A DNA stretch of 64,000 nucleotides from Angustibacter luteus. GTDB taxonomy: Bacteria > Actinomycetota > Actinomycetes > Actinomycetales > Angustibacteraceae. The position numbers and the translations under genes were made by a program. The notes beneath the pieces were generated by a model. That model was not told the DNA's origin and made no database searches. It worked only from the letters and a program-made list of their open reading frames with translations. The stretch lies in NCBI RefSeq assembly GCF_039541115.1, contig NZ_BAABFP010000002.1, positions 1 through 64,000 of the forward strand, written 5' to 3'. Shown here one piece after another: positions 1 to 64,000 of the stretch; within the stretch, counting starts at the first letter, position 1; each line of letters starts with the position of its first letter.

Positions 1-837
1 CGACACCTGCTCCACCACCACCCGCACCGACTCCTGCGCCGCATTCAACGCCGCCGCCATCCGGGCCACCTCGTCGGAGCCGGTCACGTTCGCGCGAGCC
101 GTCAGGTCACCGTCCGCCATCGCGGTCAGGGCGTGCTGCACCTTGCGGATCGGGCGCACGATGGACCGCGTGACGAGAAGGCCTGCCGCGGCGGCCAGGG
201 CCACGGCGACGGCGGCGCAGATGAGCACGACGGTCCACACCAGGGTGGCGTCGTGGTCAGCCTGCGTGGCCAGCGTGGCCGCCCGGGCGTCCGCGTACTT
301 GATCAGCTGCTCGGACTGGGTCAGCAGGGCGGACCACTGGGTGTCCAGGTCCCCGGTGCTGAGCATGTCGTAGGCCGTCTTGGTGCCGGCCGGGGTGTCC
401 GTGCGCAGGGCCGCGATCATCTTGTCCGTCGAGGCGAAGTAGGCGTCCCACAGCGCTGCGGTCTTCGTCGCCGTCGCCTTCTCGGCGGGCGAGAGGTCCA
501 GCGTGCTGAGGCCCTCGAAGATCTTCGCGCCCGCGGCCTTGTCGTCCATGATGCCCTTGACGCTCTCGCCGGCCGGGTCGGCCGCCTTCGAGCCGCCGTC
601 GACGACCGCGTGCATCCACAGGTAGGCCTGCCAGCCGCTGACGTCAGCATCCAGGTAGCGCAGCTCCTGGAGCTGGTCGCGCACGGTCTGCACCTGCTTC
701 ATCTGGGTCCGGGTGTCGGACTGCACGTTCTGACCCCAGAGGCCGACGCCGGCCACGACGGCCAGCAGCAGGCAGACGAGCCCGAAGGCGGCCGCCAGCC
801 GGCGCCCGATGGAGCGGTCGAGACGGAGCAGGTGCAT
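1..837 (-). CDS. Methyl-accepting chemotaxis protein, N-terminal part (TM1, extracellular helical sensor, TM2, HAMP); runs off the window edge
   Basis: Absent from the ORF track; my translation gives MHLLRLDRSIGRRLAAAFGLVCLLLAVVAGVGLWG...VWTVVLICAAVAVALAAAAGLLVTRSIVRPIRKVQHALTAMADGDLTARANVTGSDEVARMAAALNAAQESVR, a HAMP typical of MCPs; GAGG upstream of the ATG. Confidence 0.85.
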   Translation of the reverse strand, partial: MHLLRLDRSIGRRLAAAFGLVCLLLAVVAGVGLWGQNVQSDTRTQMKQVQTVRDQLQELRYLDADVSGWQAYLWMHAVVDGGSKAADPAGESVKGIMDDKAAGAKIFEGLSTLDLSPAEKATATKTAALWDAYFASTDKMIAALRTDTPAGTKTAYDMLSTGDLDTQWSALLTQSEQLIKYADARAATLATQADHDATLVWTVVLICAAVAVALAAAAGLLVTRSIVRPIRKVQHALTAMADGDLTARANVTGSDEVARMAAALNAAQESVRVVVEQVS

Positions 838-884
838 GGCGCAGGTACCTCGTTGCTGTGAAGGGACGACAGGTGTCGCCCTCC

Positions 885-911
885 CCATCGGTCACTACGC
901 CGTTCGGCTGA
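885..911 (-). promoter_or_regulatory. sigma28 (FliA/WhiG)-type promoter of the MCP gene
   Basis: TCAG-N15-ACCGATGG versus the consensus TAAA-N15-GCCGATAA. Confidence 0.65.
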
Positions 912-914
912 GAA

Positions 915-2102
915 CTACAGCGAACCCAGTGCGGAGTCGAGGTCGGCGCGCAGGTCGGCGACGTCCTCGAGCCCCACCGAGAGCCGCACCACGCCGTCCG
1001 TGATGCCGACAGCGGCCCGCCCCTCGGGGCCGAGCCGGCGGTGGGTGGTCGTGGCGGGGTGGGTGATCAGGGACTTCGCGTCACCGAGGTTGTTGCTGAT
1101 GTCGATGCAGGTCAGCGCGTCGAGCACGGTGAACGCCGCGTCCTTGCCGCCGTCCAGCTCGAACGTGATGACGGTGCCGCCGCCCGACATCTGCCGCTTC
1201 GCCAGCTCGACCTGCGGGTGGGAGTCCAGGAACGGGTAGCGCACCCACCTCACCCTCGGGTGCTGCTCGAGGTGGCGGGCCAGGGCCAGGGCGGACGCCG
1301 TCTGGTGCTCCACCCGCAGGCGCAGCGTCTCCAGGCCCTTCACCAGGACCCACGCGTTGAACGGGCTGAGCGAGGGACCCGTGTGCCGCATCATCGTCTG
1401 CACCGGGCCGTCGATGAACTCCTGCGTGCCGAGGACCGCCCCACCCAGCGTGCGCCCCTGACCGTCGATGTGCTTGGTCGCCGAGTACACGACGACGTCC
1501 GCTCCGAGCTCGAGCGGGCGCTGCAGCACCGGGGTGGCGAACACGTTGTCCACCACCACCTGGGCGCCGGTCGCGTGGGCGAGGTCACACACCGCCCGGA
1601 CGTCGATCAGCTCCTGCATCGGGTTGGACGGCGACTCGAAGAACACGGCCGTCGCGGGCGTGCTGAGCGCCGCACGCCACTGGTCGAGGTCGTGCCCGTC
1701 GACGAAGTCCGTGTGCACCCCGAACCGCGGCAGGATCTCGTCCAGGATCACGAAGCACGAACCGAACAGGCTGCGCGCCGCCACCACCCGGTCACCGGCC
1801 GAGACCAGGGCCGCCATGGCGACCCAGACCGCAGCCATGCCGCTGGCCGTCGCGTAGCAGGCGGGCGCGCCCTCGATCTGCCGCAGCCGCTCCTCGAACG
1901 CTGCCACGGTGGGGTTCGCGTAGCGGGAGTAGACGAACCGGTCGACCTCACCGGCGAACGCGGCCTCGGCGTCCGCGGCCCGCTCGTAGACGAACCCGGA
2001 GGTCAGGTAGAGGGCCTCCGCGGTCTCCTCGAAGCCGGAGCGGTCCAGCCCGGCCCGGACGGCCCGGGTGTCCGGCCGCCAGCCCTCGCGGGGATCGCTC
2101 AC
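915..2102 (-). CDS. metZ: O-succinylhomoserine sulfhydrylase (Cys/Met PLP enzyme)
   Basis: ETAEALYLTSGFVY, YSRYANPT, VVDNVFATP, YSATKHIDGQGR (PLP Lys), NNLGDAKSLITHPATTTH. Confidence 0.92.
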   Translation of the reverse strand: MSDPREGWRPDTRAVRAGLDRSGFEETAEALYLTSGFVYERAADAEAAFAGEVDRFVYSRYANPTVAAFEERLRQIEGAPACYATASGMAAVWVAMAALVSAGDRVVAARSLFGSCFVILDEILPRFGVHTDFVDGHDLDQWRAALSTPATAVFFESPSNPMQELIDVRAVCDLAHATGAQVVVDNVFATPVLQRPLELGADVVVYSATKHIDGQGRTLGGAVLGTQEFIDGPVQTMMRHTGPSLSPFNAWVLVKGLETLRLRVEHQTASALALARHLEQHPRVRWVRYPFLDSHPQVELAKRQMSGGGTVITFELDGGKDAAFTVLDALTCIDISNNLGDAKSLITHPATTTHRRLGPEGRAAVGITDGVVRLSVGLEDVADLRADLDSALGSL

Positions 2103-2287
2103 GCCACGCCCTCCGGCAGCAGGACCGCCTGGGCGACGACGACGCGCCCGTCCACGGACGTGATGGACGGCGAGCCGTACAGCTCGTAGCCCTCGGCCAG
2201 GGCCGCGCTCACCCGCTCGCAGAAGGTGCGGTCGTCCGGACCGGACAGCAGCCGGTAGCGCAGACGCTCCGCGGAAACCTCAGTCAT
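2099..2287 (-). CDS. Small DUF1737-like protein (62 aa)
   Basis: YRLLSGPDDRTFCERVSAALAEGYELYGSPSIT...VVAQAV; stop overlaps the metZ GTG. Confidence 0.8.
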   Translation of the reverse strand: MTEVSAERLRYRLLSGPDDRTFCERVSAALAEGYELYGSPSITSVDGRVVVAQAVLLPEGVA

Positions 2288-2292
2288 GAGGG

Positions 2293-3474
2293 TCAGCGTA
2301 GGGCGAGGCCCGCAGCGTGCAGGTGGCCCGTCTCGTTGAACGAGACGAGCGAGGCGCCGCCGTCGGACCACCAGCGCGTGGTCGACAGGGACGCCGGGCT
2401 GGACTCCATCCGCCACACCACCTCGGCCGGCGCGCCCATCGCCTCGCGGGCCATCGTCTTGATCGGTCCGGCGTGCGTGACGACGAGGACGCGACCCCGC
2501 GGGTGACCCGCTACCGTCCGGTCCCGAACCCGGCGGATGCGTGCGTCGAGCTCGTCGAAGCTCTCTCCGCCGGGAGCCGCGACGCCCGTCGAGGCGAGCC
2601 ACGCGCGGTACTCCCGCGGCCATCGCTCGGCGACCTCCGCGCTGGTCAGCCCCTCCCAGTCGCCGAACTCGCACTCGGTCCAGGCGGCGTCGGTGCGGAC
2701 GTCGACACCGAGCCGGGCGGCGACGACCTCCGCGGTCTGCTGGGCGCGCATCATGGGCGAGGCCACCACCGCCTCGAACGGCTCGACCGCCGCGAGCGCC
2801 GCGAGCGCCTCGGCCGCGGCCCCGGCCTGGGCGCGTCCCAGCTCGGTGAGCTCGGGCCCGACGCCGCTGCTGGATCCGCTGAACCGCCGGTCCACCGTGT
2901 GCGCGGTCACCCCGTGTCGGAGCAGGACCAGCGTCGCCGCGGCGCCGACGTCCGGCGGCCCGGCGGGCGCTGCGCCCCCGACCTTCAGCGGCGACCTCGG
3001 CGAGGGTTGCTGAGCGGGCGCCCCGGCGATCGTCTCGATCGCGCTGCCCCGCCAGGGCAGCCCGCGGGCCGCGTCGTCCATCGCCTCGTTGGCCAGCCGG
3101 TCCGCCGCCTTGTTCCGCTCCCGCGGGATCCACGTGTAGCTCACCTGGGACGGGTCGACGACGTCCCGGGCCTGCGCGGCGAGCCGGCGCATGTCCTCGT
3201 GCTTGATCTTCCACCGGCCGGACATCTGCTCGACGACGAGCTTGGAGTCCATCCGGACCTCGATGCGCGCGTCCGGGTCGATCTCGACGGCTGCCTTCAG
3301 GCCGGCGACGAGGCCGCCGTACTCGGCCACGTTGTTGCTCGCCACGCCGATGGGCTCCGCGCGCTCGGCGAGCACCTCACCGGTCTGTGCGTCACGCACC
3401 AGCGCGCCGTAGGCCGCCGGGCCGGGGTTGCCGCGCGAGCCGCCGTCCGCCTCGACGACGAGCCGGCGGCTCAC
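2293..3474 (-). CDS. Bifunctional RNase HI / histidine (acid) phosphatase, Rv2228c-like
   Basis: ADGGSRGNPGPA, NNVAEY, DSKLVV, NKAADRLAN, then LLRHG and VVTHAGPI; GTG start overlaps the upstream stop. Confidence 0.92.
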   Translation of the reverse strand: MSRRLVVEADGGSRGNPGPAAYGALVRDAQTGEVLAERAEPIGVASNNVAEYGGLVAGLKAAVEIDPDARIEVRMDSKLVVEQMSGRWKIKHEDMRRLAAQARDVVDPSQVSYTWIPRERNKAADRLANEAMDDAARGLPWRGSAIETIAGAPAQQPSPRSPLKVGGAAPAGPPDVGAAATLVLLRHGVTAHTVDRRFSGSSSGVGPELTELGRAQAGAAAEALAALAAVEPFEAVVASPMMRAQQTAEVVAARLGVDVRTDAAWTECEFGDWEGLTSAEVAERWPREYRAWLASTGVAAPGGESFDELDARIRRVRDRTVAGHPRGRVLVVTHAGPIKTMAREAMGAPAEVVWRMESSPASLSTTRWWSDGGASLVSFNETGHLHAAGLALR

Positions 3475-4208
3475 AGCCCGGACTCGCCCGTCCGCACCAG
3501 GATCCGGCGGCACTCCTCGCAGCGCACGACGTCGTCGTCCGCGGCGGCGCGGATGCGCTGCATGTCCTGCGGGTTCAGCTCGAGCCGGCAGCCCTCGCAG
3601 CGACGGGCCCGCAGCATCGCGGCGCCGGTGCCGGTGCTCTCCCGGATCTTCTCGTAGAGGGCGAGCAGGGCAGCGTCCAACCCGAGCACCATGCCGGAGC
3701 GCTCGCGCTCCAGCCGCAGCCTCTCGTCGGCCAGCTTGCCGAGGGCCGCGTCGCGACGCTCGGTGACCTGGCTCGCCGTCGCCGCCAGCTCGGCCTGCTG
3801 CGCGCTCAGCCGCTCGACGTCGGCGCCGGCCCCCTCGAGCCGCTCCATGACCTCGAGCTCGACGTCCTCCAGGTCGCCCTGCCGCCGGGCGAGGGTGGCG
3901 ATCTCGTGCTGCAACGACTCCAGGTCCTTGTGCCCGCCCTGCCCGGAGTCGAGCCGAGCCTGGTCCCGGGCCGCCCGCTGGCGCACCTGCTCCACGTCGG
4001 CCTCGGCCTTGACGAACTCGCGCTGGGTGTCGCTGGCGACGGTCTGCGCCCGCACGAGGTCGTCACGCACCGCGCTGATCTGCTGCTCGAGGTCGGCCAG
4101 CTCGGCGTGCTCGGGAAGCGTCCGCTCGCTGTGCGCGATCTGCTGCATCCGGGTGTCGACGCCTTGCACGTCGAGCAGGCGCCACTGGTCGGTCGTCGGT
4201 GCCTTCAG
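3471..4208 (-). CDS. Coiled-coil + C4 zinc-ribbon protein (Rv2229c-like), probable CTG start
   Basis: CEGC...CEECRRIL; the frame extends upstream as (M)KAPTTDQWRLLDVQ to a CTG overlapping the Nif3 TGA, preceded by GGGAG. Confidence 0.88.
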   Translation of the reverse strand: MKAPTTDQWRLLDVQGVDTRMQQIAHSERTLPEHAELADLEQQISAVRDDLVRAQTVASDTQREFVKAEADVEQVRQRAARDQARLDSGQGGHKDLESLQHEIATLARRQGDLEDVELEVMERLEGAGADVERLSAQQAELAATASQVTERRDAALGKLADERLRLERERSGMVLGLDAALLALYEKIRESTGTGAAMLRARRCEGCRLELNPQDMQRIRAAADDDVVRCEECRRILVRTGESGL

Positions 4209-5392
4209 GGTGTGCTCCCTCTACTGGGGACGTGCATGGTCCAGGGGTCCGTGCGAGTCGTGCTCACGCGGGTCTCCACCGTACTGCCCGCCTCGCCGAG
4301 GGCCGCGACGATCCGGCTCTCGCAGCCGGCCAGCCACGGCCACTCGCTGGCCCAGTGGGAGACGTCCACCAGGTAGGGGCGTCCGTCGCCGGCGCTCTCG
4401 CGAGCCTCCGACGCGGGGTGGTGGCGCAGGTCGGCCGTCAGGTAGACGTCGGCACCGCTGGCCCGGACGGCGTCGAACAGGTCGTCGCCCGCTCCGCCGG
4501 CGACCGCGACCCGCTGCACCAGCGCGTCCTTGTCGCCGCTGACCCGCACACCCTGCACCGTGAACGGCAGTGCGCTGGACACCAACCGGGCGAACTGGTC
4601 CAGGGTCACCGGCTCGGCCAGGACGCCGACGCGCCCCACCCCGGTGCCGTGGCCCATGTCCGCGAGCTCGAGGACGTCGAAGGCCGGCTCCTCGTAGGGG
4701 TGCGCGGCGCGCAGCGCCTGGACGACGTCGGGACGACGGTACCGGGGTAGCACCATCTCGACCCGGGTCTCGTCGAGCGTCTCGACGTCCCCGACCTTTC
4801 CCACCGCCGGCTTCGCCCCCTCCCCCGGCGTGAACGTGCCGCTGCCCGTCGACGTCCAGGCGCACCGGCTGTAGTCGCCGAGCTCACCCGCGCCGGCGGC
4901 GGCCAGCGCGTCCACCACGGCGTCCGCGGACGCGGTCGGGACGAACACCACGATCTTGTCGAGCGCCTCGAGCGGCTGCGGGCTCAGCGGCTGCAGCTCG
5001 TCCAGGCCGAGGACCCGAGCCAGCGCGTCGCTCACGCCCGGCATGGCGATGTCGGCGTTGGTGTGCGCGACGTACAGCGCACACCCCGCCCGGATCAGCC
5101 GGTGCACGATCCGGCCCTTGGCGCTGGTTGCCGCGACCGAGCTGACGGCGCGCAGCAGCAGCGGGTGGTGTGCGACCAGCAGGTCGGCGTCCCACTCGAT
5201 GGCCTCGTCGACGACGGCGGTCGTCGGGTCGACGGCGAACAGGATCTTGCGCACCGGTTGGTCGGGGTCGCCGCAGACCAGCCCGACCGCGTCCCAGTCC
5301 ATCGCGCTGCCGGTCGGGTAGAGGTCGGCCAGCCCCGCCATCACCTCGGCCAGGGTCGGCGGCCGCACCTGCTGCGCGTCGGAGTCGCTCAC
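4205..5392 (-). CDS. Nif3-like dinuclear metal centre protein with inserted PII-like domain
   Basis: WDAVGL, HHPL, HTNAD, HPYEEPAFD, TADLRHH, SHWASE. Confidence 0.92.
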   Translation of the reverse strand: MSDSDAQQVRPPTLAEVMAGLADLYPTGSAMDWDAVGLVCGDPDQPVRKILFAVDPTTAVVDEAIEWDADLLVAHHPLLLRAVSSVAATSAKGRIVHRLIRAGCALYVAHTNADIAMPGVSDALARVLGLDELQPLSPQPLEALDKIVVFVPTASADAVVDALAAAGAGELGDYSRCAWTSTGSGTFTPGEGAKPAVGKVGDVETLDETRVEMVLPRYRRPDVVQALRAAHPYEEPAFDVLELADMGHGTGVGRVGVLAEPVTLDQFARLVSSALPFTVQGVRVSGDKDALVQRVAVAGGAGDDLFDAVRASGADVYLTADLRHHPASEARESAGDGRPYLVDVSHWASEWPWLAGCESRIVAALGEAGSTVETRVSTTRTDPWTMHVPSRGSTP

Positions 5393-5468
5393 GGGAGGAA
5401 ACCTATCGCCCAGCAGGCAGCTGTCGGCAGCATCCGCGCGCCGCGACGTCTCGGACGACCCGGTGTAG

Positions 5469-5544
5469 TGGTGGGCCCGGCCGGGTTCGAACCGACGACA
5501 CCCGCGGTGTAAACGCGGTGCTCTACCAGCTGAGCTACAGGCCC
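5469..5544 (-). tRNA. tRNA-Val(TAC)
   Basis: GGGCCTGTAGCTCAGCTGGTAGAGCACCGCGTTTACACCGCGGGTGTCGTCGGTTCGAACCCGGCCGGGCCCACCA; 76-nt cloverleaf with encoded CCA. Confidence 0.97.
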
Positions 5545-5589
5545 CAACCGCCCGGACCGGCCGGGCGGCACGTCGTCACGCCGTCGTCG

Positions 5590-6057
5590 TCACAGCGCGG
5601 CGATCGCCTCACGGTACGCGTTCGGGTCGCGCGCCTCGCCCGGACCGTGCACCAGGCTCCAGGCCAGGTTGCCGTCCCCGCCGACCAGGAACGTGCCACG
5701 GGTCGCCATGCCGAAGTCGGGCAGGAAGACGCCGTACGCGCTCGCGGCCGCGCCGTGCGGCCAGAAGTCGGACAGCAGCGGGAACTCGTAGCCCTGGTCG
5801 GCGGACCAGGCGCGCAGCGAGTGCACGGGGTCGCACGAGATCCCGAGCAGCTGGACGTCGTCGTTCTGGAACGCGGACAGGTCGTCGCGCAGCTCGCACA
5901 GCTCACCCGTGCAGGTGCCGCTGAAGGCGAACGGGTAGAACACGAGCAGGACGGCGCGCTCGCCGCGGAACGCCGACAGCGTGACCTCCTCACCGTGCTG
6001 GCTCTTCAGGGTGAAGTCCGGTGCGGGGTCACCGACGGTCAGGGTGGGCTCGGTCAT
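5590..6057 (-). CDS. Peroxiredoxin, AhpE-like
   Basis: GDPAPDFTL, FYPFAFSGTCTGELC, LLSDFWPHG; GAGG before ATG 6057. Confidence 0.9.
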   Translation of the reverse strand: MTEPTLTVGDPAPDFTLKSQHGEEVTLSAFRGERAVLLVFYPFAFSGTCTGELCELRDDLSAFQNDDVQLLGISCDPVHSLRAWSADQGYEFPLLSDFWPHGAAASAYGVFLPDFGMATRGTFLVGGDGNLAWSLVHGPGEARDPNAYREAIAAL

Positions 6058-6098
6058 GGAGGATCCTCTCGGGACTGCGAGGGCGGGTCGGTACAGGA

Positions 6099-6527
6099 CT
6101 ACTTGCGGCCGGAGCGCGGAGCGACGAGCTGGGTGGCGCTCCAGTCCTGCCCGGCGCTGAACGTCGAGGTGCCGTGCAGGCCGGCGGCCAGGGCCGCCTC
6201 GACGACCTCGCTCGGCGGGACGTGACCCTCGCGGCCAGCCTTCGGCGTGAGCAGGACGACGGAACCGCGCTCGCCGAGGTTCGTCAGGGCGTCCACGAGC
6301 GCATCCACGAGGTCGCCCTCGTCGTCCGCCCACCAGAGCAGCACGACGTCGGCCACCTCGTCGGCTTCTTCGTCCAGCAGGTCGGAGTCGACCGCGTCCT
6401 CGATGGCCACGCGGATCTCGTCGTCGACCTCCTCGTGCCAACCCAGCTCCTGCACGACCTGACCCCGTTGCAGACCCAGACGCCCGACGAGCCCCCGGTC
6501 GGCCGCGTCGTCCGCGGTGGCACTCAC
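6099..6527 (-). CDS. DUF3052 family protein
   Basis: RLGL..GQVVQELGW...DVVLLWW..DEGDLVDALVD...LLTPKAGR; usual position between aceE and the peroxiredoxin; AGGAG RBS. Confidence 0.85.
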   Translation of the reverse strand: MSATADDAADRGLVGRLGLQRGQVVQELGWHEEVDDEIRVAIEDAVDSDLLDEEADEVADVVLLWWADDEGDLVDALVDALTNLGERGSVVLLTPKAGREGHVPPSEVVEAALAAGLHGTSTFSAGQDWSATQLVAPRSGRK

Positions 6528-6769
6528 GATTCCCACTCCTCGCCTACGAGCCTCACTGAGCCCGGCGTTGCTGCCGGACCCGCGCGGGATGCCCCGCGTG
6601 TGCCCGTAGTCCACTAGAGGGGGACGGATCGCGCAAGCGCCTGTCCACAGGGAGGGCCTCTGCGTGTCGCGAATACCGGCACAACGGCGGACATTCACGG
6701 GCTCGCCCGGTGTCCCGCTGGCCCACCGTCCGGCTGTGCGGCTGCCCGCAGCCGTGCGAGGCTGACGGC

Positions 6770-7606
6770 ATGGGACGCATCACGACGCGGACGCCGGTGC
6801 AGCGCGTCACGCTCGACGGCGACCAGGTCTCGGTGGTGCGCCGACCTGACACGGTGACCGTCGAGGAGCCCCTGCAGGTCCGGGTGGACGGCCGCCCGCT
6901 GACCGTGACGATGCGAACGCCCGGGGACGACTTCGACCTGGCGCTCGGGTTCCTGGTCGGTGAGGGCCTGGTGTCGGGGGCGGACGACGTCCGGACGCTC
7001 ATGCACTGCCTGGACGAGGACGCCGACGGCCACCCCACCTACAACGTGGTGGACGTCGCCCTCAGCCCCGGCGTGGTGCTGCCGGAGGTCTCGCTCGAGC
7101 GGTCGTTCGCCTCGACGTCCGCCTGCGGGGTGTGCGGGACGACGAGCATCGACGCGGTGCGCCGCCGGTCGCCGTACGACGTCGCGGCGGACCGCACGCC
7201 GATCGCGCCGCAGGTGCTGGCCGACCTGCCGGAAGCGTTGGCGCGGGAGCAGGCCGCGTTCGAGCGGACCGGCGGGCTGCACGCGGCCGGGCTGTTCACC
7301 GCCGCGGGCGAGCTGCTGGTGGTGCGCGAGGACGTCGGCCGGCACAACGCGGTGGACAAGGTCGTGGGCTGGGCCGCCCGCGAGCACCGGCTGCCGCTGG
7401 CCGGGCACGTCCTCGTGGTCAGCAGCCGGGCGTCCTTCGAGCTCACCCAGAAGGCCGTGATGGCCGGGATCCCTTGTCTCGCAGCGATCTCGGCGCCGTC
7501 CAGCCTCGCCATCGAGCTGGCCGAGCAGTCCGGACTGACCCTGGTGGGCTTCCTGCGGCCGCCCCGGCTGAGCGTCTACGCGGGCGGCGACCGACTGGGG
7601 CTGTAA
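6770..7606 (+). CDS. fdhD: Formate dehydrogenase accessory sulfurtransferase
   Basis: VEEPL, TMRTPG, SACGVCG, TGGLHAA, REDVGRHNAVDK, SAPSSLA. Confidence 0.93.
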   Translation: MGRITTRTPVQRVTLDGDQVSVVRRPDTVTVEEPLQVRVDGRPLTVTMRTPGDDFDLALGFLVGEGLVSGADDVRTLMHCLDEDADGHPTYNVVDVALSPGVVLPEVSLERSFASTSACGVCGTTSIDAVRRRSPYDVAADRTPIAPQVLADLPEALAREQAAFERTGGLHAAGLFTAAGELLVVREDVGRHNAVDKVVGWAAREHRLPLAGHVLVVSSRASFELTQKAVMAGIPCLAAISAPSSLAIELAEQSGLTLVGFLRPPRLSVYAGGDRLGL

Positions 7607-7619
7607 GTCGGCCGGCCGG

Positions 7620-8042
7620 TCAGCCGGCGAGGAACGACAGGCGGACCCGGCGGTCGGGGTTGTCCACGTTGGTGTCGACGAGCACCACGCTCTGCCAGGT
7701 GCCGAGCACGAGGCGTCCGCCGAGCACCGGCAGCGTGGCGTACGGCGGGACCAGGCCGGGCAGCACGTGGTCGCGCCCGTGCCCGGGCGAGCCGTGCCGG
7801 TGCCGCCAGCCGCGACCGGCCGGCCCGGACGGCGGCAGCACGTCGCGCAGCGCGGCGAGCAGGTCGTCGTCGCTGCCCGCACCGGTCTCGATGACCGCGA
7901 CGCCGGCCGTCGCGTGCGGCACGAACACGTGCAGCAGACCGTCTCCGGCGCCGACGTCCGCGAGGAACTGCTCGCACCGCGAGGTCAGGTCGACGACCCG
8001 CTCGACCGCACCCGTGTGCACGTTCAGCTCGAGGCTCTCCAC
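7620..8042 (-). CDS. yjbQ: YjbQ/UPF0047 family protein
   Basis: HATAG, HRHGSPGHGRDH, LGTWQSV. Confidence 0.88.
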   Translation of the reverse strand: MESLELNVHTGAVERVVDLTSRCEQFLADVGAGDGLLHVFVPHATAGVAVIETGAGSDDDLLAALRDVLPPSGPAGRGWRHRHGSPGHGRDHVLPGLVPPYATLPVLGGRLVLGTWQSVVLVDTNVDNPDRRVRLSFLAG

Positions 8043-8145
8043 GCCGCCGACCCTAGCCGCGGACCGGCTACCGGTGGGTAGATGTGACGCGCCGGGCGGC
8101 GAGGGGCAGGATGGTGCCGTCTACGGATCGTGAGAGAGGACGACA

Positions 8146-10887
8146 GTGAGCAGTCGCGAGGACGCGGGACCCATCCTGAACGGGATCCCGAGCCAGCTGC
8201 CGGACATCGACCCGGACGAGACCCAGGAGTGGCTCGACTCGCTCGACGGTGTCCTCGACGAGAAGGGCCGCACCCGCACCCGGTACCTGATGCTCAAGCT
8301 GCTCGAGCGGGCCCGCGAGCGCCAGGTCGGTGTGCCCAGCCTGACCGCCACGGACTACATCAACACGATCAGCCCCGAGTCCGAGCCGTGGTTCCCCGGC
8401 GATGAGGAGGTCGAGCGTCGTTACCGCGCCTGGCTGCGCTGGAACGCCGCGGTCATCGTGCACCGCGCGCAGCGCCCCGGCATCGGCGTCGGCGGGCACA
8501 TCAGCAGCTACGCCTCGAGCGCGACGCTGTACGAGGTCGGCTTCAACCACTTCTTCCGCGGCGCCGACCACGAGGGCGGCGGCGACCAGATCTACATCCA
8601 GGGCCACGCCTCCCCCGGCATCTACGCCCGCGCGTACCTGGAGGGCCGGCTCAGCGAGGACCAGCTGTCCGGGTTCCGGCAGGAGCTCAGCCACCCCGGC
8701 GGCGGCATGCCGTCGTACCCGCACCCGCGCCTCATGCCGGACTTCTGGCAGTTCCCCACGGTGTCCATGGGTCTGGGCCCGATGAACGCCATCTACCAGG
8801 CCCAGTTCAACAAGTACCTGCACGGACGGGGCATCAAGGACACCAGCCAGCAGCGCGTGTGGGCGTTCCTCGGCGACGGCGAGATGGACGAGCCGGAGAG
8901 CCGCGGCCTGCTGCACGTCGCCGCTTTCGAGGAGCTCGACAACCTGACGTTCGTGGTCAACTGCAACCTGCAGCGGCTCGACGGTCCGGTGCGCGGCAAC
9001 GGCAAGATCATCCAGGAGCTCGAGGCGTCGTTCCGCGGCGCCGGCTGGAACGTGGTCAAGGTGACGTGGGGCCGCGAGTGGGACCCGCTGCTGGCCGCCG
9101 ACCGGGACGGCGCGCTGGTGCACCTGATGAACTCCACCCCGGACGGCGACTACCAGACCTACCGGGCCAACGACGGCGCCTACATCCGCGAGCACTTCTT
9201 CGGCCGGGACCCGCGGACCCGCAAGATGGTCGAGAACCTCTCGGACGACGACATCTGGAAGCTCAAGCGCGGTGGCCACGACTACCGCAAGATGTACGCC
9301 GCCTACGACGCCGCCGTGCACCACACCGGCCAGCCCACCGTCGTCCTCGCCCAGACCATCAAGGGCTACGGCCTCGGGCCGCACTTCGCCGGCCGCAACG
9401 CGACGCACCAGATGAAGAAGCTGACGGTGGACGACGCGAAGCTGTTGCGGGACAGCCTGCGCATCCCGATCAGCGACGCGCAGATCGAGGCGGACCCGTA
9501 CAAGCTGCCCTTCTACCACCCGGGCGCGGAGGACGAGGCCATCAAGTACCTGCTGGAGCGCCGCGCCAAGCTGGGCGGCTCCATCCCGCGGCGCCGCTCG
9601 CACGGCAAGCAGCTGGCCCTGCCGCCGGACTCGACGTACGACGTGGTCAAGCGCGGGTCCGGCAAGCAGGAGGTCGCCACCACGATGGCGTTCGTCCGGC
9701 TGCTGCGCGACCTCATGCGGGACAAGGAGATCGGCCCGCGCATCGTGCCGATCATCCCGGACGAGGCGCGGACCTTCGGCATGGACTCGTTCTTCCCGAC
9801 GGCCAAGATCTACAACCCGCACGGGCAGAACTACGTGTCCGTGGACGCCGACCTGATGTTGGCCTACAAGGAGTCGACGTCCGGGCAGATCCTGCACGTG
9901 GGGATCAACGAGGCCGGGTCCGTGGCCGCCTTCACCGCGGCCGGGTCGTCGTACTCGACGCACGGCGAGCCGATGATCCCGGTCTACGTCTTCTACTCGA
10001 TGTTCGGCTTCCAGCGGACGGCGGACAGCCTGTGGGCGGCCGCCGACCAAATGGCCCGTGGCTTCCTGATCGGGGCGACGGCCGGCCGCACGACGCTGAC
10101 CGGCGAGGGCCTTCAGCACGCGGACGGCCACTCGCCGATCCTGGCCGCGACCAACCCCGCGGTCGTCGCCTACGACCCGGCCTACGGCTACGAGATCGGG
10201 CACATCGTCCGCGACGGCCTGCGTCGGATGTACGGGGACGACCCGGAGAACGTCTTCTACTACCTGACGGTCTACAACGAGCCGATCGTCCAGCCGGCCG
10301 AGCCGGAGAACCTCGACGTGGACGCGCTGCTCAAGGGCATGTACCTGCTGCGCCCGGGTCAGGCCGACACCGGCCGCCCGCGGGTGCAGCTGCTGGCCTC
10401 GGGCGTCGCGATGTCCTGGGCGCTCGAGGCCCAGGAGCTGCTCGGGACGGACTTCGGGGTGGACGCCGACGTGTGGAGCGTGACGTCCTGGAACGAGTTG
10501 CGCCGTGACGGGCTGGCCTGCGACGAGCAGTCCTTCCTCGCCCCGGAGCAGCCGGTGCGGGTGCCGTTCGTCACCCAGCAGCTCGGACGTCGGCACGGTC
10601 CGGTGGTCGCGGTCAGCGACTACATGCGGGCGGTGCCGGACCAGATCCGCGAGTGGGTCCCGTCGGACTACGCGACGCTCGGGGCCGACGGCTTCGGCCT
10701 GTCCGACACCCGACCCGCCGCGCGCCGGCACTTCCACATCGACGGCCCGTCGGTCGCCGTCCGGGCGCTGCAGTCCCTGGCCGCGCGGGGCGAGATCGAC
10801 CCGCGCACGCCAGCGGTGGCGGCCGAGAAGTACCAGCTGCTGGACATCTCGGCGGGCACGTCGGGCAACGCCGGCGGCGAATCCTAA
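8146..10887 (+). CDS. aceE: Pyruvate dehydrogenase E1, homodimeric type
   Basis: [55 protein letters not shown]. Confidence 0.97.
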
Positions 10888-10897
10888 CCCGTCCGCT

Positions 10898-10955
10898 GGG
10901 GCGAACGTGCATGATCACCGCGGAGCGCGTCCGCGGTGATCATGCGCGTTCGCCC
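10898..10955. repeat. Palindromic REP/MITE-like element, copy 1
   Basis: GGGCGAACGTGCATGATCACCGCGGA-gcgcg-TCCGCGGTGATCATGCGCGTTCGCCC; 28 nt identical to 35398-35425. Confidence 0.8.
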
Positions 10956-10975
10956 GATCCGCCGGTGGGGTCGGC

Positions 10976-11635
10976 TCAGCGGGCTGCGGGGCGACGCGAG
11001 GCGAGCGCGTCCAGCTGCTCGCGCAGGTCGACGACGTCCGCCTCGGGGTGCTCGGCGAGCGCGTCGAGGTGGCGGCGGGCCTCGCCGATCCGCCCGGCCT
11101 CGGCGGCGGCCTGCACGAGCTCGCGGCCCGCGCCCGGCACGTGCTCGCGCGGGCGCCAGTGCCCGACGCCCAGGGCCAGTGCCACCTCGGGCATCCCCTC
11201 GCGCCGCAGCATCGCCAGGCTCTCGGCGAGCGCCCGACCGGTGGGCTCGCGCTCGACGGCGATCCCGAGCCGGCGCTGCGCGCCCTCGAGGTCCTCGCGC
11301 AGCGAGAGCCGGCCGAGCTCGATCAGCGGGTACCAGGCGCGGGAGTTGTGCGCGAGCTCCTCGGCCAGCGCCCACTCGGCGTCGGCGACGGCCCGCGGCC
11401 GACGTTCCTCGTCCTCGTGGCCCTCGGCGGCCTCGCGGCGGACCACCTCGGCGAGCTGGGCGAAGGCGACGGAGTCGTTGGGGTCCTGGTGCAGGCGGGC
11501 GCGCAGGGCGACCTGGTTGTCGTCGGAGGCGGGCCCGACGAGACGGCGGCGCTTGAGCAGGGTCGGCGCTGCGCTGGTGCCCGCAGCGGCGGCAGAACCG
11601 CGCACCCGTTCACGAAGTCGGTCCAGCAGTCCCAC
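10976..11635 (-). CDS. Hypothetical helical (TPR-like) protein
   Basis: AAGGAGG RBS, GC-rich third codon positions, helical repeat-like segments (DPNDSVAFAQLAEVV; AWYPLIELGRL). Confidence 0.7.
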   Translation of the reverse strand: MGLLDRLRERVRGSAAAAGTSAAPTLLKRRRLVGPASDDNQVALRARLHQDPNDSVAFAQLAEVVRREAAEGHEDEERRPRAVADAEWALAEELAHNSRAWYPLIELGRLSLREDLEGAQRRLGIAVEREPTGRALAESLAMLRREGMPEVALALGVGHWRPREHVPGAGRELVQAAAEAGRIGEARRHLDALAEHPEADVVDLREQLDALASRRPAAR

Positions 11636-11785
11636 GTCGTCCTCCTTGCGTCCCGGTCAGGGTCCGAGGATCCGGCAGATGCTCAACCGATCCGCACTGC
11701 GACGATAACCCAGGATTGTCCGTTCGGCAGCCCCCGGAGCCGCCGGGTGGGCCGCTGAGCGCCCGGCGTCACCATCTCGTGACCA

Positions 11786-11802
11786 TTGTGTTGCGTCCAC
11801 AA
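11786..11802. promoter_or_regulatory. Putative FasR/MabR-type operator upstream of fasR
   Basis: Palindrome TTGTG-N7-CACAA, followed by a TAGGCT -10-like hexamer close to the GTG. Confidence 0.6.
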
Positions 11803-11822
11803 AGACGCATTAGGCTGCCAGC

Positions 11823-13091
11823 GTGAGTGAGCACGCCGAGAACGTGCGCCCGAGCGTCGTCGCGGGCGTCGCCGGCGCGCGCACGAGGCGACGCATCGAG
11901 CAGGGCATGCCGGAGCTGGCCCGGCTCGCGACGTCCCGGATGGAGGCGACCCTCCCCTGGTACCGCGCCCTGTCCGCCCAGGACCGGTCGTGGGTGGGCC
12001 TGGTGGCGCAGGCGGGCGTGGGTGCGTTCCTGGCCTGGTTCCGCCACCCGAGCGGGGTGCTGGAGATCACGGCTGACGTGTTCGGCACGGCACCGCGCGA
12101 GCTGACCCGCGCGATCACGCTGCGCCAGACCCTCGACCTGGTCCGCACGGTGGTGGACGTCGTCGAGGACCAGGTCGACGAGCTGGCCGCGCCGGGCGAG
12201 GAGCAGGCCCTGCGGCTGGCCGTGCTGCGCTACTCCCGCGAGGTCGCCTTCGCGGCCGCCGAGGTCTACGCCCAGGCCGCCGAGTCCCGCGGCGCCTGGG
12301 ACGCCCGGCTCGAGGCCCTGGTGGTCGACGCGGTGCTGCGCGGCGAGGCGGACGACGCCCTGCAGTCGCGCGCCGCGGCGCTCGGCTGGGACGCGCAGAC
12401 GGACGTCGTCGTGGTGGCCGGCGAGGCGGCCTCGGGGTCGGCGGCGGAGGTCGTGGAGTCCCTGCGGCAGCACGCTCGTCGCCTCGGCGTCGACGCGCTG
12501 GCCGCGGTGCAGGGTGGCCGGCTGGTCGCCGTGCTGGGTGGCGTGACGAACCCCCTGGCCACGGCGGACGGTCTCTCGCTCGCGTTCGCCGAGGGGCCGG
12601 TCGTGGTCGGGCCGACGGTGCCGCACCTGTTCGCGGCGGGACGTTCGGCGCGGGCCGCGCTCGCGGGGCTCGTCGCGGCTCGCGCGTGGCCCGAGGCACC
12701 CCGCCCCGTGCTGGCGGACGACCTGCTGCCCGAGCGGGTGCTGGCCGGGGACACCCCCGCCCGGCGCGCGCTGGTCGACCGGGTCTACCGCCGCCTGCAG
12801 GACGCACGCGGGAGCCTGCTCGACACGGTCAGCACGTACCTGGAGTCCGGCGGTTCGCTGGAGGCGTCGGCGCGCATCCTGTTCGTGCACCCCAACACGG
12901 TGCGGTACCGGCTGCGCCGGGCGGCCGAGACCTGCGGGTACGACGTGATGCAGCCCCGGGACGCCCACGTCGTCCGGATGGCGCTGGCGCTGGGCCGGTT
13001 GTCCGGATCGACCCGGCGGCCGCTGCCGCCCGCCGACGCCGACCTCGAACCGGTTGTGGCCCCGACCGGGGCCGCCCGGACCGCTGATTGA
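11823..13091 (+). CDS. fasR: PucR/CdaR family regulator of the fab operon (FasR/MabR-like)
   Basis: LPWYRAL..DRSWVGLVAQAG, RGAWDARLEALVVD, LFVHPNTVRYRL; directly upstream of fabD. Confidence 0.88.
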   Translation: MSEHAENVRPSVVAGVAGARTRRRIEQGMPELARLATSRMEATLPWYRALSAQDRSWVGLVAQAGVGAFLAWFRHPSGVLEITADVFGTAPRELTRAITLRQTLDLVRTVVDVVEDQVDELAAPGEEQALRLAVLRYSREVAFAAAEVYAQAAESRGAWDARLEALVVDAVLRGEADDALQSRAAALGWDAQTDVVVVAGEAASGSAAEVVESLRQHARRLGVDALAAVQGGRLVAVLGGVTNPLATADGLSLAFAEGPVVVGPTVPHLFAAGRSARAALAGLVAARAWPEAPRPVLADDLLPERVLAGDTPARRALVDRVYRRLQDARGSLLDTVSTYLESGGSLEASARILFVHPNTVRYRLRRAAETCGYDVMQPRDAHVVRMALALGRLSGSTRRPLPPADADLEPVVAPTGAARTAD

Positions 13092-13097
13092 CGCCGT

Positions 13098-13116
13098 TTT
13101 GTAGGAAACCTCCAAA
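13098..13116. promoter_or_regulatory. Putative FasR/MabR-type operator upstream of fabD
   Basis: TTTGTAG-GAAAC-CTCCAAA, same TTGT-N9-xCAA spacing as the site at 11786. Confidence 0.55.
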
Positions 13117-13182
13117 TCGAGGGCGCAAGGTTGGTCCGCGTCGGCAGCCGGTTCCGGCCCCTGCAGCAGACAGGGTGGGTAC

Positions 13183-14367
13183 GTGCTCGTCATCGCCTGC
13201 CCTGGACAGGGCTCCCAGACCCCCGGCTTCCTGCGCCCCTGGCTCGAGCTGCCGGGCTTCGAGGACCGGTTGAGCTGGCTGTCCGTCGTCGCCGGGATCG
13301 ACCTGGTCAAGCACGGCACCGAGTCGGACGCCGACACCATCCGGGACACGGCCGTGGCGCAGCCGCTGATCGTGGCGAGCGGCCTGGTGTCACTGCTGGC
13401 GCTCTTCCCGCACCCCGCCGAGGCGTTCCGGCAGATCGCCGCCGGTGCAGGGCACAGCGTCGGTGAGATCACGGCCGCCACCGGCGCGGGCGTGCTGACC
13501 GCCGAGCAGGCCATGGTGTTCGTCCGCGAGCGTGGCCGGGCGATGGCCGAGGCCAGCGCAGTGACGGCGACGGGCATGACGGCCGTCCTCGGTGGTGACC
13601 CGGACGAGGTCGCGGCTGCCCTGGCCAAGCACGGCCTGACCGCGGCGAACGCGAACGGTGCGGGGCAGACGGTTGCGGCCGGCACCCTCGAGCAGCTGGC
13701 CGCCCTGAAGGACGTCCCGCCCGCCAAGGCCCGCCTGATGCCCCTGCAGGTCGCCGGGGCCTTCCACACCGAGCACATGCGGCCGGCCGTCGACGTCCTG
13801 TCCGGCTACGCCCGCGCCATCACCACGCACGACCCGCGCACCCGGCTGCTCTCGAACGCCGACGGGCACGTCGTGCACGACGGGCGCGAGGTGCTGCGCC
13901 GGCTGGTCAGCCAGGTCAGCAACCCGGTGCGCTGGGACCTGTGCATGGAGGCCATGCGCGACCTGGGCGTCACCGGCTTCATCGAGATCCCCCCGGCCGG
14001 CGCGCTGACCGGGTTGGTCAAGCGGTCGCTGCCGGACGTCGAGACGCTGGCCCTGAAGACCCCCGACGACCTGGACAAGGCCAAGGAGATGGTGGCCCGG
14101 CACGGCCAGTCCAGCGGCCTGTCGCAGAGCCCGACCTGGCGCCTGGTCGTCGCCCCGCTGAAGGGCATCGTGCACTTCACCGCGCTGGACGCCGGCGCGT
14201 CCGTCGGCGACGGAGACACCATCGCCACCGTGGCCACCCTGCGCGACACCTTCGACGTCGTCGCCCCGCACGGCGGTCGCGTCGTCGAGTGGCTGGTCGA
14301 GGACGGCGACCCCGTCTCGCCCGGTCAGCCCATCGTCCGACTGCACCCGCAGGAGGTACCGGCATGA
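13183..14367 (+). CDS. fabD: Malonyl-CoA:ACP transacylase with a C-terminal biotinyl/lipoyl-like domain
   Basis: PGQGSQ, GHSVG, GAFHT, PVRW; extra ~75-aa tail ...VVAPHGGRVVEWLVEDGDPVSPGQPIVRL. Confidence 0.92.
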   Translation: MLVIACPGQGSQTPGFLRPWLELPGFEDRLSWLSVVAGIDLVKHGTESDADTIRDTAVAQPLIVASGLVSLLALFPHPAEAFRQIAAGAGHSVGEITAATGAGVLTAEQAMVFVRERGRAMAEASAVTATGMTAVLGGDPDEVAAALAKHGLTAANANGAGQTVAAGTLEQLAALKDVPPAKARLMPLQVAGAFHTEHMRPAVDVLSGYARAITTHDPRTRLLSNADGHVVHDGREVLRRLVSQVSNPVRWDLCMEAMRDLGVTGFIEIPPAGALTGLVKRSLPDVETLALKTPDDLDKAKEMVARHGQSSGLSQSPTWRLVVAPLKGIVHFTALDAGASVGDGDTIATVATLRDTFDVVAPHGGRVVEWLVEDGDPVSPGQPIVRLHPQEVPA

Positions 14368-15371
14368 CCGAACGCCCCCAGATCTCGCCGCCCAGCGGCG
14401 CCCCGCACGCCCGGATCTACGGCGTGGGCGGCTACCGGCCCGAGCGGGTCGTGCCCAACTCCGAGCTCGTCGAGCGGATCGACTCGAGCGACCAGTGGAT
14501 CCGGGAGCGCTCCGGCATCGTCTCGCGTCGTTGGGCCGCCGCCGACGAGACCGTGGTGGACATGGCCGAGGCCGCGTGCCGCCAGGCCCTGGACGCCGCG
14601 GGCCTGGACGCCTCGCGCATCGGCGCGGTGCTGGTGGCCACGGTCACCCACCCGTTCCAGACGCCGTCCGCGGCCTCCATGCTGACCCACCGGCTCGGCG
14701 CCACCCCGGCGGCGGCCATGGACATCTCAGCCGCCTGCGCCGGCTTCTGCCACGGCGTCGCGCTGGCCGGCGACATGGTGCGCGGTGGCAGCGCCGAGTA
14801 CGTGCTGGTCGTGGGGGTCGAGAAGCTCTCCGACTTCACCGACCTCAGCGACCGCGGCACCGCCTTCATCTTCGGCGACGGTGCGGGCGCGGTGGTGATC
14901 GGCCCGTCCGACACCCCGGGCATCGGCCCCACCGTCTGGGGCTCGGACGGCGCGCAGTGGGACGCGATCCGCCAGCGCGAGAGCTGGATCGCCGTCCGCG
15001 ACGGCAGCACCGACTGGCCGCACATCACGATGGCCGGCCAGACCGTGTTCCGCTGGGCCGTCTGGCAGATGGCACCCATCGCCCAGCAGGCGCTGGAGAA
15101 GGCCGGCATCAGCGCGGAGCAGCTGGACGCGTTCATCCCGCACCAGGCGAACATGCGGATCATCGACTCGATGATCAAGGCGCTGCGGCTGCCCGAGGGC
15201 ATCCCGGTGGCGCGCGACATCGCCGAGACCGGGAACACCTCCGCCGCCTCGATCCCGCTGGCGATGGAGCGGATGCTCCGCGAGGGTGAGGCGCCGCACG
15301 GCGGCCTGGCCCTGCTCATCGGCTTCGGCGCCGGCCTGTCCTACGCCGCGCAGGTCGTCACCCTCCCCTGA
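14364..15371 (+). CDS. fabH: Beta-ketoacyl-ACP synthase III
   Basis: SAACAGF, FGDGAGA, PHQAN, GNTSAAS, GFGAGL; AGGAGG RBS, ATGA overlap with fabD. Confidence 0.95.
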   Translation: MTERPQISPPSGAPHARIYGVGGYRPERVVPNSELVERIDSSDQWIRERSGIVSRRWAAADETVVDMAEAACRQALDAAGLDASRIGAVLVATVTHPFQTPSAASMLTHRLGATPAAAMDISAACAGFCHGVALAGDMVRGGSAEYVLVVGVEKLSDFTDLSDRGTAFIFGDGAGAVVIGPSDTPGIGPTVWGSDGAQWDAIRQRESWIAVRDGSTDWPHITMAGQTVFRWAVWQMAPIAQQALEKAGISAEQLDAFIPHQANMRIIDSMIKALRLPEGIPVARDIAETGNTSAASIPLAMERMLREGEAPHGGLALLIGFGAGLSYAAQVVTLP

Positions 15372-15449
15372 TTCCCCGCCACCCGACGGGACCTTCGGGC
15401 AGCACGCAGGCAGTTCATTCCGGAACGTCACACACAAGGAGCGCCACGC

Positions 15450-15698
15450 ATGGCCAACAGCGAGCAGGAGATCCTCAGCGGTCTCGCCGAGATCGTGAAC
15501 GAGGAGACCGGGCTCCCCACCGACTCCGTCGAGCTGGACAAGAGCTTCACCGACGACCTCGACATCGACTCGCTGTCGATGATGACGATCGTGGTCAACG
15601 CCGAGGAGAAGTTCTCGGTCCGCATCCCCGACGACGACGTGAAGAACCTGTCGACCGTCCGCGACGCCGTCGCGTACATCGCGCAGGCCCAGGGCTGA
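15450..15698 (+). CDS. acpP: Acyl carrier protein
   Basis: DDLDIDSLSM phosphopantetheine motif. Confidence 0.96.
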   Translation: MANSEQEILSGLAEIVNEETGLPTDSVELDKSFTDDLDIDSLSMMTIVVNAEEKFSVRIPDDDVKNLSTVRDAVAYIAQAQG

Positions 15699-15719
15699 GT
15701 CCCTCCCCCGTGCAGTCCG

Positions 15720-15753
15720 GGGACGGCGTCCGGGTCTCCTCCGGCGCCGTCCC
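15720..15753 (+). terminator. GC hairpin after acpP (partial terminator or stabiliser)
   Basis: GGGACGGCG...CGCCGTCCC. Confidence 0.45.
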
Positions 15754-15815
15754 TGGGCGACACACCGCAGCACCTGCACATCTCACGACCCGACGTACGA
15801 GGAGCTGACCCGAGC

Positions 15816-17069
15816 ATGGCCACGAGCCAGAACCGTCGTGTCGTCGTCACCGGCCTCGGTGCGACGACCCCCCTGGGTGGTGACGTCGCCACGACCTGGC
15901 AGGCCGCCCTTGACGGCACGTCCGGCGCCCGCACCCTGACCCAGGACTGGGTCGCCGAGTTCGACCTGCCGGTCACCTTCGCCGCGTCGGTCGCCGTACA
16001 GCCCATCGACCAGCTGGCGCGGGTCGAGACCCGCCGCCTCGACCCGTCCGGCCAGTTCGCGCTCGTCGCGGCCCGCGAGGCCTGGGCGGACGCCGGATCC
16101 CCCGAGGTCGACGGCGAGCGCCTCGGCGTCGTCGTGGCCAGCGGCATCGGCGGCGTCTGGACCCTCCTGTCGTCGTACGACACCTTGCGCGAGAAGGGGC
16201 CCCGCCGGATCTTCCCGCTGACCGTGCCGATGCTGATGCCGAACGGCCCGGCCGCCGCGGTCAGCCTCGAGCTCGGCGCCCGGGCCGGTGTGCACACCCC
16301 GGTCAGCGCCTGCGCGTCGGGCGCCGAGGCGATCGGGTACGCCGTCGACATGATCCGCACGGGCCGCGCGGACGTCGTCGTCGCGGGCGGCACCGAGGCC
16401 GCGATCCACCCGCTGCCGATCGCCGGGTTCGCGGCGATGCAAGCGCTCTCGACCCGCAACGACGACCCGGCCAAGGCCAGTCGTCCGTATGACCTGAACC
16501 GGGACGGCTTCGTGCTCGGCGAGGGCGCCGGAGTGGTCGTGCTCGAGTCCGAGGAGTACGCCCGCGCCCGCGGCGCCCGGATCTACGCCGAGGTGGCCGG
16601 AGCCGGCCTGACCAGCGACGCCCACCACATCGCCGCACCCGACCCGTCCGGCGCCGGCGCCGCCCGGGCCATGCTCGCGGCCCTCGAGGCCGCGGACGCC
16701 AGCCCCTCGGACGTCGTCCACCTCAACGCGCACGCGACGTCCACGCCGGTGGGCGACACGGCCGAGGCCAACTCGATCCGCGCCGCCCTCGGCAGCGCGA
16801 CCGACCAGGTCTGTGTCTCGGCGACCAAGTCGATGACGGGCCACCTGCTGGGCGCCGCGGGGGCGGTCGAGGGCATCTTCACCATCCTCGCCCTGCACCA
16901 CCGGCTCGCCCCACCGACCATCAACGTCGACGACCTCGACCCCGAGGTCAACCTTGACGTCGTGATCGACAAGCCTCGCCCGCTCGGGGACGGCGACCTG
17001 GTCGCCCTCAACAACTCGTTCGGTTTCGGCGGCCACAACGTGGCCCTGGCCATCCGGAGCGCCTCGTGA
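15816..17069 (+). CDS. fabF: Beta-ketoacyl-ACP synthase II
   Basis: SACASG, NAHATST, KSMTGHLLG, NSFGFGGHN. Confidence 0.96.
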   Translation: MATSQNRRVVVTGLGATTPLGGDVATTWQAALDGTSGARTLTQDWVAEFDLPVTFAASVAVQPIDQLARVETRRLDPSGQFALVAAREAWADAGSPEVDGERLGVVVASGIGGVWTLLSSYDTLREKGPRRIFPLTVPMLMPNGPAAAVSLELGARAGVHTPVSACASGAEAIGYAVDMIRTGRADVVVAGGTEAAIHPLPIAGFAAMQALSTRNDDPAKASRPYDLNRDGFVLGEGAGVVVLESEEYARARGARIYAEVAGAGLTSDAHHIAAPDPSGAGAARAMLAALEAADASPSDVVHLNAHATSTPVGDTAEANSIRAALGSATDQVCVSATKSMTGHLLGAAGAVEGIFTILALHHRLAPPTINVDDLDPEVNLDVVIDKPRPLGDGDLVALNNSFGFGGHNVALAIRSAS

Positions 17070-18484
17070 CCGCCACCCACCCCGGGCAGGACCTCAAGGT
17101 CGAGGTCGACCCCCGCGATCCCGAGCTGCGGCTGGGCATCTTCTTCGACGAGGGCAGTGTCGAGCTGCTGACCGAGCGCGACGACAGCGGCATGCTCGCC
17201 GCGCGCGGCACGGTGAACGGCACCCCCGCGGTGGCCTTCGCCAGTGACGCCACCATCCAGGGCGGCGCGATGGGCGAGGCGGGCTGCAAGGTCTGCCTGG
17301 TGGCCTACGAGCGGGCGCTGGCGGACGGCGTCCCGGTCGTCGGGCTCTGGCACTCCGGCGGTGCACGGCTGCGTGAGGGCGTGGTGTCCCTGCACGCGGT
17401 CGGCGAGGTCTTCGCGATCATGACCCGCGCGTCCGGCAAGATCCCGCAGATCTCCGTGGTGATCGGTGCGGCGGCCGGCGGTGCGGCGTACGGGCCGGCC
17501 CTGACCGACATCGTCATCCTCGGCCCGGACGGGCGCGTCTTCGTCACCGGCCCGGACGTCGTCCGCTCGGTGACCGGCGAGAACGTCGACGCGCTGCGCC
17601 TGGGCGGTCCGGAGCCGCACGGCCGCCGCTCGGGCGTCGTGCACGTCGTCACCGAGACCACTGAGCAGGCGTACGAGCGGGCCCAGCTGATCACCCACCT
17701 GCTCGGCAGCCAGGGGTCGATGGACCTGTCGGCGGTCGACGAGCGGCCCCTCGAGGACCTGCTGCCCGAGTCACACAAGCGCGCCTACGACGTGCACCCG
17801 CTCGTCACCAACCTGCTGGACTCGCCGGAGACCTCGGTCGAGCTCTTCCCCAAGTGGGCGCCGAACATCGTCACCACGCTGGGCCGGCTGGGCGGTCGCA
17901 CCGTCGGCGTCATCGCGAACAACCCGATGCGCCTCGGCGGTTGCCTGGACTCCTCGTCGGCCGAGAAGGCGGCGCGGTTCGTCCGGATGTGCGACGCGTT
18001 CGGCGTCCCGCTGATCGTCGTCGTCGACGTCCCGGGGTACCTACCGGGCGTCGGGCAGGAGTGGGACGGCGTCGTCCGGCGCGGCGCCAAGCTGCTGCAC
18101 GCCTTCGCCGAGGCGGTGGTCCCCCGGGTGACGCTGGTGACCCGCAAGTCCTACGGCGGCGCGTACATCGCCATGAACTCGCGCTCGCTCGGTGCGACCA
18201 AGGTGTTCGCCTGGCCCGGCGCGCAGATCGCCGTGATGGGCGCAGTCGCCGCGGTGCGGATCCTGCACCGCCGCAAGTTGGCGGACGTGGCTGAGGACGC
18301 GCGGGCGGACGTGGAGGCCGAGCTGGCGGCCGAGCACGAGGTCCTCGCCGGCGGCCTGCCGCGCGCGGTCGAGATCGGTGTGGTCGACGAGATCGTCGCG
18401 CCCGTCGACACCCGGGGCGCGCTGGCCCGGGCGATCGATGCCGCGCCGCACGAGCGCGGCCAGCACGGCAACATCCCGCTCTGA
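17066..18484 (+). CDS. Acyl-CoA carboxylase carboxyltransferase subunit (AccD6-like)
   Basis: HSGGARLREG, GGAAYGPALTD, VDVPGYLPG, RKSYGGAY, HGNIPL. Confidence 0.93.
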   Translation: MTATHPGQDLKVEVDPRDPELRLGIFFDEGSVELLTERDDSGMLAARGTVNGTPAVAFASDATIQGGAMGEAGCKVCLVAYERALADGVPVVGLWHSGGARLREGVVSLHAVGEVFAIMTRASGKIPQISVVIGAAAGGAAYGPALTDIVILGPDGRVFVTGPDVVRSVTGENVDALRLGGPEPHGRRSGVVHVVTETTEQAYERAQLITHLLGSQGSMDLSAVDERPLEDLLPESHKRAYDVHPLVTNLLDSPETSVELFPKWAPNIVTTLGRLGGRTVGVIANNPMRLGGCLDSSSAEKAARFVRMCDAFGVPLIVVVDVPGYLPGVGQEWDGVVRRGAKLLHAFAEAVVPRVTLVTRKSYGGAYIAMNSRSLGATKVFAWPGAQIAVMGAVAAVRILHRRKLADVAEDARADVEAELAAEHEVLAGGLPRAVEIGVVDEIVAPVDTRGALARAIDAAPHERGQHGNIPL

Positions 18485-18491
18485 CGCTCAC

Positions 18492-18540
18492 CTGACGCGA
18501 AAGGGGCACCCGAGCCGTTCGGGTGCCCCTTTCGCGTCAG
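18492..18540 (+). terminator. Long hairpin ending the fab operon
   Basis: CTGACGCGAAAGGGGCACCCGA-gccgt-TCGGGTGCCCCTTTCGCGTCAG. Confidence 0.75.
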
Positions 18541-18587
18541 CCGGCGAAAGCTGGTTGCACGGCGCCCCTCGCTGACGTACGGTTCTC

Positions 18588-18614
18588 GATGGAACGAAAC
18601 CGTTTCGTTTCATC
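18588..18614. promoter_or_regulatory. Putative TetR operator
   Basis: Near-perfect inverted repeat GATGGAACGAAAC-C-GTTTCGTTTCATC just upstream of the TetR gene. Confidence 0.65.
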
Positions 18615-18637
18615 CGTGTCAACGGCGAGGGGGCATC

Positions 18638-19243
18638 GTGACCAGCGCGACCGACGAGCGAGCGCGTCCTCGCATCGAGGGCGAGCGCGAGGAGCAGATC
18701 TTCGCCGCGACGCTGAGCCTGCTGAGCGACGTCGGCTACGACCGCCTGACGATGGACGCCGTGGCCAGCGCGGCCCGCGCCAGCAAGGCCACCCTCTACC
18801 GGCGCTGGTCCACCAAGGCGGACCTGGTCGTGGACGCCGTGTCCCGGGCGGCGTGCATGCCGTCGCCGGACGCCGTCGACACCGGTTCCCTGCGCGGTGA
18901 CCTGCTCGCCATGTCGTGCGGCGTCGGCGGCCTGACCGACACCGTGCCGTTGGCCGTGATGTCCAGCCTGGTCACGGCCCTGCACCGCGAGCCCGAGCTC
19001 AAGGACGCGTTCCACCGCCGGTTCCTGGCCCCACGGCTGCAGCTGACGCAGGAGCTGTTCGAGCGAGCCGCCGCCCGGGGTGAGCTCGCCGAAGGCGCCG
19101 ACCCCGAGCTCCTGGCCCAGGTGCTGCCGGCGGTCGCGATCCACCGGACCTTCATCTTCGGCGAGGCGCCCAAGGACGGGTTCGTCGAGCGCGTCATCGA
19201 CGAGATCGTCCTGCCCGCCTGTCGCACCGAGACCGTGCGATGA
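18638..19243 (+). CDS. TetR/AcrR family regulator
   Basis: GYDRLTMDAVASAARASKATLYRRWSTKADL; DTGSLRGDL. Confidence 0.93.
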   Translation: MTSATDERARPRIEGEREEQIFAATLSLLSDVGYDRLTMDAVASAARASKATLYRRWSTKADLVVDAVSRAACMPSPDAVDTGSLRGDLLAMSCGVGGLTDTVPLAVMSSLVTALHREPELKDAFHRRFLAPRLQLTQELFERAAARGELAEGADPELLAQVLPAVAIHRTFIFGEAPKDGFVERVIDEIVLPACRTETVR

Positions 19244-19342
19244 ACGTGCGCTGAACGTGCGCTGACCGACCGCCGAGTGCGGCGACATCTGGCTGTCACA
19301 CCCGTAGCAGAGACTTCCGTTCAACCGATCAGAGGAACACAC

Positions 19343-20887
19343 ATGTCACACGACAGCGCGGCCACGCAAGAGCTGGCCGCACCCGAGCCGGACGGCGCGG
19401 AGCACGACCACGGGCACCGCCACCTCGGCCTCGCCCTGGCGCTGATCAGCGCCGCGCAGCTCATGGTGGTGCTGGACGGCACGATCGTGAACATCGCGCT
19501 GCCGCACATCCAGACCGACCTGGACTTCACCCCGTCGAACCTGTCCTGGGTGGTGAACGCGTACACCCTGGCCTTTGGAGGCCTGCTGCTGCTGGGTGGC
19601 CGCGCCGGCGACCTGCTGGGCCGCCGCAAGATGTTCATGGTCGGCGTCGGCCTCTTCGCGCTGGCGTCGCTGTTCGGCGGCATCGCGCAGAGCGAGGGCC
19701 AGATGCTGGCCGCGCGCGTGCTGCAGGGCGTGGGCGCCGCGATCGCGTCACCGACCGCACTCGCGCTGATCACCACGACCTTCCCGGCCGGTCAGGCCCG
19801 CAACCGCGCGTTCGGCGTCTACGCCGCGATGTCCGGAGCGGGTGCCGCCGTCGGGCTGATCCTCGGTGGCGTGCTCACCGAGTACAGCTGGCGCTGGACG
19901 TTCTTCATCAACGTGCCCATCGGCCTGCTGGTGCTGTTCCTCGCCCCGCGCTTCCTCGGTGAGTCCGAGCGTGAGTCCGGCGGCTTCGACATCCCCGGTG
20001 CGATCACCGCGACCACGGGCCTCGTCTCGCTGGTCTACGGCCTGACGCACGCGGCGTCGACCAGCTGGAGCAACCCCACCACCATCACGACCATCACGGT
20101 CGGGCTCGTGCTCATCGCGACCTTCCTGGTGATCGAGTCCCGGACGACGCACCCGCTGCTGCCGTTCCGCATCCTGGCCAACCGGACCCGCGCGGTGAGC
20201 TTCGTGGTGATGCTCATCGTCGGTGCGGCGATGTTCGCGATGTTCTACTTCCTCGGCCTGTTCATCCAGCAGGTGCTGGGCTACAGCTCGCTGAAGGCCG
20301 GCCTCGCGTTCCTGCCGTTCAGCTTCGGCATCGTCTTCGGCGCCCAGCTCGCCTCCGCGCTGCTGTCGCGCGTTGACCCGCGCTGGATCTCCGGCGCCGG
20401 CGCCGTGCTGGCCGCCGGGGCGATGCTCGGCCTCAACCAGCTGCAGGTCGACTCGACGTACGTCACCGGTCTCCTGCCGTGGATCATCCTGCTGTCGCTC
20501 GGCCTGGGCCTGGTCTTCGTGCCGCTGACCCTGACCGCGGTCAGCGGGGTGGCTCGGGAGGACTCGGGCGTCGGCTCCGCCGTGCTGAACACGATGCAGC
20601 AGGTCGGCGGCGCGCTCGGCCTGGCCACCCTGTCGACCGTGGCGGTCTCCGCCGCGACCGAGAAGGGCAACAGCCTGGCTGCTGCGCTGGCCGGCAGCGG
20701 CACCAAGCCGACGGCGGACCAGCTGCACCAGGTCGCGCTCGCGGCCCAGACCCACGGTGCGCAGCAGGCGTTCCTGGTGGCGGCCGGCATGGTGCTGGCC
20801 GGCGCCGTGGTCATCCTGTTCGGGCTCAACATCAAGCACGAGACGCTGGCTGCTGACGGTGTCGCGCCGGGGGCGCACATCGGCTGA
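19343..20887 (+). CDS. DHA2 (14-TM) MFS efflux transporter
   Basis: LDGTIVNIALPHI, GGRAGDLLGRRK, WRWTFFINVPIG; AGAGGA RBS. Confidence 0.93.
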   Translation: MSHDSAATQELAAPEPDGAEHDHGHRHLGLALALISAAQLMVVLDGTIVNIALPHIQTDLDFTPSNLSWVVNAYTLAFGGLLLLGGRAGDLLGRRKMFMVGVGLFALASLFGGIAQSEGQMLAARVLQGVGAAIASPTALALITTTFPAGQARNRAFGVYAAMSGAGAAVGLILGGVLTEYSWRWTFFINVPIGLLVLFLAPRFLGESERESGGFDIPGAITATTGLVSLVYGLTHAASTSWSNPTTITTITVGLVLIATFLVIESRTTHPLLPFRILANRTRAVSFVVMLIVGAAMFAMFYFLGLFIQQVLGYSSLKAGLAFLPFSFGIVFGAQLASALLSRVDPRWISGAGAVLAAGAMLGLNQLQVDSTYVTGLLPWIILLSLGLGLVFVPLTLTAVSGVAREDSGVGSAVLNTMQQVGGALGLATLSTVAVSAATEKGNSLAAALAGSGTKPTADQLHQVALAAQTHGAQQAFLVAAGMVLAGAVVILFGLNIKHETLAADGVAPGAHIG

Positions 20888-20893
20888 CCCAGC

Positions 20894-21136
20894 AACGCAC
20901 GAAGGCCGGGGGACCTCCGGTCGGCTGTCGCCAGCTCCTTGACGCCGACCCGCGGTCCCCCGGCCTTCCTGCGTTCCCGTCCTCACGCAGATGTCCCGCT
21001 ATCCGGGCTTGTGGCGCCAGGTTGACCCCGGATAGCGGGACATCTGGGGTCTTGCGCGGCTCGGCCAAGTCTCCGCACCATTCGCGAGTCGTGTGGTGTT
21101 GGAGGCCCTCTAAGCACGTGTAGCGCGAATGGTGCG
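20894..21136. repeat. Three stacked long inverted repeats between the convergent MFS and DUF3145 genes
   Basis: 20894-20975 imperfect long hairpin; 20988-21046 with perfect 20-bp arms CAGATGTCCCGCTATCCGGG; 21074-21136 with 13-bp arms CGCACCATTCGCG. Confidence 0.7.
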
Positions 21137-21145
21137 AGGGCGGGG

Positions 21146-21649
21146 CTAGCCGACTTGGTGGAGCCAGCGGACCGGCGCGCCGTCCCCGGCGTACCGGAAG
21201 GGCTCGAGCTCGTCGTCCCACGCCTGGCCCAGGGCGGCGCCGAGCTCGGTGAGCAGCGCCGTCCCGTCGCCGGCCGAGGCCTGGACGGCGGCCCGCAGGC
21301 GGTCCTCGCCGACCAGCACGTCGCCGTGCACGCCGACCACGGCGTGGTGGATGCCGAGCCGGGGCGTGTGGCTCCAGCGAGCTCCGTCGGCGCCCGCGGA
21401 GGGCTCTTCGGTCACCTCGAACCGCAGCTTGGCCCAGCCCCGCAAGGCGGAGGCCAGCCGAGCACCCGTGCCCGCGACGCCCTGCCACGACAGCTCGCCG
21501 CGGACGGTGCCGGGCTCGGCCGGCTGGTTCGTCCAGTCCAGGTGCACCCGGGCATCCAGCACTCCGGCGGCGGCCCACTCCACGTGCGGGCACAGCGCCG
21601 GGGGCGCGGAGTGCACGAAAACGACACCACGCGTCATCGCGGCAGACAT
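21146..21649 (-). CDS. DUF3145 family protein
   Basis: GVVFVHSAPPALCPHVEWA, LRFEVTEEP, LGQAWDDELEPFRYAG; AAGGAGG RBS. Confidence 0.88.
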   Translation of the reverse strand: MSAAMTRGVVFVHSAPPALCPHVEWAAAGVLDARVHLDWTNQPAEPGTVRGELSWQGVAGTGARLASALRGWAKLRFEVTEEPSAGADGARWSHTPRLGIHHAVVGVHGDVLVGEDRLRAAVQASAGDGTALLTELGAALGQAWDDELEPFRYAGDGAPVRWLHQVG

Positions 21650-21819
21650 CACGACCTCCTTGGCCTCGAGGGACGTCTTCCCCAACGACCTCGAGCTCGG
21701 AGCGTGAACAACCACGTGCTGCTGGCGTACGGCGCGACGAGCGCGCTGCCACCAGTGTGCCTCACCAACCCCACCAGCACCAGCCCTCCCGCCAGCGGCA
21801 GATTGACGCCCGGAAGCGC

Positions 21820-21847
21820 TGAAGTCGGTCGCTCCCCCTGCCGATCA
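21820..21847 (+). promoter_or_regulatory. Possible sigma28-type promoter of the hypothetical gene at 21880
   Basis: (T)GAAG-N15-GCCGATCA. Confidence 0.5.
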
Positions 21848-21879
21848 TGCGAACAGAGCGTCGAGTGGAGGGACCGCAC

Positions 21880-22305
21880 GTGGAGAAGAGCGAGCTGTTG
21901 ATGGCTGAGGCGTACGACGAGGGTGTCGTCTCGGAGGTCATCCGTCCCGCCGCGATCGTGCCCGAGGAGGCCGCCCGCGCCGTCCTCGTGGAGCTGGCTC
22001 TGCGCGACGTCCAGAATGGTGGTGTCTGGCAGTCCGAGCCGCAGCTCTGGAGCCTGTACGACCGGCCCTGGCACGGGTACAACAACCCGGCCGGCGCCGA
22101 GCTGATCGGCACCATCCAGGTCGCCTACGGCACGCCCACCAAGTACGAGATCACGATCTACCGGGTGACCGTGACCCGGTTCGGCGTGGACCACGGGTGG
22201 ACCGTGCACAGCCTCACCGACGCGGCGCTGGAGTTCGGCGGCCTGACGCTCGACGCGTGCCCGCGCGCCACGATGTCCGCTCCCCCGCGGCCCTTCAAGT
22301 ACTGA
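21880..22305 (+). CDS. Hypothetical protein (141 aa), left edge of the flagellar cluster
   Basis: GGAGGG RBS before GTG; strong GC bias at third codon positions; globular aromatic-rich sequence (WSLYDRPW, IQVAYGTPTKYEITIYRVTVT). Confidence 0.75.
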   Translation: MEKSELLMAEAYDEGVVSEVIRPAAIVPEEAARAVLVELALRDVQNGGVWQSEPQLWSLYDRPWHGYNNPAGAELIGTIQVAYGTPTKYEITIYRVTVTRFGVDHGWTVHSLTDAALEFGGLTLDACPRATMSAPPRPFKY

Positions 22306-22383
22306 CGGCTTCACGTCCTGACCGGCTTCACGTCCTGACCGGCTTCACGTCCTGACCGGCTTCACGTCCTGACCGGCTTCACG
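22304..22383. repeat. 17-bp tandem repeat (~4.7 copies)
   Basis: (ACCGGCTTCACGTCCTG)n with no spacers, starting at the stop codon of the 21880 gene. Confidence 0.92.
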
Positions 22384-22508
22384 AGCCGGCGACGCGCGCC
22401 AGGCCGAGCACCACCGCGCGCGCAGATCGCTGCCGCGCCTCGTCGTCCTCCAGACGCAGGCGCAGACGCCCACGCGTCGCCCGCGACGGGGCGCAGAGCC
22501 GGGCTCGG

Positions 22509-23729
22509 TCAGCCGAGCGTGACGAGCTCGTGGCCCCAGACCACCGCGGCCAGGTGGGACATCTGCACGTCGAGCGGCGCACCCAGGTCGAAGCCCGAGA
22601 CGTGCCGGTCGACGTCGCGGACGAGTCGCCCGAGCTCGTCGGTGCCGTCGAGCACCGCCCGGCGGATCTCGTCGTTGGCGCCGATGGTCTCCAGCATCTG
22701 GTGGCTGCTCAGGCCGGTCACCTCGGCCAGGGCCGGCAGCAGCCCGGCGAGGAAGGCGACGCCCGGCTTGCTGGTGCCACGGGCGGACGCGACCAGCTGG
22801 CACGCGCGGGCCCGTACGAGCACCTCGACCGAGGTCATCACGTCGGCGGAGTCCTGCCCGGCGACCAGCATCAGCGCGATCCAGCCGGACAGCGTGCCCG
22901 GGCCGACCAGCACGAGGGCCTGGTGCACCGAGCCGATGGTGCGACCTGCGCCGGCGGCGGCGCTGTTCGCCATCCGCAGGGTGCGAACCGTCAGCACCGC
23001 GTCGGAGCTGACCAGCTCCTCGATGTGGGTGAGGTCGATGTCGTCCTGGGCCAGGGCGGTCAGCAGCCGGAGGCAGATCGCGTGGCGGGGAGACATCGGC
23101 ATCGACGGCTGGTCCGCGGGCCGCGCGTACAGGTAGCCCTGGAAGAGGTCGAACCCGGCCGCCAGCGCTCGCTCGTGGGTCTCGGCGTCCTCGACCTTCT
23201 CCGCGACCACCTGCAAGCCGAGGTCGTGCAGGCGTGAGACCAGGTCGGGCCAGGCGTCGGCGGGGGTCTGCAGGACGTCGATCTTGACGATGTCGGCCAG
23301 CGGCAGCAGGCGCTCGGCGGAGGAGTCGGGGACGAAGTCGTCCAGCGCGACCCGGAAGCCGGACTCGCGCAGCGCGACGATCCGCTCGACCACCAGGTCG
23401 CTCACCTCGACGCCCTCGACGACCTCGATGACCGTCTCGGCCGCCGGCGCGAGGTCGATGAGCTCACCGAGGAGCAGCCCGACGTCCACGTTCAGGAAGA
23501 GCGGGTGGCCGCCACCCAGCCGCTCCCAGCCCAGGTCGCAGGCAGCGGTGACCAGCACCTCGGCGGTGGCCCGGTCGCCGTCGAACGCGTGGTGGGTGGG
23601 CGACGGCGAGCCGCGGAACAGCAGCTCGTAGCCGTGCAGCTTGCCGGACCGGTCCACGATGGGCTGGCGGGCGAGCGACGCCGTACCGGCCTGGTTCACC
23701 TGCGGGCCGGATCCGAGAGTCGTCGTCAC
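22509..23729 (-). CDS. EAL + HDOD protein, probable c-di-GMP phosphodiesterase (YuxH/PdeH-like)
   Basis: ARQPI, GYELLFR, ALDDF, IVKID, AEKVE, FQGY; HDOD-like LRMANSA...SVHQALVLVG. Confidence 0.88.
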   Translation of the reverse strand: MTTTLGSGPQVNQAGTASLARQPIVDRSGKLHGYELLFRGSPSPTHHAFDGDRATAEVLVTAACDLGWERLGGGHPLFLNVDVGLLLGELIDLAPAAETVIEVVEGVEVSDLVVERIVALRESGFRVALDDFVPDSSAERLLPLADIVKIDVLQTPADAWPDLVSRLHDLGLQVVAEKVEDAETHERALAAGFDLFQGYLYARPADQPSMPMSPRHAICLRLLTALAQDDIDLTHIEELVSSDAVLTVRTLRMANSAAAGAGRTIGSVHQALVLVGPGTLSGWIALMLVAGQDSADVMTSVEVLVRARACQLVASARGTSKPGVAFLAGLLPALAEVTGLSSHQMLETIGANDEIRRAVLDGTDELGRLVRDVDRHVSGFDLGAPLDVQMSHLAAVVWGHELVTLG

Positions 23730-23736
23730 GAGTTCT

Positions 23737-23763
23737 CCATCGGCAACCGATGCACCGGCCTTA
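23737..23763 (-). promoter_or_regulatory. sigma28-type promoter of the EAL-HDOD gene (probably leaderless)
   Basis: TAAG-N15-GCCGATGG, 7 nt before the GTG. Confidence 0.75.
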
Positions 23764-23801
23764 ATGGAACGGCGACTTCCGTTCGAGGTGGAGCGTGCTC
23801 C

Positions 23802-24050
23802 TCAGCCCGGAGGCGCGGGCCGTCGGTTGCGCACGGCGTCCTGCAGCGCGACCAGCGTCTCCTCGTTCGCCGCGGCGGCGGCGCGGTTGGCCGCCATCAC
23901 CGCCTCGTAGACCTCTTGCCGGTGAACCTGCACGTGCCGGGGTGCATCGACCCCGATCCGGACGACGTCGCCCTTGACGTCGAGTACGCGGATGACCACG
24001 TCATCGCCGATGACGAGGCTCTCGCCGACGCGCCGGGTGAGTACGAGCAT
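23802..24050 (-). CDS. csrA: Carbon storage regulator CsrA
   Basis: [18 protein letters not shown]...[19 protein letters not shown] plus a C-terminal extension of the FliW-regulated type. Confidence 0.96.
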
Positions 24051-24071
24051 CGGTCCAGCATAGGTGCGACG

Positions 24072-25313
24072 TCAGCGCCAGCGGTCCAGGCACGGCGACG
24101 CCCACGCCCCGACCGTGGCCGGCCGGCCATCCAGCCAGGTCACCGGGAGGTCGTGCTCGAGCAGGCCGAGCGGGTCGGGCGTGTCGTGGATCGCGTAGGC
24201 CGCGAGCCGTCCGGCCGCCGGACCGTCGCCGCCCAGGGCGGCCAGCCACCCCTTCGTCCGGGCCACGTCCCAGCACGCGTCGACGACAGCCGTGACGGTG
24301 CACCCGCCGACCTCGGTGACGGTGCCGGCGGCCCGGCTCGCGTCCGCGAGCTCCTCACCGGACGGGACGACGACCAGGACGCCCCCGTGCTCGCGAGCCA
24401 GGTCCTGGACGACGTCCTGGGTGCTCTGCTGCCCGGCCCACGGCCGCGATGCGTCGCCGAGCTCCACGATGCACGCCGGGTCCGCGCCGCAGGCCTTGGC
24501 CCAGGCGTGCGCCACCTCCGTAGCGCGCTCGGCGTCACCGACCAGGACCTGGACGCCGACCAGCCGGCGCGGTGCCGTGACGGCGACGTCGTCGAGCAGC
24601 TCGAGCAGGCAGAGCCGGTCGGTGTCGACGTCGGGTGTCTGCACGGGCAGGCCGAGCTGGGCCACTGCCGGCGTGACCAGCCAGGTCCGGCGAGCGTGCG
24701 GGGACGAGGACGGCGCCGCCGGGGTTTCGGCTGCCACGGGTTCCGGAGCAGCGACCGGGGCAGTGACCGGGGCAGTGACCGGGGCAGTGACCGGGGCAGT
24801 GACCGGGGCAGTGACCGGGGCAGCGACCGGGGCAGCGACGTGGGTGATCGCGGGCGCGGGTGCCGGCGGGATGACCCGCGGGACGGCCGGCGCGAACTCC
24901 ACCGGGGACGACGTCCGGGTCTCCGGCGCGGCCCGGGCGACCAGCTCGCGCACCAGCGAGTCGAACGACTCGGACTCGGTGGACAGCGCGCGGCCCGGAG
25001 CGCGATCGGCGGGCGGGTCCGCACCCGGGTGCATCCCGCCGTCCTGGGCGTCGGCGACGGCCAGCAGGTCCTCGAGCGACGACGGCGCGCGGTGGGCCGG
25101 GGCAGGAACGGCAACCGGTACGGCGGCCGGCACCGCGGGCCTCTCGTCCACGGCGACGGCGACCTCGTACCGGAGCTTGGCGAAGAACCCGGCGAACCCG
25201 CCCACCAGCTTGCGCTCGGCGTGCACGATGCGGGCGTCCGGGCCGTGCTCGCTGCGGACGCGGACGAGGAGCTCGTCGATGTCCGGGCCCTCAAGCAGCA
25301 ATTGCTGTGCCAA
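24072..25313 (-). CDS. FlhF-like protein with a degenerate GTPase domain
   Basis: N-terminus LLEGPDIDELLVRVRSEHGPDARIV..ERKLVGGFAGFF..RYEV resembles the FlhF B-domain start; lies directly after flhA; no GxxGxGKT. Confidence 0.6.
   Translation of the reverse strand: MAQQLLLEGPDIDELLVRVRSEHGPDARIVHAERKLVGGFAGFFAKLRYEVAVAVDERPAVPAAVPVAVPAPAHRAPSSLEDLLAVADAQDGGMHPGADPPADRAPGRALSTESESFDSLVRELVARAAPETRTSSPVEFAPAVPRVIPPAPAPAITHVAAPVAAPVTAPVTAPVTAPVTAPVTAPVAAPEPVAAETPAAPSSSPHARRTWLVTPAVAQLGLPVQTPDVDTDRLCLLELLDDVAVTAPRRLVGVQVLVGDAERATEVAHAWAKACGADPACIVELGDASRPWAGQQSTQDVVQDLAREHGGVLVVVPSGEELADASRAAGTVTEVGGCTVTAVVDACWDVARTKGWLAALGGDGPAAGRLAAYAIHDTPDPLGLLEHDLPVTWLDGRPATVGAWASPCLDRWR
24748..24839. repeat. 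In-frame 12-bp tandem repeat (APVT/APVA), 7 full copies plus a partial one
   Basis: (GCAG[C/T]GACCGGG)n on the + strand. Confidence 0.92.
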
Positions 25314-27354
25314 CGTTCACCACTCCCGTCGTCTCGATCTGCAGCGTGGGGTCGATCTCGGCGTACGACAGGACGGGCAGCCGAGGGACATGCGGCGCCA
25401 GCAGGCGGCGCAGCGCGGCCCGGACCAGGGGCGGGCACACCAGCACTGGCTGGGCGCCGGTGCGCTCGGCCTCGACGAGGCGCTGCATCGCCGAGTCCAC
25501 CACCCGCTCAGCGGTGCCGCCGGGCAGCGCGATGACCGTTCCCGTCTCGGTCGGGCGGGCGGACTCCACGAGCTGCTGCTCGAGCACGGGGTCGAGCGTC
25601 ATGACCTGCAGGACGCCGTCGCGCGCCCAGGTGTCGCAGATGGCGGGGCCCAGCGCGAGGCGCGAGGCCTCGACCAACCCGTCCAGGTCCGAGCCCGCCT
25701 TGGCGCGCTGGGACAGCGCCTCGAACACCCGGACCAGGTCGCGGACCGATACGCCCTCGGCCAGCAGCGCCTGCAGGACGCGCTGCACCTCGCCCGTCGT
25801 CATCAGCGCCGGCGTGAGCTCCTCGACGACGACGGGGTGGGTGCGCCGGACGGACTCGACGAGCGCCTTCACGTCCTCGCGGCCGAGCAGCCGCGCCGCG
25901 TGGGTCTGGACGATCTCGGCGAGGTGGGTGATGAGCACGCTGGAGCGGTCCACCACGGAAGCGCCGTACAGCTCGGCCTGCTGGCGGGCCTCGACGGGCA
26001 CCCACTTGCCGGCCAGCCCGAAGACCGGCTCGGTGGTCGGGCGACCGGGCACGTTGTCCAGGTCCTCGCCGATCGCCAGCACGTGCCCGGGGGGCGCCTG
26101 GCCCCGGCCGACCTCGACGCCGCTGATCCGGATCGAGTAGCCGGACTGCGGCAGGTCGAGGCTGTCCCGGGTGCGGACGGGAGGCATGACCAGCCCGAGC
26201 TGGAGCGCGAGCTTGCGGCGCAGGGCACGCACCCGGTCGAGGAGGTCTCCACCGACGCCGGAGTCGACCAGGTCGACGAGGTCCGGGGCGAGCACGACCT
26301 CGAGCGGATCGACGCGCATCTCCCCCATCAACGAGTCGGGGGTCTCCTCCTGCGAGGGCGCGTTGGCCGCCGCCACGGTCAGCTCGGTCTTCGCGGCCTT
26401 CGCGGCCCCGGACGAGGTGCGCTGGGCGATGAGCAGCACGGCGGCGCCGACGAGGATGAACGGCAGCTTGGGGATTCCCGGCAGCAGACCGATGCCGATG
26501 GCGGCCGCACCGGCGATGAACAGGGCGCGCGGCTGGGCGCCGATCTGCGCCGCCGCATCCGTGCCCATGTCGCCGTTGGTGGTCGAGCGGGTCACGATGA
26601 GACCGGTGGCCACCGAGAGCAGCAGCGCCGGGATCTGCGAGACCAGTCCGTCGCCGATCGTCAGCAGGCTGTAGGTCTGCAGCGCCTCGGCCGGGGACAG
26701 CCCGCGCTGGAGCATCCCGATGGCGAACCCGCCGACCAGGTTGATGATCGTGATGACGATGGCCGCGATCGCGTCACCCTTGACGAACTTCGAGCCACCG
26801 TCCATCGCACCGTAGAAGTCGGCCTCGGCGGTGACGTCGGCCCGCCGGCGGCGCGCCTCGTCCTCGTCGATCAGGCCGGAGTTCAGGTCGGCGTCGATGG
26901 CCATCTGCTTGCCCGGCATCGCGTCCAGGGTGAACCGTGCGCCCACCTCGGCGACGCGGCCCGCACCGTTGGTGATGACCGCGAACTGGATGACCACGAG
27001 GATCAGGAAGATGACCAGGCCGATGACCAGCGAGCCGCCGACCACGAAGTGCCCGAACGAGTCGATCACCTTGCCGGCGTAGCCGTCGCGCAGCACCAGG
27101 CGCGTCGCAGACACGTTGAGCGAGAGCCGCAGCAGGGTCAGGACCAGGATCAGCGAGGGGAAGATCGAGAAGTCGAGCGGCCGCCGGATGTACATCGACA
27201 CCAGCAGGATCGCGATCGCCGCGGTGATGTTGAACGCGATCAGCAGGTCCAGGAACGCCGAGGGCAGCGGGACGACGAGCAGCAGGACGACGCCGACGAC
27301 GCCGATAGGCAGCGCGAGCTGGCTGGCACGAGAGGTCACGAACGAAGGGCCCAT
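25291..27354 (-). CDS. flhA: Flagellar export protein FlhA
   Basis: GRVAEVGARFTLDAMPGKQMAIDADL, FYGAMDGGSKFVKGDA; start may be GTG 27339. Confidence 0.97.
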   Translation of the reverse strand: MGPSFVTSRASQLALPIGVVGVVLLLVVPLPSAFLDLLIAFNITAAIAILLVSMYIRRPLDFSIFPSLILVLTLLRLSLNVSATRLVLRDGYAGKVIDSFGHFVVGGSLVIGLVIFLILVVIQFAVITNGAGRVAEVGARFTLDAMPGKQMAIDADLNSGLIDEDEARRRRADVTAEADFYGAMDGGSKFVKGDAIAAIVITIINLVGGFAIGMLQRGLSPAEALQTYSLLTIGDGLVSQIPALLLSVATGLIVTRSTTNGDMGTDAAAQIGAQPRALFIAGAAAIGIGLLPGIPKLPFILVGAAVLLIAQRTSSGAAKAAKTELTVAAANAPSQEETPDSLMGEMRVDPLEVVLAPDLVDLVDSGVGGDLLDRVRALRRKLALQLGLVMPPVRTRDSLDLPQSGYSIRISGVEVGRGQAPPGHVLAIGEDLDNVPGRPTTEPVFGLAGKWVPVEARQQAELYGASVVDRSSVLITHLAEIVQTHAARLLGREDVKALVESVRRTHPVVVEELTPALMTTGEVQRVLQALLAEGVSVRDLVRVFEALSQRAKAGSDLDGLVEASRLALGPAICDTWARDGVLQVMTLDPVLEQQLVESARPTETGTVIALPGGTAERVVDSAMQRLVEAERTGAQPVLVCPPLVRAALRRLLAPHVPRLPVLSYAEIDPTLQIETTGVVNVGTAIAA

Positions 27355-27433
27355 CGGTTCGTGGCCGGTCCTTGGCCCTGGTGTCGCGCCGTCCTGGCGG
27401 GAGAACGACCGGTCATCTGTCCGGTCCCTTTCT

Positions 27434-27461
27434 CCCTCGGCAGGATCGGCCGAGAACTTGA
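27434..27461 (-). promoter_or_regulatory. sigma28-type promoter of flhA-(flhF-like)-csrA
   Basis: TCAA-N16-GCCGAGGG; the leader carries two GGA-loop hairpins (27363-27377, 27387-27399). Confidence 0.55.
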
Positions 27462-27523
27462 GTCCGCCGCCCGGCGTCCCGACGTCGTCCCCGGCCCGTC
27501 GGGTCCGGGCGTGGTCACCGGCG

Positions 27524-28627
27524 TCAGACGGACGACGGCACGCCGGGCCGGACGCCAGCCGGCATCACGTGGGAGCCGGCCGCGGCACCGCGCTTGCGCA
27601 GCCCCATCACGAAGGCGAGCACGTGCGCGACGGCGGAGTACAGGTCGGCCGGGATCTCCTGGCCGATCTCGCAGGCCGCGTGCAGCGCCCGCGCGAGCGG
27701 CACGTCCTGCACGAGCGGGACCCGCTCCTGCGTGGCCCGCTCTCGGATCGCGGCGGCGACGGCGCCGGAGCCCTTCGCCACGACGACCGGCGCCCCGGTG
27801 CCCGGCACGTAGCGCAGCGCCACGGCGACGTGCGTGGGGTTGACCAGCACCACGTCCGCCGACGCCAGGTCGGCCATCATCCGGTTGCGGCTCATGGCGA
27901 ACGCGAGAGCCCGGCGGTGGCCCTTGATGTGCGGGTCCCCCTCGGACTGCTTGTGCTCCTGCTGGATGTCGTGCTTGGACATCTTGATCTGCTTGTTGAT
28001 GTGCCGGCGCTTGACCATGTAGTCGCCGATGGCCATCACGAGCCCGACGAGCACGGCGGCTCGAACCAGGTTCAGCACCCCGGAGGCCGTGACACCCAGC
28101 GTGCTCGCCAAGGGCGCGTTCACCGCGCCGGTGAGCTTCGGGGTGATCGCGGCGACGACGCCCCAGAGCACCGCGGCCAGCAGCGCCGTCTTGATCAGGA
28201 TCTTGCCGGCCTCCCACCACGTCATCACCCCGACGAGGCGCTTGACGCCCTGCACCAGGTTGAGCGGCTTGAAGCTCGGCTTCAGCTTCTTGGTCGCCGG
28301 GTGGATACCGCCCTGGGCCGCCGCGGCGGCGATGCCGATCACCATGATCCCGGCGACCAGCGGCAGCATGGCCATCGCCGCACCGGAGAGCCCCTTGCCG
28401 AGCAGCGCGAGCGCACGGTCCGGATCGGGGTCGACGATGGCGGCGCTCACACCCATCATCAGGGCCACCAGCACGTCCATCACGGACTGCGCGGCGCGCG
28501 GCACCAGGAAGGTCGCAGCGAGCATCGCCAGCCACGCCCCCAGGTCCGGGGTCCGCGCGACCTGCCCCTCCTTGCGCGCCTCCTTGAGCCGCTTGGCGGT
28601 GGGCTTCTCGGTCTTCTCGCCGCTCAC
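27524..28627 (-). CDS. flhB: Flagellar export protein FlhB
   Basis: EKTEKPTAKRLKEARKEGQV, NPTH autocleavage motif. Confidence 0.97.
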   Translation of the reverse strand: MSGEKTEKPTAKRLKEARKEGQVARTPDLGAWLAMLAATFLVPRAAQSVMDVLVALMMGVSAAIVDPDPDRALALLGKGLSGAAMAMLPLVAGIMVIGIAAAAAQGGIHPATKKLKPSFKPLNLVQGVKRLVGVMTWWEAGKILIKTALLAAVLWGVVAAITPKLTGAVNAPLASTLGVTASGVLNLVRAAVLVGLVMAIGDYMVKRRHINKQIKMSKHDIQQEHKQSEGDPHIKGHRRALAFAMSRNRMMADLASADVVLVNPTHVAVALRYVPGTGAPVVVAKGSGAVAAAIRERATQERVPLVQDVPLARALHAACEIGQEIPADLYSAVAHVLAFVMGLRKRGAAAGSHVMPAGVRPGVPSSV

Positions 28628-29388
28628 AGCCCCACCACCTTGAGCATCGTCGCGCCCGCGGTGCCGGCCAACCCGTCGACCACACCGGGCAGGGCGACGA
28701 GCACCGAGCCCACCAGGACCAGGGTCAGCATGATCTTGAACGGGAACCCGAGCGAGAACGCGTTGAGGGACGGCGCGATCCGGGTCAGCAGCCCGAGCGC
28801 GACGTCGGCCAGGAACAGCACGGCCAGCACGGGCGCGGCGATCTGCAGCGCGGCGAGCATCATCTGCCCGATCCCGCCGGCCAGCACGTCGGAGAACGTG
28901 GCGAGGTTCAGCCCCGCGTCCAACGGGATCGCCCGATAGCTGCGGAAGAAGCCCTGCAGCACGATCAGGTACGCGCCGGAGGCCATCAGCAGCGTGGTCG
29001 ACAGCAGCTGGAAGAACTTGCCGAACACGGCGTTCCCCTGCTGCATCAACGGGTCGAAGGCGAACGACAGCGAGAACCCGCCGAACACGTCGAGCAGGTC
29101 ACCGGCCGCCTGCACGGCGGTGAAGATGAGCAGGCACAGGAAGCCGAGTGCGGCCCCGGTGACCAGCTGCAGCACCATCGCGGAGATCACGGCAGCGGTT
29201 TCGGCGGGTGGCGGTTTCAGGTCGCCGGCCGCCACCACGGGAAGCGCGATCACCACGGACAACAGGGCCTTGACGGTGCGCGGGATCGCCTTGTTGGAGA
29301 ACGGCGGGGCGATCGCCAGCCACGCCGCCGCGCGCATGGCGGCCAGCATGACCGTCAGCAGCAGGTCGGCGGGCAGGTCGATCGGCAC
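28624..29388 (-). CDS. fliR: Flagellar export protein FliR
   Basis: AGDLLDVFGGF, LLTRIAPSLNAFSLGFPFK. Confidence 0.95.
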   Translation of the reverse strand: MPIDLPADLLLTVMLAAMRAAAWLAIAPPFSNKAIPRTVKALLSVVIALPVVAAGDLKPPPAETAAVISAMVLQLVTGAALGFLCLLIFTAVQAAGDLLDVFGGFSLSFAFDPLMQQGNAVFGKFFQLLSTTLLMASGAYLIVLQGFFRSYRAIPLDAGLNLATFSDVLAGGIGQMMLAALQIAAPVLAVLFLADVALGLLTRIAPSLNAFSLGFPFKIMLTLVLVGSVLVALPGVVDGLAGTAGATMLKVVGL

Positions 29389-29391
29389 GGC

Positions 29392-29667
29392 TCAGCCGTT
29401 CAACAGGATCGCGGGGATGCGTTCGTAGAGCTGGGTGGTGAAGCTGACGAGCTCGTGCAGCATCCAGTTGCCGCAGATCACGATGACCAGGGCGATGCCG
29501 ATGGCCTTGGGGACGAAGCTGAGCGTGGCTTCCTGGATCTGGGTGACCGACTGGAACAGGGACACCCCGAACCCGATGGCCAGCGCCGTGAGCAGGATCG
29601 GCGCACACAGCTTGGCGGAGAGCAGCATCGCCTGCAGGCCGAGCTCGATGACGGTCTGGTCCTTCAC
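29392..29667 (-). CDS. fliQ: Flagellar export protein FliQ
   Basis: SLFQSVTQIQEATLSFVPK. Confidence 0.96.
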   Translation of the reverse strand: MKDQTVIELGLQAMLLSAKLCAPILLTALAIGFGVSLFQSVTQIQEATLSFVPKAIGIALVIVICGNWMLHELVSFTTQLYERIPAILLNG

Positions 29668-29680
29668 GCGGCGGCCCCCC

Positions 29681-30562
29681 TCACCGGTAGCTCGCGACGA
29701 GGGCGTGCACGATCAGTCCCCAACCGTCCACCAGGACGAAGAGCAGGAGCTTGAACGGCAGCGACACGGTCACCGGCGGCAGCATCATCATGCCGAGCGA
29801 CATCAGCGCAGCGGAGACGACCAGGTCGATGACCAGGAACGGGATGAAGACCAGGAAGCCGATCAGGAACGCCGACCGGAGCTCGGACAGCGCGAACGCC
29901 GGCACCAGGGTGGACAGCGGCACGGACGCCGCGTTCTTCGGCTTCGGCTGGTTCGCGGCACTGGTGATCAGCGCCAGCTCCTCGGGCCGGGTCTTGGACA
30001 CCATGAACTTCTTGAGCGGCTTGCTGCCGGCGTCGAACGCCTGGCTCGCCGTCATGTCGCCCTTCAGGTACGGCTGGATGCCGTCCTGGTTCACCGCAGT
30101 GAACACGGGTGCCATCACGAACATCGTGAGGAACAGCGCGAGCCCGGCCAGCACCTGGTTCGGCGGCGTCGTCTGCAGCCCGAGGGCGTTCCGGGTGATG
30201 CTGAGCACCACGAAGATCTTGGTGAAGCTCGTGGTGAGCAGCAGCAGGGCCGGGGCCACCGAGAGTGCGGTGACGGCCAGGATGATGACGATCGAGCTGG
30301 ACGGCTTCTGGCCGTCCGAACCCGTGCCACCGATCTGGATGCTGACTCCCCCGGACGCCGGGTCGGTCGGCTTCGTGGGGGCCTTCGGGTCGGCCATGAA
30401 CGCGGCCGGCGCCGCAGAGACCGTCGTCGAGACCGCGGCAGACACGGAAGCGGGGGCGGCGGCCGGGACGTCGGCCGAGGCCGGTCCGGCGAGCGCGAGA
30501 CCGAGCGCGGACAGCAGCCCGACCAGCAGCGTCGCAGCGAGCAGCCGGCCACTCGAGATCAC
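29681..30562 (-). CDS. fliP: Flagellar export protein FliP
   Basis: TSFTKIFVVL, TPPNQVL, PAFALSEL, MGMMMLPP-like LGMMMLPP, LPFKLLLFVLVDGW. Confidence 0.96.
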   Translation of the reverse strand: MISSGRLLAATLLVGLLSALGLALAGPASADVPAAAPASVSAAVSTTVSAAPAAFMADPKAPTKPTDPASGGVSIQIGGTGSDGQKPSSSIVIILAVTALSVAPALLLLTTSFTKIFVVLSITRNALGLQTTPPNQVLAGLALFLTMFVMAPVFTAVNQDGIQPYLKGDMTASQAFDAGSKPLKKFMVSKTRPEELALITSAANQPKPKNAASVPLSTLVPAFALSELRSAFLIGFLVFIPFLVIDLVVSAALMSLGMMMLPPVTVSLPFKLLLFVLVDGWGLIVHALVASYR

Positions 30563-31029
30563 TTGCGCACCGTCATCTCACGCACGGCGTCGAGGGCCTT
30601 GGACCAGGTGGCCGGCGAGAGAGCCGACCCTGCGAGCGGCCCCGTCGCGGGCTGGGAGACCTTCCGCTGCGGGGGCACGGCGACCGTGGCGTCGTTCCCG
30701 ACGACCGGCGCGGGCGTCACCTCGGTGGGGAGGTCCGCGCCGTCCTCGCTCTCCGCGATCGCGTCAGCGAGCATCAGGGACGCGACAGGATGGTCGGCGA
30801 GCAGCTCGACCCGGCTCTCGGTGACGCCGAGCACGAGCGCCCGGTCGCCGACCTTCACGACGGCCACGGACGCGCTGCGCGCGAGCGGCTGGCGAGCCAG
30901 GACGTCGACGTCCACCCCGCGTGAGGTACGGCGCTGGTTCTTGCGCATGGTCCGCGCAGCGAGCCAGAGCAGCACCAGCACCACGGCCAGGGACAGGATG
31001 ACCCGTCCGGCCAGGGCGAGGAAATCCAT
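30559..31029 (-). CDS. fliO: Flagellar protein FliO
   Basis: N-terminal TM helix, then VLARQPL...VAVVKVGDRALVLGVT; lies between fliN and fliP. Confidence 0.88.
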   Translation of the reverse strand: MDFLALAGRVILSLAVVLVLLWLAARTMRKNQRRTSRGVDVDVLARQPLARSASVAVVKVGDRALVLGVTESRVELLADHPVASLMLADAIAESEDGADLPTEVTPAPVVGNDATVAVPPQRKVSQPATGPLAGSALSPATWSKALDAVREMTVRK

Positions 31030-31757
31030 CAGGCGTGGTCCGGCAGGGAGCTGGAGATGAGTTCGGTGATCTTCAACGCGTAGTCCTCGTCGACGACGAC
31101 CACCTCGCCGCGAGCGATGAGCCGTCCGTTCACCAGCAGGTCGGCGGGGCTGCCGGCGAGCCGGTCCAGCTCGACGACGGCGCCGGGCTGCAGGTTCAGC
31201 AGCTCGCGCACGGTCATCGTGGTGCGGCCGAGCTCGGCGCTGAGCTCCATGACGACGTCCTGCAGGAGCTCCATGCCCGCACTGGGGCCGGCCGGGCGCG
31301 CGGCGGGGGCCGCTGCGCTGGACGGGGCGGCAGAGACGGCGATCCAGGCGGCCGGCCCCGTCGTGCCCTGCAGCGGGATGATCGTGGCGTCCTGAGCCTG
31401 CAGCAGCGTGATCGCGCCGGCCGCGGTGGTCTCCGCGACGGTGGCGAGGGTGCCGACACCGAGGGCGACCCGCAGGGCCTCGAGGGCGGGCCGCAGCGCG
31501 TCCACCAGCGGCAGCGGTCCCATGGGCGAGTCGGCGAGCGACGCTGCCAGCTCGCGCTGGACGATCACCACGACCGAGCCGACGCGGGCGCCGAGCACGT
31601 CGGCGTGGGCGGCGACGGCGTCCGGCGGGATGGACGACGCCGCCTCGTCGAGGCTCATGACCTGCCCGGCGGACAACGGCGCGCTCGTCGGCAAGAGGTC
31701 CGCCACGGCCTGCGCGGTGGCGAGGACGTCCTGCTCGAGGTGGGTGATCGTGGTCAT
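31029..31757 (-). CDS. fliN: C-ring protein FliN with an N-terminal extension
   Basis: LLQDVVMELSAELGRT...GAVVELDRLAGSPADLLVNGRLIARGEVVVVD. Confidence 0.92.
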   Translation of the reverse strand: MTTITHLEQDVLATAQAVADLLPTSAPLSAGQVMSLDEAASSIPPDAVAAHADVLGARVGSVVVIVQRELAASLADSPMGPLPLVDALRPALEALRVALGVGTLATVAETTAAGAITLLQAQDATIIPLQGTTGPAAWIAVSAAPSSAAAPAARPAGPSAGMELLQDVVMELSAELGRTTMTVRELLNLQPGAVVELDRLAGSPADLLVNGRLIARGEVVVVDEDYALKITELISSSLPDHA

Positions 31758-32731
31758 TCGCTGGCCCTTCTGGACAGAACAGAGTTGGCGAGGGACGCGG
31801 CAGCCGAGGAGCTGATCGCGGAGTCGGTGATGGCGGAGTCGGTGATCAGGCAGGCGGCGCGCGGGCCCTGGGCGCCGGCGACGCCGCGGGCGAAGACGAT
31901 GCCGGCGGACACCAGGTCCAGCGGGCGGTCGACCGGGTGGCCGAGCTTGACGAGGTCACCCTCGCGCAGCTCGAGCAGGCGGGCGGTGGGGGTGGCGCGG
32001 GGCACGAACCGGACCGAGACGTCGACCGGAACGTCCTCGACGAGCTGGGTCATCGTCGCGCGGGCGACGGCCTTCGCCTGCCGGGCGCCGGGGTCGTCCG
32101 CCCCGCTGCCGTCGCCGCTGCGCATGACCAGCGTGGCCGCGGGCAGCGCGACGCTGGCCGGCGCGGAGGCCTCACCGATCGTGATGATGAAGGTCGCCAC
32201 GATGTAGAGGTCCGTGGCGGCCGCGACCTGCACGAACTGCGGGTTGAACTCGAGCGACTTGAAGACCGGGTCGACGTCGGTCACCGCGGCCAGCCCGTAG
32301 CGCAGCTCGCCGAGCATCCGCTCGATGACCCGGAGCAGCAGCTGGGTCTCGATCTCGGTGGGGATGCGGTCGGGCTGCTCGCCACCGGTGCCGCCGAGCA
32401 TGCGCTCGATGGCCTCGAAGCCGAGGTGTGGCGCGACCTGCAGGAACGCGGCGCCGCCGTGCGGGTCCGGCGCGAAGACGGCCAGCAGGTTCGGCGAGGG
32501 CAGCTCGCTGACGTAGTCGTCGTAGCTGCGCTGCTCGACGCCGCTGAACGCCACCTGGCACGCCGCGCCCAGCTCGGAGCCGAGCACCGTCGCCCACTGG
32601 CGGGCCACGGTCTCGTACACCATCTCCAGCAGCCGACCCTGCTCGCGGGCGAGCTTGGTCGGTCGACGGAAGTCGTACGGCTGCGGTTCAGCGCGGCCAG
32701 CAGTCACGTCGACGCTGTCGTTCGAGGGCAT
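31754..32731 (-). CDS. fliM: C-ring protein FliM
   Basis: YDFRRPTKL, IERMLGG, TEIE, EFNPQFVQ; lacks the N-terminal LSQxEIDALL CheY-binding peptide. Confidence 0.9.
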   Translation of the reverse strand: MPSNDSVDVTAGRAEPQPYDFRRPTKLAREQGRLLEMVYETVARQWATVLGSELGAACQVAFSGVEQRSYDDYVSELPSPNLLAVFAPDPHGGAAFLQVAPHLGFEAIERMLGGTGGEQPDRIPTEIETQLLLRVIERMLGELRYGLAAVTDVDPVFKSLEFNPQFVQVAAATDLYIVATFIITIGEASAPASVALPAATLVMRSGDGSGADDPGARQAKAVARATMTQLVEDVPVDVSVRFVPRATPTARLLELREGDLVKLGHPVDRPLDLVSAGIVFARGVAGAQGPRAACLITDSAITDSAISSSAAASLANSVLSRRASE

Positions 32732-32738
32732 GTGCCAT

Positions 32739-32765
32739 GTATCGGCAAGCAGCCGTCGACCTTTA
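32739..32765 (-). promoter_or_regulatory. sigma28-type promoter of the fliM operon (probably leaderless)
   Basis: TAAA-N15-GCCGATAC, near-perfect consensus, 7 nt before the ATG. Confidence 0.85.
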
Positions 32766-32822
32766 CGCCGAATGGGGCATCTTCTGCCCGTGATCTTGAG
32801 TTACCGGGTCATCCTCGGCGGG

Positions 32823-33305
32823 CTACTGCATCACCAGCGTCGTCGGGTACAGGTCGATGACGTCCTCGCCGTACGCCTTCTCCACGGCCTCGGTCAGCTC
32901 CTTGACCGCCTTGCGGCGCGCGGCGGGCTGGGACAGCACCGTCATCGACTCGCCGCTGAACTGGTCGATCGCGATCGCCAGGGCCCGGCTGGGGTCCGGG
33001 TCCTCCTTCACGCCCTTGGCGAGCTGCAGCGAGAACGACAGCTTCAGGTAGTGCCCGCCCTCGAGGTTGATGTTGATCGGGTCCACCGGGAGCACGGTCC
33101 CCAGCTCGGGCTTCTTGGCCTCGGCCTTGCCGTCGCCACCGCGCAGCAGGAAGAACCAGGCGGCTCCGGCGGCGGCGAGCACCAGCACGACCAGGATCAG
33201 CAGCTTCTTCTTCGACTTCTTCTTGGCCGGCTCCTCCGCCGGCGCGGCGCCAGCGGGGGCAGACGTGCGCATGGTGCTCACGACGCGCTCCTCGGTCTTG
33301 TTCAT
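32823..33305 (-). CDS. fliL: Flagellar basal-body protein FliL
   Basis: KKKSKKKL + TM helix, ININLEGGHYLKL, C-terminal LVMQ. Confidence 0.9.
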   Translation of the reverse strand: MNKTEERVVSTMRTSAPAGAAPAEEPAKKKSKKKLLILVVLVLAAAGAAWFFLLRGGDGKAEAKKPELGTVLPVDPININLEGGHYLKLSFSLQLAKGVKEDPDPSRALAIAIDQFSGESMTVLSQPAARRKAVKELTEAVEKAYGEDVIDLYPTTLVMQ

Positions 33306-33313
33306 CTGATGTC

Positions 33314-34240
33314 CTACATGTCGGAGAGCTGGGGGGCGAGCTTGGGAAGCAGCGCGCGGACCTCAGGGCTCTGGTTGCTGACGAGCACGATGTCGACGCG
33401 CCGGTTGAACGCGATGGAGCGGGGGTCGGAGGCGGGGAACATCGGCCGGGAGGACCCGTAGCCGGTCGCGGACAGCTGGGTGGCGCGGAACTGCCCGTTG
33501 CTGATCAGCCAGCGCACGACGCCGGCTGCGCGCGCCCCGGACAGCTCCCAGTTGGTCGGGTAGACGGAGCTGGTCAGCTTCAGCCGGTTCGCGTGGCCTT
33601 CGACGGCGATGTCGTTCGGCACGTTCCGGATGGCCGGGGACACTGCCTGCAGGACCGTGATGCCCCGCGGGCGCAGGGTGGCGCTGGCGCTCTCGAAGAA
33701 GACGTCGTCCGAGACCATCGCGACGACCAGGCCCCGCTCGGTCACCTTGAAGCGGACGTCGTTCTGCAGGCCCTTGGCCTTCAGGGCCTCCCGGATCTTC
33801 TTCTCGATGCCGTCGAGGCGCTGGACCTCCTTGATCGCGTTGGCCTGGGTGACCTGCTCCTGGGACTGGGCGGTCGGACCCTTGCTGGCGTCCTTGCCGT
33901 CACTGGAGTCCTTGTAGGCCTTCTGGTCCTCGCCGGAGTGCCCGCTGGAGACGGTGCCCAGGCCGACGTCCATGTTCATCGGCTCGGGGACCACGCCGTC
34001 CTGCTGCTGGATGCCGCTGCCACCGGAGATCGGGATGTTCGTGGTGGCCCCGAAGCCGGAGCTCAGCCCTTCCTTCAGCGCGGCGAACTTGTGCTGGTCG
34101 ACCTGGCTGATCGCGAACATCACGATGAACAGCACCATGAGCAGCGTCATCATGTCCGCGTAGGAGACGAGCCACCGCTCGTGGTTCTCGTGCTCCTCCT
34201 CGTGGGCGCCACCGCGTCGACCGCCCCCGCGGGCAGACAT
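33314..34240 (-). CDS. motB: Flagellar stator MotB
   Basis: ERWLVSYADMMTLLMVLFIVMFA (conserved Asp); OmpA-like NWELSGARA, NRRVDI. Confidence 0.95.
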   Translation of the reverse strand: MSARGGGRRGGAHEEEHENHERWLVSYADMMTLLMVLFIVMFAISQVDQHKFAALKEGLSSGFGATTNIPISGGSGIQQQDGVVPEPMNMDVGLGTVSSGHSGEDQKAYKDSSDGKDASKGPTAQSQEQVTQANAIKEVQRLDGIEKKIREALKAKGLQNDVRFKVTERGLVVAMVSDDVFFESASATLRPRGITVLQAVSPAIRNVPNDIAVEGHANRLKLTSSVYPTNWELSGARAAGVVRWLISNGQFRATQLSATGYGSSRPMFPASDPRSIAFNRRVDIVLVSNQSPEVRALLPKLAPQLSDM

Positions 34241-35007
34241 CAGGCCGCTTCCTTCTGCGCGGGTGCCGGCGGCAGGAAGCTCTGCAGCTTCTCCTGGACG
34301 ACCCGCGGGCTGGTGCCGGACTGGATGGCCAGCACGCCCTCGACGGCGACCTCCATCTGGTGGCAGGCGCTCTCGGACAGCCGCTTGAGCCGGCTGGCGA
34401 TGGGCAGCCACAGGATGTTGGCGCTGAGCACGCCCCAGAGGGTCGCGACGAAGGCGCCGGCGATCAGGTGGCCGAGCTCAGCGGGCTCGCTGAGGTTCTC
34501 CAGCACGTGCACCAGGCCGATGACGGTGCCGATGATGCCGATGGTCGGTGCGTAGCCGCCCATGTCGGCGTAGAACTTCGCGGCGCGCTTGTCCTCGGCG
34601 CGCTTGGTGTCGATCTGCGCGTAGAGGATGTCGCGCAGCTCCTCGGGGTCGGCGCCGTCGATCGCGGACTGCAGGCCCTGGCGCAGGAACGCGTCCTCGA
34701 TGTCCTGGACGGCGGACTCCAGCGCCAGCAGGCCCTCGCGGCGCGCGCTCTCGGCGAGCCGGACCACGGTGGCGACGGTCTCGTCGGCACTGGTCGGCGC
34801 ACCCATGAAGGCGTCCTTCAGAGCGGCCGCGGACTTCTTGGCGTCACTGAGCAGGCCACCGGCCAGTCCCGCGCCGATGGTGCCGACGAACACGAGCAGC
34901 AGCGGCGGCAGCAGGAAGATCGCCATCGGGTTGCCGCCCTCGAGGATCATCGAGGCGAAGATGGCCACGAAGGCCAGCACGATGCCAATGATCGTCGCGG
35001 GATCCAT
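34240..35007 (-). CDS. motA: Flagellar stator MotA
   Basis: ARREGLLALE, GYAPTIGIIGTVIGL, AFVATLWG. Confidence 0.96.
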   Translation of the reverse strand: MDPATIIGIVLAFVAIFASMILEGGNPMAIFLLPPLLLVFVGTIGAGLAGGLLSDAKKSAAALKDAFMGAPTSADETVATVVRLAESARREGLLALESAVQDIEDAFLRQGLQSAIDGADPEELRDILYAQIDTKRAEDKRAAKFYADMGGYAPTIGIIGTVIGLVHVLENLSEPAELGHLIAGAFVATLWGVLSANILWLPIASRLKRLSESACHQMEVAVEGVLAIQSGTSPRVVQEKLQSFLPPAPAQKEAA

Positions 35008-35282
35008 CAGTGGCTCCGCAGGGGCCGCAGCGGCACGGCAGTGGCGATGTACTCCTCGACGGGCTCGGGCTCCTCGGCGATGACAGCCAAGTGCTGGGCG
35101 AGCGCCACGACGGACGCTCGGTGGGTCAGGACGCGCTCGCTGAGCACCTCGATGGGCTCGACGACGACGTACTTCGTGCCGTCGACGAGCGTCACGACGG
35201 TGTCAGGCGTCGCTTCGGCCTTCTGGATCAGGTCGGGATTCAGTACGAATCCGGGCCCGTTCAGGCGGGTGAGGTGAATCAC
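35007..35282 (-). CDS. flbD: FlbD (SwrD-like) flagellar protein
   Basis: (M)IHLTRLNG...LNPDLIQKAEATPDTVVTLVDGTKYVVVE; GTG start downstream of the sigma28 promoter. Confidence 0.9.
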   Translation of the reverse strand: MIHLTRLNGPGFVLNPDLIQKAEATPDTVVTLVDGTKYVVVEPIEVLSERVLTHRASVVALAQHLAVIAEEPEPVEEYIATAVPLRPLRSH

Positions 35283-35335
35283 GGGGTCCGTCCCTGGGGT
35301 GCTGCGGCCACCCGTCCATGAGTGGCTCATCCCCC

Positions 35336-35362
35336 CCATCGGCCGACGTCCCGCGGTCCTGA
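35336..35362 (-). promoter_or_regulatory. sigma28-type promoter of flbD-motAB-fliL
   Basis: TCAG-N15-GCCGATGG; GGA-loop hairpin at 35307-35326 in the leader. Confidence 0.78.
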
Positions 35363-35396
35363 GTGCTTCGTCGCCGAAGTGCTCGACAGACGACAA

Positions 35397-35453
35397 CGGG
35401 GCGAACGTGCATGATCACCGCGGAGTGGGTGGTGATCATGCACGTTCGCCCCG
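35397..35453. repeat. Palindromic REP/MITE-like element, copy 2
   Basis: CGGGGCGAACGTGCATGATCACC...GGTGATCATGCACGTTCGCCCCG, just after the flgE stop. Confidence 0.8.
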
Positions 35454-35471
35454 GGCCGGGCTGGTTCAGGG

Positions 35472-36650
35472 TCAGCGCTTGATGTTGACCAGGTCCTGCA
35501 GGATCTCGTCGCCGGCGGTGATGATGCGCGAGTTCGCCTGGAAGCCGCGCTGGGCGACGATCAGGTTGGTGAACTCGGCGGCCAGGTCGACGTTGGACAT
35601 CTCCAGGGCGCCCACGGCCAGCGCGCCGCGCGAGCCGCTGCCCGGCGTACCGAGCTGCACCAGACCGGAGTTGCTCGATGCCAGGTAACCGGACGCCCCA
35701 CCCTTGATCAGGCCGTTCGGGTTCGCGAAGGTCGCCATGGCCAGCTGGCCGAGGGCCTTGGTCTGGCCGTTGCTGAACGTGCCGGTGACGACGCCGTCGG
35801 CGCCGAACATGAAGCCCTGCAGGGTGCCGGCCTCGGCGCCGTCCGCCTTCGCGACGGCCAGGGTGCTCAGGCCCGAGTAGCCGGTCAGGTTCGACAGGTC
35901 GACGGCCACGCCGCCCACCGTCATGGACGCCGGGTTCGGGGCGCTGCCGTCGGCCGCGAAGGTCAGCGTGCCGGTGGAGGTCGCGGTTCCGTCGGTCATC
36001 GTGATGTCCCACGTGGTGGCGGAGGTGCGGGTGAAGGTGGCGTTCAGCGAGCGCGCCTTGCCCTGCGCGTCGTAGACGTCGACGGACGTCTGCGGCGACG
36101 TGGTCAGCGAACCGTCCGCCGGCAGGTTGCCACTGAGCTGCACCGTGGAGGTGGCCTGCGGCTGGATCGTCGAGGCGATCGGGATGGACAGGTCGGTGAC
36201 GGCGCCGTTGACGTTGATGTTGCCGTTGGTGTCGGCCATCCAGCCCTGCAGGATGCCGCCGTCCGGGCCGACGAGGCGGCCGTTGGCGTCGAAGCCGAGC
36301 GCGCCGTTGCGGGTGTACACGTTCTGTCCGTTGAGCCGCTCCACGAAGAAGCCGTCGCCCTGGATCATCAGGTCGGCGCCGCGGCCGGTGCTCTGCGCCG
36401 CGCCCGGGTTGAAGTTGGTGGTGATCGCCGCCACGCGGACGCCCAGGCCGATCTGGGACGGGTTGGTGCCACCGCGGCCGGCGCTCGGCGCGCTGGCGCC
36501 CTGGACGAGCTGGCTCAGGGTGTCCTGGAAGACCGTGTTGGAGGCCTTGAAGCCGGTGGTGTTCACGTTCGCGATGTTGTTGCCGACGACGTCCATCATC
36601 GTCTGGTTGGCGCGCAGGCCGCTGATGCCGGAGTACAGGGAGCGAAGCAT
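35472..36650 (-). CDS. flgE: Flagellar hook protein
   Basis: GNNIANVNTTGFK, YTRNG, LEMSNVDLAAEFTNLIVAQRGFQANSR. Confidence 0.95.
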   Translation of the reverse strand: MLRSLYSGISGLRANQTMMDVVGNNIANVNTTGFKASNTVFQDTLSQLVQGASAPSAGRGGTNPSQIGLGVRVAAITTNFNPGAAQSTGRGADLMIQGDGFFVERLNGQNVYTRNGALGFDANGRLVGPDGGILQGWMADTNGNINVNGAVTDLSIPIASTIQPQATSTVQLSGNLPADGSLTTSPQTSVDVYDAQGKARSLNATFTRTSATTWDITMTDGTATSTGTLTFAADGSAPNPASMTVGGVAVDLSNLTGYSGLSTLAVAKADGAEAGTLQGFMFGADGVVTGTFSNGQTKALGQLAMATFANPNGLIKGGASGYLASSNSGLVQLGTPGSGSRGALAVGALEMSNVDLAAEFTNLIVAQRGFQANSRIITAGDEILQDLVNIKR

Positions 36651-36779
36651 TCGTCTTCTCCTCTAAGGGGCGGGACGTCGGTCCCGCTGGGGCTCATGGG
36701 TTCTGGCGCATCCGTGCGCCCGACCTTCGCTTCCGTGCAGTGGTCTGGGGTGGGGCCGGCTGGCCCCGCGGTCTCGCCG

Positions 36780-37226
36780 TCAGCCTCCCGACCGGACGGT
36801 GGTGACCTGGGAGAGCGGCACGTCGGTGTCGCCGATCTTGAGGGACGGCTCAGCCGTGAGGCTGCCGCCGAAGGTGGCCGAGGTGACCTTGCCGTCATGG
36901 CTGGTGCCGTCGGTGTCCACCCACGAGATGTCCTTGCCGACCATGCTGCTGGCCGCCAGGCCCTGCTGCAGGGACAGCGCGGCCGTGGAGTCCGCGGCCA
37001 TCTGCTCCAGCTTCTCGACCTGCGTGAACTGCGCGGTCTGCGCCATGAACTCGCTGGAGTCGACCGGCTTGGACGGGTCCTGGTAGCGCAGCTGGGCGAC
37101 CAGCAGCTTCAGGAACGCGTCCTTGTCGAGCTGGGTCTTGTCCACGGCCACGCTGGCCGTCGGGGAGGCCTTGGACACCGGGACGACGATGGCGGCGCTG
37201 GTCGCGGTGCTCACCGGGTTGGTCAT
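36780..37226 (-). CDS. flgD: Hook cap protein
   Basis: LDKDAFLKLLVAQLRYQDPSKP...FMAQTAQFTQVE. Confidence 0.95.
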   Translation of the reverse strand: MTNPVSTATSAAIVVPVSKASPTASVAVDKTQLDKDAFLKLLVAQLRYQDPSKPVDSSEFMAQTAQFTQVEKLEQMAADSTAALSLQQGLAASSMVGKDISWVDTDGTSHDGKVTSATFGGSLTAEPSLKIGDTDVPLSQVTTVRSGG

Positions 37227-37240
37227 GTCAGGGCTCCTGT

Positions 37241-37306
37241 CGGGTCGGGCTGGGGTTCGGGTCGGGCTGGGGTTCGGGTCGGGCTGAGGTTCGCCGTGCT
37301 GGGGTT
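37241..37306. repeat. 17-bp tandem repeat (3 copies plus a degenerate one) between fliK and flgD
   Basis: CGGGTCGGGCTG[G/A]GGTT x3. Confidence 0.85.
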
Positions 37307-37310
37307 GCCG

Positions 37311-38720
37311 TCACAAGGTCACGTCCACCCGGGTCTGCCGACCGCCGCCGGTGCGGCGGACCGCGACCGGGTCGACGCGCGTGGGCACGCGTTCGACCGA
37401 ACCGGGGCGACTGCTCCCCGCGGCCGTGGCGACGGCCCGTCCGGACCGCTCGTCGGAGCCGGCGGCCGTGCCCGGCTGCTGCTGCGGTGCCTGGTACGAG
37501 GACTGCTCGGACACGTCGACCGTGGCCTGGCCGAGGCCCTGCTCCCCCAGGTCGACCCGCAGGTCGGCCAGCGCGCTGCGCAGCAGCTCACGGGTGACGT
37601 CGCTGGCGGCGTGCAAGTTCAGGCTGAGCCCGGCCGCGCCCATGGTCGCCACCACCTGGATCGCACCGAGCTCGGCCGGTCGCAGCTGGACGGTGATGGT
37701 GTGCAGGCCGGTCCGGGTCGCCTCGACGGCGGCCGCGAGCGCCCGCGCGGACACCTGGGCGGCGACCTGGGCGGCCAGCTGGGTGGACGGCTGGGTGGCC
37801 AGCGGCGCACTCACCTGCGGCGAGGTCGTCGAGCTGGACGCCGCCACCGGCGGGCTGAGCGGCACGGCCGCGGTCGTGACGTCCGCCAGGGCCGAGGCCG
37901 CGTCCGGGCCGGCGGGAGCGGGCTGGTCGGGCGAACCCACCCGGTCGAGGGACGGCGCCGCAGCGGCGGCGTCCACCTGCACGGTCAGGGACGCCGGGAC
38001 ACCCGGTACCCCGGCCGTCGGGCCCACGGCACCGGCGCTCTGGCCGGCGGTTGAGCCCGCACTGGTTGCAGCGGTGGTGGTCGCGGTCGTGGCAGTCGTC
38101 GTGGTGGTCACCGCCACCGGGGCGGTCTCGGCGAAGGCGGTGCCCGCGGTCCCGTCGGGCGAGGTGGGGCTCGTCGCCACCGTGCTGGCGGGCTCGGCGT
38201 GAGCCGGTCCGGTCGCGCCCACCGGGAGGGCGGTCACCGCTGAGCCGGCGACCGCGGCGGTGTCGACGGGCGCGGCAGCGTCGGCGGGCACAGCGGACTG
38301 GCCGGCCGCTGCCACCTGCGCAGCGGTCGCAGCCGCGCTGGTCGGGTCGACCACGGGGGCCTGGCCGGCGGTGGCGACCTGGTCGGTGGCCTGGTCGGTG
38401 GCCTGGTCGGTGACGTGGTCGGTGGCTCGGTCGGTGGCTCGGTCGGTGGCCCGGTCGGTGACGCGGTCGGTGACGTTCCCCTGGGCGGCGGTCGCGCTCT
38501 GGTCGGACGTCGCACCCTGATGGGCCGCGGCGTCGCTGCGGCGGCGGCTCGGCGCGGGCCTCGGCTCGCGCTCGGGGGTCTGCGCGCGACGCAGCACGTC
38601 GTCGAACCGGTCGCGGTCACCGGGCACGTCGCCGTGGGTCTGGCGACGCGAGGTGGGGGCACCGGTCTCGGGGCGGCCGGGGGCCGCCTTCGCGAGCACG
38701 GCGGGCAGCGTGGTGCTCAT
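37311..38720 (-). CDS. fliK: Hook-length control protein FliK (469 aa)
   Basis: Low-complexity A/T/P-rich N-terminus and C-terminal domain TVQLRPAELGAIQV...LRSALADLR; lies upstream of flgD; AAGGAG RBS. Confidence 0.85.
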   Translation of the reverse strand: MSTTLPAVLAKAAPGRPETGAPTSRRQTHGDVPGDRDRFDDVLRRAQTPEREPRPAPSRRRSDAAAHQGATSDQSATAAQGNVTDRVTDRATDRATDRATDHVTDQATDQATDQVATAGQAPVVDPTSAAATAAQVAAAGQSAVPADAAAPVDTAAVAGSAVTALPVGATGPAHAEPASTVATSPTSPDGTAGTAFAETAPVAVTTTTTATTATTTAATSAGSTAGQSAGAVGPTAGVPGVPASLTVQVDAAAAAPSLDRVGSPDQPAPAGPDAASALADVTTAAVPLSPPVAASSSTTSPQVSAPLATQPSTQLAAQVAAQVSARALAAAVEATRTGLHTITVQLRPAELGAIQVVATMGAAGLSLNLHAASDVTRELLRSALADLRVDLGEQGLGQATVDVSEQSSYQAPQQQPGTAAGSDERSGRAVATAAGSSRPGSVERVPTRVDPVAVRRTGGGRQTRVDVTL

Positions 38721-39703
38721 GCTGCTCCTTCCATCGTTGCGGTCACTCGACGCACGTAGGTGCGCGTCTCCTCGTACGGCGGGATGCCGTGGTACTTGCG
38801 GACGGCGCCCGGCCCGGCGTTGTACGCGGCGAGGGCGAGCGGGACGGTCCCGAAGCTGTTCAGGTGCTTCTTGAGCAGCCGGGCGGCGCCGTCCACGGCC
38901 TGCGCCGGGTTCGACGGGTCGACACCGAGCTCGCGCGCCGTGCCGGGCATCAGCTGCATGAGCCCGACGGCGCCGGCGCCGCTGCGGGCCGAGGCGTCGA
39001 AGCCGGACTCGGCCTTCGCGACGGCCTTGAGCAGCCCGGACGGCAGGCCGTACCTCGAGGTGGCGTCCGCGAAGAGCGCGTCGTAGCGGGTCGAGCCGCT
39101 GCTGGCCTCGCGCAGCGCGCTCGGCCGGGCCACGGAGGCCTGGGCGGTGCTGGTCGTGTCGGTCCCGCCGGCCGGCAGCACCCGACGGATCCGGGTGGGC
39201 GTCTCGTAGACGTCGGCGATCTTGACGTTCGTGCCGGTGTGCGGAGCGTGCAGCATCTTGCCGTGGCCGACGTAGATGCCGATGTGGTGGTTGCCGAACA
39301 CCAGCAGGTCGCCGGGCTTCGCGTCCTTCATGGACGCCACCGGCTCTCCGGAGCTCTTCTGCTCCGAGACGGTGCGAGGCAGCTCGACGCCGAGGTCCTT
39401 GAAGACCCGCTGCACCAGGCCCGAGCAGTCCAGTCCGGTCTTCGGGTCCGTGCCACCCCACTTGTAGGGGACGCCGAGGTACTGGCGGGCATCGGCGACG
39501 ACGTCGTCGCCGTCCGGGGCGCTGCCGGCCGCCGAACCGGTGGCACCGCTCGTCCCGGTGGTGGTCCCGGTGGCGGCGGCCAGCTGGGCGGCGAACGCGG
39601 ACGCGCTGGTGCCGGACGTCGACGCGAGCTGCGTCGGGGCGGTGAGGGTGGCGATGGTCGTGCGGATCTCGTCGATCCGCGACATGACGGCGCCGGCGCT
39701 CAT
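38717..39703 (-). CDS. NlpC/P60 endopeptidase + lytic transglycosylase (SLT) fusion
   Basis: YLGVPYKWGG...LDCSGLV...HIGIYVG...HAP; AESGF...GAVGLMQLMP...AAYNAG...ETRTYV. Confidence 0.93.
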   Translation of the reverse strand: MSAGAVMSRIDEIRTTIATLTAPTQLASTSGTSASAFAAQLAAATGTTTGTSGATGSAAGSAPDGDDVVADARQYLGVPYKWGGTDPKTGLDCSGLVQRVFKDLGVELPRTVSEQKSSGEPVASMKDAKPGDLLVFGNHHIGIYVGHGKMLHAPHTGTNVKIADVYETPTRIRRVLPAGGTDTTSTAQASVARPSALREASSGSTRYDALFADATSRYGLPSGLLKAVAKAESGFDASARSGAGAVGLMQLMPGTARELGVDPSNPAQAVDGAARLLKKHLNSFGTVPLALAAYNAGPGAVRKYHGIPPYEETRTYVRRVTATMEGAA

Positions 39704-40149
39704 GACAGACCCCCCGCGGTCGCCGGCCCGCCGGTCCGGGCCGCGTGCCGGGCACCGGCCAGGTCGTCGCTGAGCGCCTGGTCGGCGCGGGCGCGGGCGG
39801 CCGCCTGCTGCTCACGGTGGCGCTCGGCCAGCCGCTCGATGGCGCGGGCGCGCATCCGCGACTGCAGCCACTGCTCGCGAGCCTGCTCGAGGTCCTGCTG
39901 GGAGATCTCGCGGGCGGCGATCGCCTCGCTGACCGCGGCGACCATCGCGGAGCGGCTCGCGGCCGCGGCGAGGAAGTGCGGCGCCGGCCCACCGGGGACC
40001 GCGCCGGCGGCGTCCAGGGACGACGACCGGCGCAGCACGGTGGCCTGCGCGGCGGACAGCCGCGCCTGGGCCTGGCCCAGCTCGCGGCGGGACTGCTCCT
40101 CCTGGACGCCGCGCACGCGCAGCAGACCGGACAGGGCGAACTTGCTCAT
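39700..40149 (-). CDS. fliJ: Flagellar export protein FliJ
   Basis: MSKFALSGLLRVR..QEE coiled coil directly after fliI. Confidence 0.8.
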   Translation of the reverse strand: MSKFALSGLLRVRGVQEEQSRRELGQAQARLSAAQATVLRRSSSLDAAGAVPGGPAPHFLAAAASRSAMVAAVSEAIAAREISQQDLEQAREQWLQSRMRARAIERLAERHREQQAAARARADQALSDDLAGARHAARTGGPATAGGLS

Positions 40150-41480
40150 GACCGGGCCCCCGCGTCGACCAGGGCGCCGACCAGCGCGTTCAGGTGCGAC
40201 CACGACGTCTGGCTGGGCACCGTCTCCTCGATGGGCTGGCGCAGGAAGCCGTTCACGGCGTCCCAGTGCACGAGCGCGGCGTCGACGTCCGGGTCGGCCC
40301 CGGGTGCGTAGGCGCCGACCTCGATGAGCTCGCGGGCGTCGCGGTGCGCGGCGAGCACCCGGCGCAGGACGGTCGCGGCGGCGCGCTGCTCGGACGTGGT
40401 GACGGCGCCCGCGACGCGGGACACCGACTCCAGGACGTCGATGGTCGGGAAGTGCCCGGCGGTGGCGAGCCGGCGGGACAGGGTCACGTGCCCGTCCAGG
40501 ATCGAGCGGGCCGCGTCGGCGATCGGCTCGTTGTGGTCGTCGCCGTCGACGAGGACGGTGTAGATGCCGGTGATGGTGCCGTGCTCGGCCGGTCCGGCCC
40601 GCTCCAGCAGCTTGGGCAGCAGGGCGAAGGTGGACGGCGGGTAGCCCCGGGTGGCCGGCGGCTCGCCGTTGGACAGGCCGATCTCGCGCTGGGCCATGGC
40701 GACGCGGGTGAGGCTGTCCATCATCAGCAGGACGTCGAGGCCGCCGTCGCGGAACCACTCGGCGATCCGGGTGGCGACGAACGCGGCCCGCAACCGGGTG
40801 ACGGCGGGGGCGTCGGACGTGGCCACGACGACGACGGAGCGGGCCAGCCCCGCTTCGCCCAGGTCGCCCTCGACGAACTCGCGGACCTCACGACCACGCT
40901 CCCCGACGAGCGCGAGGACGCTGACGGAGGCGCTGGTGCCGCGGGCGATCATCGACAGCAGGCTGGACTTGCCGACGCCGCTGCCGGCGAAGATGCCGAG
41001 TCGCTGGCCGCGGCCGGCGGGCACCAGGGTGTCCAGGGCGCGGACGCCGAGCGTGACGGGGGCGTCGACCCGCTGGCGCAGCAGCGCCTGCGGTGCCCGG
41101 TGGTGCACGCCGACGAGCTCTCCGCTCAGTGCGGGCCCGCCGTCCGCGGGCTGCCCGATGCCGTCCAGCACGCGGCCGAGCAGGTCCGGACCGACGCGGA
41201 TGCGCAGACCGTCGCCGGAGGCGAAGACGGGGTCGCCGGCGCGCAGGCCCTCGACCTCGCCGAGGGGCATGCAGCGCACCCGGTCGGCGGTGAGTCCGAC
41301 GACCTCGGCGGGGACGCCGTCCAGGCCGGTGGTGGAAGCGAGCAGCAGGAGGTCGCCCACCGCGGCGTCGACGCCGACGACCTCGACGACGAGTCCGACG
41401 ACGGCGCTGACCCGACCCACCCGCTGCGGCGCCGCCGCACGGGTGGCCGTGCCGAGCCGGCTCATCAGGGTGCTGCTCAT
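40146..41480 (-). CDS. fliI: Flagellar export ATPase
   Basis: GIFAGSGVGKS, GERGREVREF, MDSLTR, GYPPS, SILDGH. Confidence 0.97.
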   Translation of the reverse strand: MSSTLMSRLGTATRAAAPQRVGRVSAVVGLVVEVVGVDAAVGDLLLLASTTGLDGVPAEVVGLTADRVRCMPLGEVEGLRAGDPVFASGDGLRIRVGPDLLGRVLDGIGQPADGGPALSGELVGVHHRAPQALLRQRVDAPVTLGVRALDTLVPAGRGQRLGIFAGSGVGKSSLLSMIARGTSASVSVLALVGERGREVREFVEGDLGEAGLARSVVVVATSDAPAVTRLRAAFVATRIAEWFRDGGLDVLLMMDSLTRVAMAQREIGLSNGEPPATRGYPPSTFALLPKLLERAGPAEHGTITGIYTVLVDGDDHNEPIADAARSILDGHVTLSRRLATAGHFPTIDVLESVSRVAGAVTTSEQRAAATVLRRVLAAHRDARELIEVGAYAPGADPDVDAALVHWDAVNGFLRQPIEETVPSQTSWSHLNALVGALVDAGARS

Positions 41481-42136
41481 GCGGTCACCGGACCGGTCGG
41501 TGCGGTGGAGCGGATGGTTTCCAGCGCTCGCTGCAGCGCGGTCTCGATGCGGGCGTCGACGACCGAGCCGGCCTGCTCGGCGATGGCGTCGCCCTGGCGG
41601 AGCGTGGCGTCCGGCACGAGCCGCACCTCGTGCGTGTCGAACCGGAAGGTGCCGTCGTCGTCCGACCGGGTCTCGTGCTCCAGCACGAGCGCGTGGTCGG
41701 TCGGGTGCAGCCTGACGGTCACGGCGACGTCGGTCGGCAGCGGCGCGAGCGAACGGCGCACCGCGGCGAGCGCGGCGGCGTCCACGGTGGACAGCTCGGC
41801 CTGCAGGATCCCGCGGGCCAGCGCCACGGCGGCCTCGAGGACGACGTCGGCGACGTCCTCGAGCAGCGGCAGGCTGGACGCCGACATCCGGACGACGGCC
41901 TGGCCGAGGCTGCGCACGGCGTGGTCCACCTGGATCCGGGCGGCCTGGGTGTTGGCCTTGCGGTCGCGCTCGGCGGCGTCCACGGTCGCCTGCAGCTGGG
42001 CCGCGACCACGCGCTGACCGGCGGCCATCCCCTCGGCGTAGCCGAGCGAGCGGGCACCGAGCCGGACCTCGCTCAGGTCGGCACCGGACCCCGCGGAGAG
42101 CGGTGCGAAGCGCCGGGCGTCAGTCGACGTACTCAT
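41477..42136 (-). CDS. fliH: Flagellar export protein FliH
   Basis: GxxxG repeat GYAEGMAAG, VRLHPTD, LRQGDAI...VVDARI; lies between fliG and fliI. Confidence 0.85.
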   Translation of the reverse strand: MSTSTDARRFAPLSAGSGADLSEVRLGARSLGYAEGMAAGQRVVAAQLQATVDAAERDRKANTQAARIQVDHAVRSLGQAVVRMSASSLPLLEDVADVVLEAAVALARGILQAELSTVDAAALAAVRRSLAPLPTDVAVTVRLHPTDHALVLEHETRSDDDGTFRFDTHEVRLVPDATLRQGDAIAEQAGSVVDARIETALQRALETIRSTAPTGPVTA

Positions 42137-43148
42137 CGTCGCCCCCACGGCGCAGCATGATCTGACCGCTCTCCTCGAGCGAGCGGATGACCTGGACGAT
42201 CTTGGAGCGCGCCTCCTCGACGGCCGCGACACGCTGCGGGCCGAGCAGGCCGATCTCCTCCAGCAGGTTCTCCCGAGCGCGCTCGGAGACGTTGCTGAGC
42301 ACCTTCTCGCGCACGATGTCGGTGACACCCTTGAGCGCGACGGCGAGGTCGCCGGTCTCGACCTGGCGCAGCACGAGCTGGACGCCGCGGTCCTCCAGGG
42401 TCGTGATGTCCTCGAAGACGAACAGGCGGGCCCGGACGGCCTCGGCGAGCGCCGGGTCGCGGCTCTCCAGGCTCTCCAGGATGATCCGCTCGGTGGCCGG
42501 GTCGGCGCGGTTGATCAGGTCGACCAGCGGCTGGACGCCGCCGACGGCGGCGGCGTTGCGGCCCGGCTGGAGCACGGAGGAGGTCTGGCGCTCGAGCACC
42601 TCGGCGACGACGCGGACCATGTCGTGGTTGGTGCGCTCCATGGTGCCGATCCGGTGCGCGACCTCGGCCTGCTGCTCGGGCGGAAGCCCGGACAGGATCA
42701 CCGAGGCCTGGTCCAGCTGCAGGTGCGCCAGCACGACGGCGACCACCTGCGGGTGCTCGCCGGACAGGAAGCCGACGAGGGTGCGCGGGTCGGCGTCGGC
42801 CAGGAACGAGAAGGCGTCCGTCGCGTGCGCCTTGGCGAGCCGGTCGATGACCGCCGAGGCGCGCTCGGAGCCGAACGTCGCCGAGAGCAGCTCGTGGGCC
42901 GCCTCGACCCCGCCGCCGGCGGAGGTCGTGCCGGTGCCGAACGCCTCCTGGAACTCGCGCAGCACGGTCTCGACGACCTCGGGTGCCACGGAGCGCAGCC
43001 GGACGATCTCGCCGGCCACCTCCTCGATCTCGGCCTCGCGCAGCTGGGACAGGATGGGCGCGGAGCGCTCCCGGCCGATCTGCATGAGGACGATGGCCAC
43101 CTTCTGCGGCCCGGTCAGCGCCAGCGGCGCCTCGGTCGTGGTCGCCAC
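42120..43148 (-). CDS. fliG: Rotor/switch protein FliG
   Basis: LTGPQKVAIVL, GGGVEAA, EHPQ, LFVFEDI, NVSERA. Confidence 0.96.
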   Translation of the reverse strand: MATTTEAPLALTGPQKVAIVLMQIGRERSAPILSQLREAEIEEVAGEIVRLRSVAPEVVETVLREFQEAFGTGTTSAGGGVEAAHELLSATFGSERASAVIDRLAKAHATDAFSFLADADPRTLVGFLSGEHPQVVAVVLAHLQLDQASVILSGLPPEQQAEVAHRIGTMERTNHDMVRVVAEVLERQTSSVLQPGRNAAAVGGVQPLVDLINRADPATERIILESLESRDPALAEAVRARLFVFEDITTLEDRGVQLVLRQVETGDLAVALKGVTDIVREKVLSNVSERARENLLEEIGLLGPQRVAAVEEARSKIVQVIRSLEESGQIMLRRGGDDEYVD

Positions 43149-43150
43149 GG

Positions 43151-44743
43151 TCAGCCCCTACGGTCCGCGAGCCAGCCGCGCAGCAGCTCGGCGACCTCGT
43201 CGGGCTGGCGCTCCACCAGGGCGAGGACGTCGTCCTTGCGGCGCTGCGGGATCGCCGGGGCCGGCGAGTCGCCGTCGCCGGCGGGCAGGGCGAGCCGGTC
43301 GGCAGCCTCGAGCGCCTGGCGCTGGGCGGGGATGCCTACCTGGGACTCGACGAGGTCCAGCTGCACGAGCTCGTCGATCGTCTGGCCCTTCTTCTTCTTA
43401 CGGGACAGCCAGACCACCAGCAGCAGGACGAGGATGCCGAGGACGATCGCCGCCTGCTTGGCCCAGCCGACCAGCTGCGCCCGCTGCTGGGCCTGCTCGG
43501 CCTTCTTCAGCTCGGCGGCCGCGGTCTTGGTGGCGGTCTGGTCGAACGGCATGCTCGTCACGTTCAGCGCGTCGCCGCGGGTCGGGTCGATGCCGGCGGC
43601 GGTGCTGACCGCGGTCTGCAGCTTGGTCAGGTCGACGCCCTTGACCTTGTCGTCGACCACGACCGAGACGGACTGGCGGACCACGGCCCCGGGGGCGGCC
43701 TTCTTGTGCTCGGTGACCTTGGACTGCGCGTTGTTCGTGGTGGTCGTGGACTTCTCGTAGTTCCCCGAGCCGGAGCCCGAGCTCGGCACCGCGAGGTTGT
43801 CGGTGCCCAGCACGCCGCTCGCGGTCCCGCTGCCACCGGCGTACTTCTCGGTGGTCGTCGACGTCGCCAGCGGCTTGGCGTCCTTGTCGGTGTAGACCCG
43901 CTCGGTGGTGGTGTCGATCGCGTCGAACTGCAGCGTCGCGTTGACCTGCGCCACGGCGTGGCCGGGGCCGACGATCTTGTCCAGCACGCCCTGCAGCTCG
44001 GCGGCCTGGCGGGTCTCGTAGTCCTGCGTCAGCTGGTCGTTGCTGGCGCCACCGGCGCCCGTGGCGCCGTCAGAACCCTTGGTGGACAGCAGGTTCCCCT
44101 TGCCGTCGACCACGGTGACGTCGTCCGCGCTCATGCCCTCGATGCTCGAGGCGACGAGGTGCACGATGCTCTGCACCTGCTGGTTGCTCAGCTCGGAGCC
44201 GGGCTTCATGGCGACCAGGACGGAGGCGGTGGGCTTGCTCTCGGAGTCCAGGAAGACGTCCTTGGCCGGGATGGCCAGGTGCACGACCGAGCTGCTCACC
44301 CCGTCGATGGCCTGGACCGTCTTGGCCAGCTCGCCCTCCAGGGCGCGCTGGTAGGTGACCTGCTGCTGGAACTGCGAGGCGGTCACGCCCTGCTTGTCCA
44401 GCAACGAGTACCCGCCCTCGGACGACGAGGGCAGGCCCTGGCCGGAGAGCTTGACGCGCTCGGCGTAGACGACGTCCTTCGGCACGAGCACCGTGCTGCC
44501 ACCGTCGGTCAGCTGGTACTTCACGCCGTCGGCGTCCAGCTTGTCGACGATGGCGCTGGCGTCCTCGCCGGCCAGGCTGCCGAACAGCGGCGCGTACGTC
44601 GGGGCGCTGGCCCACTTGAAGAACGCGAACCCGCCGAGCAGCAGCCCGACGACCAGCAGTCCGCCGATGACGCGCTGGGCGGCGCTGAAGCCGCCGAGCT
44701 GGGTCTGCACCCGACGGAGGGTGACCTGCATCGCCTGCGGCAT
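43151..44743 (-). CDS. fliF: MS-ring protein FliF
   Basis: YAPLFGSL, GYSLLD, YQRALEGELAKT, VHLAIP, PTASV, two TM helices. Confidence 0.96.
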   Translation of the reverse strand: MPQAMQVTLRRVQTQLGGFSAAQRVIGGLLVVGLLLGGFAFFKWASAPTYAPLFGSLAGEDASAIVDKLDADGVKYQLTDGGSTVLVPKDVVYAERVKLSGQGLPSSSEGGYSLLDKQGVTASQFQQQVTYQRALEGELAKTVQAIDGVSSSVVHLAIPAKDVFLDSESKPTASVLVAMKPGSELSNQQVQSIVHLVASSIEGMSADDVTVVDGKGNLLSTKGSDGATGAGGASNDQLTQDYETRQAAELQGVLDKIVGPGHAVAQVNATLQFDAIDTTTERVYTDKDAKPLATSTTTEKYAGGSGTASGVLGTDNLAVPSSGSGSGNYEKSTTTTNNAQSKVTEHKKAAPGAVVRQSVSVVVDDKVKGVDLTKLQTAVSTAAGIDPTRGDALNVTSMPFDQTATKTAAAELKKAEQAQQRAQLVGWAKQAAIVLGILVLLLVVWLSRKKKKGQTIDELVQLDLVESQVGIPAQRQALEAADRLALPAGDGDSPAPAIPQRRKDDVLALVERQPDEVAELLRGWLADRRG

Positions 44744-45075
44744 CAGCCCTGCATCCTCATGATCTCGTTGAACGCGTCGAGCGCCTTGTTCCGCAAGGTG
44801 ACGGTGAGCTCGGTGGTCAGCTCGGCCTTGGTCGCCGCGATCATGTAGTCGTGGACGTCGGTGAGGTCACCGGTCGCAGCCTTGACGCCGAGGTCGTCGG
44901 CCTTGGTCTGCACGTCGGACAGGTTCTGCAGACCGCCCTCGAGGGCCTGGGCGAAGCCGGTGCCCGAGGTGGCCCCGGTGCCGGTCGCGGCACCGGCGGA
45001 CCCGGTCGAGGCGAGCCCGGTGGTGGGGACCGAGGCGGACGACGCCAGTGCGGCGCCGATGGCGGCGATGCTCAT
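44743..45075 (-). CDS. fliE: Hook-basal body protein FliE
   Basis: [12 protein letters not shown]...[15 protein letters not shown]. Confidence 0.95.
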
Positions 45076-45470
45076 CAGTTCCTCCCGAGCGCGAGCGCGG
45101 CCTGGTAGGCCTCACGGGCGCGGTCGACGACGCTGAGGTTCGCCTGGTAGCCGCGCTGGGCCATGATCAGCTGGCCCATCTGCTGGCCCAGGTCGACGTC
45201 CGGCATCCGCACGTACCCGTCGGCGTCGGCGAGCGGGTGGGTGGGGTCGTAGACCAGCCGGCCCTCGGCGCTGCCCTTGGCGACGCCGGACACCTGCACG
45301 CCCTGGCCGTCCCCCATCTCGCTGGCGATGATGCTGGTCTGCTGGTACGCCGCCTCGGACGTCGAGGTGACGTTGTTCATGTTGGCGATGTTGTCGCTGA
45401 CCGCGTCGAGCCACTTGCGGTAGACGGCGACGCCGGACTGGGCGATCCCGATGCTGTCGAAGATGGGCAT
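45075..45470 (-). CDS. flgC: Proximal rod protein FlgC
   Basis: [36 protein letters not shown]. Confidence 0.95.
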
Positions 45471-45829
45471 CAGGCGCTCCGCATCGACGTCTTGAGGATG
45501 CTGAAGTCGTGGTCGACCGCGCGCAGCGTGAGCTGGTAGCGCAGGTTCGTGTCGACGCTGGACAGCGTCTCGGTGTCCAGGTTCACGTTGCTGCCGTTGA
45601 GCCGGGTGGGCTCGAGCGACTTCTGGGAGGTCGGGCCGACCGAGGTCACGGAGCCCGAGGCGATGCTGCCGTCGTCCACGGCGCTGCGCAGGCTGTCCTC
45701 GAAGCTGACCCGGGTCGCGTGGTACCCCGGCGTCTCGACGTTCGCGATGTTGTCAGCGATGGCTCGCTGTCGAGCGGCCAGACCGGTCAGCGCGCTGCCC
45801 AGGGCAACACTGGTCACATCGTCGAACAC
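45470..45829 (-). CDS. flgB: Proximal rod protein FlgB
   Basis: RQRAIADNIANVETPGY, VSFEDSL, NGSNVNLDTE. Confidence 0.95.
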   Translation of the reverse strand: MFDDVTSVALGSALTGLAARQRAIADNIANVETPGYHATRVSFEDSLRSAVDDGSIASGSVTSVGPTSQKSLEPTRLNGSNVNLDTETLSSVDTNLRYQLTLRAVDHDFSILKTSMRSA

Positions 45830-45909
45830 GGATCGCACCACCAAGGTGAGTCGTCTTGCAGGTGACGGCCGATCCGTGGCCGAGGTTGAGCGATCCTTGC
45901 TCCCTCATG

Positions 45910-45936
45910 TTCTCGTCAGAGGGGGGTGGGACTTGA
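45910..45936 (-). promoter_or_regulatory. sigma28-type promoter of the flgB...flgE operon
   Basis: TCAA-N15-GACGAGAA; two GGA-loop hairpins in the leader (45888-45902, 45867-45881). Confidence 0.65.
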
Positions 45937-46038
45937 GCGCTGGGCCGCAACGATTTTCAACGGTTCGTCGCGGTGTTCACCCGAACGCCCTAGTCGTTCA
46001 CCCGTTCGCCGCCCCGTATGGAGTAACGGGGCGCTCAG

Positions 46039-46386
46039 TCAGTACGTAGCGTCGACGTACAGGGGCCGACTGGGTGCCTGGTCGAAGCGCATCCGGCGTG
46101 AGACCTCGTGGTGCTGGCGCGAGCTGGTGGCCGCTCGGGCGAGGTCCTCGATGACCCGGAGCTGGCGCTCCAGCACGATCCGGGCCCGCTCCTGCAACGA
46201 CTCTGGCAGCGGCGCGATGCCGGTCGGCGGGGCCCAGGACCCCAGCATCGTGGGCAGCTCGTCCTGGTCGCCGCGACGCACGGCCGCCAGGACCGCCTCG
46301 GCCGCGTCGACGTCCTCCTCGAGGTCGGTCAGCGTGGCAACCCACACGGCGCGCCAGTCCTGCTCGGCGTCGTGGGTGAGGGTCAT
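46039..46386 (-). CDS. Hypothetical protein after fliS (possibly FliT-like)
   Basis: ATGA overlap with fliS; helical, W...L..LE...WAPP..IAPLP...ERAR, ends LYVDATY. Confidence 0.65.
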   Translation of the reverse strand: MTLTHDAEQDWRAVWVATLTDLEEDVDAAEAVLAAVRRGDQDELPTMLGSWAPPTGIAPLPESLQERARIVLERQLRVIEDLARAATSSRQHHEVSRRMRFDQAPSRPLYVDATY

Positions 46387-46820
46387 GCCGAGGCGCCGAG
46401 CAGCGGGGTGCCGGCGGTCGGCGAGGCGGCCATGGTCATCGCCTCGGTCCAGGCCTGGCGCAACGGCTCGACGACGGTGATGCAACCGGCGGTGCGGGTG
46501 GCGTCCATCCGCGTGTTGGCCGCGATCAGCTCGCGGATGAGCCACCGGTAGAGGCTGGCCAGGTTGTGGCCGCCCTCCCAGGCGTCGACGTCCAGGCTGG
46601 TGAGCAGCTCGGCGATGATGTCCTGCGCGTGCGCGATGTTGTCGTTCGCGACCTCGCGGTCGCCGTCCAGCTGCGCCTGGTGCGCGCGGGTGAGGTCGAG
46701 GGAGAGCCGGTCGTAGAGCATGACCAGCAGGCGGGCCGGCGACGCGGTGGCGGTGGTGTCGGAGCCGTAGCGTCCGGCCGCGCGCTGGTACGCCTGGTTC
46801 TGCGCCATCGGGAAGGTCAT
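46383..46820 (-). CDS. fliS: Flagellin chaperone FliS
   Basis: TASPARLLVMLYD, AQDIIAEL, NLASLY, LRQAW. Confidence 0.95.
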   Translation of the reverse strand: MTFPMAQNQAYQRAAGRYGSDTTATASPARLLVMLYDRLSLDLTRAHQAQLDGDREVANDNIAHAQDIIAELLTSLDVDAWEGGHNLASLYRWLIRELIAANTRMDATRTAGCITVVEPLRQAWTEAMTMAASPTAGTPLLGASA

Positions 46821-48199
46821 GAGTTGCTCCCGCTGTTGCTGAGCTGGTTGATCTGACCGGCCAGCCAGGTGGACTGGCTCTTGAGCTTGCCCAGCGCGAC
46901 CTCGAGCGCCGAGTACTGCTTCTGCAGGCTCGACTGCCGGGCCGCCAGGGTGACGTCCCAGCCGGCGATGCGATCCGTGAGGTCCGAGATCGTGGACTGC
47001 CGGCCCGTGACCGCCGACGCGATGGTGCCGGAGCTGCTGGAGGCGTCCTTCGCCAGACCGGCGACCACGTCCGCGAAACCGGTGCCGGCAGTGGTCGACG
47101 TGGTGAACATGGACTGCGTGCCAGCCGGATCGGCCGTCATCGCTGCGGCGAACTTGTCCTTGTCGAAGGTGACGATGCCGTCCTTGTTGACGCCGATGCC
47201 GGCCGTCGAGAGGGACTTGCCTCCGACGCCCGCGGTCACCTTCGACAGGATCTGGCTGGTCAGCTGGCGCATCAGTCCGTCACCGGCGAGCGCTCCGACC
47301 CCCGATCGCGTCCCATCCGTGCCGACGACACCGTTCGAGCTGACCGACTTGATCCCGACGAGCGCCGAGTTCGCGGCGTCCACCAGGGCCTGGACGGCCG
47401 AGGTGATCGCCGCCTGGTCGGGGTCGACGGACAGGGTCACGTCGTTGGCCTTGGCGCTCACCTTGACGGTGACCCCGGGCATGACGCCCTCGACGGTGTT
47501 GCTGGCCGAGGTGATGTCGAAGCCGGCACCGACGTCACCGACGTGCAGCTTGGCGTCCTGCGCGGCGTTGACCTGGGTGAACGACAGGCCCCCGAGGGCT
47601 GCGCCGCCGGTGCCGGTCAGCGTGAAGGCGTTCTTCTCACCGGTGTCGGTGGCGCTGAGCTGCAGCCGGTACTGGCCGGGTGAGACCTGGACCGCGGCGG
47701 CGCGCACGCCGGCATCGCTGGTCGAGTTGATCGCGGTGACCAGGGCCTGCAGGGAGCCGTCGGTCGGCGTCGCGATGGTGATCGTCTTGGCGTCGGCACC
47801 GGAGCCGCGGTGGATCTCGAAGCCGCTGTCGGTGATCGCACTCGTGCTGGTCAGCGACGAGAAGGTGGCCGAGCTGACCGAGGACTGCGCGGTGGCGAGC
47901 TGGACGACGGAGAAGGTCGTGGAGCCGGACAGGGCGCCGGCCGCGGCCGTCGCCGTCACGGCGGACGAGCTGGAGCTGGCCCTCGCGGCGCCCCAGGTGG
48001 TCAGCTTCTGCAGGTTCTCGGCGGCGGCCTGCAGGTTCGTCATCTTGGTGTTGACGGACTGCAGGGCGCTCAGCGCGGACTGCTGCTGGGTGAGCGAGGT
48101 CTTCAGGCGGGTCTGCGGTGCCGCCTGGATCTGCATCAGCTGGCTGATGATCGTGGTGGTGTCCAGTCCACTGACCAGACCGTCGACGGTCGTCGCCAC
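46817..48199 (-). CDS. fliD: Filament cap protein FliD
   Basis: VDGLVSGLDTTTIISQLM, VVQLATAQ, QYSALEVALGKLKSQSTWL; GGAGGAG RBS before the GTG. Confidence 0.94.
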   Translation of the reverse strand: MATTVDGLVSGLDTTTIISQLMQIQAAPQTRLKTSLTQQQSALSALQSVNTKMTNLQAAAENLQKLTTWGAARASSSSSAVTATAAAGALSGSTTFSVVQLATAQSSVSSATFSSLTSTSAITDSGFEIHRGSGADAKTITIATPTDGSLQALVTAINSTSDAGVRAAAVQVSPGQYRLQLSATDTGEKNAFTLTGTGGAALGGLSFTQVNAAQDAKLHVGDVGAGFDITSASNTVEGVMPGVTVKVSAKANDVTLSVDPDQAAITSAVQALVDAANSALVGIKSVSSNGVVGTDGTRSGVGALAGDGLMRQLTSQILSKVTAGVGGKSLSTAGIGVNKDGIVTFDKDKFAAAMTADPAGTQSMFTTSTTAGTGFADVVAGLAKDASSSSGTIASAVTGRQSTISDLTDRIAGWDVTLAARQSSLQKQYSALEVALGKLKSQSTWLAGQINQLSNSGSNS

Positions 48200-48225
48200 G
48201 AGATCTCCTCCGCTGATGGATGGAA

Positions 48226-48266
48226 GCGATCGGTGGGCGGGGCAGGGCGCCCCGCCCACCGATCGC
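48226..48266 (-). terminator. Hairpin between fliC and fliD
   Basis: GCGATCGGTGGGCGGGGC-5 nt-GCCCCGCCCACCGATCGC, perfect 18-bp stem. Confidence 0.75.
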
Positions 48267-48331
48267 GACTGTGGTGCTGGTACTGCTGGTTACTGCTGGT
48301 TACTGCTGGGTCGTGCTAGGTGCTACCGGGC

Positions 48332-49450
48332 TCAGCCGAGCAGCTTCAGGACGGACTGCTGCGAGGAGTTCGCCTGGGCGAGCATCGACGTACCGGCCTG
48401 CTGCAGGATCTGCGCGCGGGTGAAGCTGGTCATCTCCGCAGCCATGTCGGTGTCGCGGATCTGGCTCTCGGACGCGGACAGGTTCTCCACCGCGACGTTG
48501 AGGTTGTTCACGGTGTGCTCGAAGCGGTTCTGCAGCGCACCGAGGTTGCCACGAGCCGAGGAGACCGACTTGATGGCGGTGTCGATCTTGGTGATCGCAG
48601 CGGTCGCACCGGTCTGCGAGGCCAGGTCGACCGAGCTCACGCCGAGGTCGGTCGAGCTGAAGCCCGCGTTGGCGCCCGGAGCGGCGTTGGTGCCCGCAGC
48701 CGTCAGGGTGCCGGTGACGGCGATGGCGCCGGCGAGGCCGTCCTTGGAGGACACGACCAGGCCACCGTTGGTGTCCACCGAGGCCGAGTAGCTACCAGCG
48801 AAGCCGGCGTCGGCGTTCAGCTGGGTGGCGATGGCGTTGGCGTCGGTGCTGGCGGTCACCGCGACGGTCGTCGCGACGGCGCCGTGGGTGAAGACCGCGT
48901 TACCCGCCGTGGTAGCGGCCGAACCGTTGGCCCACGAGGACTTGGCGCCACCGGTGCCGGTCGAGGAGATCGCCACGCCGATGGTGTCGTTCGCCGCGTA
49001 GCCGACCTGGAAGGACTTGCCGGTGAAGGAGCCGTCCAGCAGGTTCACGTTGTTGAACGTGGTCTTGCTGGCGATCCGGTCCAGCTCCGAGTTGAGCTGC
49101 TTGGCCTCGGCGTCGATGGCGCTGCGCGAGTTGGTGTCGTTGCTGCCGTTCGCCGACTGCACCGCGAGGTCACGCATGCGCTGCAGGATGGCGGTGGACT
49201 CGTTCAGGGCGCCGTCAGCCGTCTGCACGACGTTGATGCCGTCCTGAGCGTTGCGGACGGCGACCTTCAGGCCACCGATCTGCGAGCGCAGGCCCTCGGA
49301 GATCGAGAGGCCGGCAGCGTCGTCCGCCGCGCGGTTGATGCGGAAGCCGCTGGAGAGCTTCTCCAGGGACTTGCTCATCTGGTTGTCGGTGACCGACAGG
49401 TTGCGGTACGAGTTCTGCGCCGCGATGTTCTGGTTGATGCGAAGACCCAT
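48332..49450 (-). CDS. fliC: Flagellin
   Basis: [56 protein letters not shown]. Confidence 0.98.
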
Positions 49451-49507
49451 GATGAAACTCCTCCGTGATGGGGTCCGAGTGCCCTTCCGTGGGCTGTGTC
49501 AACCGCT

Positions 49508-49534
49508 GCATCGTCCGAGCGGCTGGGGTGCTGA
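49508..49534 (-). promoter_or_regulatory. sigma28-type promoter of fliC
   Basis: TCAG-N15-GACGATGC; the leader has GCCC-ACGGAA-GGGC (49481-49494) and ACGGA overlapping the SD. Confidence 0.75.
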
Positions 49535-49544
49535 GGGTTTTTGG

Positions 49545-50480
49545 CTACGCCGTTCGGGTGGCGTCGAAGCGCAGGTCAGCGGACGACGTCCCGGGCTCCG
49601 CGGTGCGCTGCACCGGGACGGCCGGCGCCGCGGCGAAGGCCGCGACCTTGGCGTAGTAGGCACTGCGGCGACGCGCGACGACTCCGTCGGGCCGTTCGGG
49701 CTCGACGACCCGCTCGGGGTCGAGGTGGGTGTTCATCCCGTCGCGCAGCAGGACGAGGGCCTCGGCGCGCAGCTGGGACACCCGCGACTCGGTGACCCCG
49801 AGCTCGGCGGCGATCTCGGCCATGGGGCGCTCACCCAGGAAGTACTGCTCGACGACCACCCGCAGCCGCTCCGGCAGCGCATGCACGGCGGCCATCAGGT
49901 AGCGCATCTTCTCGGCCTGCACGACGAACTGACCGGCGTCCACCTGGTGCGCCTCGGCGGTCAGGTGCTCGTCGGCGGAGCCGTTGAGGTCCACCAGCTG
50001 GTCCAGGCTGATGACGACGCTGCGGTGCAGGTCACCGCGCGTAGTCGTCACGCTCCGCACCTCGACGTCGAGCTCACGCGCGAGCTCGACGTCCGTGGGC
50101 CAGCGGCCCAGCTCGCTGGCCATCCGGTCCTCGGCCTGAGCCATCTGGCGGCCCTTGCTGCGAACCCCGCGACTAGCCCAATCGGATGCACGTAGCTCGT
50201 CAACCAGTGCGCCGCGTATCCGAGTCCTGGCATAGTGGCCGAACGGCACCCCAGTGGTGGGGTCGTACGCACGAGCTGCCTTCACCAGGGCCAGCTGGCC
50301 GGCCGAGACCAGGTCGCCACGCTGGACGTGGGCGGGCACTCGGCCGAGGACCTCGGAGACGAGGTAGCCGACGATCGGCAGGTGCTCGCGCACCAGGTTT
50401 CGGCCAGCGTCGTCCAAGGGCGCGTCGGGTCCACCGGAGTCCAGCGCGGGCCGTACCTCGGTTTTGCGTGAGAACTGCAT
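49545..50480 (-). CDS. fliA: FliA/WhiG family sigma factor (sigma28) with a C-terminal tail
   Basis: DLVSAGQLALVKAA, RIRGALVDELRASDW, LGVTESRVSQLRAEA; start codon uncertain (50480 chosen). Confidence 0.92.
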   Translation of the reverse strand: MQFSRKTEVRPALDSGGPDAPLDDAGRNLVREHLPIVGYLVSEVLGRVPAHVQRGDLVSAGQLALVKAARAYDPTTGVPFGHYARTRIRGALVDELRASDWASRGVRSKGRQMAQAEDRMASELGRWPTDVELARELDVEVRSVTTTRGDLHRSVVISLDQLVDLNGSADEHLTAEAHQVDAGQFVVQAEKMRYLMAAVHALPERLRVVVEQYFLGERPMAEIAAELGVTESRVSQLRAEALVLLRDGMNTHLDPERVVEPERPDGVVARRRSAYYAKVAAFAAAPAVPVQRTAEPGTSSADLRFDATRTA

Positions 50481-50558
50481 GAGTCGGTTCTCGGCGCGCC
50501 TGCGCACGATCTGTAGCGAACCGACCATGATCGTCTCGTCATTTCTCTGTCCTAATGC

Positions 50559-50585
50559 TCAGGTCGCCTCTGATCGGACCGATGC
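50559..50585 (+). promoter_or_regulatory. sigma28-type promoter of flgN-flgK-flgL-fliW
   Basis: TCAG-N15-ACCGATGC. Confidence 0.7.
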
Positions 50586-50626
50586 AGTGCTTGACGGAGA
50601 TGTGCTCCGGCGGAGGGTTCGTTTTC

Positions 50627-51112
50627 ATGGGGCTTGCTGAGGTGTCCACCGTGCTGTGGACCGAGCGTGAGCTGCTCGAGCTGCTGCTGTTCAAGCTCGA
50701 GGAGGAGCAGCTCGTGCTCGCCAGTGGTCGTGCTCGCTGGCTGGCGCACGCGACCCGCGAGGTCGAGATGGTCATCGAGCAGATCCGTGGCGCCGAGCTG
50801 TCCCGTGCCGTCGCCGTCGACGAGCTGGCCGCCGAGCTGGGCCTGCTGCCCGGCCCGAGCCTCACCGCGCTCGCCGACGCCGCACCCGCACCGTGGAGCG
50901 AGATGCTGCGCGACCACCGCCAGGCCTTCCTGGACCTGACGGACGAGATCAGCCAGATCTCCAAGTCCAACCGCGAGCTGCTGCTGCAGGCGGCCCGGAC
51001 CAGCCGCGAGGTGCTGATGGGCGTCGAGGGACACGCGGCGCAGACCTACACCCCGCACGGCACCAAGACGATGCCGGCGCCCTCCACCCGCGTCATCGAC
51101 CGGGCTCTGTGA
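50627..51112 (+). CDS. flgN: FlgN chaperone
   Basis: LWTERELLELLLFKLEEE...NRELL...TY; lies upstream of flgK. Confidence 0.85.
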   Translation: MGLAEVSTVLWTERELLELLLFKLEEEQLVLASGRARWLAHATREVEMVIEQIRGAELSRAVAVDELAAELGLLPGPSLTALADAAPAPWSEMLRDHRQAFLDLTDEISQISKSNRELLLQAARTSREVLMGVEGHAAQTYTPHGTKTMPAPSTRVIDRAL

Positions 51113-51119
51113 GGCCCTG

Positions 51120-52520
51120 ATGTCCAGCACCTTCTCCGGCCTGAGCACCGCGCTGAACGCGCTGATGTCCCAGCGTGCCGCGCTGACGGTGACGGGGCAG
51201 AACATCGCCAACGCGAACACGGTCGGGTACACCCGCCAGCGCGCCGAGCTCGCCTCGGTGCTGTCGTCCACCAAGGCCGGCATGATGTCCGGCACCGCGA
51301 TCGGCAACAACGGTGGCGGTGTCACCGTGTCGTCGATCCGCCGGCTCGCCGACGCCTTCGTCGACGCCCGCCAGCGCGACGCGCACTCCAACGCCTCGTA
51401 CGCCACGGCGCAGGGTGCCGCGCTGGACCAGGTCGAGGGCATGCTCGGCGAGCCGTCCACGAACGGCCTGTCCGCGCAGCTGTCCGACTTCTGGGGCGCC
51501 TGGCAAGGTCTGTCCAACAACCCGGACAGCGTCCCGGCGCGGCAGGCGCTGCTCAGCAAGGCCGCCACCATCGTGGGGACCATCAAGCAGGGCCGGGCCA
51601 GCGTCGACTCGGCGTTCACCGACACCCGCGCCCAGTTGGACGCCCTCGTCACGGACGTGAACACGACGGCGAAGAGCATCGCGGACCTCAACGACCAGAT
51701 CCGTGCGCTCACCGCCGGCGGCAACCCGCCCAACGAGCTCATCGACCAGCGTGACCAGCTCTCGCTGCACCTGTCCGAGCTGGTCGGCGGCCGCAGCACC
51801 ACGAACGACGACGGCACCGTGAGCATCAGCGTCAACGGCGTCAGCGTGGTCAGCGGCACCCGGGCCGCGACGCTGGCCGTCAGCGGCGGCAACACGATCG
51901 ACACGCTCGCCGCGACGCCGCTGCAGCTCACCTGGTCCAGCGGGTCCACCGCGACGTTCGGCTCCGGTCAGGTCGCCGGCACCATCGATGCCCTGACGAG
52001 CACGTTCGTGGACGCCGCGAACAGCTACGACCAGGTCGCGTCCGTGCTGGCCAGCTCGGTCAACGCCGTGCACTCCACGGGCCAGGACCTGGACGCCGTG
52101 GCGACCGGCGACTTCTTCGCCGGGACGACGGCGAAGACCCTGTCCGTCGCCATCACCGACCCGCGCAAGATCGGCGCTGCGGCACTGGCCCCCGACGGCA
52201 AGCCGTCGCTGGACGCCTCGGTCGCCGACGCGATGGCCGCGCTCGCGACCTCGCGCACCGGGGCCGACGTCCAGTGGAGCTCGTTCGTCGCCGCCACCGG
52301 GGTCGCGGCCGCGATGGCGCACAGCAACGTGTCCGTCCGGACGTCGATCAGCACCCAGTCAGACGCGAACCGCGCCTCGGCGTCGGGGGTCAGCCTGGAC
52401 GAGGAGATGTCCAACATGCTCATGTTCCAGCGGGCGTACGAAGGCGCGGGGCGGGTGATGACGGCGGTCGACGAGATGCTCGACACCCTCATCAACCGCA
52501 CCGGTCAGGTCGGGAGGTAG
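51120..52520 (+). CDS. flgK: Hook-associated protein 1
   Basis: TGQNIANANTVGYTRQ, DQRDQL, SGVSLDEEMSNMLMFQRAY. Confidence 0.96.
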   Translation: MSSTFSGLSTALNALMSQRAALTVTGQNIANANTVGYTRQRAELASVLSSTKAGMMSGTAIGNNGGGVTVSSIRRLADAFVDARQRDAHSNASYATAQGAALDQVEGMLGEPSTNGLSAQLSDFWGAWQGLSNNPDSVPARQALLSKAATIVGTIKQGRASVDSAFTDTRAQLDALVTDVNTTAKSIADLNDQIRALTAGGNPPNELIDQRDQLSLHLSELVGGRSTTNDDGTVSISVNGVSVVSGTRAATLAVSGGNTIDTLAATPLQLTWSSGSTATFGSGQVAGTIDALTSTFVDAANSYDQVASVLASSVNAVHSTGQDLDAVATGDFFAGTTAKTLSVAITDPRKIGAAALAPDGKPSLDASVADAMAALATSRTGADVQWSSFVAATGVAAAMAHSNVSVRTSISTQSDANRASASGVSLDEEMSNMLMFQRAYEGAGRVMTAVDEMLDTLINRTGQVGR

Positions 52521-52522
52521 TC

Positions 52523-53404
52523 GTGCGGATCACCCAGAGCTCGATCGCGGCGTCCAGCCTCGCCAACCTGCAGGCGAGCCTCGCCCGCAACGCGCAGCTG
52601 CAGGAGCAGATGACCAGCGGCAAGGTCATCAACCGCCCCTCCGACTCCCCCACCGGCATCGTCACCGTGATGTCGATGAAGTCGCAGATCGCCTCCAGCA
52701 CGCAGTACTCCCGCAACGCCTCCGATGGTGCGGCCTGGCTCGGCACCGTGGACAGCACGCTGCAGACCGTGAACGAGCGGCTCCAGCGGGTCCGCGACCT
52801 CGTGCTGCAGGGGTCGTCGACCGGCACGCTGGACCCGACCTCACGCCAGGCCCTCGCCACCGAGGTCACCAGCCTGCGGGGCGAGCTGATGGGCCTGGCG
52901 AACACGTCCTACTCGGGTCGGCCCATCTTCGGCGGCACGACTGCGAACGCCAAGGCCTACGACGACACCACCTACGCCTACCAGGGCAACGACGGTCAGG
53001 TCACCCGTCGGCTGGACTCGGCGACGACCGTCGAGGTCGGCGCCAGTGGCCCGACCGTCTTCGGCGACGGTGCGACGTCCATGTTCAAGATGCTCGACGA
53101 CATCGCCACCAACCTGGTCAGCAACACCCCGGCCCTGGCCGGGAACCTCGCCCAGATCGACGGCCGGATGAACGACGTCCTGCAGACGCTCACCGACGTC
53201 GGCGTCCGCACCAACCGGGTGACCGCGGCGCAGACCAACGCCGACGACAACGTCCTGTCGATGAGCAGCACGCTGTCCGGCGTCGAGGACATCGACCTGC
53301 CCAAGACGATCCTGGACATGCAGCTGTCCAGCAACGCGTACCAGGCCGCCCTGTCGGCCACCGCGAAGGTGCTTCAGCCGTCTCTGATGGACTTCCTCAG
53401 GTGA
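52523..53404 (+). CDS. flgL: Hook-associated protein 3
   Basis: (M)RITQ...SGKVINRPSDSP...YQAALSATAKVLQPSLMDFLR. Confidence 0.95.
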   Translation: MRITQSSIAASSLANLQASLARNAQLQEQMTSGKVINRPSDSPTGIVTVMSMKSQIASSTQYSRNASDGAAWLGTVDSTLQTVNERLQRVRDLVLQGSSTGTLDPTSRQALATEVTSLRGELMGLANTSYSGRPIFGGTTANAKAYDDTTYAYQGNDGQVTRRLDSATTVEVGASGPTVFGDGATSMFKMLDDIATNLVSNTPALAGNLAQIDGRMNDVLQTLTDVGVRTNRVTAAQTNADDNVLSMSSTLSGVEDIDLPKTILDMQLSSNAYQAALSATAKVLQPSLMDFLR

Positions 53405-53817
53405 GTGAGCAGATGACCGACACCCCGACCGACAACGACCTGCCCGTGCTGGAGTTCGTGGACGCCGTCCCCGGGCTGCCCGGCATGTCCCGGTGCGTGC
53501 TGGTCCAGATCGACGAGGCCGGTGCCCTGTTCCGGCTGCAGTCCGTCGTCGACCCCGACCTGCGCCTGGTCGTCGCGGCACCGTCCTTCTTCTACGCCGA
53601 GTACGCCCCGGAGATCGACGAGGACACGGCCGCCAGCATCCACCTGGACGACGTCGCGGACGCCCTGCTGCTCGTCGTCATCACCGTGGGCGCCTCGCTC
53701 GCCGAGTCGACCGCGAACCTGATGGCCCCCATCGTGGTGAACCAGCGGACCCGCCAGGCCGTCCAGGTGCTGCAGCTCGAGGGCAGCCACTCGCTGCGCG
53801 AGCCACTGCCCGTCTGA
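53401..53817 (+). CDS. fliW: Flagellar assembly factor FliW (CsrA antagonist)
   Basis: LFRLQSV, P..FYAEY, TANLMAPIVVN...AVQVL. Confidence 0.92.
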   Translation: MSEQMTDTPTDNDLPVLEFVDAVPGLPGMSRCVLVQIDEAGALFRLQSVVDPDLRLVVAAPSFFYAEYAPEIDEDTAASIHLDDVADALLLVVITVGASLAESTANLMAPIVVNQRTRQAVQVLQLEGSHSLREPLPV

Positions 53818-53837
53818 CCCGCTCGCTCGACCCCCGG

Positions 53838-54737
53838 TCAGCTGATCGGGGTCTCGAAGTAGTGCCCCTCGTCGAGGTCGGCGATCAGTCCGGGGTGGGT
53901 GGGCGCCCATCCCGTCAGCTCGCACGTCAGCGTGTTCGAGGCCGGCGCGTCGGCCCCGAAGAAGCCACCCAGCCAGGCGAAGTGGTCCATCGCCTGGGCC
54001 GCCGGGATCGAGACGACCGGCACGTCCAGACCGCGGCCGATCGCCTCGGCGATCTCCCGGGTCGGCACGCCCTCCTCAGCGACGGCGTGCAGCACCGAGC
54101 CCCCGGGCGCCTCGAGCACCGCCTGCCGGACGAGCCGGCCCGCATCGATCCGGTGCACTGCGGGCCAACGGTTCTCGCCGGCCTCGATGTACGCCGAGAC
54201 GCCCTTGTCCCGCGCGGTGGCCACCAGGGCGGCCACGAAGCCGTGGTCCCCCGCACCGTGCACCGTGGGGGCGAACCGCACCACGACCGGGCGGACGCCG
54301 CGCTCGGCGAAGGCCAGCGCGGCGAGCGCGTTGGCCACCCGCGGGTGAACGGCGGCGTCCGGGACGTCGCGTTCGGTGCCCACCCGGCCGGGCGCCAGAC
54401 CCAGGGTGCCGGAGGCGATCACCAGCGCTCCGCCGGAGCCCTCCAGGACGGCGCCGACGGCCTCGATCGCCGCCAGGTCGATCTGCGCCGCCCGCTCCAT
54501 CTGCGAGAAGTCGTGGTGGTAACCGAGGTGGACGGCGCTGTCGGCTGCCGCCGCACCCGCGCGCAGGCTGTCGAGGTCCTCCAGGCTCCCCCGCTGCACG
54601 TCGGCACCGAGCCGCGCGACCGACTCCGCCGAGGCATCCGAGCGGGCCAGGCCGAGGACCTGGTGGCCCGAGCCGAGCAGCTCGGTGACGACGGTTGACC
54701 CGATCCAGCCGGACGCTCCGGTGACGAACACGCGCAT
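53838..54737 (-). CDS. NAD(P)-dependent oxidoreductase (atypical SDR/epimerase family)
   Basis: VFVTGASGWIG, NRWPAVHRIDA. Confidence 0.9.
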   Translation of the reverse strand: MRVFVTGASGWIGSTVVTELLGSGHQVLGLARSDASAESVARLGADVQRGSLEDLDSLRAGAAAADSAVHLGYHHDFSQMERAAQIDLAAIEAVGAVLEGSGGALVIASGTLGLAPGRVGTERDVPDAAVHPRVANALAALAFAERGVRPVVVRFAPTVHGAGDHGFVAALVATARDKGVSAYIEAGENRWPAVHRIDAGRLVRQAVLEAPGGSVLHAVAEEGVPTREIAEAIGRGLDVPVVSIPAAQAMDHFAWLGGFFGADAPASNTLTCELTGWAPTHPGLIADLDEGHYFETPIS

Positions 54738-54765
54738 GACGAACCCCTTGCTGAGGTGACACCCT

Positions 54766-54819
54766 GGTGATGTCACGTGATGACATCACCGTACCACCCC
54801 GATGTCATCGCATGACATC
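54766..54819. promoter_or_regulatory. Two tandem TetR operators in the divergent SDR/TetR region
   Basis: GGTGATGTCA-N5-TGACATCACC (54766-54790) and GATGTCA-N5-TGACATC (54801-54819). Confidence 0.8.
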
Positions 54820-54835
54820 ACCTACACTGCCCGTC

Positions 54836-55399
54836 ATGGGTCGATGGGAGCCGGGTGCGAGCGGTCGGCTCCGCCAAGCGGCCATGGAGCTGTACGTGGA
54901 GCGCGGGTACGACCAGACGACGGTGGCCGCGATCGCTGACCGCGCAGGACTGACCGCGCGGACCTTCTTCCGGTACTTCGCCGACAAGCGCGAGGTGCTG
55001 TTCGCCGGGTCCGAGTCGTTGCAGGACAGCCTCGTCGCCGCTCTGGACGACGCGGCGCCGGACGCCTCGCCGATGCAGGCGGTGGCTGCTGCCCTCGATG
55101 CCGCCGCCGACTTCCTCGGCGACCGTCGCGACTACTCCCGACAGCGGCAGTCCGTCATCGCCGCCAACGCCGAGCTGCGCGAGCGCGAGCTGATCAAGAT
55201 GGCGTCGCTGGCACACGCGCTGGGCGACGGGCTGCGCCGCCGCGGCGTCCCCGAGCCGGACGCCAGCCTGGCCGCCGAGGCCGGCGTCGCCGTGTTCCGG
55301 GTTGCCTTCGATCGCTGGGTCAACGACCCGGTCGACCGTCCGCTCGCTCAGGTCATGCGCGAGTCGCTCGTCCAGCTGAGGACCGTGACGACCCGCTAG
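54836..55399 (+). CDS. TetR family regulator
   Basis: MGRWEP, GYDQTTVAAIADRAGLTARTFFRYFADKREVLF. Confidence 0.93.
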   Translation: MGRWEPGASGRLRQAAMELYVERGYDQTTVAAIADRAGLTARTFFRYFADKREVLFAGSESLQDSLVAALDDAAPDASPMQAVAAALDAAADFLGDRRDYSRQRQSVIAANAELRERELIKMASLAHALGDGLRRRGVPEPDASLAAEAGVAVFRVAFDRWVNDPVDRPLAQVMRESLVQLRTVTTR

Positions 55400-55415
55400 C
55401 CCGCACCCCGCACCA

Positions 55416-55461
55416 GATCGTGGCAACCTCGCATCGCCAGTGATGCGACGTTGCCACGATC
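55416..55461. repeat. Inverted repeat downstream of TetR (terminator or REP-like)
   Basis: GATCGTGGCAAC-c-TCGCATC...GATGCGA-c-GTTGCCACGATC. Confidence 0.6.
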
Positions 55462-55544
55462 GTGGGGTCGGGCGCTGCCAATTGAGCCTGCCCGCTCCCG
55501 CTCTGCGGTTTACTGGGCCGGTGCGGCGAGAGGAAACTCAACGG

Positions 55545-55835
55545 ATGTCGGAGCCGCCTTCGGGGTGGGAGCTGGAGCGGGCGCGCACGGAGCGGCTCGC
55601 TCGCGCGGAGGTGCTGCGACTCGAGGGCCTCGTGGCGCTGGCGCCGATCGGCTCCGGACGCGGCCAGCGGCTCGCCGCCGACCTCGGGGTCGCTCGGCAC
55701 AAGCTCAGGACGTCGCTGTCCATGATCCAGTACGTTGAGTACCTCGAGACGACCAACCCAGCGCGCTACCTGGCGCTGTGGCGAGAGAACGGCCCTCCGG
55801 ACCCTGGCCGCGCCGCTCGACGTGCGAGCGACTGA
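55545..55835 (+). CDS. Small hypothetical protein (96 aa)
   Basis: GAGAGGA upstream and a helical sequence; no recognisable motif. Confidence 0.4.
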   Translation: MSEPPSGWELERARTERLARAEVLRLEGLVALAPIGSGRGQRLAADLGVARHKLRTSLSMIQYVEYLETTNPARYLALWRENGPPDPGRAARRASD

Positions 55836-55935
55836 CCTCCTTCCGCACCGCGAAACTCATCACCGCATCCGGTATCAACCGGGGCGCCGCCGCGATCTGT
55901 GGTTCTGAACACCCTTGTCGACGGAAGGCCAGACG

Positions 55936-56787
55936 ATGACGTACCGCACGATCCACACGAGCACCGACGGTGAGCACCCGCTCGGCCGGCACGTGAACCA
56001 CGACCCCCGTTCGCGCGCCTACGCGCACCTCAGCACGGGCCGCACCCTGCAGTCCGTGCGGCACACCCGGCACGTCCCGGTGTTCGACCAGGGCAGCCTG
56101 GGCTCCTGCACGGGCAACGCCCTGACCGGCGCACTGGCCACCGACCCGCTGTTCGGCGGCCTGCCCCAGGGCACCACCCTCGACGAGGACAAGGCCGTCG
56201 AGATCTACTCGGCCGCCACCAAGATCGACCCGTACGACGGGGAGTACCCCCCGGACGACACCGGCTCGGACGGCCTGTCCGTCGCCAAGGTGGCCCAGAG
56301 CCTCGGCCTGATCTCCGGGTACCGCCACGCGTTCAGCCTGGCCGACGCGCTGGACGCGCTGCAGGACGGGCCGGTCATCACCGGCGTCGAGTGGTTCGCC
56401 GGGTTCGACCGCCCGAGTGCGGACGGCACCGTAGAGATCAGCGGCGAGGTGCGCGGCGGCCACGAGATCGTGGTCGACGAGTACGACGCCGCGACCGGCA
56501 AGATCGGCCTGACCAACTCGTGGGGTGACGGCTGGGGCGTGGACGGCCGCTTCCACATGACGGCAGCCACGTGGGGCAAGCTGCTCGACCGCCAGGGCGA
56601 CGTCACGATCCTGGTCCCGGCCACGGCGCCGGCGCCGACCCCGGACCCGACGCCCGTCCCCGACTCCGCCACGTTCCTCAACGCCGACCCGGTCGTCGCC
56701 GCTCGGGTGGCCCGCGCCGCAGCACGCCGCGGGCTGAGCATCGAGGAGTGGCTGCTGCGTCACCTGAAGGGCTACTTCGACCGCTGA
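55936..56787 (+). CDS. Papain-like (C1) cysteine peptidase with a C-terminal RHH-like tail
   Basis: DQGSLGSCTGNA (Gln/Cys), GGHEI (His), TNSWGDGWG (Asn); Pro-rich linker, then FLNADPVVAARVARAAARRGLSIEEWL. Confidence 0.8.
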   Translation: MTYRTIHTSTDGEHPLGRHVNHDPRSRAYAHLSTGRTLQSVRHTRHVPVFDQGSLGSCTGNALTGALATDPLFGGLPQGTTLDEDKAVEIYSAATKIDPYDGEYPPDDTGSDGLSVAKVAQSLGLISGYRHAFSLADALDALQDGPVITGVEWFAGFDRPSADGTVEISGEVRGGHEIVVDEYDAATGKIGLTNSWGDGWGVDGRFHMTAATWGKLLDRQGDVTILVPATAPAPTPDPTPVPDSATFLNADPVVAARVARAAARRGLSIEEWLLRHLKGYFDR

Positions 56788-56883
56788 CCGGCGGTACCCG
56801 ACGAGGCCTGGCAGTGTTCAGGCCTCGTCGGGGCGGCAGCGGTAAGCACCCAGCAGCGGCCGACGACCGTCTAGTCTGCCGAC

Positions 56884-57870
56884 GTGTCCGACACGCACCC
56901 CGCGCGCTACGTCTCCGCGGGCCGCCTCCCCGAGCGCACGTCCGTCCAGGCGATCGTCGACGAGGCCCGGGCGCTCTTCGCGGACGACGACAGCGGCCGG
57001 TTGTCGGCGGTCTACCCGGCACTGGCCGAGGCTGACCCGTCCGCGTTCGGGCTCTGTGTCGTGTCGGCCAGCGGGGACGTGGTCGCGTCCGGCGACGCGC
57101 GCAGCCCGTTCACCATCATGAGCGTGGCCAAGCCCTTCGTGTACGCGCTGGTCGGCGAGGCGGTGGGCATCGAGGAGCTGCGCCGCCGGGTCGGCGTCAA
57201 CGCGACCGGCCTGGCCTTCAACTCGGCGCACGCCGTCGAGCGGGATCCGTCGGGGCGCACCAACCCCATGGTCAACCCCGGCGCGATCGCCACCACCGCA
57301 CTGGCTCGGGGCGGCGACGTGGAGGCCCAGTGGTCTCGCCTGGTCGAGGGGCTCTCCCGGTTCGCCGGCCACGACCTGCAGTTGGACGACGCGACGCTGG
57401 CGTCCGCGCGCGCCAGCAACCACCGCAACCGCGCACTGGCGAACATGCTGAAGGAACTCGGTGCGCTGGACGGCGATCCGGGGGACGTGGTCGACCTCTA
57501 CACGCGGCAGAGCTGCCTGTCGGTCAGCGCCCTGGACATCGCGGTCATGGGCGCCACGCTCGCCGACGGCGGGATGAACCCGCTCACCGGCGAACGCGTC
57601 GTGGATGCCGAGACCGCCCACGCGACGCTGGCCGTGATGACCATCGCCGGGCTCTACGAGACCTCCGGTGACTGGCTGTTCGACGTCGGGATGCCCGGCA
57701 AGAGCGGGATCGGCGGCGGGATCGTCACCGTGTCCCCCGGAAAGGGTGCCCTCGGCACCTACTCCCCCTTGCTGGACCCGACCGGGAACAGCGTGCGCGG
57801 GCAGCTGGCCGCGCAGTACCTGGCCCGGCGCCTGGGACTGGACCTGCTGGCCTCGCAGGCACTGACCTGA
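56884..57870 (+). CDS. glsA: Glutaminase A
   Basis: FTIMSVAKPF (SxxK), NPMVNPGAI, GLYETSG, PGKSGIGGG. Confidence 0.94.
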   Translation: MSDTHPARYVSAGRLPERTSVQAIVDEARALFADDDSGRLSAVYPALAEADPSAFGLCVVSASGDVVASGDARSPFTIMSVAKPFVYALVGEAVGIEELRRRVGVNATGLAFNSAHAVERDPSGRTNPMVNPGAIATTALARGGDVEAQWSRLVEGLSRFAGHDLQLDDATLASARASNHRNRALANMLKELGALDGDPGDVVDLYTRQSCLSVSALDIAVMGATLADGGMNPLTGERVVDAETAHATLAVMTIAGLYETSGDWLFDVGMPGKSGIGGGIVTVSPGKGALGTYSPLLDPTGNSVRGQLAAQYLARRLGLDLLASQALT

Positions 57871-57944
57871 CGACCGCCGACCAAGATCATCGATGACCCT
57901 TGCTGCCACATGACTGCTCTGCCAGAGTGAGTGTGGAGGCGACG

Positions 57945-59465
57945 ATGGGGGACAACCCAGCACGAGGCAACTTCGATCCGGTGCCGTCGACCCGGCATCC
58001 GGCGTCCGTCACGGTCGTGACCACCCTGCCCGGCGTGGCGGACGTCGCGGCGCTCGCCGTCCCGGTCTCGCTCGGCTCCGAGCCGCCACCGGACCTCGGG
58101 CACGACGCCGCCAGCCTGGCCGTCGCCGGGTTCACCGCCAAGCGCAACCAGACCCTGGTGATCCCCGGCGCCGACGGCCGCGCGCTCGTCGCGCTGGGCG
58201 TCGGCGACGCGAGTGACCTGGATCTGACGACGGTTCGCGACCTGGCCGCCGACTTCGCCCGCGCCGTTCCGCAGCACAAGACCTTGGCGGTCGAGCTCCC
58301 CGCGGGCGAGTTCGCCGTCTCCCCGGGCGACTTCGCCCAGGTCGTCGTCGAGGGCGTCCTGCTGGCCCGCTGGCGCTTCTTCGTCGGTTCGGGCGGCGAC
58401 GAGCCGTTGCTGACGGCCCTGACGATCGTCGCCCCGGAGGCCGTGGCCGAGGACGTGCGGGCCGGGGTCGAGCGCGGCCTGGTGATCGCCGCCGCAGCCG
58501 CGATCAGCCGGGACCTGTCGAACTGCCCGGCGACCACGCTGTCCGCCGTCCGGATGGCGCAGGTGGCCCAGGAGCTCGGCCCGCCGGCCGGCCTGGAGGT
58601 CGAGGTCTTCGACGAGCAGCAGCTCATCGAGATGGGCTGCGGCGGCATCCTGGGGGTCAACCTCGGCAGCATCGACGAGCCGCGGCTGATCCGGCTGCGC
58701 TACTCGCCGGCCGCGGCGACCGGCCACCTGGCCCTGGTGGGCAAGGGAATCATGTACGACTCGGGGGGCATCAGCCTCAAGCCGAGTGACGAGTCGCACG
58801 CGCAGATGAAGAACGACATGACCGGCGCCGCAGCGATCCTGGGCGCCATGACCGCCCTGCAGGCCCTGGGCTGCGCGTCGGCGGTCACGGCGTACCTGTG
58901 CTGCACGGACAACATGCCCTCGGGGTCGGCGATGAAGCTGGGCGACGTGCTGACGATGCGCAACGGCACGACGGTCGAGGTGCTCAACACGGACGCCGAG
59001 GGTCGGCTGGTGATGGCCGACGGGCTCTGCCTGGCCGTCGAGGACGGCGTCGACGCCATCGTCGACGTCGCCACGCTCACCGGTGCCGCGCTGCGCGCCC
59101 TCGGGGTGGAGATCGCGGCCGTGATGGGCAACGACGACGACCTCATCGGACAGCTGGAGACGGCCGGCGACATCGCGGACGAGCCGCTGTGGGAGCTGCC
59201 CCTCTACCGGCCCTACCGCGTGCAGCTGGAGTCGGGCATCGCCGACCTGACCAACATGGGCGGCGCGAACGCGGGGTCGATCACCGCCGCGCTGTTCCTC
59301 GAGGAGTTCGTGTCCGGGGTCCCGTGGGCGCACGTGGACATCGCCGGCACCGCCCAGCAACCAGCCGTCCGGACGTGGCGCAACAAGGGAGCCAGTGGCT
59401 TCGGTGCCAAGCTGCTCATCGAGCTCGCCACCCGGTTCGAGGTCCCGAGCGGAGCGTCGTCATGA
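57945..59465 (+). CDS. M17 leucyl aminopeptidase
   Basis: VGKGIMYDSGGISLK, MKNDMTG, NTDAEGRL, WAHVDIAG. Confidence 0.94.
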   Translation: MGDNPARGNFDPVPSTRHPASVTVVTTLPGVADVAALAVPVSLGSEPPPDLGHDAASLAVAGFTAKRNQTLVIPGADGRALVALGVGDASDLDLTTVRDLAADFARAVPQHKTLAVELPAGEFAVSPGDFAQVVVEGVLLARWRFFVGSGGDEPLLTALTIVAPEAVAEDVRAGVERGLVIAAAAAISRDLSNCPATTLSAVRMAQVAQELGPPAGLEVEVFDEQQLIEMGCGGILGVNLGSIDEPRLIRLRYSPAAATGHLALVGKGIMYDSGGISLKPSDESHAQMKNDMTGAAAILGAMTALQALGCASAVTAYLCCTDNMPSGSAMKLGDVLTMRNGTTVEVLNTDAEGRLVMADGLCLAVEDGVDAIVDVATLTGAALRALGVEIAAVMGNDDDLIGQLETAGDIADEPLWELPLYRPYRVQLESGIADLTNMGGANAGSITAALFLEEFVSGVPWAHVDIAGTAQQPAVRTWRNKGASGFGAKLLIELATRFEVPSGASS

Positions 59466-61159
59466 GCGACTCGGCAGCGGCTGAGCCCGCGAAGTCACCG
59501 GAGCCGGCTGAGTCGGCGGAGTCGGCGGAGTCGCGCGGGCTGCTCGGCTGGATCGAGCGGGTGGGCAACAAGATCCCGCACCCCGCGATGATCTTCCTCG
59601 GGCTGATCTTCGGCGTGATCATCCTGTCCGCGATCCTGGCCTGGGCCGGGGTCAGCGTGACGACCGAGGTGGCCGAGCCGCAGGGAACGACGGTCACCCA
59701 GACCGACACCGACGCCGGCTCGACGTACCCCTCGGTGGAGCGCCCGCCGGAGCAGGCGGTCCCGGAGTACGACGTCAAGACCGAGACCATCGAGGCCAAG
59801 AGCCTGCTCAGCGCCGACGGCATCCGGCACATGTTCACCACCGTCGTGCAGAACTTCAACGACTTCGGTGTGGTCGCCGTGATCCTGGTCGCGATGATCG
59901 GCGTCGGCGTCGCGGAGGAGGCGGGGCTGATCGCCGCCCTGATCCGCAAGATGGTGCAGGTCGCGCCCGCGTCGGCGATCACGTTCATCATCGTGCTGCT
60001 CGGCGGCATCTCCAGCGTCGCCTCGGACGCCGGGTACCTCGTGCTGATCCCGTTGGGAGCCGCCGCGTTCGTCAGCATGGGCCGGCACCCGTTGGCCGGC
60101 ATCGCGGCCGCCTACGCCGGGGTCAGCGCGGCGTTCTTCGTGAACATCCTCATCACGCCCGCCGACGGCATCATCACCGAGGTCAGCAACGAGATCATCG
60201 CCGGCGTCGCGCCGAACGCCCCAGCGCTCAACGTGACCCAGAACCTGTACTTCTCGATCGGGTCCACGATCTTCTGCGCACTGGTCATGACGGTCCTGAC
60301 CGAGAAGTACGTCGAGCCGCGGCTCGGGACGTGGGACCCGGCCGAGCGGCCGGCCGACGCCCCGGTCGACCACGTGCCCACCGGGGACGAGCTGTCCCAC
60401 GAGTCCCGCGGCCTGAAGCTCGCCGGGCTCTACACCCTGGGCGCCGCGGCGATCATCTCGCTGCTGACGTTCCTGCCGAACGCTCCCCTGCGCAACCCCG
60501 AGACCGGCGAGATCTTCGGCAACTCCCCCTTCATGAGCAGCCTGCTCTTCATCATCTCGATGCTGTTCCTGGCCGCGGGCCTGGGCTACGGGCGCGGGGC
60601 GTCGACGCTGACCGGCAGCACCAACGTGGTCAATGCCATCACCAAGACCTTCAACGGTCTCGGCGGGCTGATCTTCCTGATGCTGCTGATCGCCCAGTTC
60701 ATCGCGTTCTTCAACTACTCCAACATGTCCCGGCTGGCCGCCACGTCGCTGGCCGACCTGCTGGGCCGGGCCGACATCGGCGCGCTGCCGCTGCTGGTCG
60801 GGTTCATCGTGCTGGTGTTCGTGATCGACATCATCATGCCCGGCGTGATTCCCAAGTGGGCCATCATCGCGCCGATCTTCGTACCGCTGTTCTACAACCT
60901 GGGCATCGCACCCCAGACCGTGATCGCCGCCTACCGGGTGGGCGACGGGCCGGTGAACGTGATCACGCCGCTGATGGTCTACCTGCCCTTCATCATCCTG
61001 GTCTGCCAGCGCTACCGCGCCAACGCAGGGATGGGCACCGTCGTCTCGATGATGCTGCCGTACACCGTCATCGTGCTGGTGACCTGGATCCTGTTCTTCG
61101 TCGGCTGGTACCTCATCGGCATCGACTGGGGACCCGGCGCGCCCGTCCACCTGCCTTGA
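59462..61159 (+). CDS. AbgT family transporter
   Basis: IERVGNKIPHP, GRHPLAGIAAAYAGVS, YRVGDG..NVITP; ATGA overlap with the peptidase. Confidence 0.9.
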   Translation: MSDSAAAEPAKSPEPAESAESAESRGLLGWIERVGNKIPHPAMIFLGLIFGVIILSAILAWAGVSVTTEVAEPQGTTVTQTDTDAGSTYPSVERPPEQAVPEYDVKTETIEAKSLLSADGIRHMFTTVVQNFNDFGVVAVILVAMIGVGVAEEAGLIAALIRKMVQVAPASAITFIIVLLGGISSVASDAGYLVLIPLGAAAFVSMGRHPLAGIAAAYAGVSAAFFVNILITPADGIITEVSNEIIAGVAPNAPALNVTQNLYFSIGSTIFCALVMTVLTEKYVEPRLGTWDPAERPADAPVDHVPTGDELSHESRGLKLAGLYTLGAAAIISLLTFLPNAPLRNPETGEIFGNSPFMSSLLFIISMLFLAAGLGYGRGASTLTGSTNVVNAITKTFNGLGGLIFLMLLIAQFIAFFNYSNMSRLAATSLADLLGRADIGALPLLVGFIVLVFVIDIIMPGVIPKWAIIAPIFVPLFYNLGIAPQTVIAAYRVGDGPVNVITPLMVYLPFIILVCQRYRANAGMGTVVSMMLPYTVIVLVTWILFFVGWYLIGIDWGPGAPVHLP

Positions 61160-61174
61160 CCCGCGGCGGCCCCG

Positions 61175-62971
61175 ATGGATGACGCCACCACGGCGCTGCT
61201 CGTCCTCGCCGCGGTCGTGGCCCTGTTCATCTGGAACCGCCTCCCCGTGGGCGCAGTGGCGATCCTGGCTGCCCTCGGCCTGTGGGCGACCGGCCTGGTC
61301 ACGGCGAACGAGGCGGTGTCGGGCTTCGGTGACCCCGTGGTGATCTTCATCGCCACCCTGTTCGTGGTCAGCGAGGGAATCGACTCCACCGGTGTGACGA
61401 CCTGGGCCGGTCAGGCGCTGATCGCGCGCGCCGGCACCGCCCACACCCGGGTGCTGGTGGCGGTCTCGCTGCTGTCGGCCCTGCTCGCGTCCTTCATCAC
61501 CCTGAACGGCGCCGTCGCCGCACTGCTCCCCCTGGTCGTGCTCCTCGCGATGCGGATCCAGCAGTCCCCGTCCCAGCTGCTGTTGCCGATGGTGTTCGCC
61601 GGCAGCTGCGGCGGCTTGCTCATGCTGATGAGCAGCCCGATCAACATCATCGTGTCCGAGGCCGCGCAGGACGCCGGAGCACCCGCGTTCCCCTTCTTCT
61701 CGTTCGCCCTCGTCGGCCTACCGCTGCTGGCCGGCACCGTGACGATCTGTGCGGTCTTCGGGCCCCGACTGCTGCCCCGCACGACACCGGAGCACGCGGC
61801 TCCCGACCTGGGCGAGCACGCGCAGACCCTGGAGGCGCACTACGAGCTCACCGACGGCTTCAACCGCCTGCGGGTGCGCACCCGCTCGGCGCTGATCGGG
61901 CGGTCCCCCGCGGACGTCGACCTCGCCGGGTACCCGGGGGTCGCGCTGATCGCGGTGGAGGACCACGCCGGTTCGTCTGTCCTGGGCGAGGTGCACGACG
62001 ACGACGTCCTCGTGGTGACCGGCCCGCCGTCCGAGGTCACCCACTTCGCGCTCGCTGAGGGCCTGGCGGTGCACATGACTGGTTCGGCCGACGCCGCGGA
62101 CCTCCTGACCCGCGAGGGTGGCGTGGCCGAGGTCGTTGTGCCACCACGCTCCCGACTGGTCGGCGAGACGGTCTACCCGGGGATGCAGCGCCAGCACGAG
62201 CTGGTGATCCTGGCCGTCCAGCGGCTCGGCAAGGACCTGGGCAGCGGTCCGCTGGAGCTCGCCGAGGGTGACGCGATCCTCCTGCACGGGCGCTGGTCGG
62301 CGCTCGACCAGCTGAACCGGGACCGGGACGTGCTGCTGGTGGACTCCCCTGACGTCGTGCGACGGCAGGCCGTGCCGTGGGGGCCGAAGGCGACCCGGGC
62401 GGTCGTGGTGCTGGCCGGGCTGGTGGCGATGCTCGCCTCGGGACAGGTCCCGCCCGCGATCGCCGGACTGGCCGCCGCGCTGGCGATGGTGCTGGCCCGG
62501 GTCGTGACCGTCCCGCAGGCCTACCGCTCCGTCTCGTGGCAGACCGTGGTGCTGGTCGGCGCGATGATCCCGTTGTCCACCGCGATCCAGAGCAGCGGAG
62601 CGGCGGACCTGGTCTCGGGCTGGATCATCGACCTGGTCGGCGGCGGCAGCCCGTACCTGCTGCTCGTCGCGCTGTTCGTCCTGACCGCCACCCTGGGGCA
62701 GGTGGTGAGCAACACCGCGACGGTGCTCGTGGTCACGCCGATCGCGGTGGCGGCCGCGCAGGCCACCGGCACCTCGGTCCAGCCCGTGCTGATGCTGGTC
62801 GCCGTCGCCGGCTGCGCCGCCCTGCTCACCCCGATCGCCACCCCGGGCAACATGATGATCATGACGCCCGGCGGCTACCGGTTCGGCGACTACTGGAAGC
62901 TCGGCCTGCCGGTGATGCTGTGGTGGTTCGCGGTCGCGATCGGGGTGATCCCGCTGGTCTGGCGGCCCTAG
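61175..62971 (+). CDS. SLC13/DASS permease with TrkA-C domains
   Basis: SGFGDP, VSNTAT, TPIATPGNMMIMTPGGYRFGDYWKLG; central soluble region. Confidence 0.88.
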   Translation: MDDATTALLVLAAVVALFIWNRLPVGAVAILAALGLWATGLVTANEAVSGFGDPVVIFIATLFVVSEGIDSTGVTTWAGQALIARAGTAHTRVLVAVSLLSALLASFITLNGAVAALLPLVVLLAMRIQQSPSQLLLPMVFAGSCGGLLMLMSSPINIIVSEAAQDAGAPAFPFFSFALVGLPLLAGTVTICAVFGPRLLPRTTPEHAAPDLGEHAQTLEAHYELTDGFNRLRVRTRSALIGRSPADVDLAGYPGVALIAVEDHAGSSVLGEVHDDDVLVVTGPPSEVTHFALAEGLAVHMTGSADAADLLTREGGVAEVVVPPRSRLVGETVYPGMQRQHELVILAVQRLGKDLGSGPLELAEGDAILLHGRWSALDQLNRDRDVLLVDSPDVVRRQAVPWGPKATRAVVVLAGLVAMLASGQVPPAIAGLAAALAMVLARVVTVPQAYRSVSWQTVVLVGAMIPLSTAIQSSGAADLVSGWIIDLVGGGSPYLLLVALFVLTATLGQVVSNTATVLVVTPIAVAAAQATGTSVQPVLMLVAVAGCAALLTPIATPGNMMIMTPGGYRFGDYWKLGLPVMLWWFAVAIGVIPLVWRP

Positions 62972-63369
62972 CCGACGCCGGCTCGCTTGACCGCGAGGAC
63001 CGGGCAGTCCGCCTCCAGCAGGATGCGCTGGGCGGTGCTGCCCAGGATGAGCTTGCCCACGGGGGTGCGCCGGCGCAGCCCGATCACGATCATCGAGGCG
63101 TCGCGCGAGCGCGCCTGGGTCAGGATCTCGGTGGCCGGGTCGGCGGTCGGGTCGTGCGGGACGACGACGTTCTGGAGGTCCAGCCGGTCAAGCTTGTCGC
63201 TGAGCGCGTCCGCGTGCTGCTCGGGCGAGATGTCGAAGTCGCTGTCACTCACGGCGTCGACGCCGCTGACGACCACGAGGCCCGCCGCGAGCCGGCGCGC
63301 CTCGACGATCGCGGCTTCGAGCGCCGCTTCGCCCTCGGGGGTGGGTAGGTAGCCGATCACGATGGTCAT
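62968..63369 (-). CDS. Universal stress protein
   Basis: IVIGYLPTPEG, IVIGLRRRTPVGKLILGSTAQRILLEADCPVLAVK. Confidence 0.93.
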   Translation of the reverse strand: MTIVIGYLPTPEGEAALEAAIVEARRLAAGLVVVSGVDAVSDSDFDISPEQHADALSDKLDRLDLQNVVVPHDPTADPATEILTQARSRDASMIVIGLRRRTPVGKLILGSTAQRILLEADCPVLAVKRAGVG

Positions 63370-63400
63370 GACGCCGTCCCTTCTCGCTGCGCTGGATCGT

Positions 63401-64000
63401 TCACGTCAGGCTCTTGATGGCGCCTCGTGCGCCGTGTCGTTGCAGGCTGGTCCGGGCGTCGGCGAACGCGGCCCGCAGCACCGGATCCGCGCCGAGGTCG
63501 CCGAACACCGGAGGGTAGTCCAGGAAGGCTCCGGGCTCGTCCTGCTCGGCCGCCACGGCGCGGAGCAAACCGTCGATCCGCTTGTCCTGCACCGAGATCG
63601 GTGCACCGGCATCGTCCACGCCCTCCAGGAACCGGCACCAGGCCGCCAGCACGAGGGCACTCCGGGCGATCGACCTCCCGGCGGCGAGCTGGTCGCGCAC
63701 CACCGGCAACAGGAACTTGGGGATCCGGTCGGACCCGTCCACGACCTGGCGTCCCAGCGTGTCGCGGATGGCTTCGCTGCTGAACCGCGCGATCAGCTGG
63801 TCGCAGTAGGCGTCGACGTCGATGCCGGGCACGTCCCGCAGCGTCGGGATCGCCTCGTGGTGCATGTAGTCGAGCAGGAACCCGGCGAACAGCGGGTCCC
63901 GGCACACGTCGTGGACGAAGGTCTCGCCGGCCAGGACGGCCAGGTAGCCCATCGCCTGGTGGGACGCGTTGAGCAGCCTCAGCTTCATCAGCTCGTACGG
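63401..64000 (-). CDS. Mannitol dehydrogenase family protein, C-terminal part (start outside the window)
   Basis: YELMKLRLLNASH, DGSDRIPKFLLP. Confidence 0.9.
   Translation of the reverse strand, partial: PYELMKLRLLNASHQAMGYLAVLAGETFVHDVCRDPLFAGFLLDYMHHEAIPTLRDVPGIDVDAYCDQLIARFSSEAIRDTLGRQVVDGSDRIPKFLLPVVRDQLAAGRSIARSALVLAAWCRFLEGVDDAGAPISVQDKRIDGLLRAVAAEQDEPGAFLDYPPVFGDLGADPVLRAAFADARTSLQRHGARGAIKSLT

What the first reader, a model, noticed from the sequence alone, without database searches (positions are those of the whole stretch)
27363..49494. CsrA-type GGA-loop hairpins in five flagellar leaders: a cluster-wide translational checkpoint
Seen in mRNA sense: fliC GCCC-ACGGAA-GGGC plus ACGGA at the SD; flgB GAGC-AAGGATC-GCTC and GGCC-ACGGATC-GGCC; flgE GGCGC-ACGGAT-GCGCC (36705-36720); flbD GCCACTC-ATGGAC-GGGTGGC; flhA CGCC-AGGAC-GGCG and GGCC-AAGGACC-GGCC. 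Known: CsrA binds ANGGA in hairpin loops, and the FliW-CsrA-flagellin partner switch in B. subtilis mainly targets flagellin mRNA. Inference: here CsrA also gates rod, hook, stator and export operons, and its own flhA-led transcript. With no flgM in the cluster, ordering of assembly may be post-transcriptional. This is my best candidate for an under-described system in the window.
Basis: partly seen in the sequence, partly recalled or inferred. Interest (0 to 1): 0.78.

Follow-up and report, generated by a model that had tools for sequence, protein, structure and literature searches.

The report
Two-way CsrA switch in actinomycete flagella
The flagellar messenger RNAs of this actinomycete and its motile relatives start with conserved hairpins of the kind bound by the regulator CsrA; their layout suggests, untested at the bench, that one protein turns flagellin and motor genes down while turning the early rod genes on, which could replace the assembly checkpoint (FlgM) that these bacteria lack.

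Summary
All seven hairpins are real and enriched: 5 of 10 flagellar leaders versus 120 of 1,941 others. They are conserved in relatives at flgB (87/94), fliC (28/34), flbD (69/106) and flhA (27/72), barely at flgE (17/118), and not at flgN (2/38). The fliC/flbD stems covary. csrA tracks flagella (58 of 59 flgB-positive genomes); FlgM was found in 0 of 27 Actinomycetes.

The leaders are not uniform. fliC and flbD have a hairpin plus a site on the ribosome-binding region (classic repression). flgB has two hairpins away from it. Unbound, these are predicted to refold onto the flgB start region (79/86; swapped controls 196/505). In other actinobacterial classes a GGA site lies in the arm of a terminator-like hairpin (17/47; controls 2/189). 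Both layouts predict that CsrA activates flgB.

Best reading: a two-way Hag-FliW-CsrA switch. Binding and sign are inferred, not measured. Multi-target flagellar CsrA is known (Campylobacter); the opposite-sign flgB switch was not found in print.

The parts
49508..49535 (-). sigma28/WhiG-type promoter of fliC (predicted)
   Evidence: consensus from PMC13595943
49481..49494 (-). fliC leader hairpin, ANGGA hexaloop (upstream CsrA-type site)
   Evidence: conserved 28/34; covariation
49458..49467 (-). fliC second ANGGA site overlapping the Shine-Dalgarno
   Evidence: 26 of 27 hairpin-bearing orthologues have it
48332..49450 (-). fliC, flagellin
   Evidence: Pfam PF00669, PF00700
45910..45937 (-). 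sigma28/WhiG-type promoter of the flgB operon (predicted; weak score here, 5.9 bits)
   Evidence: same spacing upstream in 68 of 92 orthologues
45888..45902 (-). flgB hairpin 1 (GGA loop); its 5' arm and loop can instead pair with the start region
45867..45881 (-). flgB hairpin 2 (GGA loop); its loop can instead pair with the start region
45824..45836 (-). flgB start region (GUG at 45829), partner strand of the predicted OFF helix
45470..45829 (-). flgB, first gene of the rod/basal-body operon; stop overlaps the flgC start
   Evidence: Pfam PF00460; gap of 10 nt or less in 84 of 91 orthologues
36705..36739 (-). two GGA hairpins in the flgD-flgE spacer; no sigma28 promoter; lineage-limited
35472..36650 (-). 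flgE, hook
35336..35363 (-). sigma28/WhiG-type promoter of flbD-motA-motB-fliL (predicted, 18.9 bits)
35307..35326 (-). flbD leader hairpin, ANGGA hexaloop
   Evidence: 69/106; covariation
35287..35297 (-). flbD second ANGGA site overlapping the Shine-Dalgarno
   Evidence: 66 of 67 hairpin-bearing versus 12 of 37 hairpin-free orthologues
35007..35282 (-). flbD; stop overlaps the motA start
   Evidence: PF06289; gap of 10 nt or less in 105 of 105
27434..27462 (-). sigma28/WhiG-type promoter of flhA (predicted)
27363..27399 (-). two GGA hairpins of the flhA leader, flgB-like layout; sign unresolved
25291..27354 (-). flhA, export gate (true start may be the GUG at 27336)
   Evidence: PF00771; orthologue starts
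23802..24050 (-). csrA; keeps R44 and the C-terminal helix with N55 of the FliW-binding type
   Evidence: PF02599; best solved match is the 83-residue CsrA chain 5dmb_D, E 6e-19; residue roles from PMC7652899 (R44, C-terminal extension) and recall (N55)
53401..53817 (+). fliW, CsrA antagonist, last gene of flgN-flgK-flgL-fliW
   Evidence: PF02623
50558..50585 (+). sigma28/WhiG-type promoter of flgN operon; its leader has no GGA hairpin (internal control)
49545..50528 (-). fliA/whiG-family sigma factor
   Evidence: TIGR02479 best hit, 179.6 bits, just under its cut-off

Best explanation
The hairpins are cis-acting binding sites for CsrA, read in two directions. Inferred working: one sigma28-family factor transcribes early and late flagellar operons alike, and there is no FlgM. 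Before the hook is finished, flagellin stays in the cytoplasm, binds FliW and frees CsrA (shown in Bacillus, assumed here). Free CsrA bridges the upstream hairpin and the Shine-Dalgarno site of fliC and of flbD-motA-motB-fliL and blocks their translation. On flgB the same dimer holds the two 5' hairpins folded, so they cannot refold onto the GUG start region, and translation of the coupled rod/basal-body genes is switched on. In other actinobacterial classes the same binding would instead stop a terminator forming. Once flagellin is exported, FliW captures CsrA: filament and stator synthesis rise and new basal-body synthesis falls. Shown here: sequences, enrichment, conservation, stem covariation (fliC/flbD), two layouts, conserved complementarity to the flgB start, terminator overlap, co-occurrence with csrA/fliW. 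Inferred: transcription starts, CsrA binding, both signs, the order of events, and any effect on downstream genes. The flhA and flgE sites are real but their sign is unresolved.
For: Sites. Conservation: flgB 87/94, fliC 28/34, flbD 69/106, flhA 27/72, against 2-8% in shuffles and 0-22% for 27 other cluster genes (fliA had only 3 leaders). By family: flgB 15/17, fliC 10/11, flbD 10/14. Of leaders with a sigma28-like promoter, a hairpin follows in flgB 63/68, fliC 24/27, flbD 67/93, flhA 21/29, but flgN 1/25, fliM 0/22, flgD 1/11, and in 2 of 43 top non-flagellar promoter hits of the own genome. With sites picked by sequence only, 103 fliC/flbD stems give a covariation score of 0.497 against 0.159 shuffled and at most 0.154 slid. 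GGA-to-GGA spacing is 19-26 nt in 87 of 88 flgB leaders, inside the 10-63 nt bridging range, optimum above 18 (PMC7652899, passages). Protein: csrA and fliW in 56/56 flagellated Actinomycetes; csrA in 67 of 401 class genomes, including 58 of the 59 with a flgB match; csrA in 47/48 flagellated genomes of other classes. Sign at flgB: a GGA pairs into -15..+21 with P>0.5 in 79/86 flgB, 1/34 fliC, 8/78 flbD, versus 196/505 when the module is put before other genes' starts. The best site-complementary window of 35 falls at -8..+8 in 50/83 flgB (11.9 expected), 6/33 fliC, 6/77 flbD; the own start outranks other genes' starts in 12/12 families. One register gives at least 7 of 9 pairs in 64/83; nine slid registers give at most 10/83. 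Non-coding -2,-1 is YC in 56/75 GUG-start flgB versus 80/192 other GUG starts. flgB starts with GUG in 78/92, flgC in 6/92. Holding the sites single-stranded lowers the cost of opening the ribosome footprint from 19.5 to 9.6 kcal/mol in the window, median 3.8 in 86 orthologues, 0.0 in fliC and flbD. The flgB stems are near-invariant in sequence (covariation 0.161), as expected if they must also match the coding start. Other classes: a GGA lies in the 5' arm of a U-tailed hairpin in 17/47 flgB leaders versus 0/48 flgC, 0/46 fliF, 0/26 motA, 1/37 flgE, 1/32 flbD. Precedent for activation by unfolding: E. coli ymdA (PMC7492729, abstract).
Against: No binding, expression or transcript data: the one RNA run was a soil metatranscriptome of relatives' contigs. 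No flagellated genome truly lacking csrA was found, so the loss test could not be run (the one miss, G608, is a 150-contig assembly). The hairpins are weak and other GC-rich starts also absorb them in 39% of swaps. The complementarity is mostly conservation on both sides; true double changes are few, and the variable loop base fails to pair with the start codon in about 39% of site-1 cases. Codon 2 may be fixed by the protein. Kin are not independent. Freeing both sites costs a median 6.6 kcal/mol (10.1 in the window), while a measured CsrA-leader Kd is about 50 nM (PMC4894983), so the switch probably needs co-transcriptional capture. In the constrained fold the window's GUG is still 60-70% paired. 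15 of 86 flgB leaders, including the f10 family, have a third ANGGA on the Shine-Dalgarno, which could repress. flhA shows only a weak signal (15/25 versus 57/150; 4/25 versus 3.6 expected). The G-U versus A-C test for RNA over DNA was inconclusive (34:20, p=0.08). The flbD hairpin is missing in 7 of 8 genomes of f5 and, by the strict test, 3 of 3 of f10. Two FlgM-positive genomes also have the terminator layout (G404, G524), so it is not strictly a replacement for FlgM. The promoter matrix was trained on five of these leaders, so promoter counts for them are circular.
Confidence: 0.62

Rival explanations
1. Uniform repression: CsrA binds all leaders and lowers translation of rod, hook, stator, export and flagellin genes alike, as a brake on the whole cluster.
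For: Same loop motif everywhere. In C. jejuni CsrA represses several flagellar mRNAs (PMC4894983). 15/86 flgB leaders have a Shine-Dalgarno site.
Against: In 71/86 flgB and 23/26 flhA leaders no site overlaps the ribosome-binding region; the last hairpin ends a median 30 nt before the start. The unbound flgB leader buries its own start. Repressing rod genes exactly when the hook is unfinished would work against assembly (inference).
Confidence: 0.12
2. The flgB/flhA twin hairpins bind CsrA but act only as 5'-end protection from ribonuclease (E. coli flhDC type) or as an mRNA-borne sponge (C. jejuni flaA type); the start-codon helix is incidental.
For: Sites begin a median 6-10 nt after the predicted -10 box, at the 5' end. 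Both precedents exist (PMC7652899; PMC4894983). No CsrB-like small RNA was seen in the genome.
Against: Does not explain the register-specific match to the flgB start (64/83 versus at most 10/83), the GUG start bias, or the terminator overlap in other classes. It is compatible with the main model as an added effect.
Confidence: 0.13
3. The binder is an ANTAR-domain protein (dual-hairpin antiterminator/repressor family, common in actinobacteria) or another unknown RNA-binding protein.
For: ANTAR targets are twin stem-loops with A1 and G4 in a six-base loop (10.1101/660928, passages), which ANGGAN satisfies, and a second hairpin overlapping a terminator is their classic layout. The genome has 4 ANTAR domains; 60 of 64 motif-bearing genomes have one.
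Against: Four genomes with the two-site/terminator leader have csrA but no ANTAR match (G404, G524, G635, G548; 95-100% complete). G3 and A5 are also fixed (85 of 91 distinct unselected flgB leaders have two A(N)GGA), loops are 5-8 nt, and none of the four ANTAR genes lies in the flagellar cluster. The ANTAR preprint never mentions flagella.
Confidence: 0.06
4. The inverted repeats are DNA operators for a transcription factor just downstream of the promoters.
For: flgB arms are conserved in sequence; spacing centres near two helical turns (21-24 nt in 72/88); the G-U versus A-C test did not exclude it.
Against: fliC/flbD arms change sequence while keeping pairing. The fixed part is the strand-specific, non-palindromic centre. 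The second fliC/flbD site tracks the Shine-Dalgarno and is lost together with the hairpin (66/67 versus 12/37).
Confidence: 0.04

Closest known systems
Bacillus subtilis Hag-FliW-CsrA partner switch (as reviewed in PMC7652899, passages)
   Same: Same three proteins; CsrA with the C-terminal extension; flagellin leader with an upstream hairpin site and a site on the Shine-Dalgarno.
   Different: The review describes hag as the target there. Here three more operons carry sites, FlgM is absent, and the flgB layout predicts activation.
Campylobacter jejuni CsrA-FliW network (PMC4894983, passages)
   Same: FliW-type CsrA binding many flagellar leaders; covarying ANGGA hairpins in the flagellin leader; no CsrB-type small RNA.
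   Different: Targets described are repressed and mostly class 2-3; FlgM and a sigma cascade are present. No start-codon or terminator switch at flgB appears in the passages read.
CsrA activation of E. coli ymdA (PMC7492729, abstract) and flhDC (PMC7652899, passages)
   Same: Two CsrA sites in a leader; binding removes an inhibitory structure (ymdA) or protects the 5' end (flhDC).
   Different: There CsrA is controlled by CsrB/C small RNAs and the targets are not structural rod genes. Here the sites themselves form the inhibitory helix, and the input would be flagellin export through FliW.
ANTAR dual-hairpin antiterminators (EutV, NasR, AmiR; PMC12591593 and 10.1101/660928, passages)
   Same: Twin hairpins, the second overlapping a terminator arm (the layout seen in other actinobacterial classes).
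   Different: Loop consensus is GGA-specific, and the motif occurs in genomes with no ANTAR match. That review mentions neither CsrA nor flagella.
Borrelia burgdorferi FlaB-FliW-CsrA-FliS circuit (PMC12327847, passages)
   Same: Post-transcriptional flagellar control in a bacterium without FlgM.
   Different: Borrelia also lacks FliA, and control is described for flagellin only.

Membership tests
CsrA/RsmA target leaders | A(N)GGA displayed in a short hairpin loop | tested here: met
CsrA/RsmA target leaders | Two sites 10-63 nt apart for one dimer | tested here: met
   flgB 19-26 nt in 87/88; fliC median 30, flbD median 26; range from PMC7652899
CsrA/RsmA target leaders | An intact CsrA in the genome | tested here: met
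CsrA/RsmA target leaders | Direct binding and regulation | not testable with these tools
   needs gel shift, footprint, reporters
Hag-FliW-CsrA partner switch | fliW, csrA with C-terminal extension, flagellin | tested here: met
Hag-FliW-CsrA partner switch | Flagellin mRNA with a site on the Shine-Dalgarno | tested here: met
   window 49467-49458; 26/27 orthologues
Hag-FliW-CsrA partner switch | Conserved flagellin asparagine bound by FliW (N255 in B. subtilis) | tested here: inconclusive
   The matching C-terminal segment keeps two asparagines; the residue's role is from PMC12327847; exact numbering was not aligned
Hag-FliW-CsrA partner switch | FliW-CsrA and FliW-flagellin binding | not tested
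   no complex prediction was run: a textbook pair would pass by likeness to solved structures
CsrA translational-activation leaders (ymdA type) | Unbound leader hides the ribosome-binding region with sequence that includes the CsrA sites | tested here: met
   in silico for flgB; not met or weak for flhA
CsrA translational-activation leaders (ymdA type) | CsrA raises 30S binding | not testable with these tools
   needs toeprint
ANTAR target RNAs | Twin hairpins with A1 and G4 in a six-base loop | tested here: inconclusive
   A1/G4 met, but flgB loops are mostly 7 nt and fliC/flbD have one hairpin
ANTAR target RNAs | An ANTAR protein in every genome with the motif | tested here: not met
   no match in G404, G524, G635, G548
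CsrB/RsmZ sponge small RNAs | Free-standing RNA with many GGA hairpins | tested here: not met
   at most two sites, each in front of a coding gene; no intergenic cluster of three or more in the genome; no Rfam match
mini-ykkC / guanidine-II riboswitch | Twin hairpins with ACGR loops before guanidine-related genes | tested here: not met
   the C varies (A, G or U in about 30% of flgB sites), context is flagellar, no Rfam match; motif from PMC1950547

The most novel reading that the evidence does not exclude
Across flagellated Actinomycetota, CsrA is a two-way assembly switch that stands in for FlgM. It represses flagellin and stator mRNAs and activates the rod/basal-body operon through one conserved pair of GGA sites that has been rewired in evolution: a CsrA-controlled intrinsic antiterminator in early-branching classes, a start-codon-sequestering translational switch in Actinomycetes. 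Flagellin export, sensed by FliW, would then order the whole assembly after transcription and limit the number of new basal bodies.
Probability: 0.45. Interest if true: 0.86.

Novelty: new variant of a known kind. Interest (0 to 1): 0.74.

Why it matters
A 2026 study states that FlgM is absent from almost all actinobacterial flagellar clusters and that an 'as-yet unidentified mechanism' may regulate late assembly; it never mentions CsrA (PMC13595943, passages). This finding names a candidate and makes it testable with three reporters and two deletions in a tractable motile actinomycete. If the flgB sign is right, it extends the Hag-FliW-CsrA switch from a flagellin thermostat to an early/late ordering device. 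It would also add CsrA to the proteins that antiterminate at intrinsic terminators, a role not found in my searches. The flgB leader is an uncatalogued, phylum-wide cis-regulatory RNA (no Rfam match).

Tried and rejected
Natural loss test: several clusters seemed to lack csrA/fliW in the fetched stretches, but whole-genome searches found both in 56/56, so no control exists. RNA evidence: one run held 5% of the words; laid at 85% likeness it gave only short contigs of relatives, mostly flagellin, which show no start, strand or level; not used. G-U versus A-C asymmetry: 34:20, control 28:34, inconclusive. Whole-module duplex ranking was noisy (top in 5/42) and was replaced by site-level tests. 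Extension outside Actinomycetota failed: the phylum reached through G769 gave 1 flgB match in 60 genomes, and I did not analyse that locus. A covariance model of the flgB motif found only flgB itself significantly in the own genome, flhA at E 0.28. Sponge RNA, ANTAR, guanidine-II riboswitch and DNA operator were considered and ranked low (see rivals and membership). The flgE site as a general feature was rejected (17/118). Two papers likely to bear on this were not held: the A. missouriensis flagellar transcription study (PMC4966450) and the B. subtilis checkpoint paper (PMC3192257). The first may give measured start sites or mention csrA. No supplementary files were read; Table S4 of PMC13595943 and the figures of PMC10746217 may bear on promoter and csrA distribution. 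No complex prediction was run.
Full report
Setting. The window is G000:C2:1-64000, 72% GC, and holds a complete actinomycete flagellar cluster. Its FlgE is 84% identical to that of an Angustibacter. The cluster encodes csrA, fliW, flagellin and a FliA/WhiG-family sigma factor. FlgM was not found in the genome nor in 27 of 27 sampled Actinomycetes, but was found in 19 of 48 flagellated genomes of other classes. This agrees with PMC10746217 (passages).

Observation. With my own gene calls, an A(N)GGA-loop hairpin with a stem of at least 4 bp lies in 5 of 10 flagellar leaders with a gap of at least 60 nt and in 120 of 1,941 others; two such hairpins in 2 of 10 and 0 of 1,941. Each of fliC, flgB, flbD, flhA and flgN has a promoter-like sequence fitting the WhiG consensus given in PMC13595943; flgE does not. 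No Rfam family matches.

Comparison set. I fetched clusters of 53 of the 59 class genomes with a flgB match and 80 named loci. Dropped before counting: four loci labelled outside Actinomycetota, four apparent duplicates, leaders within 150 nt of a locus edge, with N, or with a start more than 60 nt from the expected place. Three loci probably from other classes (L144, L185, L204) are in the counts (first table unaffected) only where stated by those scripts, and were dropped from then on. Counts therefore differ slightly between calls. G031 (unpublished) enters only the tallies.

Conservation. Hairpins were found at flgB 87/94, fliC 28/34, flbD 69/106, flhA 27/72, flgE 17/118, flgN 2/38; shuffles gave 2-8% for these. 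flhA has them mainly where it has its own promoter (21/29). They are selective: flgN, fliM and flgD promoters are followed by one in 1/25, 0/22 and 1/11, and 2 of 43 top non-flagellar promoter hits in the own genome. Anchoring on ANGGA alone, without looking at structure, the flanks pair at 65-97% over five positions for fliC and flbD against about 30-40% for control sites. The covariation score is 0.497 (shuffled 0.159, slid at most 0.154). The flgB stems are conserved in sequence instead (0.161 versus 0.103).

The binder. csrA and fliW are in 56 of 56 flagellated Actinomycetes tested. In 401 class genomes csrA was found in 67, among them 58 of the 59 with a flgB match, so here it is essentially a flagellar gene. 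The window protein's best solved match is the long, FliW-type CsrA chain. ANTAR proteins are the serious rival: most genomes have them (60/64), but four with the motif and csrA have no match, and the fixed GGA exceeds the ANTAR consensus. A DNA operator is unlikely but the G-U test did not exclude it.

Two layouts. Among leaders with an upstream hairpin, an ANGGA also lies at -24..-3 in 26/27 fliC and 66/67 flbD, but 15/86 flgB and 3/26 flhA; flbD leaders without the hairpin have it in 12/37. An AAGGA near a start is common anyway (42-57% at several other genes), so the co-loss in flbD is the better evidence. Hairpin plus Shine-Dalgarno site is the known repression design (PMC7652899). flbD overlaps or abuts motA in 105/105, while fliM is set off by a median 113-nt gap and has its own promoter-like site in 22/94. 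Repression could therefore be confined to the stator block; this is inference.

The flgB switch. In the window the full leader folds with a GGA site paired onto the GUG start (site 1, site 2, depending on the ends chosen); cut before the start region it folds into the two hairpins. Across orthologues a GGA pairs into -15..+21 in 79/86, against 196/505 in swaps with other genes' starts and 46/129 for GUG-start swaps. The match peaks at the start codon (50/83, 11.9 expected), holds in 12/12 families, and is absent for fliC and flbD. It is register-specific (64/83 versus at most 10/83). By eye, in family f46 the variable loop base changes with codon 3 in seven genomes and mismatches in three, and in f4 an AUGGA loop goes with an AUG start. 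Holding the sites open lowers the ribosome-footprint opening cost by a median 3.8 kcal/mol; the own start beat the median of other genes' starts in 32/42. flgB overlaps or abuts flgC in 84/91, so coupling could carry the effect on. Limits: few true double changes, weak hairpins, related genomes, a refolding cost that likely needs co-transcriptional binding, and 15 leaders with a third site on the Shine-Dalgarno.

Other classes. In 47 flgB leaders from other actinobacterial classes, 17 have a GGA in the 5' arm of a U-tailed hairpin, 12 of them as the second of two sites; five control genes gave 2 of 189; Actinomycetes 1 of 52. Holding that site open costs the fold 3-17 kcal/mol. It occurs in 15/28 genomes without a FlgM match and 2/19 with one; in most of the latter flgB appears to lie inside an operon. 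This second layout also predicts activation, which is the main reason to trust the sign.

Mechanism. The best reading is a two-way switch: free CsrA (hook unfinished, flagellin holding FliW) blocks fliC and flbD-motAB and releases flgB; after export starts, FliW removes CsrA and the pattern flips. The partner switch is established in B. subtilis (PMC7652899, passages) and assumed here. I put CsrA as binder at about 0.9 and the whole two-way model at 0.62. flhA has the flgB layout but a weak signal (15/25 versus 57/150). flgE sites are limited to a few lineages. csrA follows fliW in 36/56 relatives, so the flhA autoregulation idea is local.

Relation to what is known. Multi-target flagellar CsrA is shown in C. 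jejuni (PMC4894983, passages); activation by unfolding in E. coli ymdA (PMC7492729, abstract). Searches of the held library for CsrA with actinobacterial flagella, flgB, antitermination or Actinoplanes (listings and abstract starts only, except papers named as read) showed no description of these leaders. A 2025 antiterminator review has no mention of CsrA (PMC12591593), and the 2026 WhiG paper calls the FlgM substitute unidentified. Subscription papers, including the A. missouriensis transcription study, could not be seen. Earlier AI notes of this scan report the twin flgB hairpins and the terminator in other genomes with the direction left open; they are not independent support.

Verdict. 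Real, conserved, not catalogued; a new variant of the Hag-FliW-CsrA system, bearing on a stated open question. Interest 0.74.

Noticed in passing
window 24072-25313 (-): 413-aa ORF between flhA and csrA whose first 90 residues match FlhF (TIGR03499, E 2e-7, far below cut-off) with no GTPase match: possibly a degenerate FlhF in a class said to lack FlhF (PMC10746217). Weak tblastn matches in some relatives.
   Followed up: partly
G000:C3, upstream of 3616 (-): A CheA-like gene has the genome's best-scoring sigma28-like promoter and a 40-nt leader with a weak ANGGA hairpin and a Shine-Dalgarno GGA: chemotaxis may be a further, fliC-type CsrA target.
   Followed up: no
window 46039-46386 (-): 115-aa ORF after fliS with no Pfam or NCBIfam match, in the position of fliT; weak matches in relatives.
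   Followed up: partly
window 22509-23729 (-): EAL-HDOD protein directly downstream of csrA; a possible c-di-GMP link to the cluster.
   Followed up: no
flbD leaders of family f5 (e.g. G155, G221, G305): Both the hairpin and the Shine-Dalgarno site are lost in 7 of 8 genomes while the promoter stays; several of these have divergent FliW (E 1e-8 to 1e-18).
   Followed up: partly
flgB leaders of family f10 (G065, G208, G314, G368): A third ANGGA site in a small hairpin over the Shine-Dalgarno; predicted relief is low. These zoospore-type genomes may use different logic.
   Followed up: partly
window 37255-37300 (-): Short tandem repeat in the fliK-flgD spacer, and another (about 48290-48310) between fliC and fliD.
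   Followed up: no
G011, G041, G091, G168, G172, G192, G195, G236, G341: Nine class genomes have csrA without a flgB match: fragmented assemblies, divergent flgB, or leftover csrA after flagellar loss.
   Followed up: no
L210: A contig labelled Acidobacteria carries an actinomycete-type cluster and flgB leader: mis-binning or transfer.
   Followed up: no
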